64,000 nucleotides of DNA from Asterias rubens (lineage: Eukaryota), in assembly GCF_902459465.1 (NCBI RefSeq), contig NC_047066.1, forward strand, positions 1,178,001 to 1,242,000, given 5' to 3'. Position 1 is the stretch's first letter. Every line of letters starts with the position of its first letter. The notes under the pieces are model-generated. The model did not search any database, was not told where the DNA came from, and saw only the letters and a list, made by a program, of their open reading frames with translations. Positions 1-64,000 of this stretch are shown here, piece after piece. A program made the translations under genes and the position numbers.

Positions 1-2160
1 ATCAATCTCAATCTTGAGTTATTCCGTAGATAAGCTCGAAAGTTTTTTTTTTATAAAAAAAACACGAAGGCGAACTTTGATCTAGGGTAACGACCCGGAA
101 GTTAACGTCGTACGATTTTTTTTTGCGTTAATTTTTCAAATGTTGTCCAAGTCTTTATCTATTCGATGCCTAAGTATGAACATCATAGCTTTTATATTCG
201 TTGAGATACAGCAACAAGCAAATGGTAATTTTTCAACATTAAAAACCTTGTCATGACGTCATTAATGTCGTCATCATTCCAAAACAGTGGCGGTTTCATC
301 TACTCACTAATGCCGATGTACACAGTAAGTTTTAAGTTTGTACAAGCTTTACTTTTGTTTAAAATTGCTTGGGAAGGTTCAGAGGTAAAGAAGAACACGA
401 GGAAAATTAAATCTATGAACAGATTGTTGATAGCTTTTTAATTTTCACAAAAAGTAAAAGTGTAAATCTATTACATTTATACCTTTCTTTGCACAGAAAA
501 CAAATGCTAAGGTTAATACTTATAGAGCGATGTATTTTATTAGTAAAGAGCTAACTATGTGCAAAGTTTGAAGGTTTTGTGATCCTTGTGATGTTTAACT
601 CAAGAGTAAACTTCTTAAAAGGTTAACTGGATTTGGGGAAACTTTATACGAAACAACAGTTTACTAATTGTAGACTTGTGAAGTAAATAACTGTAAAAGA
701 CTTATTTTATGAAGTATTACAGAGGTTTCGCAAGTGTACGACACGGGTACAGATACAACTAAGATAACTGGGATGCACATTAGATTTTGTTAGGCATTAA
801 ATAAACCCTTATTTTGAAAAGCAATGATTTGTACACAAAGCTTTACCGTGTAGCGCGCTAAACACTGCCGTGAGTGCCGGATAGAAACACCCTTCACGAG
901 TCGATGTCACGAATCCGCTTCCCGGTGTTTGATCAAAACATAACCAATGTTCGTCTTTTTCTGGTTGCATTTTCTCACATAATTAAAAGTCATACGAATC
1001 GCTGCAGTAGGTGGCCATCTCAGCGAAGCTTCGTCTTTAATTCCGTTTTGATAATTAAGCCATGAGAAGGGCGAACAGGGGAACAATTTGACGCCGAATA
1101 TGATATGAGCGGACTTCAATTGTAAAATGTTGGTACACCATTAAACCATAGAGTAAGGATTAAACTAGCGCTACGTTGTAAGTACAATGACCTGAGACTT
1201 GTCAAAACATGAATCGAAATCACGCGTACAGTCAAACGATGCACTATTCCGAGCAGAACACACAGGCCTCGTGGACTGATAAAGGTGTGATCAATGGAGC
1301 GGAACGGCCAGCCAAAGCGCTTTTGCAGTGTACGCAGTTATCACGCGGGTCAACACATCCGTGGGCTTTATCGTCCGATTTCGACCAGAGTTTCAGGTCA
1401 AATTGGTATCATCTCTGTGGGAAAGTTTGAGCAGGATCACTCATCTATAACGGGATGCAAAATTTATGTTGAAATGTTACGTAGTTTTAGAGATCAAAAA
1501 TTGTAAAATTGTTCAACCTTTGGTTTGAACCGGAAGTCAAGGTCAAATGGGGTCATTTTGTGTGTAGCGTTTTTTGAGGTTTGATCGACCTGTCCGATGA
1601 TATATAGATTGTCAAAATCCACCATGTGGTTCAGGAGTTATGATTTCTTTAAAATATTTAACTTTGATTTGTTGTAATTCAAAACCTGATGACGTCATCA
1701 TGACATCATTAAGTTTGTGTGGTCTTATTATTAAGGTTCAATTGTCTGATGAGTTTCAATGTTAAATTCCATATCAATCTTGAGTTATGACAACAAATTG
1801 TCTTTTTTTATAAAAAACACAAAAAACACAAAGGCAGAGTTTGACCTTCCGGTACGACCGGAAGATGAGGTCATACGATTTTGGCGTTAACTTTTCAAAT
1901 GTTGTCCAAGTCTTTATCTGTGTGATGCCCAAGTATGAACATCATAGCAATAATATTCGTTGAGATACAGCGAAAAGCAAATGTCGTTTTTTAACTTTAA
2001 AAACCTTGCCATGACGTCATCAATGACGTCATCATTCCCAAAAAGTGGCGGTTTCGTCTACTCACTATTGCCGATGTACATAGTAAGTTTTAAGTTTGTA
2101 CAAGCTTTACTTTTGTTTAAAATTGCTGGAGAAGGTTCGCAGGGAAAGAAGAACGCGAGG
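1..2160. repeat. Complex repeat with diverged direct duplication (1-430 versus ~1775-2160)
   Basis: atcaatcttgagtt...ttttcaaatgttgtccaagtctttatct...cttttgtttaaaattgct occurs twice; TGACGTCA at 254, 1690, 2012 and 2024. Confidence 0.75.
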
Positions 2161-2821
2161 AAAAAAAAAAAACAGAACAATAACAATAGTTGTTCGGCTG
2201 TTGGCCGAACACCTAAAAATATAAACTTAAAAAAACTTGTTGTGTGTGCTTTCAGATGCCTAATAAAAAAGGCTTCAGGCATGAAGTCTTTAAAGCTAAA
2301 GCACATTCTTCGGTCTTTGGAACCGTTCGATTGTTAAATCCTATTCAAATGTAGATATTATCTACACCAAATCCAACCCGTGAAAATTTCATTTCAAAAC
2401 GTGCGGTTCGGTGTTTTTTTTATAGATAATAATATAGCCAAATGTAATGGGGCAGTTATGTCAACGCAGGACATTTGTTCATAAATGGAATAGACAATCG
2501 ATAATTTTTTTATCGCAGATTGAATTTTTTTCTTCAAAATATTAAAAAACATTATCAACAGCTGCAGGGCTTTTTATACCAAGTCAGTTTTTAGGGCCGG
2601 TAACTTTTGGAGTAATAACCAAAGTTAACGTAAACCAATTTTGCAGCTGAGATAATAGTAATATAACTTTAAATCATCGTTTTCAAACACAGATGACTTT
2701 CTTTTCCCACATTGTTCTTTACAAGTGTTTTACATTCTTGTCAGCCAATGCCCACATTTTTTGCTCTTCTTCTCAGGTACCAATCACTAAAAGGAAAGTT
2801 TCATCTGATATTTCACGAAGG

Positions 2822-3932
2822 ATGGCTAGCTCAATGATATTTTTCACTGCATGGGCGACAGTCATTGTGATAGTTACTTCATGTTATTATACAAGTACCA
2901 CATGCCCACCAATATCTCGTGGGCAACTCCTACGTTCCGGAGTCACTCATCAATTCTACCCTGGTCCAATGCGAGATCATGTGCTTAAAGGAGCAACCTT
3001 TCGCAACATTTCATGTCGTACATATGTATTGTGTGCCACATTCTGTCTGCTTGAAGATGCATGTAAGTCCTTTAACTTTTGCATGGACGACGAGCTCTGT
3101 CAGCTTAACTCAGCTGTGTATTCTGAAAACGAGACCTCACTGCAGAAATCTAGTGGCTGTCTCTACTTTGACGAATCGTTTCATGAACAACAAAACGAAT
3201 ACAAGGTAAGAGCTCACTTTTAACGCAATTAAAACACATGATTTATGTCAATGCTTTTATATAAATAATAAGGTTTGGTTGAGTTATTCCGACATGGATG
3301 AGTTTGTTTCAGTTTAAGGTCAACCCACACATGTTAATATTTTGAGTAATTCCAAACTTGTCCAGTGCTTTTTAACATGGGAACCGTTTGCCACAAGCAT
3401 TTTTAATGAGGGCAAATGTCTTTTTAATAACACATTTTGCGTTCTTTTTGTAAAACGTAAAAGTCAGTCCGAAGGTTCTGTTGTTGAAACTATTTTCCTG
3501 TATAAGATAACAAAAAGTAATAAATTGCGACCTAGCTGTCACTGATAACAACTACTTTTTAAAAGCTTTTTATGCAAAATTTTCCCAATCATATAATCTA
3601 TAGTCCCGATAACACGTTGATTAACTGTGAAAAAGTTGACGTCTGGGACTAGTAATGGTAGCTCATGAAAGCAGCATTATTCTTTTCCAACTATGATTTT
3701 TAACAAAATACAGATAACAAATCCATGCCATTGACATCTAACGCGCTTTGCCAGACCAACGTTACCACTTCACAGAACGGTGGCTATGATGATAACGTCT
3801 TTCGTGTCCTGCAAGATGCAAGCGAGCCAATACGTCTAGAGTTCACAGCAGACTGGAACAATGCACACTCATTAGTTTACGTATTTTTTCTTCAATTAAG
3901 TGGTCAACAGCAATATCATGTAAACGTGGAAT
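2822..3932 (+). CDS. Secreted PAN/apple-domain protein, copy 1 (exons 2822-3205 and 3714-3932; downstream exons unresolved, near the gap)
   Basis: A polypyrimidine-CAG acceptor at 2776 precedes ATG 2822. It is followed by a hydrophobic signal-like segment (MASSMIFFTAWATVIVIVTSC) and a PAN-type Cys pattern (CRTYVLCATFCLLEDACKSFNFCMDDELCQLN...GCLYF). Donor AAG|GTAAG at 3205/3206; exon 2 has CAG acceptor 3713 and T|GTAAGT donor 3932. Caveat: exon 1 ends in phase 0 but exon 2 is open only in phase 1, so this copy may be disrupted. Confidence 0.65.
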
Positions 3933-4242
3933 GTAAGTTTTTCCTTCTTCTTCTAAACTGAACGATGTTATTTAACATATGAATGACCTGAAAAAGTATT
4001 TCTTTATTTGGTTATTTTTCTTTTAGGCAAGGAATTTGCAGAATACTTTAGCTTCATTTATGACATTATACCAAAGCCACATCGAAAAACAAAACCATAC
4101 GAAACGAAGTCTATTTGCTTTCTCTGTGCACGTTCAATTTTTTTTTTGCTGTGCCCAAATCAATCCCCTCCCCCGATCATATTATGCGTATGTCTTCCAC
4201 CATGAAAAAGTTATACGTCTTATTTCATTATTGACAATTAAC

Positions 4243-4615
4243 AAGGGAAGGTACACGTTTGGTAACTACTCATCCACAAATATTAACTTAAAACCTGACT
4301 TGGTAACGAGCATTGGAGAGCTGTTGATAGTATAAAACATTGTGAGAAATGGCTCCCTGTGAAGTAGCATATATTTTGAGAAAGAGGTAATTTCTCACTA
4401 AAATAATAAAAGACTTCCAGCCATAAGTCTTTTATTCCTATCTGAAAGCACACAAATTCGTCCAACAAGGGTGTTTTTCTCTCATCACTTTCTCGCAACT
4501 TCGATGACCAATTTAGCTCAAATTTTCACAGGCTTGTTATTTTATGCTTATGTTGGGATACACCAAGTGAGAAGACTGGTCTTTGACAATTACCAACAGT
4601 GTACCTTCTCTTTAA
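4243..4615. mobile_element. TTAA MITE subfamily B (GGGAAGGTACAC termini)
   Basis: aagggaaggtacacgtttggtaa...ttaccaacagtgtaccttctctttaa; interior related to family A. Confidence 0.78.
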
Positions 4616-4810
4616 ATCTATTTGACCAACCTGATTCCCAGATGAACGTCAAAGGCAAACCTGTTGTCGTAACACTCGGTGCTGGGGATTTGACCCTAAC
4701 ATCAGAGGGTCTTTTCACGTCCTCATCATTACCAGCTGTTTACAGCACTTGGGATGTCTATGTTGTTAGCATTGGTCGAGTTAATTGGATTGTTAACGAT
4801 CCGTGCATAC

Positions 4811-5153
4811 NNNNNNNNNNNNNNNNNNNNNNNNNNNNNNNNNNNNNNNNNNNNNNNNNNNNNNNNNNNNNNNNNNNNNNNNNNNNNNNNNNNNNNNNNN
4901 NNNNNNNNNNNNNNNNNNNNNNNNNNNNNNNNNNNNNNNNNNNNNNNNNNNNNNNNNNNNNNNNNNNNNNNNNNNNNNNNNNNNNNNNNNNNNNNNNNNN
5001 NNNNNNNNNNNNNNNNNNNNNNNNNNNNNNNNNNNNNNNNNNNNNNNNNNNNNNNNNNNNNNNNNNNNNNNNNNNNNNNNNNNNNNNNNNNNNNNNNNNN
5101 NNNNNNNNNNNNNNNNNNNNNNNNNNNNNNNNNNNNNNNNNNNNNNNNNNNNN
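4811..5153. other. Assembly gap (343 N)
   Basis: N run seen directly between the two PAN gene copies. Confidence 1.
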
Positions 5154-6358
5154 TTATTCAGCACTTGAAGAGTTTTAAATTTCCCCATCTAGATTTAATT
5201 TAAATATCGGAAAGAAAAAAAAAAAAATAAATAAAAATACAGCCGAGCAAGTTTTAATAATCAAATTAATATATTTTGAGTATTTCTCCATTTGGTTGTG
5301 TGCCGGCCTGCAAACGTCCAGGCCGCATTGGTCTTTTATCACCAGTTAATTAGTTTATTAAGTTATCAATTTAATTCAACGACGTGTTAATTACCTGACC
5401 GCACTGCTCCTCTAAAATTCAATAACTAGCCAATTAAGGTTGTCAGTTGTCACACCCGAAACTATTGTCACGGTTTAAGACTCAAAACTGTTGCCATGGT
5501 TTCAGGTGCAAACACAGTGTCCTATATAAAGAGCGTTTTAGCCTGGGCTGTTTTATTTCTACACGCAGTTCTCACTCTGAGGATCAAGTCTCAATTATAC
5601 ATGATCTGTGGATGCGATGTCGGCCTATGGGGTCTTCTGGAATATTTGTCTAAAAATACAAACTAAATAAAAACTTAATTAAAATCTTGTTGCATTGAAC
5701 TCAAGAGATTCCTTGGTCTACCAACTGGAACATCGACAGAGAGGTAAGACATGCTAAAACGTAGCCCTACTATATTTAAAAGCATTCATTTGTTATGTGT
5801 TTGATTTGTTAACCGTTAATAAATGTAGACGTATACAATAAAACTGACATGTAACAGTTTCATTTCAAAAGGTGGTAGCATTTTTTAGAAGTTGTCGATA
5901 ATCTGGAGCTCTATGTCCCACCCAGGAAAGATAGTCCGTAATTGGAATGCACAAACTGAGTAACGTTTTTAAACGTTGCGCATGAAACCTTTCTCAAGTT
6001 GAACTGTTGTTGAATAACTTCTCTACAACCATAATAGGGCAATCGTTTCTCAATAAGTTATACATTATCAACACAGGTGCAGTGCTTCTTACCAATTAAG
6101 TTTTTATTGTCAATCATTGTTGGAGTAATAGCCATATTATTCCAATTCGCATAGGAATTATTTTGACCTGGAAAAAACGAGGTTTTGCCGCTGAGAAAAC
6201 AATCTTTGTAAATCGTCAAAATTAATGAAGATGACGTTATTTTTTCCCACATGCCACGCAACTATGTTATATTCTTGTCAGCCAATGCCCACTTTTTTTG
6301 CTCTTCTTCTCAGGTACCAATCACTAAAAGGAAAGTTTCATCTGATATTTCACGAAGG

Positions 6359-8070
6359 ATGACTAGCTCAATGATATTTTTCACTGCATGGGCGACAGTC
6401 ATTGTGATAGTTACTTCATGTTATTATACAAGTACCACATGCCCACCAATATCTCGTGGGCAACTCCTACGTTCCGGAGTCACTCATCAATTCTACCCGG
6501 GTCCAATGCGAGATCATGTGCTTAAAGAGCAACCTTTCGCAACATTTCATGTCGTACATATGTATTATGTGCCACATTCTGTCTGCTTGAAGATGCATGT
6601 AAGTCCTTTAACTTCTGCATGGACGACGAGCTCTGTCAGCTTAACTCCGCTGTGTATTCTGAAAACGAGACCTCACTGCAGAAATCTAGTGGCTGTCTCT
6701 ACTTTGACGAATCGTTTCATGAACAACAAAACGATGGTAAGAGCTCAATTTAACTCAATTAAAACACCCCGATTAAATTCGTGTGATTTTTTTTTTAAAA
6801 ACAACATTTTTTAATTTTTTTTAATTTAGACAATCATCTTTTATTAGGGCAATGAACAAGTTCACTTTATGTTTTTTTTTACCGGAGGCTTTCCGCCTGG
6901 GCCGGTTACACGGCTACACGTTTACATGGTTAACCAACCGTGTATCTATTGGGCAGGTTAGCCATACACGTTTATGTTTGGGGTTAAGTTATAACAATGA
7001 AAGTCAGTCCGAATGTTTTGTGGTAGAAGCTACTTTCTTGTAGTAATAAGTCTGGACATTGCGATGTCGCTGCAATGATAACATGTCCTTTTTGGTTTAG
7101 CTTTTTTGGGCAACAAATTTCCGACCATTGAAGTTTATTGCTATTAATTGTCCCAGTTAATCAACATTGTTGTCCTGATTAAGTAAGTTAATTGTGACAA
7201 AATTTACACATCTGAGACTTGTCTTGGTGCAAGACGTTCTTAGCGTTTTTCAGGCTAGCTTGGCCCCGCGGTTGTTTTGACAAGTGCATGCTTTGCGTAC
7301 GCGTTCAGGGCTTCAGACGAAAGGACGGAGCCTGAAGCCGAATCCAAAGCCCGAAGCAGTGGTTTCGAAAAGGACCATAGATTTGGCTCAGTCACGCTTC
7401 ACCAACAGAGGGGGCACTGTACACATTATTGAACTCCTGCTGGAGTGCGTTTTGGCGACCCCAACCGAAGCCCAACCGAATCAACAAGTCGGTTACCGTT
7501 TGCTGTGAACAGCATTGTCATCGCGTTTCAAGCGAACACGCGAAAACGCTCAACCGACGACCAATGTTTCTGGTTCGGTCGCCAACAATTTCTACCTCCA
7601 TGCCAAAACGCACTCCAGACCCGTTTTCGCAAATACTACTTGCGCAAGCGCTAACTGTTGAAAGAGGAGAATCCAAGCCGAAGCCGTGGTTTCGAAAGGC
7701 CGTGAAAAGCGCCCGCTAACGGTGAACTGCTGCAGCGCGCTGTATAATGTAGTGCATTGATGTCCACTACTCGCTCCGAAAAACGCCAAGGCATTTTGCA
7801 CCAAGACTAATCTTGGACTAGTAATAGGAACATTGTTTTCCAACTATGATTTCTAACAAAATACAGCCAAAACGTTCATGCCATCGACATCCTCTACTAA
7901 CGCCATTTGCAAGACCAGCATTACCACAGAGAAATCCGTGGATGCCGTCCCTGTTCTACAAAATGCAAGCGAGCCAATTCATCTAGAGTTCACAGCAGAT
8001 TGGGACTACGCCGAGTTCGTTTACGTGCAATTTACAACAATTCACAGTCAACTCGTCCATACATTGAAAT
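6359..8070 (+). pseudogene. PAN/apple-domain paralog, copy 2, with 1-nt frameshift (exons 6359-6736 and 7867-8070)
   Basis: Exon 1 is nearly identical to copy 1 but reads cttaaaGagcaacc at ~6527 versus cttaaaGGagcaacc at 2984-2998, shifting the frame before the PAN cysteines. Donor G|GTAAG at 6736/6737 and acceptor CAG at 7866. Exon 2 (MPSTSSTNAICKTSITT...LQNASEPIHLEFTADW) aligns with copy-1 exon 2. A sequencing error cannot be excluded. Confidence 0.6.
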
Positions 8071-8312
8071 GTAAATTTTTCCTCTTCTTCGATCTTTATA
8101 TTTGTATATCTTTAAATTGTAGTTTTTCTTCCTGTTGTTTATTGTTGCTATCTATATGCCTCTCTGCTGCCACCAAGCGTCCCAAAAGTCTCCCAATAGA
8201 TCTATTGTTTAGGTTCATGTTTTTGACTTCTTGCGAATACTCGTATACGGTGCTCCTCTCTTTGGTCAAAACGTGCCGAGTTAGCTTTCTAGCAAGATTC
8301 TGTTTTTTCTTC

Positions 8313-8682
8313 TTAAAGGAACACGTTGCCTTGGATCGGTCGAGTTGGTCTATAAAAAGGGTTTGTAACCGTTTGTTATAAAATGCATATGGTTGGAAAG
8401 ATGTTTTAAAAGTAGAATACAATGATGCACACACATTTGCCTCGAAATTGCGTGGTTTTCCTTTTATTTTGCGATTAACACGGTCGGGTCGGCCATCCAT
8501 AAATGGCCCGACCGTGTTAGTCGACGAGGTAAAAGAAAACCGTGCAATTTCGAGGCATGTTTGTGTGGATCATTGTATTCTACTTTTACAACATCTTTCT
8601 ACCCATATGCATTTTATAGCAAACGATTACAGACGCTTTTTAAAGACCAACTCGACCGATCCAAGCCAACGTATTCCTTTAA
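8313..8682. mobile_element. Palindromic TTAA MITE family D copy
   Basis: ttaaaggaacacgttgccttggatcgg...ccgatccaagccaacgtattcctttaa. Confidence 0.82.
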
Positions 8683-8754
8683 AACCAATGCTTTCTATCT
8701 GTTTGTTTCCTTTTTTCAGCACCACTTTGTACTTTCCTTCTACAAACTTGGTAG

Positions 8755-8892
8755 GAGAACAACAAAGTGTCTTGGATGCGGGGGAATTACAAGAGTGTCA
8801 ATTAGTTTATAATTCTACACTTGAATTTCGAGCAATAGTTATAGTTCAGTCCCCATCAAGTCATCAAACATGCTTTAAAGTAATCCTTGGTG
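8755..8892 (+). CDS. Possible further exon of the copy-2 PAN gene (EQQSVLDAGELQECQLVYNSTLEFRAIVIVQSPSSHQTCFKVILGG)
   Basis: Open, non-repeat stretch bounded by TAG| at 8754 and G|GTACGT at ~8892. The ending KVILGG loosely recalls the FaMeT-type (Methyltransf_FA) E-I-V-I-G-G motif. Direct joining to exon 2 would give T+GA (stop), so the model is incomplete. Confidence 0.25.
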
Positions 8893-9173
8893 GTACGTTT
8901 GGTTAGAACAAATTGAATTGGGACATGGACTGCTAACATTCATGTTTGGTTTATTTTAAATGGGGCCACGGTAAAAACTGGATACTATTGGTAATATTTT
9001 GTCAATGCCTGCATATTGCACAGTATACTAACAGAATTATTGTTCTAAAGTCAGCATTCTTGATAACTGGGTGTTCTTTTTGCAGTCCGCTGTAATTTTC
9101 AGCCTTTAAGTAAATCTTCATTGATGAATCACTCTCAAATTAAGGACTAATTTTCAGAAATGTGACAAAATAC

Positions 9174-9758
9174 TTAAAGTCACCTGGAAGTGGTATTTTT
9201 TCAAAATAAAGCTTTTGTCAGTAATATATGTGTTTTGATGAGTGGAATGTGAATAAACAGTTAACTAAGGTTTAAAAAAAATCAGTTCTTATGTTATTTA
9301 CAAATTTAAGAGTAGACCCGACCCGAGAGGGCGCTGTTCGTGACGTCAATCGAGGCAGACTTTGCCTGTAATGCGTAGAGTAAACACAATTGCAAAGTAC
9401 ATGTACGGACCAAGTCGTGAGTTTGTACGTTTCAAAAAAAGATTTTTTTGCTTTTTTCCGGCAATGCCGACCAGGTGTATTGCTGCTGAATGCAGAAAAA
9501 CACTTTTTGAAACGTACCAACTCACGACTTGGACGTACATGTACTTTGCACGTGTGTTTACTATACGCATTGCAGGCAAAGTCTGCCTCGATTGACGTCA
9601 CAAAAGGGGTAGGCGGAGTCAGCCCCCAAAACAACTTTATATATTTTTTAAACATATAAATCGTGACATACAATTACTAAAAAAATGGTTTTATTGTTCG
9701 TAAGCATATATACTCTTATGTTTGAAAGAAAAGAAATTCTATTTCCAGGTGACTTTAA
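9174..9758. mobile_element. TTAA MITE family with long internal inverted repeat
   Basis: TTAA-AGTCACCTGGAA...TTCCAGGTGACT-TTAA. The interior arms ~9341-9450 and ~9490-9600 are reverse complements (gacgtcaatcgaggcagactttgcct...aggcaaagtctgcctcgattgacgtc). Confidence 0.8.
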
Positions 9759-11159
9759 ATAACGGCTCTGTTTTGAAGAGTATGCTATTATGTAACCTCG
9801 AGTAACTGAGGTGTATTAAGTAAATTCATAATAGGATCACAATGCATCATTTGGATAACTACGGCAATAAATACATACAGCTTATAAATAAAAATCCTTT
9901 CTGCATTTGTTATTTTTATATTTGTAGGGAGAACAAATATTTTCAATAAATAAAACAAATTCTGGAGAAGTGGCAAGGTATTGGTAAAAAACAAAAACAA
10001 AAACACCTATTACATTTCTGTAAGCACCTTAGATGTTACATAATCGAGGGTGGGCTGCCCCCCCCCCCCCCCCCCCCCATCCTGGATCCGCGTCTGTTGT
10101 ATTTATTCACTGACAATCAATGGTATTCCGTTTCAGCATACATAAACTATATATCCCCTTGAGTAGGATTTAAAACTTTGAATAGTGGAAATTTACTATA
10201 ACATATAATAGTAGGTTTGCAGTACCACCATGTAATTATAATCTTATATTTAGCACCACACACCTCACCTGTGCAAATGAACAACAGGTTAATTAGTAAT
10301 ATCAAGTTATCAATTAACTTTAACGACGTGTTAATTACCCGACCACACTTCTCTTCTAAAAGTCAATTATGGTTTCAGACCATTTATTGTGTATTTTTAT
10401 TTTATTTTTATTTATTTTTTTTGTGGGGGAAGGCTACCAATAAACCTAATATCATACAAGTGAGATTCTTTAATTGTGTTAACCTATCCCTTTGTCTTCA
10501 AAGCCATATTGTTGGCGATTTAACTATTTCCTTTATCGTCATAATTACATAATTTCAAAAGAAAACCCCACAGCCCAGCAAGTTGTAATACAAAAATTGT
10601 GTTTGTTATATACTGCTCCTTTATGCTGTGTGCAAGACTGTTGAAGTCAAGGCCGCGCGGGTCTTTCAACACGGGTTAATCAGTTTATGAAGTTATTTAC
10701 TTCAACGACGTGTTAATTACCCGACCACACTTGACCGCTAAAAATCAATAACCGGCCAATTAGGGTTGTTACGACCGAAGCTATATTCTTATGGTTTCAG
10801 ACCAGTTTTTGTTTTTTGTACCGAGTATAATCTAATATTAACCAATTAGTTTTTATAGATTGAAAATGTGTATTATAATTTGTTTCAGTTGTTAACCCCA
10901 TCACTTGTCTCTCAAAGCCTATTGTTGCTACTTCACTATTTTGTCAATATTTTTTATGTGGGTGCCTGCCTGAAAGCCATTGAACCTGTAACCTTGAAGC
11001 CAGGGACCACACCCTTGTTTACGTCAAAACAGGGGGATTGGTACCGAGAGGAACCTGATGTCATACGAATGAGTTTTTATATTTGGTTAACCCATCCCTT
11101 GGTCTTCGAAGCCCTATTGTTGGTTGTCTTCGTCAATAGGGACTTTTCGTTTTCGACAA

Positions 11160-11320
11160 CGGATGGTTCTGCGACGGTAAATATGACATTTGGCGTCATC
11201 TGCGCATGCGTCGGCTTTGAGGACGGTCGTCCCTCAATTTCTTTGACAGTACTTGGGATGCATCTTCGTTGTGCTGAAAACGACAACGTTTAGCTGAACA
11301 ACCGTCGCAGAACATGTATC
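11160..11320. mobile_element. Small TIR element
   Basis: ggatggttctgcgacgg ... ccgtcgcagaacatgtatcc inverted ends. Confidence 0.5.
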
Positions 11321-11364
11321 CAGTAAGCCAGGGACCACACCCCTGTTCAGTCACAACCGGTAAT

Positions 11365-11725
11365 TGGTAACTGTCAAAGACTACTCTTCACAGTTGGTGT
11401 TGGTGTATCTCATAAAATAACAAACCTGTGAAAATTTAAGCTCAATAATTGGTCGTCGAAGTTGCGAGATAACAATGAAAGAAAAAACACCATTGTAACA
11501 CGAAGTTGTGTGCTTTCAGATGTTTGATTTCGAGACCCCGAATTCTAAATCTGAGGTCTCGAAATCAAATTCGTGAAAATTTACTCCTTTCTCGAAAACT
11601 ACGTCACTTCAGAGGGAGCCGTTTCTCACAATATTTGATACTCTTAACCTCTCCCCGTTACTCGTCACCAAGTAAGGTTTTATAAATATTTTAAGTAATT
11701 TAATAGTGTCCACAACCTTTAAATT
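11365..11725. mobile_element. TTAA MITE family A copy (degenerate)
   Basis: Family A interior (aaataacaaacctgtgaaaattt...gagggagccgtttctcacaat) ending aatagtgtccacaacctttaa. Confidence 0.75.
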
Positions 11726-12133
11726 CAGACAGTAGCTTGGCTTAATGAGAAGAAAATTAGATGTAAAGATTGTTTGGAGATGCACACAATAAATATACTT
11801 TAGATGGCGTGGCATGATTTTTTATTTTTTTTATTTTTTAAATTTAAGCATTGGTGTTTTACCCATATTTAACCTATAATATTGACAGTCAGCACAAAAT
11901 AAAAATACTAAACAAGTTCGACTGACTTTCTAAACAAATACAACAAAGTTATATGTAAGGTATGTTAAGATTACATAAAGGTAAACGAAAGACAATAAAA
12001 GCTATAAGTAGAAACAGTCAGTAACTATGAATATGCATCGAGTTATTTCTTTGTCAAATAGGATTGAATTGAGTTACTCATTCCATTCCAAAACCTACGA
12101 AACGTTGAATTTACATTTCAGCAAAGGGGAAAT

Positions 12134-12259
12134 TTTGGGACACTAGGTGGCAGACTTACCAGGTACAAACCATTGTTCTTTGTAAAATGTGCACATTCTC
12201 AGAACTACAAACAATGGAAATTTAGCTGGTATAGGTCTGCTGCCACCTAGCGTTCCAAA
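12134..12259. mobile_element. Small MITE with GGACACTAGGTGGCAG termini; second copy at ~62787-62876
   Basis: tttgggacactaggtggcagac ... gtctgctgccacctagcgttccaaa. Confidence 0.68.
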
Positions 12260-13481
12260 GTCCCTATTGATGTTTTTTTCACGGGGTGAACGGATCAATA
12301 GCACCCCCCCCCCCCCTGTAGAACAGTTATGCCGGATCCTACTTTTCCCAACTGATTTTGTTCCAAACTTCCCTGACGACTCGCCTAATGGGGAAAACAT
12401 TCACATCTATGGCGAAAACATTCACATCAATTGATGTGTCGCTGAGCCATGCTCATCTTATATTATATTATTTGGTGGGGAAACAAGCAATTGTCTCTTT
12501 AGTACTTTGGGTATCGTGTATGAAAGAAGGTGTTAGGTTTAAGGCAAACTCAATTATGGATTTCCAATTGATTTGATTTTGTAAAGAAGTCCCAACTAAA
12601 CTACTAAGGGTAAACTTTGACTTTTCGGTTCAACCGGAACTAAAGGTCATACCAGTTGTGTGCCAATTCTGTAAAAAAGGTTGCCCCAGTATTGAATAAA
12701 CTCCCAAATGAACATCAAACAGCGAATAGCAAAAAATTTGTATTTTTTTAAAAACTCAAATGGCTTGAAATTTAATACGTAGAATTGTTCGTATATAACA
12801 CGGGTACAAATACGAACAAAAACAAAACTAGGTTTTCGGCTGATACCGGACCGAAACAAATCCCAGTAACAATATAAAAGCAATAGTTATACAACCAAAC
12901 AGTTGTCCGGGCCGTTACACACAAAAACAAAACGAATTATTGTGTTGCGATATAGTTATGCTATAATTAAACACAATGTTCCATCACTGATAACTGGAGT
13001 TGTTGACATAATCTTTGCCCTCAGTTGATGTACCATCACAATCTTTCTCTAAAAATATCAGCCAGTGATTATGATAATATAACGCTGGATTTACGCACAG
13101 CTTTCGCACCGGCATTTATTTGTTCTGTTCACACCTGTAGGTTTTAATGCCCCTGCATGTTGTAACAGGTGTTATAGTATAGTATAAAAACGCTCAACAA
13201 TCAATGTGTGAATAATATTACTAGTTCATTATTCACCACCTTTAATTACAACATTTTTAATCGAGTTTCCGTGTGGCTTTTTTGATGTTACGGAACAACT
13301 GAAAAACACGGAAGTTCCGTTGCAGAGTACGGCAGGTTGTAGTGCCAATTCTGGTCATTGTTACACATTGTGAACATTGTCTATTCATGTAGCAAGGACA
13401 TCGCTATGGTCTAGTAGAGAAAACATCGAGGCTTGCTGTTCTGTTTTCTACATGTGATGATTATTCGTTTTGGGATTAGAA

Positions 13482-16138
13482 ATGGCTTGCAATGGACGAC
13501 TGAAGCTGTCAGACGTATGGCTGATACATAAAGAGCCGAGGCTTTTCGCTACTTCCCAGGTATGTTGATGATAGTCACGAGTAGACTTGGAGGCCTGTGT
13601 TATGATATAGGGTTTAGGCGCAGACTAAGTGCGGTTGGGTGTGACCTTGGTTCTTGTACATGGGTTACATGCTGGGTTGTATTGGCTACATCTCTGCCAT
13701 TTCCCTCTTTGAGGGACTGGGCAAGTTTACGAATCTGGTTTTGATTCAGATGATGGTTTGATACAGATACCTCTCTTCTCCAGTAATTCGTGTTGTGATA
13801 ATTATTGGTGACTATAACGAAAAAAAAGGAACCACTCGAAGATAGGGGCTGGTTTATTAGGGGCCCATATTGGTCTAAATATTTCACAACCTACAGATGA
13901 AAGTAATATCCTTCATTGACTTCCTCGTTTCGTTTCCATTATTATGAGACACTAAAACCATTTTTATGTTGCGTTTCAAATCAACAAAAAGAAAGACTAA
14001 AATGTGCCTAAAAAATAAAAGAATTAATGATCGTAAGCATAATGTCAAGGTGTAGTTGAAGAATGAAGTAATATTAACGTGAAAAGGAGTAATCATCATA
14101 CTTTCTAGTAACTTAGATACTAATTATTTAAAGAAATATACGGACATTTCTGCCATCGATATACACGACAAGAAAAACATTCCATGGTTGCTTCCCTTCA
14201 ACTAGTTATACAAATTGATAACCAGCCATGAGTCACATTGTGACAAATTGCAACGCATAGCATATAAATTCTAACGAAATATTTGTTTTATTTCAGTGGC
14301 CTCTACACCCGTTCATCTTTTTAGCCTACCGTATATTCTTAGCACTTTACCTTCTAGTGTGGTTGCTCCTTCACATATCAAGGACTAGCCCCTTTGGTGG
14401 GTTCTTCGTCTTTCTGACCAACTGGACCTTCACCGTGCTAACAATATACGCCGTGTCGTCTTGCATTGGTGCAGTCTACTTCACTCTTCGCACAAGGAAT
14501 CATCGTGACGGTATGTTGAAATTCAGGTGCTTGAGTGAGGGGACTTAGAAGGTACCTCCAATGTTCAAATATTTTAATCGATTTCCTCGATTCCTTTTTT
14601 TGCATCCCTATATGGAGACATCTTTTGTTCTTTCCATCGTCCATGTTCTTACAGTTTCCGATAGACTGCGTACACAAAATCCCTTGTGCAGCACCCCAGT
14701 CTTTAGAGTTTCCCTAATGGAGTCCTTTATTTACTTTCCCTTTACATGGGAGCAGAAGTACCTCCCCTATCCTCTAAAGAATTTCTGAAATTCCCAGCAC
14801 ACAATCAAGTTTGATGTGTTCTGGGAATTTCAGAAATTCCCACAACACAATAAAGTTTAATGTGTTCTGGGAATTTCAGAAATTCTGAGGACACAGTTAA
14901 TTGGTCTGGTGCCACTGCGCCACAAAACAAGCACCAAGTGTGACATGGTGTAGGCCTAATCCCCCTAACATTGGGTGCGTTCGTTTAGCTTCCCTGGGTC
15001 TACCCCGCGGTGCTCACTCGGGTGAGCCCCTGACAAGAGCTAAACGAACGATCACACTCGCCCTCTCGTGGTGACGGCATGCAACTCAGGTCACCCCCAA
15101 GTGACCCACTCCAGAAGCAGGGCACTGTGGGCTGACCCAGGTGAGCCCGTCAAAGCTATTCGAACGTACCGGGGCAGACCGGGGTGACCCAGGGAAGCTA
15201 AACGAACGCACCCATTATTGTGTCTCCATTGCGTTCTTGGAATCTCAGGGATTCATTTTAGAGGATTCTAGGGGTATGGTGTTTTTGTACACGATGGGAG
15301 CATGGGGGGGGGGGGGGGGGAGCTCTGCCACGTATCTGATCTGTAATTGTACATTGAATAATTGTTAAATCGTTGTTTGATTTGCGGTTATATATTTTGT
15401 TGACATAAGGCCTATGGGCCAACTTTGTCAAAAGTTTGTTTATGGCATGCCTATAATCTAAGTTGAAATAGTTTTTTTTAATGAAAACACATCCTTTTCA
15501 CTTTCTTTGTCTTAGTATTCGACGCCCCAGATGAGAACGAATCCCAGCAACTTCTACCCAACAACAGCCAAACCACCGAAGATGAGCCCTCCTCCACCGA
15601 CGAATCTACTACCGACTATATCGGCGCTATGCCACCCCTTCAAGACCCAAGGCCCGCCGCTCCAAGTTTCCCTCACTACTTCAAATTCTCTTGGCTCTTA
15701 TTTAACATCTGTCTTGCCGTCAATCCAATAGTGACTGTGATATTTTGGGTGTTCCTCGCCGATCCAATATCAAACCCCTTGAGTAGTGCAATCAATGTCC
15801 ACCTCCACGCCTTAAACACAGTCTTTATCTACTTGGATCTGTTCATATCTGCCACACCCGTTCGGTTCATCCATTTCGTCTATGCTATTCTATACGGCCT
15901 CATGTACACCACATTCACGTTAATCTACTATTGGGCTGGAGGTCTTAATCCTATAAGCGGAGAGACTGGTATTTATCCGCATATTTTGGATTGGGCTAAT
16001 CCTGGATTTACTATGTTGTCTATTTTCGCGGTTATCATCATCGTTCCGTTGACTCACTTAGCTGGATGGGGATGTTTTAGAATCCGGGGTTTGAGTTATG
16101 TGCGTTTCTTTGCTGCACCACGGAACCAGTTGAACTAA
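13482..16138 (+). CDS. rost: Rolling stone-like multipass membrane protein 1 (FAR-17a/AIG1-related); exons 13482-13559, 14297-14510, 15516-16138; 304 aa
   Basis: Exon 1 MACNGRLKLSDVWLIHKEPRLFATSQ|GT. Exon 2 has AYRIFLALY and FLTNWT. Exon 3 has VTVIFW, HALN and DLFISATPVRFIHFVY. Phases 0 and 1 join in frame (78+214+623 = 915 nt). Confidence 0.88.
14973..15213. mobile_element. MITE with perfect 28-bp TIR and 3-bp TSD (PIF/Harbinger-like)
   Basis: ATT-GGGTGCGTTCGTTTAGCTTCCCTGGGTC...GACCCAGGGAAGCTAAACGAACGCACCC-ATT, in rost-1 intron 2. Confidence 0.8.
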
Positions 16139-16991
16139 CACAATTAATATTAGTTGTGCCTTAGCAGACCTTTATCATGGTGCGGACATCTTTTATTTCT
16201 CCCTTTTAAATCAATGTAACAATGCAAACTGAGGCTGGAAAAAAAAGTAGTCTGGTTCTTTTTTTGTACAATGAATATTAGCATCCATTTACTGTTATCG
16301 GATACAAGAAACATGACCGACATAACGGCAGCGTGATAGTTCTAAAGCAAAATATGTCTAGGCTCTAAGTAATGCAGGCCTCTTGCAATAAGCGCAAAAT
16401 GAGCAGGGCACCAGTCGCAACAATTTATAAAACTTTTGAATTTTGCTGGACGCTGGAAACTTTGTCTCATTGAACATAATACAATAATTGCTGTGCAATT
16501 TTTTTGTTTTATCTAATTTGTTACTGGCACTTGCCAGTTTGCCCTTTTAATGTATAAAAAATAAATTGTAATTCTTAATGTTTGTTTGTAATTTTTAAAC
16601 ATTTCGATTTTTTATGAATCTCTGTATTTTAAACTCAATTCAGCTTGTAGCTGCGATGTTTGAATGTGTTTTAATAAACCAATAATAATAATAATAATAA
16701 CTAAGTACACTAGTCATGATGCTAGTTTGAATGACTAATGACATCCATTCTCATGCTGTGACATCGTGACATAGTCACATAACATTAACCGATCCAAATG
16801 AACGTCCATCTCTACCACAGCTACATCTTAGTCTCCTGCTCAATGACATTGTTTTTTTAGCAATTCTTTTTCTCTCCATCAGATGGAAGACCATTATTTT
16901 TTTCGAGCCTACGTTTTCGTTACCTGGATTAGAATGGAAGGAAATACAAATGCTCCGGTAATACAATGCAAATACTTGTGTTTTTTGTCCG

Positions 16992-17166
16992 AGTATTATT
17001 AGAAGATAGACAACTATTGAAAACCAATTATTCAGTCATCATCACCCCCAATCTATGCCACACCTTCTACGATGCCCAAGTATTATTAGAAGATAGACAA
17101 CTATTGAAAACCAATTATTCAGTCATCATCACCCCCAATCTATGCCACACCTTCTACGATGCCCAA
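16992..17166. repeat. Perfect tandem duplication, 2 x 87 bp
   Basis: agtattattagaagatagac...ttctacgatgccca at 16992 and 17079. Confidence 0.95.
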
Positions 17167-17488
17167 CCCTTAAAAAACAGTGCCGCCTGGAAGACCTGAT
17201 GGCAGCAGAACGAGAAGGATGTGAGATGTGCCCAATCCTGGGGAAACATTTGTAGAGAAGATGATGGACTCGGAAGAAGAAGAAGTCAATTCGGATCCAC
17301 ACTTGAAAAACATGCAATAACCACCGTGATTATAGGATGGCGGTTTTCCATAGTGGTTAGACCAGAACCTAGTTTTATTATTAATGAGAAAATAGAGTAG
17401 TCTGTTGTAAACCGCTAACCAACCAAAATTACCTAATATAAATGCAAAAAGGTGCCCGACGTGTCGACCTCTGTAGAGTCTTGAAGGC

Positions 17489-17874
17489 TTAAAGGTGGAC
17501 ACTATTGGTAATTACTCAAAATAATTATTAGCATAAAACATTTTTTGGTGACGAGTAATGGGGAGGGGTTGATGGTATAAAGCATTGTGAGAAACGGCTC
17601 CTTCTGAAGTGCCATAGTTTTCGAGAAAGAAGTAATTTTCCACGAGTTTTATTTCGAGACCTCAAGTTTAGAACTTGAGGTCTCGAAATCAACCATCTAA
17701 ACGCACACAACTTCGCGTGATAAGGTGTTTTTTTTCTTTCATTATTATCTCGCAAGTTCGACGACCGATTGAGCTAAAATTTTTACATGTTTGTTATTTT
17801 TTTATGTATATGTTGAGATAAAAAACTGTAAAGGCTAGTCTTTGACAATTACCAATAGCGTCCACTGCCTTTAA
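17489..17874. mobile_element. TTAA MITE family A copy
   Basis: ttaaaggtggacactattggtaattactc...ttaccaatagcgtccactgcctttaa. Confidence 0.82.
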
Positions 17875-18487
17875 TCAGAGAAAGGACTCTTCTAGGGTCA
17901 AAATGTAAACCTTTTTTTTTTTTTTTTGGGGGGGGGGGGGTGGTATTATAATTAGGCATAACCAATAATTATAGTTCCGCCTTTTCCTTTATTGTTATTT
18001 TCATGTATGTGTATTATTTTTCGTTATTTGCTTTTGAACATGTTTATGAAAATAATGATTACGTTTCAATCAAAGCCCGACCTATTGTCGATTTAGTAAT
18101 TAAAAAAAAATATATAAAAAACCACATCAACCATACCTATATAGGCCTGCCATGCAAATGTTGTTCATAATTATACCCCCCACAAATGCTGGGTCAGCCT
18201 TGACCTAAAAAGAGACATTAATAGGGAGTTTGATGTGTCATACCTTTTTGTGCAATGTTTTTTATTTTTCCAAAGCCCATTACTTGATCAGGGAAACTGT
18301 TGTTTGACTTTCAGACACGAGAGGGCGGTATTTTTTTATTATGGCTGCGCACTCGAACAGTGTTTATTTCGCAAACGTAACTTTACAGATTCTTCGACAT
18401 GTAGCAACTCAATGCTAGTAGTTTGGTTGAAACCTTGCCCACAGTGAAGTGCTTCTACCGTGAACAACTGCTGTACATACATTTACA

Positions 18488-21400
18488 ATGGAATGTTGTT
18501 GTCGATGTCGTCGACCCAAATTATCTGATCTTGGATTCAGCACAGCTGATTGCACAGTGTTTCATAGGCCGCAGGTTTGTACACATAAAATGAAGTTGTT
18601 TGTTATTGACTGTTCTGCGTCGCATCCACTAATGGTAGTAGTACTATCCTCCGCTTACCAGTTTTCACGCTATTATGCCTTTTTCTTTGAATTGGGAAAA
18701 TAATAATGATGCCATATATCAACCGATGCCCTAATTATCTTCATTTGTTAATATGAAGTATGCAAACATATATTACAACTTGATGGACATTGAAATGTTC
18801 ACACCACACACCTATCTTCAATGACTTCAACTGGCCCCATTTGTTTTGTGTTTCTAAGTTTTGGTCAAGGGAGTGGAGACTCTTTGCTTGGCAAATAAAA
18901 CCACACAATTTTTATCTATAAGGGACTGTTTACATCGCGCACAGAGAGGTAAAAGATTTGCCATGATCTTAGGGACACCTCGAAAACAGGACCTCCTACG
19001 ATACAACTTGGTAGTGATCTCCGACTCTGAATGCACAGTTGACAAAGTATCCTATTCCTACCTATGGACTCAAACGTTGTTAGGAAAAAGACTATCAAAT
19101 TGTTTTGAACAAAATAATGTTCATTTTTTTTAATCTCAGGTCTGGATCGCCTTGGTTAGAATAGATTGATTAGATATTGATGATTTTTCGCTTTTTGGTT
19201 ATCCACAAAAGCCTGTTCTCTGTAATTTTTAGTGTTATTTCTATGTTTGTACTCTTTGCCTGGAAATATATGAATAAATACAATAAATAGATTGACTACA
19301 TTTGGGTTGGAGTCGAGGTAGGGACTGAAAACCCAATCCACATGCAAATTACAAGGCTCTGGTCCGGGGAATCAAACTAAGGTCAACAGTGATGAAAGGC
19401 AGGGACATAAGGAAAAGCCGCACCACTGATCTTACATGACTGCTCTTGCCTTGGTAATATAATAGTAAAACTTCTTGACATACTATGTTTGGACAAAGAC
19501 TGAAAGAGTATCTATAGACTCAACAAATATTGTTCATCGATCAGGCCTAGACTGGTATTATGCAGAGGTTACCCATGGGCAATGACCTCTGTTCCCCTGA
19601 TCTTGGCCTTTGTGCCCCATCAAATGTGCCTTTTACAAAATAAAAACGGCTTTGCCACCTCGCCGATGAACTCCATGCCTGGTGTATTCACAATGGTTTA
19701 TGCTGACGTCTCTGCACACTTACTAATTGGTTTTATTACCTTTAATTTCAAACAGTGGTCAAAGTGTCCCCAGATAGCGTTTGCTGTGTACAGAGTGGTC
19801 TTAGCTCTGTACGTTACTGGGTTTCTCCTGGGGGTGATAGTGATCTCCGTCCAGCATCAAGGAGCGGAATCCTTCATCTATCTTACAACCTATGGATTCA
19901 TTATATTTGCTGCTTATAACACTGTTGCAGCATTCAACGTCATACTGGATGGATGCATTCGACGTCATAACCCATCACAAGGTGAGACTTGTGAGGAGGA
20001 AGAAATCCTCATTTTCAAACATTATTTCACTTCATGTATATTCTGGTTGTGAAGCATGACTCTCAGAAATGCAAACTTGATCACTGTACCAATAATCCCC
20101 ATAGTGAGAAGACAAGGAAGGAAGTTTAAGTGTTATTGTAAGTAGGAGGAAATCCTAGAGAATTATTCTAGGGAAAACCCCTGCAGCCAGGACTGAAAAC
20201 CCACTATACATACATGTAGTGCCCCCGGCGCGAATCAAACCAGGGTCTAGAGCCTAGAGGTGAACGGTAATAAAAGATACTACTACTAACCACAACCCAA
20301 CCGCCTGAAACACTTTGTTGGTAATTGTTGCCAGGCTTTTAAGAAACAGCATGAACCTTTACATGTTGGTTGTGTATGTCCATATTGGATTATTGAATGA
20401 AACTGTTGCATCATGGAGGAAGGAAAACTAACCATAAAGTAAAATAAGAGTGATTCACCAGCCAAAAAGCCAATCCTCGCTTGGCCATAGCTTTGTACAC
20501 CTCTGGATCAGTTGTTTTTATACACAACCATCCATCACCAGTTAAAGGGAAGGTACACGTTTGGTAATTACTCAGAACAAATATTAACTTAAAAACTGAC
20601 TTGGTAACGAGAATTGGATAACTGTTGATAGTATAAAACATTGTGAGAATTGGCTCCCTATGAAGTAGCTTAGATTTTGAGAAAGAGGTTATTTCTCACT
20701 AAAATTAAGACTTCTAGCTTGAAAGCACTGAAAGCACACAAATTCATCCAAAAAACCTGTGTTGTTTCTGTCACTATTCTCCTGCAACGTCAATGACCAT
20801 TTTACATGGAGCTCACATGTTCACAGGTCTGTTTTTTCATGCTTTTGTTGGGATACACCAAGTGAGAAGACTGGTCTTTGACAATTACCAAAATGTGTAC
20901 CTTCCCTTTAAGCATGTACACTCGTAGCAGTAGCCCACCTTCTTGGGTTGTTTATGGCTCTCTTTTAAAATCAATCTTATTATGAATAAGACTAAAGTTA
21001 AAATAGAGCCATAACAGCCCTACAAAAAACGCTACTACAGTCGACTGTCGTCATAACACGACAGCTGGGACTGGCCAAATCCCTTTGTTTTATATTTTTT
21101 TAAATAGGAACGTTTTTATAAAATGACAGCAGAACAAAGACACAAAAGCAGAAATGAGCTTTGGGACTTTAGAATTGGACTCTTTATAACTGCTCTTTAT
21201 GAGTGATGACTGTACTTGTAAATTGTTTCGGATGATGAAGCAGTAGACTGCACAATATACAAGATACAAAGATTAAAGCACAAAATAGTAAACTCAATGT
21301 GTTACAGTAGTGTCTACTTCCCACTATGCAATGTTATAAATCCTGCATAAATTTTGTTTTACTTTTGCTTCAACTTTCTTGTGTTGTTTTGTTTACAGGG

Positions 21401-21922
21401 AGCTCTCGTTTCAACCACCAGCTACATTGGTTCCTATTTAACCTCACAACAAACATCAACTTCTTAGTAACCATCGTCTACTGGGGTCTCATCTATACCC
21501 CAGGATTCCTCCCTCTCGTCTATGATCTCAACATGCACACCCTAACCTCTGTAATCTGCCTTCTGGATCTCTTCCTGACAGCCCTCCCTGTGAACCTTCT
21601 ACACTTCATCTACCCTTTCCTGGTAGGTGTAGGGTACATCATCTTCACCCTGGTCTATTGGGCAATCAATCCAAACGATGACCCTATATACCCGTTTCTG
21701 GACTACACTAACAACCCCGGCCTAGCTGCGGGAGCCGTCATCGGGTCTTCTATGGTTGTTGTCATAATGCAAGGCATCATTTGGCTGATGTATAAGTTAA
21801 GACAGTGGATATGGATAAGATGTGGTTACAGTTGGATGGGGAGGGATTCTTCTGGCGAGGACTGTTGCTTTCTTGATGATCAAGGATCTGGAAATGAAGA
21901 GGTTACAACTGGACAGGTTTAA
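18488..21922 (+). CDS. rost: Rolling stone-like protein 2; exons 18488-18574, 19756-19981, 21399-21922; 278 aa
   Basis: MECCCRCRRPKLSDLG...RPQ|GT; AVYRVVLALY and YLTTYG; VTIVYW, HTLT and DLFLTALPVNLLHFIYP. Canonical GT-AG; 87+226+524 = 837 nt, in frame. Confidence 0.9.
20542..20911. mobile_element. TTAA MITE subfamily B copy (rost-2 intron 2)
   Basis: ttaaagggaaggtacacgtttggtaatt...aattaccaaaatgtgtaccttccctttaa; TTAA on both sides. Confidence 0.82.
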
Positions 21923-23710
21923 TTAAAGGTGCCCCTTAAAAAATATAATATAGTATATACAGTTTGATGATGAGTGATTCCACTGGAGAGGATTCTGCTG
22001 TATTTGTGGGGACCAGGCAATGACAAATGTACAAATCGACAATATACATGTTGACAAGCAGCAATATAATCCTCCCAAATCTCGTTGGTAAGCCTCACCT
22101 TGAGTTAGTAAAAGCTGAAGCGATATTTAACCATCAATCTTTGACTGAGAGCAGAAAAGGTTGATTTGAATTGTAAGCTTGATATTCGTTGGAGATATTT
22201 TGTCTGTGTAATTTGTATTTTAATATAAAATATTGCAGAATTGCATTATAGTTTTACCTCTTGATCATGACTTAAATTTGATATTTATATTTTTGTTTGC
22301 AAATCGCACAAACACAAGGCCAAATGGCCACGCATGGTGCGAGAGCTACAAGTAAAGAAAAGTTAAAGGAAATGAAAATTTCTGTTCACTTTCTGAGGTG
22401 AATGCATCTATATTCAATGCACAGTTCCACCATGCACGACCCTGGCAGAAATGTCATTATAAGAGGACAGCAAAACAAAGAAACACAAAGCAGAAATGAG
22501 ATTAAGTACTTCAGAGTAAAAAAACCGAAACTCTTTATCTTAATAACATTCTCCTTATACTGAGGGTTCACTGAAACGGTTCCAGACAAGTATCCAGTTT
22601 CATAAACTTCCAGTTTCAGAAAACATTGCTTACAAAAAACGCGATACGCAAAAATGAGCAGGATACCAACCACATGATACATGTGATATTGTATTTTGTT
22701 TGATATTCTTATAACTTTTGTTGTGCTAAGATTTCCTTTTTCCTTTCTTGCATAATCAGCTCCATTATTATGGACCCAAGAGGGTGATGAACTTTGGAAA
22801 GAGGGTTGAAAATATTATCAGAATTTTGTAAAGTTTCAATTTTCTCGTGATAAAATTGCCTAACTAGTTAAAACCATGCAACTGCACTGGTTGTCTTTGA
22901 TGGTATATTCGTACTGTGACATGCATTCACCACATGTTGTAAATTGAAGGCTGGTAAGGTTTACTTTATTTATCTCACTGTTGAGTTTTGCAATAAATAA
23001 CTGAGTATACTTTTCCATGTCTAAGTGATGTTCAAACTTATTGTTAAAGACACTGGACACTATTGGTAATTGTCAAAGACTAGTCTTCTCACTTGGTGTA
23101 TCCAAACATAAGCATACAATAACAACACGTTGAACACTTGGACTCAAATGGTCATCGAAGTTGTAAAAGAATAATGAAAAGACTAGCTTCTAGGGTATGT
23201 GCGCTATACGAATCAAGTTATATTATACAAAACCACAAAATACCAAGTACATAAATTCTTCAAAATCTTAAGTGAGTGGTATTAATTTTAAAAATTAAGA
23301 GTAAAATGCCTGTGATTTTTTCCACAGGACTCGGGAAAGTACTGAGTATACAATGCTACACACATCGGTGTATATGGGTAAAAACCAAAAATTAATATTC
23401 TTTATCCCCGATGCAAATTTAACATCTATTGAGTGGTATTAATTTGCTTTAAAAGATAATTAACAATGTGTTACGATCTGGCTGTAGTAGGTGATCTTGT
23501 CGACGTTTTGTATGCATATTTTGATTTGAAAACAAACAAGGGATTGGGGCATAAATCATAAGTGAAAATCTCAGGGAAAATAGAAGAATCTCAGATGAAA
23601 ATACCTTCCATACAAATATACAATAATTGGCGGTCGAGTTCTGGTGGCTAGTCATCAAGCACAGATGAGTTCCAGCACAGGCCGCACCCCCAGTCACTTG
23701 TTCGTATTGC

Positions 23711-24103
23711 TTAATGGCAGTGGACACTATACACTATTGGTAATTACTCAAAATAATTGTTGGCATAAAACCTTTCTTGGTGACGAGTAATGGGGAGAGG
23801 TTGATGGTATAAAACATTGTGAGAAACGGCTCCCTCTGAAGTGCCATAGTTCCGAGAAAGAAGTAGTTTTCCACGAATTTGATTTCGAGACCTCAGATTT
23901 AGAACTTGAGGTCTCGACATCAACCATCTAAACGCACACAACTTCGTGTGACAAGGGTGTTTTTTTATTTCATCATTATTATCTCGCAACTTCGACAACC
24001 GATTGAGCTAAACTGTTCACAGGTTTGTTATTTTCTGCATATGTTGAGATACACCAACTGTGAAGGCTAGTCTTTGACAAACAATCCCAATAGTGTCCAC
24101 TGC
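23711..24103. mobile_element. TTAA MITE family A copy (plus truncated copy at 23044-23180)
   Basis: ttaatggcagtggacactat...ccaatagtgtccactgcc; interior matches 17489 and 35453. Confidence 0.8.
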
Positions 24104-25066
24104 CCCCCCCCCCCCCCCTTTCACAGGGAGCTAAAATTGTTAGGGGCCTATAAAGGAAATACAAATATATCTGGAGTATCAGCCGACCTAAACGGAGAGC
24201 GGAAATCTCATCCAGGAAAGCAATTAGCGGCCAACATTGGAATTGTAAGAGACTCAATAGCCGCACTTCATAGCCTCTTGTCAAGGCTTGGCGTTGCTTG
24301 GACAACTTCGTATGAGATCCAGAGCGACTGGAAGGGGAGACCGTTACTCGCGCGTGGTCTCCCCTTCAAGTCACTTGGGGGTAGCGGCTCTAAGTCACGA
24401 AGGCCTTGTAAAAAGGCTACACTTTGTTTGACTTAAACATGTAGGCTGATGAAATAACAAATTAGTGACAGTTAAAACTCAATGGCCATCATAGTTACGA
24501 AAAACATCAAATTTATTGAGGGGTCGCTAGATGACTGTGATACCCCCATTTCTCAACTTGAAAGTACATGTAAAACTACATAGCTCTAACTCAATAACGA
24601 AACAACGTGTGCGCAAGCCTTTAAAAGTGGTTAAAATGGATGACTACACTCAATGTGAACTTATCGTTTGACCATTGCAAGGTCTACAACTCTACCGTCG
24701 GTTGCTGCAAGGCTGGTCGACTGAGTTCAATCATGGTTCAATAATACATACACGTAGGCCCCTACTTCCATCTTCTCCGCACGCCCACTTCCCATTCAAT
24801 CAAGGACTATTGTGGCAACCCAAGCCAGGGCCCATTGATGACGTATTCATTCATCAAAACATACAGAACCAAATAGGGTATTCAAGTATAGTAGAGTACG
24901 CTACCAGTACTAGCATACGGTTTACCCATCTTCTTGCTATATAATCCATGTAAGTTGTTTGTGAACTAGAGCAGTCTTGTTGCAGTTGGGTCACGCCAAA
25001 AAGTGCCGAAGCCGCTAACACTTATAAACATTTTCTACGTATTCGACGGGTTGCAAAACAGCAACA

Positions 25067-28000
25067 ATGGCGGGGCAATGTTGTGGACGCCCCAAGCTGT
25101 CCGATTTCGGACTCAACACCGATGACCCAAGTGTGTTTTCCCGTGCTCAGGTAAGATTGTCACCGATGTGGTCACTGTTTGGAACTATAAACAACGCAAT
25201 TTTAACAACGCTCATTGGATCCTTGGATTTATTCGATGTTTGGAACTATAAACAACGCAATTTTAACAACGCTCATTGGATCCTTGGATTTATTCGATTG
25301 TGGAATCAAATGACTTGCGTTTTAGAAGAAGTGCTTTGTAGGTCATGAACCATTTTAGATAAAAGTAATTTTTAAAAGGAAAATATTTGGGTCGAACCGT
25401 CACCGTTGGCCTTTATATATGCGGTATTGTGGCCACTCATAGGGGTGCACTGATTGGTTTGGGTGTCTATATACAAACAAATTTACCCAAACCAAATAGT
25501 GACAATTATGTCCACCATATCTCAAAATGGCTTATTGTACCATGGAGCTATACCCAGTTGAACCGTCCCCATTATAGCTCATGAAAACAGTTTTTGGCCG
25601 GGAGAATAATCAAGAGATACATGTGGGGAGGTTTGTAAAAACATAAGAAATATTAACATTTGGGGTGCACCCCACAATGTTTTGTAAATGGAAAAAATTA
25701 AACAATGGGATCACAACACCTCGGGAAAGCCCACAATGTTGCTCTATAACTAAACATGTTAGCACCATCGATCAGTATTGGCCCATCGATCGACCTATAG
25801 TCAAGTTGTCTCGGTCAATGGAGTATACAGGACAGTCCTATAATCTCTGCTTAGCCTAAACATTTCCATACTTCAATCATGACTCACAGTTCTTTGAGTA
25901 ATTTTTTGTTGTTGAAAACACCCAAACGAAAAAATCTTGGTCACAATTTGTCTTCATTCCACATTGAGTGTAACTATGGGAAACTCGTGCGTCACTGACT
26001 TTTTTTACCAAAAGTCTTACCAACTATAGACAACCGAGGTTATCTGGTAGCTAGAGGCAGTTCGAATCCATGTTTTGGCAGCGGGTACCGCAACGATAGA
26101 ATAGATGTTAAATTATCGGGGATAAAGAATATTAATTTTGTTTTTTACCCATACACCGATGTGTGTTAGCACCGTATACTCAGTACAGTGCTAACACACA
26201 TCGGTGTATGGGTAAAAACCGAAATTTCATCCCCGATGCAATTTTAACATCTATTCTTTGCAGAAGTAGTTTACTAATTGTTCTTGATGTAGGCTTTTTT
26301 AGAACTTGGTTATCTTCATATACATGAATCCTTTATTAACTTGATATGATGTCAGTCTGCCTTGAAGCTTGAATGACCCAAATTTAGCTGCAAGTGACGT
26401 GTTAAAACAGGCAGGAGTAATGTCTAAATTACACCATTTCAAACCTTTAACTATGGTTCACCATTTCAATGACGACAGCTATATATAAGCCTAAGCCTAA
26501 TGTGTGGACTGCCAAAGAAACAGGGGCAAATCTTTTGCACAGTTTGATCGTGATTATAAATCGCAAAATCAAGGCCTCTTCAGCCTCTTTCCAACCACTC
26601 CAGAAAACGGCCTACAGTAACCACGGCCTTGGGATGTTCCTAAGTTTCGACACAGATCATACTATTTTGTCTAACCCAATTATTTATAGGCTTACCCTAA
26701 CCTTAACCCCAACCCTAACCCCTAACCCCAACCCGTACCACAACCCTAACCCCCAACCCTAACCCCCAACCCTAACCCCATACCCTTACCCCACCCCTAA
26801 CCCTTACCACAACCATTACCCCAGCCCCAACCCTAACCCCAAAACTGTTTTCGGTACAGGGTTGCCCGAATAATATATAGAGGTGACAGAATAAAGATCA
26901 GAGATCCCCAAGGAATGCACATTCATTGAGTGACAAACCCTAACAATCAACCCAGCTCTAAAATTAGGTCTGCGTCCCAGTTCGTATAATTATTTTGACA
27001 AGAGTCGGCCATCATGCAATACATTGCGCTTGAAACAGTGTTTTGGGATATCCTGTCCTATGAACACACAATATAGAGGTCACGGTCAGGTAGTCAGGTA
27101 CCACCCATTTTAACAATAGACCTATTGAAAATGTGGGTTATGTAAAGGGAACTGACCCATAGCAATTGTATTATCAGCATGTTATTTACACGCAGCTTTG
27201 TTTGTCCTTGTACACAAAATCAAATTTAATTTTTAATAAAGAAGGAACTCAACAATAATTTTGATAACAACATTACGCAAACTAAAGAATCACCTGAAAC
27301 GCACGGCTAAAAAGCAAATGCATTCAAAACTAAACCTTATTAGTATAAACCGTTATTTTTTGATGTTGTAAAATAAATTAACGGGAATTTTGTTTTATGT
27401 TCTTGTTATTGTTGAAATGTTTCAACAGTTTGCCTCCATTTCGTCTCCTTGCCTGCCATGTTGGCAATAGTAATAATACAACATAGACGCAGTTCAGTCT
27501 TCATGTTTCATGTTTAATAATCACACATCACGATGAAACAACAAACCTTTGGGATATGGGAAATGTGAGCTTAATTTTGGTTGTAACAAACTAAATCAAC
27601 TATTGAGTTTTCCAGGTTTGCAGATTCATTTTTCTCGAGTATGTCTTCATTTTGAGGGATATTTAATTGAACTAGGCCTATTATATTCTCCTCCTTCCCT
27701 TAGCTACCAGACTAAAATCCTTTACCAATTCTGTATAATGATTCCAACGCCCTTTTGTGTATGTTTACTTTTACGGTGTATTATTTACTTTTTTGTTGAT
27801 GTTTACATTTGACAGTATGAGAAGATTCCTAAGATATTGTTCATCATCTACCGTGTGGTCATCGCTCTCTACATCTTCGGTATCACTGTGGCGTATCTGA
27901 TCAACCAAATCGAATTCTTTGGCGGGGTTTTGTTCGTATATCTGACCAACCTCGGATTCTTTGTCTTCTTCTTTTATCTTGTAATGGCTGCTGTAACGGC

Positions 28001-29860
28001 CGTAGCAGATACATGGATTTTACGGACCCGAACTATTGAAGGTAGGTTTATTTTGTCCCCCCATTATATTAATCATAATTCGCTTACAGTGCTATGCACA
28101 GAACAGAACTGGGAAACTGGGCCCGGTGCGTGCCAATAGACCTTTGTCATGATCGATATCTCCATCTTGGTCATGTTCCTCATACCAAATAACAATAATT
28201 TATGATAATAATCAATTGGCAAATAGGAACCAGACTATTTTGTTCTTTCAGCCTCGGTTTGGTTACATTGATATCAATGGGAGAAATTCAAGATGGCTGC
28301 ACCATGATAATTATAAAGGTCTATTGTACCGAGTAACTAAATTTTCTTACCGAGCCACGCCCCACGACATTAGCAGATTAAGGAGAATGGACGAGAAAGT
28401 GGCCTAGATTCGTGGATAGAATATACGAGCCGGATTGTGTAATTCTACAGCGTCTTAAAGACCTATGTATTATTAAGTGAATTTTATTGCAATAATGTGC
28501 GCCCTCTGATTGGTTATTAGCCCATTGCAGGAAGCATACCTATGTCATAGGGAAGTCTTTCCCCGAAGAGTTTGTCCCCGTGAAAAACTGGGCTGATAAA
28601 GGAGGATGATTCAAAAGAGGGCGCTATCAAAAAGTATCTTTACACATTTCACCGTACGGGGAACAGAATTTCACGGGGTGGTATTAGGTACAAAATAGCC
28701 ATACACCATGATGTACATTGACCATCAGAAAATAATTTTGTTTAATTTATACCACATCTATGGCCCAATTTCATAGAGCTGTTTAAGCAGGAAACATTGT
28801 TTAGCAGAAATGAACAGGATACCAGTCACAAATTGTACATGCGACATATTAATTGGCAGGTAACCTTATTCCGGTAAGCATATGTGTTGTGCTTAGCTAC
28901 TTTTTGTGCCCTATAATTTCATTAATATTGGTAAAGCAGTTATACAAGACAGTGGACTTTATTGGTTATTGTCAAAGACCAGTCTTCTCACTAGGTGTAT
29001 CTCAACATATGCATAAAATAACAAACCTGTGAAAATTTTAGCTCAATCAGTCATCGAAGTTGCGAGATAATAATGAAAGAAAAAACACCCTTGTCACACG
29101 AAGTCGTGTGCTTTCAGATGCTTGATTTCGAAACTTCAAATTCTAAACTCTTGAGGTCTCGAAATCAAACTCATGGAAAATTACTTCATTCTCGAAAACT
29201 ACGTTACTTCAGAGGGAGCCGTTTCTCACTATGTTTCATACTATCAACCTGTCCCCATTACTCGTTGCCAAGAAAGTTGTTATGCTAATATATATTTTGA
29301 GACCAATAGTGTCCACTGCCTTTAAGAATCAACTAAATCACCATTTTGTCTTTGTTTTCTTGCTACACCCAGAAGTTGGAATTCGCCACAAGATCCAATG
29401 TTTACTCTTCAATATCACATTGAATGTTAACATCATCGTCACTCTCATCTACTGGAGCTTTCTGTACGATCCAAGTGTCTCATTCTTCTATGACTTTCAC
29501 GTGCATTCATTCACCACCATCGTTTCCCTTCTCGATTTGTTCCTGACTGCCATGCCGGTACGGTTCCTGCACTTAATCTACCCGATGGGATTTGGTATCG
29601 CGTACCTGATAATGACTCTGATCTACTGGGGAGCAGGTGGGGTGACCAGACTAGGGGACTACATCTATTCGTTCATTAATTATACCGAAAGCCCAGGGCT
29701 TGCTGCTGGGGTGGCTTGTGGTGTACTTATAGGTGTGGTTCTCGTTCAGCTGTTAGTCTGGGGCTTGTACAAGCTACGAATGTGGATGTGGGTTAGGTGT
29801 AGTGGGGATGGGAGGATCGTTCAGTCGGAGGACCCAGGCAAGATGGAGGAAGGGTTGTAA
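25067..29860 (+). CDS. rost: Rolling stone-like protein 3; exons 25067-25150, 27816-28041, 29373-29860; 265 aa
   Basis: MAGQCCGRPKLSDFG...RAQ|GTAAG; IIYRVVIALY and YLTNLG; VTLIYW, HSFT and DLFLTAMPVRFLHLIYP. 84+226+488 = 798 nt, in frame. Confidence 0.9.
25176..25297. repeat. Perfect tandem duplication, 2 x 61 bp
   Basis: tgtttggaactataaacaacgc...ggatttattcga at 25176 and 25237. Confidence 0.95.
26695..26840. repeat. Degenerate (CCCTAA)n telomere-like tract
   Basis: ccctaaccttaaccccaaccctaacccctaacccc...ccctaacccc, inside rost-3 intron 1. Confidence 0.85.
28948..29325. mobile_element. TTAA MITE family A copy just upstream of rost-3 exon 3
   Basis: gacagtggactttattgg...ccaatagtgtccactgcctttaa. 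It explains the spurious N-terminus of ORF 29231. Confidence 0.8.
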
Positions 29861-31973
29861 CTTGAAGGTGCACCCGACTAAATAAACTCACATAAAAGTG
29901 CAGTGATTAGTGCTTATTGTTACACGAAAAACAAAGCTAATTTTAAATCTCACAGCTTTTTACAGAAATGGGGAAATAAAACATTGGCTCTTGAATGTTT
30001 TTCCTCTACTTAAGTTGATGATAGTGAGTCTCAGGGCCTGTCGAGTTACTCTCCTTCCAGATAGACACCACCCTAAACCTTTGTAAGCTTCGAGAAGTCC
30101 GAGCATCAATCTTGAACAAAATAATGTCTTCACCTCTCGGTAAATAGGACCACTTATTGTTGGGCCTTTGCCAACCAAAATACCTCAAGTTAAAATTGAA
30201 CAATCTCAGGTTGATGGACACCGTTTTTACACTATTCTGTCTGTCCAGCGATGTGGTTGGTACCGGCGCCATCACCTCGCTAAACCGGATGGATTCAAAC
30301 TTCTTGATGAAAATTCCTCGATTTTCTTTTATATATTTTCCCCAAAGTAGACACTGATGATCTGATGTTCAGAGCTGACTTGTTTTACTGAATCTTTATT
30401 GATGGCCTATAAATCAGCATTAGGCCTACGTATAGACAAAACAAATATGGATAACCCCACCTTTTAGATTGATTAAACCATAGAGCAAGGAAGCTCAATG
30501 ATTAAACGACAACCAAATAAAGATTGAAGGACCATGATATGAGGCGTCCAACATGGGATAATTATAGATTGAAGTCATGGCCGGCCCAGTAAAATTCTAC
30601 CTCAGTTTACATGTAATATAAAGTTTGCAGTCCACAAGACTTATTTTAACTGTTATTATCTCACAGTAAACTACGTGTCGAACCATAGAGCAAGGACTGG
30701 TCCTTGCTCTGTGGTCAAACAAACAATTTAATCAACGTTCATATTTTTTTTCTCAGAGCGATTCACGAACTTCAATAAAACATGTTACATTTTTATGAAC
30801 AATAAAGACTATCCCACTGGCTTAATTTTGTGTTAGAAATTATAAGTGTCTGTCAGTACTACGGGGAGCAGCAAAAAGTAATGGATGAAACTGATGTTTG
30901 TGTCAACGCGTAAAGCTTGTATATGCGCATACAACCGTGGACCTCCTTATGTTGTCCCTCTATTGTTTATGCATGTACTCCCTACTTTTTTTGCAACAGC
31001 TTCAATTGGTTATTTTACATATGGGGGTGGGGGAGGGAAAATCTCCTGCCCCACCGCACTGTCCTATTTAAAAAGAACGAACAACAAAAATACACAAGCC
31101 GAATCGAATTTACGTCAAACAAAATCTCCTGAATTAAATCTCCTGAAATTTTAATGCCCAATACGTATAATACAAATAATATACTTAACATAGTCACTTT
31201 CCTGAAGGGCGAAACGTTAGCATAACACGAAACTGACCATACACAAGTTTACACTTTTACCCGATTCAAAAGTAGCCCTGAAAATACAAATATTTCTCCA
31301 ATAAAACAGGGAGCTCTGGAAATGTATTCCTCACAGATAAATATTATTGAGAAGAAATAGAGAGAAATGCTAAAAAAAATTATGTGCTCCCTTTTGCTAA
31401 ATTAAAAGGAAGGGAGTGAGTCTAACGATCGGGACCACAAATACAATTTTTTTATATAACAAAATGCTAGTCATAAAATCCTGAACACTGAGGGCACATT
31501 TTGGTTCATGACAGTAAAATTTACAGACGAGTCTGAGCGCAAAAAACGGTAACAATGTATCTTTGCTGGAATGAAGTTTCAAAATGTGTTCTGGAAATTG
31601 AGTTCACATGAGAAGAAACAGATTTTAGTTTTGAAATTCCCTTCTCCGTTGTATTCCAGAAAGATTCGAGAAAAGCTATAGTGACGTCATCACTCATGTG
31701 ACGTCATTAATGGGACTCCATTTTGTAAAGCCGCTTTGTGTGAAAAAGCTAAGCAACATCCATCCCACAAAGAATTGGTATTACCGCACGCCGAAAACGG
31801 AAGAAGTGTCTTAGTCAGTTTTGGTTTGTGCCTAATTTTTTGATCGATGACAGGTGAGAAAATTATCAAAAATACTATTAAAATACACTAAAAAGAGTTT
31901 AAATAGCATTCCTTTTAACCAAATTCTCGCTCATCGCTGATTCAATGGACGGTTTGGATAGTACTCTTAAAAA

Positions 31974-32204
31974 TAAAGGGTCACGTTGCCTTTGATCGGA
32001 CGAGTTGGACTATGGAAAGCGTTTGAAAACCATTTGTTATAAAATGTGTATGGTTAAAAAGATGTTTTATAAAAGTAACTCATGATCCACACAAATATAT
32101 TCTACTTTTAAAACATCCTTCTAACCAAATCGATTTCATAACAAAAGGTTTCAAACTCGTTTAATGAACCAACTCGCCCGATCAAAGGCGACGTTTCCCT
32201 TTAA
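31974..32204. mobile_element. Internally deleted family D-like MITE
   Basis: aaagggtcacgttgcctttgatcgg...ccgatcaaaggcgacgtttccctttaa. Confidence 0.72.
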
Positions 32205-32437
32205 TGGGAACACAAATATTTGATTAGAAGCCTACAACAGCTTTAATTAGTATCATTCATTTTTGAGAATCATCTCACTTCGAATGCAAGTGGCTATACA
32301 AAAAACCGTTTTAAGAACAATCGAATCAAAAACCAAAGTGGACTTGTCCTTTAAGTCCAATTAAAGTTGCAACAATAAAGCAACATCCCACAGATGTCAA
32401 CGAATTGTTATTTTTGAGGACCGCCTACGGAAAAAGA

Positions 32438-33373
32438 TTAAAGGCAGTGGACACTATTGGTAATCTAATCATCAAAATAATTATTAGCATAAAACCTTAC
32501 TTGGTAACAAGTAATTGGGAGAGGTTGGTAGTATAAAACATTGTGAGAAACGGCTCCCTTTTAAGTGGAGTAGTTTTCGAGAATGAAGTAATTTTTCACG
32601 AATTTGATTTCGAGATCAAGCATCTGAACGCACACAACTCCGCGTGACAAGGGTGTTTTTTATTTCATTATTATCTCGCAACTTCGACGACTGATTGAGC
32701 TCAAATCTTTACAGGTTTGTTATTTTATGCATGTGTTGAGATACACCAAGTGAGTAGATAGTGTCCAGTCCAATGTCGTTAAATGATGCACAAACACAAT
32801 ACAATGTAACAACAGTTATCTGCGTGGTGCTATTTGAAACACTGCTTCTTTTAAAAACATTTGACACCTTTGGTAATATTGTCAAAGACCAGTCTTCTCA
32901 CTTGGTGTATCTCAACATAAGCATAAAATAACAAATCTGTGAACATTTGAGCTCAATTGGTCGCCAAAGTTGCTGGACACTGGACACTATTGGTAATTGT
33001 CAAAGACCAGTCTTCTCACTTGGTGTATCTCAACATAAGCATAAAATAACAAATCTGTGAACGTTTGAGCTCAATTGGTCGTCGAAGTTGCGAGATAATA
33101 ATGAAATAAAAGACACCCTTGTCACAAGAAGTTGTGTGCTTTCAGATGCTTGATTTCGGGATCTCAAAATCTAATCATGAGGTCTCGAAATCAAATTCAA
33201 ATAAAATATGTTAGTGAGAAATTACTTCTTTCTCGAAAACTACGTTACTTCAGAGGGAGCAGTTTCTCACAATGTTTTATACTATCAACAGCTCCACATT
33301 ACTCGTTACCAAGTAAGTTTTTATGCTAACAATTATTTTGAGTAATTACCGAAAGTGCCTACTGTGCCTTTAA
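32438..33373. mobile_element. Cluster of family A MITEs immediately 3' of the PTCHD3-like stop (32438-32775; 32855-32975 partial; 32976-33373)
   Basis: Three family A segments. The ~110-bp block gtcaaagaccagtcttctcacttggtgtatctcaacataagc... is repeated in tandem at ~32881 and ~33000. Confidence 0.78.
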
Positions 33374-33406
33374 TAAATGGATGACAAGTTTTATAAAAAT
33401 CATGTC

Positions 33407-36400
33407 CTACATAGATTTGGTGAACGTGTGCTGAGGCATTTCGATTACGTCATTTCTAGTGTCAGGCAACACGCTAAATGGATAACCTTCGCCGCCAGTT
33501 TTATCGACGCTTTCTGGTTCTTTTCGGATCTTTGCTGGGATTAAGAGCATCAGAAAGACTGGGATGAAGAGGATCCCATGCAAGGTACCTAATGAAATCA
33601 CTAGAAACATTGTCTTGAAGAATGTCCGGAAGATGTAAGTGTCTGAGAAGGCGAGGATTAAGATGCCTAGAATAGTGGAGAGGGATCCCTGCACGATTGG
33701 CATACCGAGGGAGTAGAGGGCGTGGATGGCGTTCTCACGACGTGAGCCTTGATTCCCTGATACGTAGGCGTAGCTAATGTGTGCGGAGAAGTCCACACTG
33801 AAACCTATGCAGATAATGAGGTTTGTCATGGAGATGTTATCGAGGTTCACATCCCAGTGGGTCATGAACCCAATCACCCCAGTCACGATGGATGTTAGGG
33901 AAAGAGTGACGAGGATAGAACAGATTGGGTTTGGGATCATCAGCAGAGAAACAATCAACATGGCGCCTACGGCGATACCAAGGTTCTGCATCGTGTTCGG
34001 GAAGATGGCGATAAACTGATCGAAGAAAATGAAGGTAGGATGGTAGACAATGGCTGGGAGCTCAGAACCTTCGGCTATGGTTCTCAAATCTGTCATCATG
34101 GTGCTCTCTTTAGTTGTGGAATCCAAGTCTTTGGTGGTAACAAAAAATCTGGAAATCTCGATACTTAGGCCATCGTCACTGAAAACGATGTCAGGGGAGT
34201 ACCGTTCAAAGGCGGGGAGTTTGAGGAAATGATTCCGTAGAGTATCTACAAACTGGGCTTGGGTTGGATCCCTCAGGTCAATCAATTCAAGGTAGGCTCG
34301 GTAATCACGAAGCCAAGATACAGAAAGACCCTCAGTTTTGTTGTAGACATATTCACTGTCCTCAATACTAACTAAGGTTGTCTCCATTATATCTTGAATG
34401 CTTGGGTGCCACATATCTCTGGGCTCAGTGAACATTAATGCAATTTGTGGACCGTAGGACGTAAAGTAAGCACGGGCGTCGTCTTTATAGTTGGCCGCGT
34501 AAGAGTTATCCCGTGCAAGATTCCGTAGGCTCAGACCCATTTGAAGCTGTGTGCATCCATACATGGCGGTAGCCAAGTACCCAGCGTACAGCACGACAGT
34601 GAACACCGCCATCAACGGTCTTGTGATGAAAGGCCCGTAGTACTTCTTGAAGAATATCATCAAGGCATGATCATTGGTCTCTTCGACGCTGATGACAGAA
34701 CGGTCCTTGGATGCACCACCTGCGCAAAATAAGGTGTATGCCTTAGACCCTGACTCCTCCTTAGATCGCACCTTATTACACGACAAGCAGTGTCTGTTAG
34801 CTGCCTCCCGCCTACCAGTCAGCACCATGCACGCACCGAAGAATGTTAGCTGATACAGGTAGTCAACCAGCACTGCTGACCCCAAATACAAGCAGAAAAT
34901 GCGTACGGACTGGAAGTAGGTAATGGTCCCAACTCCAAATGCCAACGCGTCAGTTACGGACGTGATCGTGATGGACATAGCGGCCTCTGAGAAGGCTTCG
35001 CGCATGCGTCCTTCTACTGAAAGTCTAGTGTCAGTTTTTCGCCAAGCAGCAACCATGATGAACATGTCATCCACACCAATACCTGCAAAGTTAAAGCAAA
35101 GGTCAGTTTAACATTACATTAACTTCATGCTTGTATATTTTCTTAAATCCTCGAGTGCGTAAGAATCACGTGACGTTGTAGAACCTTGGCATTTGAGATC
35201 TAAATATACTAGCAAGATACAGAGGAATAAACTTAGCAACTCATTTGTGAATAATTATAATTTTCGATTAATAATTGGGCATGGATAGTGGCAAAGGTTC
35301 CGAGTAGGGGATGCCATCACTTTCAGCCCACTCTTGATACAACACCGATTGTGACCAGAGGTAGCTCTATTAATTCTCACTTCCTTATTCTGCTATAGAA
35401 CAACCTTTACTTAAATGATGTTTGAAGCTTTGCAAGGTGTGAATGATAAGAGTTAAATGCAGTGGACACTATTGGTAATTACTCAAAATAATCATTTGCG
35501 TAAAACCTTTCTTAGTGACGAGTAATGAGGAGAGGTTGATGGTGTTAAACATTGTGAGAAATGGCTCCCTCTGAAGTGACATAGTTTTCGATTTCGAAAA
35601 AGAAGTAATTTTCCACGAATTTGATTTCAAGACCTCGAGTTTAGAACTTGAGGTCTCGAAATCAACTATCTAAACGCACATAACTTCGTGTGACAAGGGT
35701 ATTTTTTCTTTCATTATTATCTCGCAAGTTCGATGACCGATTGAGCTCAAATTTTCACAGGTTTGTTTTTTATGCATATGTTGAGATACACCAACTGTGA
35801 AGGCTAGTCTTTGACAGTTACCAATAGTGTCCACTGCCTTTAACTACATTAATAATAGTAAACTTGCGGGTACAACCATGTATTAAATCTCATTTGAGGG
35901 AGTGTTGGCTCTGAAAAGAGCCAGTTTGGTCTCGACGTTTCGAACTGTATACATGTACTCTGCTCGTCTTAAGGAGAAAAGTGTGAAACTTTGACTTACC
36001 AAGGATAAGGAAAGGCGCAGCGCCAACAATGTTGGCGTAAGGTACACCGATGTAGCTCATGAGACCGAACGAAGATACCAGCGATAAGCACGCTGATAAG
36101 ACGCCACATGCAGCTAGGCACGGCTTGCTCCTAACCCAGTCAAACATCATACAACTCAAGATGGTGAAAAATATGAAGACAGAAAAGGTGATCGAGAAAT
36201 CCCTGATAAGGTTGGCACTAGCTGCTGTCAGCTCATCTTCAAGAGACGTAGAGACGAAACGGGTTACTTGTATCCCAGCTGGCTTGAATGCAGATACGAC
36301 GTCAATGAAGATCTTTTCCCACATTGCTCCCCGAAGATCGTCTGCTGTCTCCTCATATAGTAAGAGGTAAGACAGCAGGACAGCTTCTCCCGACAGTACC

Positions 36401-36987
36401 TCATCAGAGGAGCTAGAATTGAAGGTAACGCCTCCAAGTCCTCCGCCAAGAAAGAAAACTGTGTCTGCAGTTGGTCTGTGAAGAGGGTAGGTGAGAGTGG
36501 TCACCGGAACATTCGACGAGTTATACCCGTACACAGCCAGCAGAGCATTCTCGTTGCATACACCATCTATCTTGATACAAAGATCAAGAAACGTGTACTC
36601 AGTGTCATTTTGAAAGACGCTAATGTTCATGATCATATCGTGTAGATTTATCATTTCTTGAACTGCACTTTCGGTCAGGACGTTCCCGCCATTTTCCATC
36701 CGAATGATAGCGTTGCCATACCGTGTCACACTTCCAGCCAACGGGTCGTCCTTACCGTTCTGAGCGAATAGATTTTCCACCGTTGCCCGATCCGTTTTGG
36801 CCTGACCGTTCTCCGGAGTGTATAACGCCTCTACGTTCTGTTCCTCGGTCAAGAAAACGATACCAGCTCCAAGTGCTCCTGCTAAAAGCACGGGCAAAAT
36901 TAAGAAGGGAAACGGATGCCTGGCGATGAAGCCTCCATAATTGAAAAAACATAACCTTATAGCCTTTTCAATGCAATCGAACGCCAT
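33407..36987 (-). CDS. PTCHD3: Patched domain-containing protein (PTCHD3-like; RND-fold, sterol-sensing domain); exons 36987-36000 and 35082-33407; 887 aa
   Basis: N-terminal IARHPFPFLILPVLL and LYTPENG...DR. The phase-1 splice rebuilds the SSD motif PFLILG|IGVDDMFIM. The second half carries GFSVDFSAHISYAY and TFFKTMFLVISLGTLHGILFIPV. 988+1676 = 2664 nt, in frame. Family-level call; exact orthology untested. Confidence 0.92.
35453..35843. mobile_element. TTAA MITE family A copy in the PTCHD3-like intron
   Basis: Same TIRs and interior (cattgtgagaaatggctccctctgaag...cacaggtttg) in opposite orientation to 48053; TTAA at both ends. Confidence 0.85.
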
Positions 36988-39306
36988 GATGTTATTCAGC
37001 AAAGTTTGCACGCACAACAAAAGTTATCCAGTTTGTGTGGGGCCTTATTACACGCTCAATGAAGCTATTTACTTTATTGGGATGCTTCAGTTGGTGTGAG
37101 TAAAAAAATAAGCTATGCTGCTATTATGTTGTTTTAGGTTGGTTTCCGCTGCAATACCTAACATTATAAACATGACACAAAACAACACAATATTCCAGTT
37201 GTGACTGATTGTATGATCGTGTCAAAATGAACTGTCGCCTTCTACAGAGGCCGCTGGTGTCCAGAGTGCCTTGATCACACTCCACCGACTTCATAAACTT
37301 CTCTATGACTATTCAAAACTAGGTAGGACACGGGTCAGTAGGACAAAGGAATTCCTTGAAATTCTATAATTATTATTGATCGTATACGACCATGACGTCA
37401 ATCCAAATCCATCGAAAAAGCATTTTGTATGGACAAGGTCGCCACTCATCGTCATCGACCTTCAAATACCAACACTACCAAGGTCTTGTTGACGGCTACT
37501 GTGGTTTGGAAAAGTTCATGCAGTCTTTATAGAAGAACGAGGTTAAAAATTCACATCACTGAGAAATCAATTATTGCGAGACAATCACATAAAGCATACG
37601 TTGTTATCACTCACACTCTCACTCTATCCCGTAGCTAAATGCCGTACGGGGTACACCCCACCAGACTAACAGGGAGTCGAGCTCAATACACTTTTGTATA
37701 CAAACAGGCCATAAAATATCATACATTATTGACAGATTTTTGGCATATAAAAACGTAATAACAAGTTATGGTATTTTACCATAACATACCATAACTGGTA
37801 AAAAGTTTTTACATGCAAAATGATTGTCGTCTCACTGACGGACTGAGACAAAATTCATTACATTGTTTTACTAATTTCTCAAAAACTACAGCACCTCATC
37901 AAGTAACATTTTAAGGGAAGCTTCCTAACTGATACCATCAGTATCTTCAAATATGTAGATTGAAGTCATGGCCTAGTAAAATTCTACCTCATACATGTAA
38001 TACAAAGTTTGCAGCCCACAAGACTTATTTTAACTTGTTATTATCTTTTCATTCATAAATACCTCAGACAGCTCCGCTATTCTTATTGGTGGAGAGCGCG
38101 TCACGTGGGGAGTTTAAACGGTTGATAATGACCAGCTGGACTCTGTTTATAACCGGTTAGTCTTGGTGCAAAACGTTTCTTGTTACGGTCGATGCAGGCG
38201 CCACTATGCCCTATGCCTCTGCCTAGTGCCTCTATGCCCTGTAAGATCATGTCATATTATTGATTAACTTACAAACTGAGATGGTTGACATGGACCATCG
38301 AGTGAAAACCCACAAGAAACAGGTAAAACCACGGAGCCTTCCTCCATGATAAAACACCTATATCGTTTAGCATCAAATTCAACATGTTCTGCAAACTTTC
38401 AATTGAATGGAATACCTACAATGATTGGTTGTTTGTGGTTCCTACCAATTCAACTATGTTTGAATATTTAGTGTGACATCGTCAGAGTCTGTTTTTTGTT
38501 ATGGCTCAATCCATAGTTTTTGTCAGTGATTTAATCAACATTCCATTTTGTGATGTTAACGTTGGATGTATAGGGGCCTACCCCACTCTTCAAAAAGAGT
38601 AACATGGTACCTAGGGATTAGTCAATATAGCGGTTCCAGCATCACGGCTCTAGCGTTGTCCTCTCCGTTAATAATTAAACACTGTATTGTGTACAAAATC
38701 TGGTTATTGTGGAAAGTATAATGGCAGTTCAGCTGAATTACAAAGGCACATAAAGCTCATGTATGTTTTAAGTAGGGCACATAGATCATGCGAAGGTTAT
38801 TCCACAATAGGACGCCTAGCAAGTCAACATGAATTCACCGTGTTCACGTATCAGGCAACATCATGTCTTCTCATGCGTGAATACATCAACAACATCAAAC
38901 GTTGAAACATGACTTGCAAGCTACTCACATTCTTTACGGTGTAGCGGTTATCCTGCACCGAACAATACACCGCTCTTCTACATGATTTGTTACGTAGTGT
39001 AGCGAATCCTACGAAAAGGTTACATAAAAGGCATCCTCATTGGTAGTTTTATTACGTACCATATACATTGATAGGTTGTGATAACGGTACTGACTACACC
39101 AATTATGTCCGAACTTTGTCAGCAATTCAAAGCTTGAACCTCGGACCCATGAGTTGAATAACTTCGCATGAACGTTCCGAGCATCGAGTCCAATTTGGGC
39201 CAATAATTGGTATACAATATTCAGGCAGAAGATAGCGTCAAGTGGTGAAAGACTACGTTACAAAACACGTCGTTGTATTAAAACAAGTTGACAGTTTGGT
39301 GTCAGT

Positions 39307-42300
39307 ATGGAGAGGTGTGCGGAATGTTGCAGCCGACCAAAGCTGTCTGATCTAGGATTCCAGGTGGAAGATTCCAGTGTATTTTATCGTCCGCAGGTAG
39401 GTTATACCATCGATGACTGACGTACAAGGTAGAATTGTACCTCCTTAGTCAGATAGCTCCATGGTCAGATCATTGAGTGGAAGGGTCAACAGGGCGAAGA
39501 CACACTCAGACCCGGTCTAATATATTAGAGATCTTTTATTGATCACCATTCAAATTATTCCGTTAAGAATGAATAAAACAGTTTGAGTGGATCGAATATC
39601 ACTCTACAGCAACCCTCTTCATGTTGGCCATCGATTCACAATGAGGAACCAAAAGATTATTCGCTTGTGACACTTGTCGCCGCAAGGTTTTTGAAGATGG
39701 TGACACTAACACAAAATTCAACTGCTACTTAGGTATAGATATGACCAGACCTGGTGTATGATTCATTTTTGAAAGGGCAATGGCACAAACAAGGCATTTT
39801 CTCCTTGGTTAAGGGTACCCTATAGAATTACTATATTAACAGCAGCATTTTAAGGACACCAAGGTAATGGCCAGGGGCGGGGAGGATCGCATTTGTTGCC
39901 TTTGTGTGGTATACAGTGCCTATTTCCCTGAAAAGGTATCACTTTCACAAAAGTTTTACTATTGAACCGATCCGAATTAATAAGTAGAACAAGCTGCTAT
40001 ATTGGCAGTTACTCAGAATAATTGTTAGCATAAAACCTTACTTGAAACAATTAAGCAATGAAGAGCTGTTGACAGGTATAGCACATTGTGAGGAATGGCT
40101 CCCTTTGAACTAACGTAGTTTTCGAGAAAGAAGTAATTTTCCACTGAAATATTTGAATTTGATTGCGAGACCTCAGAATTAGATTTTGAGGTCCCGAAAT
40201 CAAGCATCTGAAAGCACACAACTTCGTGTGACAATGTTTTTTTTCTTCCATTATTATCTGGCAATTTCAAAGACCAATTGAGTTCAAATTTTCACAGGTT
40301 TGTTATTTTGTGCATGTGTTGAGATACACCAAGTGAGAAGACAGAGCTTCTTAGGCTTATTATTTATTTCTCATTGCTTTGTACATGTATTGTTAATATT
40401 TAAATGCTTGTTATTTTGTTGTAAAGCGTTGTTGTACTTTTTTTGTGTAAGAACGCTATATAAATGCTTAGATTATTATTGTAACTGCAACAAAACATTC
40501 GCAAAATCTGATTATTTTGAAAGTAGACGATAGCAAACGTTATACGATTGCTAGTTCGCATGAAGACATGTTTAGCAGTTTCATTTTGTGTTTTATCAAT
40601 GCATTTTAAAAGAGCATTGCTCAAAATGAGGCCTAGAAGACAACGACACTCAAAGGGATGTATCAAGGAAAATTAAATTACGGGAGAGAAGATGTATGTG
40701 CATTTCTCTTGAACTGGAAAGATTGTGAGATGGTGAAAATAAGATACAGGGAGTTCCAAAGTGAAGCATTGTGAAGAAAAAATGGCAGAATAGTAGGCAC
40801 CTGGCCATTGGAACAGAAACGGTGAAGGGATGCGACCATAACGCACTGTACAAAACCTTCCCGGTTGAACTTGACCCGGATCAGGCTCCCGTTAGGCCTG
40901 AACCACTTCTGAGTCAGTGTGACCCGAAAGCTGTGTGACCCGAAAGCTGTGTCAAAATTACATTGTATAATGGTCAAAGTGACCCAGAATCCCATTTGAA
41001 AATCCAATTGTTAATCCCTTCCGGGTCAGCTTGACCCAGGAATTGGTCAGGTCCACTGATGGGATCCGGAGTCCGGGGTTACCTCTGACCCAAATAAAGG
41101 TGCACACACAAGGGATACATTTACGTGAAAATGTTATGTATTACAGGCCTTAGACTAGATAGAGAATGGACAAAACATCGAACAGAGAGAGGTTCTAGTG
41201 ATTCATGATGCCAGGTCTGGTCACCGAATACTAATTAATATAGCTCACCAGTGGACTGTGAAGATCAATGTTTTACGAAGTGCTATTTTTTTACACTGTA
41301 TTATTTTGTTTATCCATTTCCACAGTGGAGTAAGATCCCTTGGTTTGTATTTGTCATCTACCGTGTGGTCTTAGCGCTCTACTTTCTTGGCTACTACCTT
41401 GGCGACTCGATTCAGCAAGGAGAAACATTCAGTTGGAGATCGTTCCTCTATCTAACAACCCTGGCATTCATTGTCTTCATCATCTACCTCGTCATGGCTG
41501 CTGTGGTGGCGTTCCTTGATGGGTTTATTTCACGGAAAAGAAGTATTCCAGGTAGGCAAATTTAAGTCCGGAAATTAAAGTTGTATTAGCATTGTTTGAT
41601 GTATGGTGGCCTCTGTTTGGGTTGGGTGTAAACAGATAAATTACCCAAACCAAAATAATGTTGTAGTAAACACATGCAGTTGCTTGGAGTCGATGCAAAT
41701 AGGGACGCGACGGACAGGGCCAAGTGGAACCGAAGGGAGAAAGCAGGTCAACCCAGAACAGACTGCATGAACAACGGCCTTAAAACTGACATGCTGATAT
41801 CCACCTTAACTCAAAATGGCTGCTACGTTCGGTGGGCACTCTACAAATTAATGGCATCACAACCACCTGTTTATGTCTGAAGACTTGAGGACAAGTCTTT
41901 GAATGCTTTTCGCGATGATTGCGTATAGCTGAGCTCTCACGCGAGACTTGCTGTTCTTACTGCTGCCCCTTTACGCGACTTTAGCTCCTGTGACTATACG
42001 GTACCAGAGTCGGGAGCGGAGCTGGAAGTCGGAAGTCTCGCGAGAGCAGAGTGATCGCGTGAAAGCTGTGACTGCCACAAGTGTGCTAACGGCTTGACCT
42101 CAAGTTTATTTTGTTTTCCTCTAAACACATGCAGGTATGAGAATACGACACAAGCTCCAATGGTTTCTTTTCAACACAACGTTCAGCGTGAATGTTATAG
42201 TCGTTGTAACCTACTGGGCAGTTTTGTATTCTCCATCTGAAAACTTCCCCGTCTTTAACAACATCAACGTGCACCTGTTAACCGCCGTAATATCACTACT

Positions 42301-42604
42301 CGACTTGCTACTCACAGCCACTCCGGTACGGTACCTGCACGTCATCTACCCGATTCTCTTTGGATTATCCTATCTGGCTATCACCTTGATAAACTGGGCT
42401 GCAGGTGGTGACGTCATCTATTTTATTCTGGATTACAGCAATTACCCTGGACTGGCTGCGGGTACAATTATCGGTGTGATTACAGGTGTTTTTATAATCC
42501 ACGGTGTAGTGTGGGGCCTCTATAAACTCAGAATGTGGATTTGGGGAAGATTTGGGAACATTGAAATTGTGGACGACGAGATTAAGATTGAGGAAGCCCT
42601 TTAA
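39307..42604 (+). CDS. rost: Rolling stone-like protein 4; exons 39307-39396, 41326-41551, 42135-42604; 261 aa
   Basis: MERCAECCSRPKLSDLG...RPQ|GT (exon missed by the ORF track); VIYRVVLALY and YLTTLA; VVVTYW, HLLT and DLLLTATPVRYLHVIYP. 90+226+470 = 786 nt, in frame. Confidence 0.9.
40000..40345. mobile_element. Family A MITE copy lacking clean termini (rost-4 intron 1)
   Basis: ttactcagaataattgttagcataaaacc...gagatacaccaagtgagaagac. Confidence 0.7.
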
Positions 42605-43297
42605 CGAAAATGGATAATGTCAATGAACCGGATAAAAGAATGTCAAACGATCCTCTTTTTAAACGTACTCGCCTTTTATGTTTCTGTAATTTAATGGTAG
42701 GCCTTGCTTTTGCAATCACCATGCATATACATGTGTAAGATCACTAACACGCTAACTACAGCTTAATAAGCCGCTAGCCCCCCCCCCCCCCCACACACAC
42801 ACACTGAATTACGCTCCTAACCTCATTATTCTGTTTACGGAATGCAAACAAAATTAATGAACGGGCGATTGCGAACATGGCCGTAGTCATTTGATGCATG
42901 ACTCTCTGCCCACAAAAGCACAAAACCTATATTATTAATTTTTGTGCGGAGGTTCTTTCACACATCACACAGGGTATAACTCGAACTAAACAATAAATTA
43001 TGATCGGTACAAAAAGGTTACACAAAAGGCGCCCAGGGATAGTTTTATGACGAACCATAATATTTATAGGTTGTGATAACAGTTTTAGTGGTACTGATAG
43101 CAACAATTTTCGGCAATTCGAAGCTTGAACCCCGGACCCATGTTGAATAAGTTCGTATAAATGTTAGCAGGGTATAATCTACTCATGACATTCTGATGTG
43201 CATTTATTTTAGATTGATTTTAGCATCAGTGGCACGTGGAAGACTTGTGTACTTCCCTGGATAACTCTACGTCAATATGTTTTTAGCGTTTGAAGAT

Positions 43298-43638
43298 TTA
43301 AAGGCACTGGACACCTTTGGTAATAACTCAAAAGAAAATTAATCGTTAGCATAAATCATTGTGAGAAACGGCTCCCTCTCAAGTACCGTAATTTTTTAGA
43401 AAGAGGTATTTTGTCTCTAACTGAAGACTTCAGCTGAAGCATTTTATTATGCAACTGAAAGCACACAAAACATATGCAACAAGAGTGTTTTTCATTTCAT
43501 TCTCTTGCAAATTCGATGACCAATTGAGCAATTTTTTTTAAATGTTTGTTATTTTATGCATAAAGTTATGTTGGAATACCCCACCAAGTGAGAATACTGG
43601 TCTTTGACATTTTTACCGAACGTGTCCAGTGCCTTCAA
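43298..43638. mobile_element. TTAA MITE subfamily (GGCACTGGACAC termini)
   Basis: ttaaaggcactggacacctttggtaa...ttaccgaacgtgtccagtgccttcaa. Confidence 0.78.
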
Positions 43639-44286
43639 AATAAAAAAATAACAATAAAACTAAACTTTCAAAAAAGTAAGTCACAACTAGATTTATTTAT
43701 TTGGGGTTGTTCGAACTTTGGTCAAAGCGGAACAAGAATGCACCGAGTCAATCTGACTGCAAGAAACTAAAACACAAACAAATCAACTAACGTTTGATCG
43801 CGGGTATTTCACCCCATAGCATGGTCTAAGTGAACCTTTTTAGTCCTAAAATGAAAACAGAATGTGAGGTGTAAACTCAACTGATGAACGATTTGTTTTC
43901 CTTTTTTCTTAGCTCTGTATAGGCCTATTTATTGGTTTATTGTGGTTAGGAAGATGTGGATTTTTAACATGATAGGAAGGATTCTCAAAGCTTATTTTAG
44001 TAGACAAGTAATGCATATACTGTATGTAACTTGTAAACTTTAATGTTGTGTATTATTTTATTGACATTTTAAAGTAAATTACATAATAATTAAATCAATA
44101 AATTATTATCATGAAAAAATAAATCTCGGAGTTATTTTTATCTGCTATTTGTAAACTTATTGTAATCACTACCTTGTTTCAGATAATAAGCGGTTTTTGT
44201 GTGCTGGCTAATGAGCAGTAACAAACACACAACAGCAAACCCTATAATAATAAATGACGAGTGCGGCAAAATAAGTTAACAAACTA

Positions 44287-44447
44287 GGCCTTTTCCGAAA
44301 CCAAGGCTTCGGCTTCAGGCTCCGTCCTCTCGTCTGACACCCTGAACGTGTATACGCAAAGAACGCCCAATTTTGTCAAAACAACCGCGGGACCAAGCTA
44401 GCCTGACCCGAATCCAAAGCCGAAGCCTTTATGGTTTCGAAAAGGGC
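44287..44447. mobile_element. Small MITE (CCTTTTCGAAACC termini); inverted homolog at ~7255-7380
   Basis: ggccttttccgaaacca...tggtttcgaaaagggc. The interior is the reverse complement of gctagcttggccccgcggttgttttgac...ggacggagcctgaagcc in PAN copy-2 intron 1. Confidence 0.7.
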
Positions 44448-44954
44448 AAAAAACAAATAATTTTTTGGAGGGTGAATATAAAACTCGCGACTCGACGGGC
44501 ACTGCGGTGTGGGCATTGGACTCGACCTCATTGCGCAGTAGAGGATTCATTATTCCTAAAAGTTCAAGAATCAATGATTAATTTTCCATTTACTGTAAAA
44601 AGATGTCGGACTTTTGTATTTATTGAGTATTTTTTAAAAATTTAGCATTTTTTGACTGTATGCCATGTATGCCCATTGATCTCCATTACATAATCGAGAT
44701 GCATTTAAAAAAAACCTTGTGGTTGTGCATTCAGAAACTCTTGAGGGCGCACTTCACTTCGCTTCCTGCCATTTTGAAAGTCGATATGGAAACTGTAAAC
44801 AACCTTTGGCAGTTCCTGGTTTTATCAACAAAACGAGTATTTAAAGACTATGCACCTTTTTAGATTATTTGAGGAAAAGAGATACAAACAAAAATTCACA
44901 ACAAATTGAAAGGAAAGCTGAGCTGTCACGCAACGTAAACACTTACATCGTAAA

Positions 44955-46075
44955 ATGGGTTCAGAATCGGAGAATAACCGGTCTTCTTCAGTTTGTTTCG
45001 AAGTGAATTTGTTGAGTAGTACGGATGAAGGGTCGCCAGTGGCCATTATGACGGCAAGTAAACCTCGGGCCAAGTGCCCTGCAAGGCTCCTTCAGCGAGA
45101 AACTTCTCGTAATAAGAAGAATAATGAGGACAAAGCTCTTAAATGGAAACAACGAATGGATAAAGCTGAGCAGAACAAGAAGGTTAATATATTTTTGTAC
45201 AAATTAATTAAATTAAAGTAGTTTGTTATGGTAAGCTAAGAGTTAGCATGACAATCCTGACAATGACATGGGCATCAGCAAACAAAATGTATTACGCAAA
45301 ATGTATAACGTTTGGAATTTGTTGAGTGTACAACTGATTTACTCAGTCAGTCATACATGTACATTAAGTCTCGTTCCTGCTAGTGCTAATAAATAATATA
45401 AATAACACAACCTCAGTTGAGTTGTCTGTTGAAAGGTAGTCACGGCTGTAAATAAAAATCTAAAGTAGTACAGCACCCCATGGTCTACAGAACTCCCAAG
45501 TCCTAGCCCTATTCTTGTTTTTCAGAAAAGGACTGGGCAACTAACAAAAACTGTTAAGACTACTTTTGGCTTAACCAGATGGGTAGATGATAGATAATGG
45601 GGAACGGTTTATGGGGACAAACAAATTGTAAATTTCCCCACTTGCCCCAGCCCCTGAAAAATTAAATTTTGACTATTAAGTAAAACTTTTCAGCTACACA
45701 CAGTCTTCATATTATTATAATGAACACAATAAATGAAGTGAATTAGATTTATTGCAATGAAATTTGCATGGCTCTCACACTATAAAGAAATGCTTAAAAA
45801 CCTGATAAACAAGAGCTAAAATCTGTCTTTAATTGAATCCACAGGATCTTGAGGCAGCTCGTCTCCATAGGATTCATGAGAGACAAGAATCCTGTCGCAT
45901 CATGGCATCTAAGATGGAGAAGTTATTAGAGCAAGATGCTAAGAGGCAAGGAAAAGAGGGTACCCAGAACATCAAAGTAATGTCAAGGCGTGAGGCTGGA
46001 GCAATGGTACGGAGTGTACACAAAGACTTCAAACAATTAGGATCAGAGCTGAAAGAAAATCTTGGAGCAGATTGA
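44955..46075 (+). CDS. Stathmin-like small coiled-coil protein; exons 44955-45182 and 45845-46075; 152 aa
   Basis: Phase-0 AAG|GT...CAG|GAT join gives SSSVCFEVNL (cf. stathmin ASGQAFELIL) and KQRMDKAEQNKK-DLEAARLHRIHERQE (cf. [28 protein letters not shown]). Similarity judged by eye only. Confidence 0.6.
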
Positions 46076-46344
46076 ATTGGCCTTGCTCTTCTCTTATTCA
46101 AAAATGAAGGGTGGAACCGAATTATAATTAATAAAATAGGAGTGTGCATTTAGAATGCACAGTTTCTGTCATCCCTCTTGGCGCCCAATTAAGATGGAGA
46201 GTGTTTGAAACAACTTCAAGGTGGTGGTGCATATTGCTGCCAGACTGTGGCAGAAACACTTTGACAAATCTCCTCTAGCCTCTTTTATAAATCCAATGGA
46301 TTATTTTACCTGTATTACATAACACACTGGACCTACTGCTTTTC

Positions 46345-46476
46345 ACTATCCGAAGGACGAAGCAATAATGGTTAAGTGACTTGCTTTTAAGGATTAAAGC
46401 GTCAGGAACAGGACTGGAACCTACTTACTGAACAGAAACACCAGAGCTTGAGTCCTGCTCAACTGCTCGGCCATAA
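46345..46476 (-). mobile_element. tRNA-derived SINE fragment (related pieces at ~46600-46660 and ~51745-51785)
   Basis: The reverse complement reads tggccgagcagttgag (A-box-like)...ggttccagtcc (B-box-like)...cacttaaccattattgcttcgtccttcggat. No full cloverleaf. Confidence 0.6.
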
Positions 46477-46958
46477 GATTGCCACAGGCAACCAATATCA
46501 TTGGCAATGAGATTGACAGTACACCCCTACTGCCTTAAGAAGTGTTCGAGTATATTTGGGGGTGAGCAAACCAAAGACAAATCTACTAGATCAGGATTTG
46601 AACCTACACTTACTGAACAGAAACACCAGAGCTCGAGTCTGGTGGGCTTGACTGTCAGACCATTAGATTCCACTTATAACAACAGACTCGAATATCATCC
46701 GCAATGAGATGGACAGTACACCCCTACTGCCCTAAGAAGAATTTTAAAAACAAAAGACAAATTAACTACAACAGGATTTGAACCTGCAACCTCCAGGTAA
46801 AACATGCTGGCGCTATTCCAACAGCTATTTCACCTGAATGTTTGCAGTCTTCCTTTTTTTTTCTTCAATATCTTTGTCAAGTCAGAAGCCAAGCTGACAC
46901 TGCCATATAGCCAGGACTCGCACCAAAGTTAAGGATACAACCTGGTAGGTTGTAGTCT

Positions 46959-47253
46959 TTGTTGAAGACCTTCTTGTGTTGTTTTGTCACAATATTCTTC
47001 AAGATGGCGCTATAATCCTTGACCGTGTTGGAGAGCGGTTCACAATTTTTGTTTTGGTACCACATGCTGGCTACGCGTTCCACAGTTAAGGGATCCAGGA
47101 AAGTGCCATACCTTATGCGTATACATTGTACATGTACATGTATGCGATGGCCAGCATGTGGTAAAAAAAAAAAATTGCGAGCGGGTCACGGATGATAGCG
47201 CCCTCGGGTGGGTAAAAAATGTGACAAATCAACACAAGAAGGTCTTCAACCAA
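46959..47253. mobile_element. MITE with ~33-bp TIR
   Basis: ttgttgaagaccttcttgtgttgttttgtcaca (46959-91) versus tgtgacaaatcaacacaagaaggtcttcaaccaa (47220-53). Confidence 0.75.
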
Positions 47254-48052
47254 TCATAGGGGAACATCTTAGGGGAACATTTTATGGGAATAGAGCTCTT
47301 TATTTAAAAAATCAAGCAACAGACCACATTATTATATTTAACTGACTGTAATGTTTTATTAACTTTTGGGGTAAACAAAAACAACAGATTTCAAATGTGA
47401 AAAGAATAACAAATGACCGAAAATGGTCCAACAATTTACGATGGAAGCAGAATGGTTATTGAAGCTTTTTCCAATCAGCTTTTGAAAAACAGTTCCAGGG
47501 GAACCCCATTATTTATCTCTGTCCAACCATGGTCCAAGTGTTATAGAAAAGCTGATACAGCGAAAAGGGGACCAGACTTTGATTACTTGCTGCAGGTTTG
47601 GGCCAGGAACATCAATTTTTAAAAAGTTGATATCTATGACTTCTTAATTTTACAAAAAATAAATAAATTCTTATGGTACACTTTGTGTATTTAATACAGG
47701 TATAAACGATTAACTTTCTCCCTGCAACAAAACAAGTAATTGACCTCTATAATTTTTTTAACATCTTATTTTGTAACAGCTATTTTAGTAAATGGTAAAG
47801 TATTTGCGGATGTTGAATCCAAGATACAAATTTTAACTAACACGCAAGTCAACAATGACTTTGAAGCAATTGCATACATTTGTAGATCTTGTAATGGCTG
47901 TTTCATCAGTTTGGGTACAACTTCTGTTGTTGGATGTTTTTCTGGAAAGAAAATTGTTTGAGTGTCTCTTGTTCTCCTTTCTTTGTTTTAAATGGCAATA
48001 TCAGATGTGTTTTAAAAATAAATTGTGAACATGTAGAGATTTGAAGGCGAAG

Positions 48053-48439
48053 TTAAAGGCAGTGGACACTATTGGTAATTGTCAAAGACTAGCCTTCACA
48101 GTTGGTGTATCTCAACATATGCATTAAATAACAAACCTGTGAAAATTTGAGCTGAATCGGTCACCGCACTTGCGAGATAATAATGAAAGAAAAAAACACC
48201 CTTGTCACGCGAAGTTGTGTGCGTTTAGATGGTTGATTTCAAGACCTCAAGTTCTAAACCTGAGGTCTCGAAATCAAATTCGTGGAAAATTACTTCTTTC
48301 TCGAAAACTATGGCACTTCAGAGGGAGCCGTTTCTCACAATGTTTTATACCATCAACCTCTCCACATTACTCGTCACCACGAAAGTTTTTATGCTAATAA
48401 ATATTTTGAGTAATTACCAATAGTGTCCACTGCCTTTAA
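48053..48439. mobile_element. Kolobok-like TTAA MITE, family A, intact reference copy
   Basis: TTAA (48053-56) + perfect 24-bp TIR AGGCAGTGGACACTATTGGTAATT ... AATTACCAATAGTGTCCACTGCCT (48412-35) + TTAA. A TTAA TSD with RR...YY ends is the Kolobok signature; no transposase inside. Confidence 0.85.
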
Positions 48440-48536
48440 GCTCCAATTCTTGTGATACTCGGATTGTTGAGCAGACCCTCACTTTGTCACTGAACCCCAC
48501 CAACATACACTAAAATAACGCAGGTCCACCTTAATA

Positions 48537-51500
48537 TCAATGTGAATCGTCTACTTCTGATCCCTTAGTGAATCGCACCTCATCCCTATACTTCAAGTGG
48601 TATGGTCCTTGTGACCTGAGTAGGGGTTCAGCAGGGTCAGTGACCTTAGGGTCATCATAAACAGTGGAAATGATGAACTCTCTATTGCCACTTGGCTTGT
48701 ATGACGCAGAAGGACCAGTCTTGAATTGTTTCTTTTGATTTAATTTCTTGCCGTAGTATCTAGAAAAGAAAGAAAACAATTATTTCATCCAATTTATTTA
48801 CCAATCTAAAGTACACATAGAAACAATGTAACTTACAATGTAACTTTTACCCAATTAATAATCAAAGCTTGGTTGACAATATTTCTGTGTGGAAAAAAAC
48901 TTAAAAAGAATGAAAGATACCAGGACAAATTTCTCAACCAAAAACTTTCACTCATAACTAGAAGTAAATTAAACTTGGAGACAATCTCCACTGGCTTTGT
49001 AAGTTGGTCTGTCTCTGGTAAAATTATATTTTGTTAGAAGATATAAAGTAGCATGATATTTTGTACGATGCTGAAATTTAAGAGAGGTTTTAGAGTTAAA
49101 AGACGGGTATCTGGGAAAAAAGTAGAACTGCCAGACTTGTTTGGTTGACGGGTTGTTGGTCAATGCTAAAAAGACTGAACTCGTGGGTATTTTGAGCCCC
49201 AAAGCATTTGACAGACCCAAAAGAATCTCCATTTTTCTTGGGTTGTACACTATTCAGAAAGCTACCAACATCAAACCCTACCTACCCTATGCCTCGTTTG
49301 TCGTGCATCTTTTGTCCAATGTTGTCCAGTGCTTGACTCATTCCTTTCATGGTTTTACCGAGACCCTCTCCCTCTACCCAACCTTGAGCCTCCATAAGTT
49401 TCCTGCCAATACCCTGAGAGAGTGAGTATAACACAAACATAAAATTATTAAGGTGGCGATGTAAAGATCTGCTTTGTGAACTGAAGTTTTAATAAAGTCC
49501 AGTTCATACTTTCCGCCAGTACAAAGCAAATTGTTAGGCCACAGTGCTGCCTTCGCAGCGAATGTACTACAGGAGTTCAGCACAGCTCAACTTATTCATT
49601 GCAAATTTGTGGCGCCAAAAGTTGTATCACATTCGCATAAAGTATCACCAAGGCTTAACTTTTTAGATTTTTAAAAGATATCATATTTTTAAAAGATATC
49701 ATATTTTACTACTTCACTTAACATGCTTAAAGGAACAAACAGATGCATAAATGGGACAGGACCAGCAGGGATGACTGTAAAATCAACACAAAGTCCTAAG
49801 ATGTCATAATAAAAAAATATATTATCAATTAATAAAATCAATCTATCATTTGAAAATGTTCAAACTTGTAAGCAAATTTAAAATTTAAGTGCATATAATA
49901 TATCAAGGATATCACAATACACATTTATATAGGGAATAATGCAGGATATGACAATACATTATTAAAATAAGGATGATTGAAAAGAATATGATTTACATAC
50001 AGCAAATTAATAAGGCAATTGGAAATTAATCAAAGAAGTTATAAGTGAGAAGTAGTCAGGCTCTAGCAGTTAGAAAAAGGGAGCAAAGAAGAATATTCAA
50101 AGAACAACAAAATAAAAACAATGTGCATCAACTATTCCTGGAAGTTGACAGGATGAATGAGATGTAAAAATGGACAAGTACTAGCAATAATAATACAAAA
50201 CAATTATATAGTGAATAATGCAGGATAATAATGCACAACACAAACGATAAACCAATGAAATTTATATAGCAATTTGTAACCAAAATGTAGATTGATACAT
50301 GTGTGTCACTCATTAAAAGTCCCTTGAAAAAGTGAACGGGGTAAGCTCAATGAATACGTTGAATTGGTAAGTCATTCTATAATAATCATGCAACGAATTT
50401 TAGGCTCTTTGACTGTACAATTTTGTAGAAACAGTAATTTTTGTCGGTAGTGATTGGCTAGCAAAAAAAAAAAAAGACAATCAAAAATATGAAGAGCTTT
50501 GATTGAAAAAGAGGAAATTTAACTTAATTTTATAACCATTTTTATAACGCAAATTTCACAGAAAACAGCCCTGGGTATATGAGATACAATCGAATGATGA
50601 CATTTTTTTTTTTTTATGTGCCTCTACCGTACTTCTGACATAATAATATGGACTTATAATGCGCACATCTCCAGAAAACCGATCAAGGCGCCTTAAAAAC
50701 CAACAAGAGTGGCACGTAAACTGATAAACAGTAAGCAGACGAGTCCTGTATCAGGCAGTCTTTTGAAAACATTCGCGTCCTAAATCCAACCAGTCTGAGT
50801 TCGAGCCCAAAGTCCTCAGTGTTAAAGGAACACGTTGCCTTGGATCGGTCGAGTTGGTCTTTGAAAAGCGTTTGAAACCGTTTTTTATAAAATGCATATG
50901 GGTAGAAAGATGTTGTAAAAGTAGAATACAATGATCCACACAAACATGCCTCGAAATTGCACGGTTTTCCTTTTACCTCGTCGACTCACACGGTCGGCGG
51001 CCATAAATGGCCGACCGTGTTAGTTCACACAGTAAAAGGAAAACCACGCAAACTTCAAAGCAAACTTGTGTGGATCATTGTAATCTACTTTTAAAACATC
51101 TTTCCAACCATATACATTTTATAAAAAACGGTACAACTGCTTATTGTGGACCAACTCGTCCGATCCAAGGCAACGTGTTCCTTTAAGTCCGAGTCCAAGT
51201 CCCCGAATCATTTGGTTTGAGTTTGAGTCATTAATCAAAAAACAATTACTCGAGAACCCTTTTGTTTCCTGAACTTACTTTGGTATGTCTTTCAAAGCAT
51301 CCGATCGGCCTGTCTGCTTGATCCATATCTTCCGTTCTTTGCCCTCTCCTACTCTTGTTTTGTAACAGTCTCAATTCCCTTTTCTCCTTTCTTTTCTGTG
51401 TCTTGGATTTAAAGACGCTAGTGTTCGCCATACCCAGCTTCATCGCTCTCTGTCGTCTCATATCAAGGGAAGCTCTTGCGTCCATATCGCCCCCATCTTT

Positions 51501-54500
51501 AATTGGAAATCAAAAAGATACAAATGTCAAATCTCCAACATAATTTTGTAATAAATCATTGTTTTTTACGGTAAGTCAGTCTGTCCCGAGCCAATCCATG
51601 TATAGTATATGGCTCATAGGCCAGTGTTTATCCAGTTTCCTTGGCATTAAACAACTAGGAATATTTCTGAACCAATCCCCGGCAAATCCATCGCAGGTTA
51701 CTCCCAAGCTCTCGCCGGTAACCATTCAGGTAATTATGATATACATGTAGTGCCTTGCTCAAGGACACAAGTGTTGTGGCTAACCAGCCTTCAAACCCCT
51801 CTTTTTGTATACTACAGAACTAGAGTCCATCAAGTGTGCTTCGTTTAATTCAGCAAACTTTAATAAATGTGCGTTTTAAGAAGGGAATTTATTGAACAAG
51901 TGTATGTACTTGAAACAGAAATTTTCACAACTATAACTGGTACCAGAATCAAGCTTACAAACGGTAAAATTTAAGACTCTTTGAAACTTTTGTGGTGTCC
52001 ATTTGAAAGCAGCCCTCAATTCGACCAGCGGTTGGTATTCGCTGTACCAAAGGCAAAGTAGACATGCTTTTAATGATTTTTAATCAACATGCATTTCAGA
52101 TGAAATGATTTTGCAGGAACCATTTTTATAACAAGGAGGCTTTCGGAAAAAAATACATACCCCCCTGTTTCAGGGTCATTGACCGTACCTTTAAGTGCAC
52201 ATTGTTGCAAGTAGCAGGGCAAGCACCCTATAACTACTTTGATTAAATCCACTTCATTGTACAATGCAACATAATCACTTGTTGTATTTAATGCATCAAG
52301 GTCTGCATTTCAACTCTGTTGCACTTTGTAGTATTTTTATAGCAGGGTATGTTGAGAAACTTACTTGGATCATAATACGCACTCATATCTACATCCCAGT
52401 CATCTGACGTTTTCTCATCAAAATCTGAAAGGAAAACAAATCTGACATTATTTTTTTCTTTTCGGTCCGAAAAGGTAGAAATAATAAATATATACATAAA
52501 GAAAAACATTGTACAAGTGTAGGAAGTAGACATGATGAAACCTGTAATGAGAAGATGAAGATGCGAATAGGTCTGAAATAAGAAGTGGGATGGATAAACC
52601 TACATGTTTATTAAAAGTCAGGAAGTACTAAACCTAGCTATATCAGAACTGACAATAACTAGGGTGTTGTCAAAGGTGTTGCTAAGACTGTCTCTACCTT
52701 CAATGGTGCAGTGATCCAGCCCTAGCAAAAGCTACCAACTTGGACACAGCCTGAATAAGCCAGAGTCTGAGTCAGAGTCTTTAGCTGACATGACTCAAGT
52801 CAATTCTGAGTCACCAAAATTGTGACTCGAGACGGACTAGAGTCGGAGTCCTACAACTCTAGATGTGTTCAAACCAGAGTCTAGTTTTGGGGCAAGATGT
52901 TCTCGTTGAGTTAGTAAAACCTCTATTATTTGTCTATGGTAATACCACAGTCCCATTCACTCAACGCTTCACACTTCGCGACTAGTCTACCGATAGAGGG
53001 CATTTTTTGTTAACCATGATCCAGCCAAGAACAGTTTTGCGTGTGGTGTGGTGGGGTGATCTGGAAGTTCTCCAAACAGCCCGCAAGGGTCAACGGTTGT
53101 GGGTTCGAATCCCACCCGAGTAATATGCCTGTGATGTTTTTTTTTAACAGAACTCGGATAAGTCCCTAGTATACATGTACAATGCTAACACACATCAGTG
53201 TGTATGGTTAAAAACCTGAATATTCTTTATCCCCTAAGCAAATTTTACATCTTTAAATCAGCCCCCTATCGCTTGATAGTAATGTGGGCGGCGAGGAGAA
53301 GTGGTGCGGAGGATCGTGACTCATAGTGAACAACCATGTCTTGTACCAAGACTAACCAGAGTCTACTGTAGGAATTGAATGAAGCGTAGTACCCACCTCC
53401 TTCTGCCTTATCCCAATATGCAGCGTCTGTATAGAACACCAGACCACTGCTTCCTTTATCCCATGTCACCTCCATGTCGTTTTCAAACAGTCTCTCTGTT
53501 GTTCGCTCCTGATTGGTGACGTCGTTGTGTAGAGCTTCATGTCGCTCCCATTCCTCACCAGAATCATCATCCTAAGGAAGGTACCATCATCGCACAAAGT
53601 TATCATTTATTTTCTTCTTTAAAAGGTAGGGTCATGGTGAGTAGTCCAAAGCTATAGTTACACTGTACACCTTTTAAAAATGTACTTATTAGATGTTGAT
53701 TTGTACTTTCAGAAAGCAACTGAAAGATACTGGTTTTTGACAAGTACTCCAACATGTCCTTAAGAAGTTTGGTTTACAACAGCTGACGGTTTTCAACCAT
53801 AAAATAGCCAACTCTTCAATCAACTTTACTTCGTAAGCTTAAGGATTTGGGTATTTTTTCTAACACAAAACACAATGTCCACAGATTTACATTAAACTTA
53901 CTGTTTGAAGATAATGATAATACAAAGCTTACCTTAAATTATTAGTTGCTGAGGTGCTGAAGTTTTGAGAAATAAGTAAAAAAGAAAATACGTTTTTAAA
54001 AGCTAAAATAATTTTCGTCTCATGATCAGTGAGACAACAATTATTTTCATGACATTGTTTTACTCATTTCTCAAAAACCACAGCACCTCAGCAAGTAATA
54101 TTTGAAGGGAAGCTTTCTACTATCATTATCTTCAAACTGTGTAAGTTAAGTGTAAATCTGTAGACATTGTGTTTTTCGTTCTACAAAAGTACATAGACCC
54201 TTTAAAGCAGTTATTTGATGATGCTGGAATTTGGTTTTATAATAAGTGTTTATTCGTAGATGAGAGGAAAGTTTACAAGGGGCTAGACAAATTGAACCTC
54301 TAACCTCGTCATCTGCTTCGGGCCACGATTCATCACAGTCTCTTTTCAAGCCACTTCCCATTCTTTTGTTTTTCAAATGTTTTGTCATTCTCATCTGTTT
54401 GCGAGTTCCTGAAGCAAACTTAGCGTTGTCATCATCAGTGTTGTATATTGCATGTCCACGTGCCGTCAGCACAAGTTTGTCTCTTTCCATTCCAGGGAGA

Positions 54501-56312
54501 ACCTCACCATAGTACTCAAGAGGAACACTCCCATATCTTTTATTCGTTCGACTTTTAGGGAAGACTATACCAAGTCTTTTGACGACTTTAGGTGGGAGAC
54601 GACATTCTCTGATAAGTTGGTTAAAGACTGAGGTACGAGTGCCGACATTGCCACTCGGCATTATATCTGGAGGGTTAAGCTCTTCCAATTTCAGGAGACT
54701 TGACATCGGGATTGCATCGCTGATGGTTTGAGCTTCCAGTAGGTCTTGTCTTCTCCTTCGAGTTTTTAACTTCGGCGGAGATTGTTCTGTTTCTATAAAA
54801 ATAGTAACATACTTAAAATAATTAAAACATTACAAAATAAAGCGCTGTCAATTTTAAAGCCAAACTGCAAGCTGCATGGCACAGAATATGCTCAGTGATT
54901 GTTTTCAGGGATTTTATCTGGTTCACACCAACATTGTTGTTGTGACTTAATCGAACCGTCCCCTGAATTACGGACTCCAGAGCCATAAATCAGAACCCAA
55001 AACACAAGTCCAGTACTATCTACTAAAATGTGGGTATAGAGCACAAAATAAGGAATGACCACGTGACTCGACTCAAAGTGTAACAAACTTGTCTGCATGG
55101 GGTCAAACAGAAAAATCATGCAATGAGCTGTACATTTGTATAGACCCAGTACCTGGGGTCTGACACTGAGCTGTACTCCTTTTTTTTCGAAATTTTGTCA
55201 TTAACGATAATGACAACATTTTGAAAAAAGGAGTACAGCGCCCCAGTTACTGGGTCTTATTTGTATGCAACAATCATCATCTAGTTTGAGTTTGAATTTA
55301 AGGCAGTTAAAACCATGATGGCTACTCCTGTATGTGCCGAAAAGGAAAACCAGGTTAAAATGGTATATTTCCTTTTTTTCTAATGTAGATAATTATCAGC
55401 AAATATGTAGCTGCATAACAACAAACATTAATTTTGTCTAAATTCTACAAAATAAATGGATGACTTTCCATTTCATGCCACCACTTTTTCACTCATTTTT
55501 ACAATAAATAATAAGGGATATCACTTTGAGGTAAATTAGATACTATATTATTTCATATCGAATGAAAAAGTGGTGGCGTGACACCAAAACTTTTCCAAAT
55601 AAATCAGCAAAGTTCTAATTTAGTATTTACATGTATTGATAAAATGAACCAGAACTTTACCACCATTTTCTATCATATCGAGCGTTACTGCCACTCTTAT
55701 CCGGGTGATGACGCAGAGTTGTGAGATTGTGTTGCCTTCTTCATCCATCCAGTTCTTTTTATTGTACATCGCAATAAACTCGTTCAGTTTAGATTCATAC
55801 AAACGAATTACGCAACATGTCGTAGTCTCTTTATCATGTTTATCATCAGTCTGGGAATCGGCAACTTCAAATTCTTGTTCTTGAGCGTGTCTTTTCTGGA
55901 TTATTTGTTTATCTTCATTAATTTGTTCATCACTTGGATTGTACTCCAATGGTTGCCTTGGAAAACCCTCTTTCTGTATTTGTTCCTCATCGAACGTTCT
56001 GCGAACAGTGGATGTGTCAAGTGTGCTCGAAGAATTCGATAGCGCGGTTTTCATCTTGTTAGCCGCAGTGAAACCCGCCGCCATGGCCGCAGTGTCAATG
56101 ACGGTTGCGTCTAATTCATTTCTGCACCATTCGATAAAATCAGGTTTCTCTATAACTTTACGCTCGGGACGATGCTTAAAATGAAAACAATCAAATCCTC
56201 CAACTTCAAGAAATTGTGAGAAGTAATTTCGAAGGTGTTTAGAGTGGAGTTTTATTGGAATATTAGACACAGCAGCGTAAACAATTTCATCACTGTCTAT
56301 GGGCGCCGCCAT
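48537..56312 (-). CDS. GPATCH3: G patch domain-containing protein 3; exons 56312-55661, 54792-54305, 53571-53397, 52424-52365, 51496-51279, 49413-49286, 48759-48537; 647 aa
   Basis: Motifs matching GPATCH3 in order: HLRNYFSQF..GGFDCFHFKHRPE, ELNPP..MPSGNVGT, CRLPP, RYGSVPLEY, EEWERHEALH, SGLVFYTDA, DDWDVDMSAYYD, FERHTK|GIGRKLMEAQGWVEGEGLG (G-patch), ISTVYD. All six introns are GT-AG with compatible phases (total 1944 nt). Confidence 0.95.
50822..51186. mobile_element. Palindromic TTAA MITE family D, intact copy
   Basis: TTAA-AGGAACACGTTGCCTTGGATCGG...CCGATCCAAGGCAACGTGTTCCT-TTAA; the interior is also largely an inverted repeat. Confidence 0.85.
53075..53255 (+). mobile_element. tRNA-derived SINE-like repeat (related body at 23290-23430)
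   Basis: B box GGTTCGAATCCC at 53102-13, followed by gagtaatatgcctgtga...gctaacacacatc...attctttatcccc, shared with 23.3 kb. Confidence 0.55.
53839..54205. mobile_element. Palindromic TTAA MITE family E (GPATCH3 intron 2)
   Basis: TTAA at both ends; inverted arms acaatgtccacagatttaca...gctgaggtgctg / cagcacctcagc...tgtaaatctgtagacattgtg. A fragment also lies at ~37870-37950. Confidence 0.72.
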
Positions 56313-57198
56313 GATGAAAAGATATTCCTTTAAAACCCCTCGTTCTATAATTGGTATAAAGTATGGCAACAATATAAATTTATAGCAAATAATAAATAAA
56401 ATTTTGACTAAATAAAATAAAGAAATATCTTTTATATTTATATTGATATGTAAATTAAAATGATCTTTATATTTTTAGCTCATTCAGTTAAATATATTTT
56501 ACGAACTAATTATTCTAAAGTGTAACCTTTGCCCTTGCTATGCATGAATGTTGACAAACTTCAAACAACACGTGTTTTGAGTAAATTTATTGAACAAGTT
56601 CTTGTGCATTCCTGTACCAGCGAGACACTCGGATCATCGTTTTACACGGGGATAAACACAGACAGAGGTATGATATTCATTGCAGTTTTTTATTACCTAA
56701 CATGCGCTAAAAATACTTCTACTACTAGTAGTACTAGTACTACTAGTCCCACTTGTTCGTTGTTGTGTGGCCAAGGGTAGCTGATTCTTGGCCACGGCCA
56801 CACCACCACAACGGACAAGAAGTGTTTTTAAATAAAATAGGTAGGGGCTTATAATATTATAATGGACTTCGTGTGGTATCCTGGTGTCATGGGTTTTCAC
56901 ATTTTTATAGTCTAGAGTCAGTAAGGCCAATAATAAGGTTTATCGCGATTCAGAAACACAATGCATTGTGGGAAGGAATGAGGGGCAGTTTCTATGCAGT
57001 TTCTACGACTTGCGCACGCAACGCCTATACCTTTGTGTGGTTCAACAGCGTCCTCTCTTGATATTTTGCTATTCGCGATAAACCTTATGACAGAGTTTTT
57101 CTGTAGGTAGGATAACAAGTAACAGGAAAAATTGTTAATATTTTTTTTCCCCATACAGGTACAGTCCCATGGCCATACGGGCTCCCATACACCTCTTT

Positions 57199-57619
57199 TT
57201 AAAGGAACACGTTGCCTTGGTGGATCAGTCGAGTTGGTCTTTGAAAAGCGTTTGTAACCGTTTTCAATAAAATGCATATCCGTGGGTAGAAAGATGTTGT
57301 AAAAAAGTAGAATACAAAAAAAATGATCCACACAAACACGCATCGAAATCGCACGGTTTTCCTTTAGTTTTACCTCATCGACTAAGACGGTCGGCCATTT
57401 ATGGGAGTCAAATTTTTGACTCCCATAAATAGCCGACCGTGTTAGTTCGCAAAGTAAAAGGAAAACCATGCAATTTCAAGGCAAATCTGTGTGGATCATT
57501 TGTATTCTACTTTTATTTTGTTTAAACATCTATGTTCCAACCAATGCATTTTATAACAAACGGTTATAAACGCTTTTTATAGACCAACTCGTCCGATCCA
57601 AGGCAAAGTGTTCCTTTAA
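57199..57619. mobile_element. Palindromic TTAA MITE family D copy with full central hairpin
   Basis: Same TIRs; centre cggtcggccatttatgggagtcaaa-tt-tttgactcccataaatagccgaccg. Confidence 0.82.
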
Positions 57620-58686
57620 TACTTATAGGAAAATTGTTCACAATCAAAAACTAAATGATTTTTTTTTAAATCATCTATCAAATCTTTTTACAATGACACT
57701 TGCACTTTATCGTGTTTTGAAATCTTAAAAGTTTTGGTTTTACGTTGCGAGAGATAGTCCGCTGTTTATTAAGCTACTATTTATATAGTGCTAATGCATG
57801 CACGACATTCGAGCGACATCATAATGTTTACAATGGGTCCGTTTACAATTAATATGAACTATTTGGAGGCATTTAATTTTGAATAACTAACTTGTGTCAA
57901 TCAGCCTCCTCAGGAGGATCTGCATAGCCCCATAGTTCTAAAATGGCGCCCTCTTGTGGATTAACCTCTGACGAGGCATAAACTTAAGATTAAGAATGCA
58001 TGTCAAGGCGTGTGATAGCTGGTCTCTGCGTACTCCTAGATTTATGAGGTTCGTTCCGCTATCATGAAGAATATACATGTAGCTGAACGAACAGAGTTCT
58101 AGGAGTTAGTCTGTGCAGTGGGGTGGGACAACGTTGGGGGGGGGGTTCTTGCTGATGTAGAGAAATGGCCGTAATCCTAGATTTGAAATCAAGTCCACCT
58201 TACTCCTTGCTTGCGCTTTAACTCTTTGCCTTTTAACGCTAATAATAGCATCATGCTAGTATAGAGTTGAAAGGAAATCCCAAAAATATGGACCAGTGCA
58301 AAAGCTGGGGACAAGTGAAATGAAAAGCCAACTGGTCTTGCTTTTGGCTAGTCACTGAAAAAAGTTAAACTAGGCAAACCCTGCTAAACGTACCACTGGC
58401 CACTCGGCCTCATTATTATTATTATTATTTACACGACCATTTCACAAAGAACAACAACAATACATGTAATTGCAAATAAGATAGTAACAGGAAAAAAATA
58501 TTTCCACCATGCATACTTTTTATTTTAATGAAAAGCCTGGGACATTGCAAATGGACACTTAGGATTATACAACCATGTATTTATGTTGTCTATGATAAAT
58601 AATGTAACAGTAACTCACAATTAGATCCAATTGCCATAACTAATGCATTTTTTATACTCCTGTTTTGTTTCTGTTTAAAGGAGAAC

Positions 58687-60909
58687 ATGCCGCAAGGAAA
58701 AAAAAGAAAACATGCACAGGCACCAGGGAAAAAGAGTAGTAAGCATGTTCATCAAAAGAAGGGTACCGGTGGTGGTGTCCAGAAAAAAGGTATAAAGAAA
58801 ATAATGGGGCTACACATACATTGGTTTCTTCAGTTTTACTTGGGTTGTATAGACGATGTGACCTGACGTCACTTGAAAACTATAACATGATTCGCGCGCA
58901 TACCGCTGGGTAAAACCTTTGTGTTTTGGCAGCCAGCTAGAAAGTGTATGCAATGTTACCCTGACTACGCGTCGTTTTGCCCGGCCAAACATGACGTTTA
59001 CAGTGTTTTGTCAACAGAGGGCGGTTTGAATGTAAACATTCAGTGGGTAGACTGACATTATGGGTAGACTGATATTGGGATGATAAGTTTTTATAGAAAT
59101 TAAAAATTAACTTTCAGAGTCTGTTGATTAAGCAGGATGGAGCTTGGAGGAGAAGGGTTCACATTTTACTTACAGTCTTAGTTATTAAGTTGATGCTTTT
59201 GATGTTGATTTTCAGGTCGCTTTATTGCTCCTAAGAAAGCCAGTGTCGTCAAGCTGGCCAAGCTGAGGAAGGTAAACATTTCTTTCTTAACAACCTGTTC
59301 TGGCTGAGTTTAATACTTGATTGGTAGACTTTTCAAGATGCCCATTTACAGATGTCTAACTTGTCAAGGAAACTTACCATTATGATAGTCTTATAAATGC
59401 TTCTGTCAAGGAAACTTACCATTATGATAGTCTTATAAATGCTTCTGTCAAGGAAACTTACCATTATGATAGTCTTATAAATGCTTCTGTCAAGGAAACT
59501 TACCATTATGATAGTCTTATAAATGCTTCTGTCAAGGAAACTTACCATTATGATAGTCTTATAAATGCTTCTGTCAAGGAAACTTACCATTATGATAGTC
59601 TTATAAATGCTTCTGTCAAGGAAACTTACCATTATGATAGTCTTATAAATGCTTCTGTCAAGGAAACTTACCATTATGATAGTCTTATAAATGCTTCTGT
59701 CAAGGAAACTTACCATTATGATAGTCTTATAAATGCTTCTGTCAAGGAAACTTACAATTATGATAGTCTTATAAATGCTTCTGTCAAGGAAACTTACCAT
59801 TATGATAGTCTTATAAATGCTTCTGTCAAGGAAACTTACAATTATGATAGTCTTATAAATGCTTCTGTCAAGGAAACTTACCATTATGATAGTCTTATAA
59901 ATGCTTCTGTCAAGGAAACTTACCATTATGATAGTCTTATAAATGCTTCTGTCAAGGAAACTTACAATTATGATAGTCTTATAAATGCTTCTGTCAAAGA
60001 AACTTACCATTATGATAGTCTTATAAATGCTTCTGTCAAGGAAACTTACCATTATGATAGTCTTATAAATGCTTCTGTGGATGTGGTTGTTTTCATAGAC
60101 AAATCCTATGTATTTCTTGTAAATTCTAGCCACATCTTAATTAAATTATATTTATATTCCTACTGTTTGCAATGTGCCTTTAGGCATGAAGTGCATGGCT
60201 TGTACATGTATGAAGGCATGGTTGACTTGTGCGTAAAGCACTCTTCTCCCATCACTGTGGTCCTGGTTCGAATCCCAGCTAGGGCCGTATATGCGAGTAG
60301 AGTTGTGACACTAAGGTTTTTGTCCAGGCCCTGCGGTTTTCTCTTCTCTGGATAAAGGAAACACTTTTGATGCATGGCTATAATTGCTCCTTGGTCGAAT
60401 AGTGGTTTGATGTGGCTTGCTGGGAAAGGTACCCTCGCATGCCTGGTGCTCAAACATTATGTGGCCTCATACTTTGCAATTCAGCCTCTCAGATGCAAGT
60501 GAGGCAGACAAAAGGGCCTATGAAATGTTTACTATTTATCATGTACATGTAACTCTAGCCCTAAAAATTTCTTCCATTTGAATTAATCAAACTGAGAATG
60601 GGAGAATAGTCTGGCCCGATTATGGTCGAATTGTCGAATGAGTTATTATGATTACCACTATACCAGGGTACTAGGAGAAAAAGGCGTATAAAGTACTTTT
60701 ACTTGTCAAATTTGCCAATCCTGCAGTCTTTTTCAATCAGTTTTAACGCTGTACTTCTTTTTCATGTTTAGAATCTTGAACGAGCTATCGGGAGTAACAT
60801 TGAAAAGGAAGTTGTTGCCATGGCAGCATCAAGAGAACCCAGACCGCTTACTGTGGCGAGTCGTCCAACTCCAGATTTGAAAGGAAAGACAAGTTCCAAA
60901 AAGAAATAA
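58687..60909 (+). CDS. C19orf53: Leydig cell tumor 10 kDa protein homolog (UPF0390); exons 58687-58789, 59216-59271, 60772-60909; 98 aa
   Basis: MPQGKKRK...GVQKK-GRFIAPKKASVVKLAKLRK-NLERAIGSNIEKEVVAMA matches the family pattern MAQG...GGRVIAPKK...[21 protein letters not shown]. 103+56+138 = 297 nt. An acceptor at 58680 implies an upstream 5'UTR exon. All exons are too short for the ORF track. Confidence 0.9.
59363..60076. repeat. Minisatellite, 17 x 42 bp (GTCAAGGAAACTTACCATTATGATAGTCTTATAAATGCTTCT)
   Basis: Units start at 59363 and every 42 nt to 60035. Only single-base variants occur (copies 10, 12 and 15 caatt; copy 16 caaaga). No spacers. Lies in C19orf53 intron 2. Confidence 0.97.
60228..60500 (+). 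mobile_element. tRNA-derived SINE-like repeat in C19orf53 intron 2
   Basis: B box GGTTCGAATCCC at 60265-76 preceded by an A-box-like tggttgacttgtgcg. Confidence 0.5.
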
Positions 60910-60944
60910 CACTTCAAGACAAATAGAAATGTACATAGATGTAA

Positions 60945-61600
60945 TTACTTGGGGTTGAACAAAGAAAAACTTACTAAAGTGGGACTCAAAACATTGGCCA
61001 CTGGATTAACATGGCAGTGTTGTACAACTGAGCTATAATAAAGCCCTATGTTGGCGGTGTCCCTATTTAGTCAATATCTTTGTTCGAGGGTGCCAGTCAG
61101 AAGCCATACAACCATAGAGTTATATATAAGAACTAGAGCGCGCACTGGCCTATATACGCGCCCCGGTATGCGAGCAGGCGGCCATTTTCTAAGTTGACAA
61201 CACAGCTATCTCACAGTGTGTGTTTGTGCGGCCATTTTGTAAGTTGAACAAACAGCATCGCTTGAGCGTTGAATAAAAAAAACCTCAAACGTGTATTTCA
61301 TATTCAAAAACTTGGTGGTGTACAAGATAGTCTTGAGTTGTACGCCAGGTTACGGTATTCCATGAATGACATATACATGTTGAGAACTTTAGCTAACAAT
61401 GCCCAGAGTATTCAGTGTATTTTAATGCAAGTTGGCTCACCCAACACAAGGCTAAAAGCCAAGACTAAAATTACTTGGGGTTGAACAAAGAACTGACTGA
61501 CTAGAGTGGGACTCAAACCTACGACCTCCGGATTAACGTGCCAGCGCTGTAACAATATTGAGCTTTTTAGCCCTATGTTGGCGATCTCCCTATTTTGTCA
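60945..61600 (-). mobile_element. Two SINE-like copies (60945-61085 and 61470-61600) 3' of C19orf53
   Basis: ttacttggggttgaacaaaga...agtgggactcaaa...agccctatgttggcg...ccctattt occurs twice; gggactcaaacc is a reversed B-box-like motif. Confidence 0.55.
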
Positions 61601-63014
61601 AAGTAGATGTACAGTATGGGTGAGAACAAGCAGAAAGTAAGAAGCATTAAATGGACAATATGAAATATTCGTCAGGCAATTGTTTTAAGTAATAACCAAT
61701 AGTGTTCAGTGCCTTTAAACCCTAATAAAATTTTATAAAACAAAAAGGAAATGTTTTGCTCCTGGTGAGTGACATGACAGTGTATTTTTGTTGTCGTCCC
61801 TCGATGAGGAAGATGAGGAAGTTTGGCGACTGTTCTTTATTCCGACACCTCTATGTTCTGACAACCCTATACAGTTAGGTAAAAACCCTGATGATTTACC
61901 AGCTAGGGTTACGGTTATTAGGGTAAAAAAAAACACTTGTTGGATTATAGGGGTGTCATTACATAGGGATGTCAGAACATGGGGTGTAACCGGAAGTTTG
62001 GCTTGAACCCAAACAGCTTCTTGGTTCCTCCCCGTCTGGAACCTAGACTACAAAACAGGAAACTTAATCCACAGGGGAAAATAATATGCCCTTTTTTTAG
62101 ATTCCGTAAATGAACTGTACAGAGTTGGTAATTAAAAGAGACTTTTTGTACAGGAGGACTGTTAAAGAATTGAAAAAAAAACCAAAACATGTCATTTAAA
62201 GAAACAAACTGAAGGTGTATGTTACTAGGATAATACCTAATAAATGGACCACAATAATTGATTGTGATGGACAAGGTAAAACCCTGTTACTGGTTGTTCA
62301 TTTTACATACCAATGTTTTTTCGTTTTCAGAAATTTCAAGACACTCTACGGAAGGAAAGCATCAGTTGTTCAATTTTTTTAAATTCAGAATTATCAAGAA
62401 ATGAAGAAAATCCAAATTGATTTGATATTTTGTGGCTCTTCTATTTTCTTGCTTCCATACCAGGCATTGTATAATTTGGTCAGCATCACCAATCTTGTTT
62501 ATCACCTATAACTGATAAGTTTCGAAGGTAGAGATGTGTGGAGAAACATTTCTTGCAAAAGAAATGAAAACTTGTTCTTTTTTTAGTTTGGCTCGTGGAC
62601 ATTTCATGTAAGGAAAACCATCTCGGACAATCATTTCATTCGACCATTATTCATTTATTTTACTACAGTTCTCCTCAATACATATATTAATGTACAAATC
62701 TTATTTTGTTGTCTTCTAAAGGTGCAGTCTCGTTGCACCTGTAATTACAATTAATAATGTGAATTATTATGTTGACTGGGAAACTGTTTGGGACACTAGG
62801 TGGCAGCAGACCTAAAACATTGTTCAATGTGCGCATGCTCAGAACTATGTTCAGTTTACTCCCACCTAACATTTCTAAGTATCCCATTGTGACAATTAAC
62901 CTTTGTTAAACCTATCATATAGTGTCGGTACATCAAAAACTAGGAGTCACAAACGACCTTGCAAGGTTCGCTGGTATTCGATGCGCGAGTTGTTACCCTT
63001 CACGTGTAAAATGC

Positions 63015-63680
63015 ATTGTACACTATTAGTAATTTGTATTAATTAAACATCGTAAACACGGCTCTTCTGAAGTAACGCAGTTTGTGAGAAAGGCGATTTC
63101 TTACTCAAATATTAATAAAATTCAGACCTGAAGCCCTTTTTAAAGCCATTATACACTTTCGGAACAGAACAAAAAAAGTTCACAGATTTAACAAATAACT
63201 TACAGGGTTTACAGAAGGTCATGGTGAAAGACTTCTCTTGAAATATTATTCCATGAAATGCTTTACTTTTTGAGAAAACATTAAAACAAACAAGTTCTCG
63301 TTGTCGAGAATTACGGATTTATTTTAAACACATGCCATGACACGACGAAACGTTCGGAAACAAGGGTGGGTTTTCCCGTTATTTTCTCCCGACTCCGATG
63401 ACCAATTGAGCCTAAATTTTCACAGGTTTGTTATTTTATATATAAGTTGTGATACACGAAGTGTTGGCCTTTGGACAATACTGTTTACCGAAAGTGTCCA
63501 ATTGCTTGAACACATCTAAAAGCAACCAAAGTTTGTGCTACAGGGGTGTTTTTTCCCTTCATTATTCTCTTGCAACTTCGATGCCCAATTGAGTCAAATT
63601 TTCGCAGATGTGTTATGTAATGCATAGGTCGGGATACTCCAATTGAGGATACTGGTCTTTGACAATTACCAAAGGTGCCC
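63015..63680. mobile_element. Family A/B-type MITE interrupted by a nested TTAA MITE (63140-63512)
   Basis: The host interior breaks at ctgaagcccttt|ttaaagccattatacactttcgg and resumes after ccgaaagtgtccaattgcttgaa, ending ctggtctttgacaattaccaaaggtgccc. Confidence 0.7.
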
Positions 63681-64000
63681 ATTGTGGGACCAAAATGGTC
63701 CCAAATTGTTCGAATACGCACGAGATTACTCTATACATTTATTTACATCGGGGTTGCCCATCTCGTGTTGTTTGGCAATAATTAGTTTACTCCTTGCATG
63801 TTTGTAGCACAATGACATTAAATTTATAAAAATGCCACGTGCCTCCTAGCCTTTAGCCAAGGCGCACGCGGCACACCGGATGGCACGTACAACCCCAAAA
63901 ATGTAACACACGAAAAAAGACTATCACGGCGAGCGGCAAAGCCGCGAAGCGCCTTTACCAACTCGTTTTGGGGCCTTATGTTTTTCTTTACATTTGCCAA

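Follow-up and report, generated by a model that had tools for sequence, protein, structure and literature searches.

The window analysed here, a 64,000-nucleotide stretch of Asterias rubens DNA (LR699096.1), contains an array of four intact tandem paralogs on the plus strand, g1 to g4, which encode proteins of 304, 278, 265 and 261 aa, respectively. Gene models rebuilt from the window sequence comprise three coding exons each: g1 at positions 13482-13559, 14297-14510 and 15516-16138 (78, 214 and 623 nt), g2 at 18488-18574, 19756-19981 and 21399-21922 (87, 226 and 524 nt), g3 at 25067-25150, 27816-28041 and 29373-29860 (84, 226 and 488 nt), and g4 at 39307-39396, 41326-41551 and 42135-42604 (90, 226 and 470 nt). 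All introns have GT..AG borders, with intron 1 in phase 0 and intron 2 in phase 1, and none of the models contains an internal stop. In the public annotation of LR699096.1, products of the same four lengths are found at the same places, the annotated 261-aa product beginning at the very base that starts the g4 model. Moreover, g2 and g3 are letter-identical to the database proteins P0006 and P0002, the latter of which is named "protein rolling stone-like [Asterias rubens]", and all four annotated products already carry the designation rolling stone-like together with the Pfam family Rost (PF21534). The four loci are thus ordinary, already annotated genes. Rebuilt models and annotation agree with the layout described in the initial annotation, which comprised four same-strand paralogs with three exons and intron phases 0 and 1, and the exon 2 of 226 nt reported for three paralogs was recovered in g2, g3 and g4 (214 nt in g1).

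Pairwise identities among the four proteins range from 30 to 53%, those between g1 and g2-g4 lying at 30-38%. The array has arisen by ordinary tandem duplication, with g1 belonging to a lineage that is old and separate and g2-g4 to a clade confined to starfish; a fifth copy was not found by tblastn within the window. The earlier description of the array as expanded holds insofar as several tandem copies are present, but the expansion is modest and only g2-g4 are specific to starfish. No conserved linkage with the Patched-domain gene next to the array was observed in Patiria or Acanthaster, for which the 10 kb around the Rost pairs were inspected. The loop between helix 2 and helix 3 of g1 carries an acidic, Ser/Thr-rich insertion of 46 residues.

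Membership in the Rost family

Exon 3 alone suffices for each of the four genes to exceed the gathering score of Pfam Rost (26.8 bits), with 68 bits for g1, 39.5 for g2, 51 for g3 and 46 for g4 (E-values of 1e-18, 5.6e-10 and 4.9e-12 for g1, g2 and g4, respectively), and full-length g3 reaches 76.4 bits (E 3.3e-21). A profile search extended the family to 2041 representative clusters at 50% identity, and Pfam Rost was matched by 110/110 of the family representatives. Rost of Drosophila melanogaster (O44252) has the family assignment (PF21534) and six transmembrane helices in common with g1-g4, and it aligns to the g3 model with TM-scores of 0.84/0.81, an rmsd of 2.2 Å and 26% identity over 256 columns (Foldseek). 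The Pfam scores, the annotation and this fold match all confirm the rolling-stone-like identity assigned earlier. The starfish differs from Drosophila in having several diverged tandem copies, and g1 in its long acidic loop insertion. As to function, Drosophila Rost is described in the literature as a "potential transmembrane protein" with a phenotype in myoblast fusion (PMC2138187).

Predicted fold and candidate catalytic residues

The AlphaFold2 model of g3 (pLDDT 91) consists of six long helices; all structures compared here are predictions. When the full model was used as Foldseek query, the only fold matches with a TM of at least about 0.5 were Rost, ADTRP, AIG1, yeast relatives, TMEM164, YwaF and MG452: Drosophila Rost ranked first with TM 0.84, followed by ADTRP, AIG1 and the yeast relatives with 0.55-0.71 and by MG452, TMEM164 and YwaF with about 0.5, and the next match had a TM of 0.23. 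The six-helix fold is common to g3 and AIG1/ADTRP (TM 0.6-0.78 to ADTRP/AIG1) at a sequence identity of 13-19%, and the Rost proteins differ from AIG1/ADTRP by an extra segment at the N terminus that contains a KLSD motif and a cluster of Cys residues. In the ESM Atlas, FAR-17a/AIG1 (PF04750) was represented in 38 of the 100 nearest clusters by features, and a structural TM of 0.75 was obtained to a fungal FAR-17a/AIG1 cluster. Single-sequence and profile searches of the PDB yielded chance matches only and Foldseek retrieved nothing above TM 0.31 from it, so that a solved structure with this fold was not found; NCBIfam gave no match, including to the bacterial "Pr6Pr" family, a structural neighbour in the Atlas. 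Overall, the models support the view that g1-g4 share their predicted fold with the intramembrane lipid hydrolases AIG1 and ADTRP.

In Pfam, FAR-17a/AIG1 (gathering score 24.5 bits) was matched below threshold by exon 3 of g2 (15.6 bits, E 0.012) and of g4 (14.4 bits, E 0.026), and full-length g3 had no match to it. The precomputed Pfam matches of the annotated g4 product are Rost and a weak FAR-17a/AIG1 match, and among the 110 family representatives FAR-17a/AIG1 is the only non-Rost Pfam family matched by more than two (four members, best E 4e-05). A profile of the 110 Rost sequences retrieved Rost proteins only at E <= 1 in a word-indexed search, and the best 150 matches listed in an exhaustive profile search were all Rost-like. 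The AIG1/ADTRP-type character claimed in the initial annotation consequently stands with regard to the fold (the g3 model matches ADTRP/AIG1 at TM 0.6-0.78) and to the position of the Thr discussed below, but not with regard to the profile comparison, in which Pfam FAR-17a/AIG1 scored 14-16 bits against the cut-off of 24.5.

AIG1/ADTRP form one branch of the ATGY superfamily (AIG1/TMEM164/GPC1/YwaF/YpjA). The core of its members consists of six helices, of which helix 2 bears the nucleophile, a residue that varies, and helix 4 the His, which is invariant; hydrolases as well as acyltransferases belong to the superfamily and have the fold and the nucleophile/His geometry in common (bioRxiv 10.1101/2022.07.06.498872). 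Because the text of this paper contains no mention of rolling stone, the Rost proteins would constitute a further animal branch of ATGY.

All four rebuilt models contain the reported Thr in the motif (F/Y)LT(N/T), namely Thr67 of g1 (codon at 14417, FLTN), Thr73 of g2 (19885, YLTT), Thr72 of g3 (27945, YLTN) and Thr74 of g4 (41455, YLTT), each encoded on the plus strand. The catalytic residues of the two hydrolases are T47 and H131 in ADTRP and T43 and H134 in AIG1 (PMC8123165). A second, shortened g3 model (residues 68-250, pLDDT 94.7) provides an aligned residue pair near the Thr: its residue 2, which is g3 residue 69, is aligned to residue 44 of human, mouse and rat ADTRP and to residue 40 of human and mouse AIG1, and its residue 3 to residue 45 of hamster ADTRP. 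Provided that the first three aligned residues are free of gaps, these alignment starts place Thr72 on T47/T43 in all six Swiss-Prot entries. The proposed alignment of the Thr to the AIG1/ADTRP catalytic residue is thereby borne out for g3 in six structural alignments. Thr72 is located at the start of helix 2 in the g3 model, and the predictions support that the Thr at this site occupies the position of the ADTRP/AIG1 catalytic Thr. The surroundings in human AIG1 and ADTRP are presumably similar, with [FY]-[LM]-T around the Thr, an acidic residue at His+10 and an R..H..YP motif downstream.

The candidate catalytic His is His195 in g1 (codon at 15806), His151 in g2 (21536), His148 in g3 (29504) and His152 in g4 (42272), all on the plus strand, and the conserved Asp follows in each case exactly 10 residues later, as noted before. 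Helix 4 (residues 141-161 of the g3 model) has a single invariant His, His148, which lies in the first third of the helix. The correspondence of His148 to the His of AIG1/ADTRP holds at the level of the helix only, helix 4 also bearing the invariant His of the superfamily; judged from the model, the catalytic His is probably kept in g1-g4. Thr and His are near the same end of co-directional helices in the g3 model, and by the positive-inside rule both are predicted in the outer-leaflet half of the membrane. Their spacing amounts to 76-78 residues in g2-g4, compared with 84 for ADTRP and 91 for AIG1 in the numbering of PMC8123165. The Asp at His+10 was considered as a third catalytic residue and rejected: helix geometry puts it ten residues, or ~15 Å, further along the same helix, which makes direct contact with the His unlikely.

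Across the 110 family representatives, the nucleophile column holds Thr in 94/110 and Ser in 9/110 (Thr/Ser in 103/110), the His column holds His in 106/110, and Asp/Glu is found at His+10 in 105/110. Column identity averages 14%; among the 265 columns, that of the His takes 3rd place and that of the Thr 12th place, and on the evidence of this alignment the conservation of both residues exceeds chance. These ranks, together with paralogs only 30-53% identical, corroborate that Thr and His are kept despite divergence elsewhere. The pair is not particular to the array, but is kept by the whole Rost family. In three members the His is replaced by Tyr, and 3/3 also lack Thr/Ser; these proteins are ~20% identical to one another, and the joint loss gives a Fisher p of 6e-4 when phylogeny is ignored. 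Since R41, W113, W131, P165, H170, Y181 and Y202 are equally conserved columns, conservation alone does not mark the catalytic pair.

A candidate Thr/His mechanism and its alternatives

Given the AIG1/ADTRP fold, the Thr at the catalytic position and the probable His, the whole rolling stone family may be lipid enzymes. We assign a probability of roughly 55% to the reading that g1-g4 are Rost paralogs with an AIG1/ADTRP-type fold and a probable Thr/His lipid hydrolase mechanism common to the family. In such a reaction the His would activate the Thr, the activated Thr would attack a membrane lipid at an ester bond, giving an acyl-enzyme, and water would then free the acyl group, which would make the proteins hydrolases as are AIG1 and ADTRP. 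We infer that this is the most likely mechanism for Rost proteins, and from the models it appears credible that they are Thr/His intramembrane lipid enzymes throughout the family. A link between rolling stone and FAR-17a or the AIG1 hydrolase was not found in the literature searched; the one paper that contains both "rolling stone" and "AIG1" refers to the unrelated AIG1 GTPase domain. A more tentative extension, which we regard as somewhat less probable than its opposite, is that the whole Rost family forms an unrecognised animal branch of AIG1/ADTRP type, that it acts in fusion via lipid remodelling, and that the substrates of g1 and of g2-g4 differ. The sub-specialised set of lipid hydrolases inferred in the initial annotation is hypothetical, as would be FAHFAs as substrates.

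Alternatively, the Rost proteins might be membrane proteins that have no catalytic activity, such as the structural or regulatory fusion factors put forward for Drosophila Rost, and might keep Thr and His for helix packing or lipid binding. The myoblast-fusion phenotype of a "potential transmembrane protein" is indeed the only functional literature on the family (PMC2138187), many columns are conserved as strongly as the Thr/His pair, and the literature searched does not connect rolling stone with these hydrolases. We nevertheless consider this explanation unlikely, as six alignments put Thr72 precisely at the site of the catalytic Thr of two hydrolases with proven activity, the Thr is substituted almost only by Ser, which is also a nucleophile, and three members that have diverged deeply lack both the Thr and the His.

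If, on the other hand, the Rost proteins were acyltransferases or transacylases like TMEM164 and GPC1, the acyl group of the acyl-Thr would be passed to a lipid acceptor and not to water. The ATGY superfamily includes hydrolases as well as acyltransferases with the same nucleophile/His geometry, and TMEM164 homologues are among the fold matches. The nearest relatives by fold, features and weak Pfam matches are, however, the Thr-using hydrolases AIG1/ADTRP, whereas TMEM164, whose nucleophile is Cys and not the Thr or Ser of the Rost candidates, fits far worse (TM about 0.5 vs 0.6-0.78), and acyl transfer thus has a rather low probability.

Should the Rost proteins be active Thr/His hydrolases or transacylases, a family widespread in invertebrates would gain a biochemical function, and one Thr-to-Ala mutant would suffice to test the role of Rost in myoblast fusion. 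Taken by itself, the locus yields a modest result, since its genes are already annotated and the Thr/His pair is a family trait.

Transcription and integrity of the array

At least two of the paralogs, g1 and g2, are transcribed. For g1, all three exons are joined with zero mismatches in two spliced RNA contigs, record 1 of X1 and record 23 of X9. Exon 1 of g2 is covered by contigs that exit at the donor at 18574; these measure 1.4-1.5 kb in X1, X8 and X9 and 302 nt in X2. Expression of the paralogs, named as a check in the initial annotation, is therefore confirmed for g1, with all three exons joined, and for g2, with use of the exon-1 donor. That part of the array is decaying, with one or more copies being unexpressed or pseudogenes and the motif merely inherited, is very improbable: g3 has a Cys at position 113, where 98% of the family have Trp, g1 is strongly diverged from g2-g4, and RNA support among the contigs examined concerns g1 and g2, but none of the four reading frames is broken, the splice sites are canonical, two runs contain fully spliced g1 contigs, four show splicing of g2 at the exon-1 donor, and the Patiria and Acanthaster copies share the three-exon layout. 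The g1 contigs extend to position 16614 and thus include a 3' UTR.

The four annotated rolling stone-like genes

The four plus-strand rolling stone-like (Rost, Pfam PF21534) paralogs, g1 to g4, are already known, annotated genes: public annotation (LR699096.1, assembly GCA_902459465.3) places products of 304, 278, 265 and 261 aa at their spans, all four bearing Pfam Rost. Our models were built by reading around candidate exons, the short exon 1 being located via a common RPKLSD peptide. They comprise exons 13482–13559, 14297–14510 and 15516–16138 (g1, 304 aa), 18488–18574, 19756–19981 and 21399–21922 (g2, 278 aa), 25067–25150, 27816–28041 and 29373–29860 (g3, 265 aa), and 39307–39396, 41326–41551 and 42135–42604 (g4, 261 aa), all on the plus strand. 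Introns are GT..AG throughout, in phases 0 and 1, and exon 2 measures 214 nt in g1 and 226 nt in g2–g4, in agreement with the common three-exon, phase-0/phase-1 layout and the 226-nt exon 2 in three genes proposed by the initial annotation. The Thr codons at 14417, 19885, 27945 and 41455 and the His codons at 15806, 21536, 29504 and 42272, each His ten residues ahead of an Asp, likewise lie where first noted. Database proteins P0006 and P0002 are identical to g2 and g3, respectively, and g3 exon 3 as query returned a 265-aa "protein rolling stone-like [Asterias rubens]". Pairwise identity among g1–g4 is 30–53%, and no fifth Rost copy was found in the window.

Transcript contigs were compared over up to 6 kb, taking in g1 and g2 exon 1. 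Contigs of 1600 and 1547 nt from two RNA runs connect the three g1 exons with zero mismatches and run on to 16614 as 3' UTR. Exon 1 of g2 is represented by contigs of 1.4–1.5 kb in three runs and 302 nt in a fourth, and the g2 contigs depart from the genome precisely at the exon-1 donor, 18574.

In a maximum-likelihood tree, g1 clusters with two Patiria proteins (99/98), apart from the others; g2–g4 fall within a starfish-only clade (93/92), where g3 joins Patiria and Acanthaster proteins (94/94). Tandem Rost pairs, also three-exon, occur in Patiria and Acanthaster as well. The array is an ordinary tandem duplication, in part ancient.

Individual copies carry further features. The N-termini (exon 1) of all four hold a Cys cluster followed by R-x-K-L-S-D (in g2, MECCCRCRRPKLSDLGF), which may serve for S-acylation; this segment has no counterpart in AIG1 or ADTRP in the fold alignments, which begin at g3 residue 38. 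In g1, the loop that joins helix 2 to helix 3 is enlarged by an acidic insertion of 46 residues, rich in Ser and Thr (residues 98–143, approximately 15516–15655), which g2–g4 lack. Residue 113 of g3 (exon 3, ~29399) is Cys at a position occupied by Trp in 98% of the Rost family; Trp is kept in the other three copies and in P0003 and P0004, relatives from Acanthaster and Patiria, and the change at this near-invariant position is specific to the g3 copy.

Conservation of the Thr/His pair

Exon 3 alone exceeds the Pfam Rost threshold in each gene, and the FAR-17a/AIG1 (PF04750) match stays below threshold (g2, E 0.012; g4, E 0.026; exon 3). An exhaustive profile search (E ≤ 0.001) yielded 2041 representative clusters, the named relatives being "rolling stone(-like)" proteins from echinoderms, hemichordates, molluscs and insects. 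When full-length representatives are aligned (n = 110; mean column identity 14%; g3 numbering), the Thr column holds T in 94 and S in 9, the His column H in 106, and the position ten residues further on D in 77 and E in 28. Among 265 columns His ranks 3rd and Thr 12th in conservation; R41, W113, W131, P165, H170, Y181 and Y202 are also near-invariant. Since nearly all members keep both residues, the pair is a trait of the whole Rost family and not peculiar to the array.

Three members from other genomes (P0024, P0107 and P0144), deeply diverged and ~20% identical to one another, have Tyr for His, and all three also lack Thr/Ser (Fisher p 6e-4, uncorrected for phylogeny). This joint loss suggests that Thr and His function together, and the three proteins are candidate non-catalytic offshoots of the family.

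Fold and correspondence with AIG1/ADTRP

The structural likeness to AIG1/ADTRP first proposed for g1–g4 was borne out by structural matches of a g3 model and by the ESM Atlas. The AlphaFold2 model, computed with the 110-member alignment (mean pLDDT 91, pTM 0.88), has six long helices (34–69, 71–95, 107–134, 141–161, 168–190 and 211–246); helix 2 begins with Thr72 and helix 4 contains His148. Against Swiss-Prot models, the top Foldseek match was Drosophila Rost (TM 0.84), followed at TM 0.55–0.71 by ADTRP (four mammals), AIG1 (two) and UPF0641 proteins of S. pombe and yeast, and at TM ~0.5 by YwaF and one homologue each of MG452 and TMEM164; all remaining matches had TM ≤0.3. In the ESM Atlas, PF04750 is present on 38 of the 100 clusters nearest by features, a fungal FAR-17a/AIG1 cluster is a structural match (TM 0.75), and one mollusc cluster bears both Pfam names. 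No solved structure with this fold was found.

Hydrolysis depends on T47/H131 in ADTRP and T43/H134 in AIG1 (PMC8123165), and in the AIG1/TMEM164/GPC1/YwaF/YpjA (ATGY) superfamily the nucleophile lies on helix 2 and an invariant His on helix 4 (bioRxiv 10.1101/2022.07.06.498872). For a residue-level comparison, g3 residues 68–250 were modelled separately (pLDDT 94.7; Thr72 is fragment residue 5). Foldseek alignments start with fragment residue 2 on target residue 44 in human, mouse and rat ADTRP, residue 3 on 45 in hamster ADTRP, and residue 2 on 40 in human and mouse AIG1. Thr72 therefore falls on T47 or T43, the published catalytic Thr, in all six (TM 0.74–0.78, normalised by fragment), which supports the equivalence of the Thr at residue level. 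His148 is probably the equivalent of AIG1 H134 and ADTRP H131, judging from helix assignment, invariance and Thr-to-His spacing (76–78 residues in g2–g4 versus 84 in ADTRP and 91 in AIG1). As a fourth and weaker argument, what we take to be the human AIG1/ADTRP motifs include an acidic position ten residues after the His, with R..H..YP further on.

By the positive-inside rule we infer that the termini and even-numbered loops are cytoplasmic, and Thr72 and His148 would thus both sit in the half of the membrane formed by the outer leaflet. A putative enzymatic role is plausible and concerns the whole Rost family; the sub-specialisation of paralogs suggested initially is speculation. In the searched literature no paper linking rolling stone with FAR-17a or AIG1/ADTRP was found, and rolling stone is absent from the ATGY paper (bioRxiv 10.1101/2022.07.06.498872). 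Automatic annotations mix Rost and FAR-17a/AIG1 names on some proteins (ESM Atlas), so that the relation is implicit in databases.

Neighbouring features

Between g3 and g4 lies a minus-strand Patched/sterol-sensing-domain gene (33407–37020; 887-aa annotated product), with Pfam Patched and Sterol-sensing matches in ORFs 33407–35074 and 35890–37020. It stands head-to-head with g4, ~2.3 kb apart; in Patiria and Acanthaster, the 10 kb on either side of the Rost pairs hold no Patched-domain gene.

A dispersed ~380-bp repeat at 17400–18000 recurs in at least 10 long copies (>290 bp) as well as fragments, oriented either way and 72–91% identical (near 4248, 11414, 20550, 23731, 28946, 32447, 32978, 35462, 40000 and 48053), including copies in intron 2 of g2 and, directly ahead of exon 3, intron 2 of g3; it shows enormous contig depth across the RNA runs. 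Intron 2 of g1 harbours another element of very high copy number (14800–15400), which contains short internal inverted repeats and reaches a contig depth of up to ~200,000 in all four RNA runs.

In the minus-strand ORF 59333–60133, a unit of 14 residues, SFLDRSIYKTIIMV, is repeated many times head to tail, implying a tandem repeat of 42 nt in the DNA. Plus-strand ORFs 2693–3223 and 6251–6814, flanking the assembly gap 4811–5153, share ~80 nearly identical residues, explained either by local duplication or by a repeat in the assembly.
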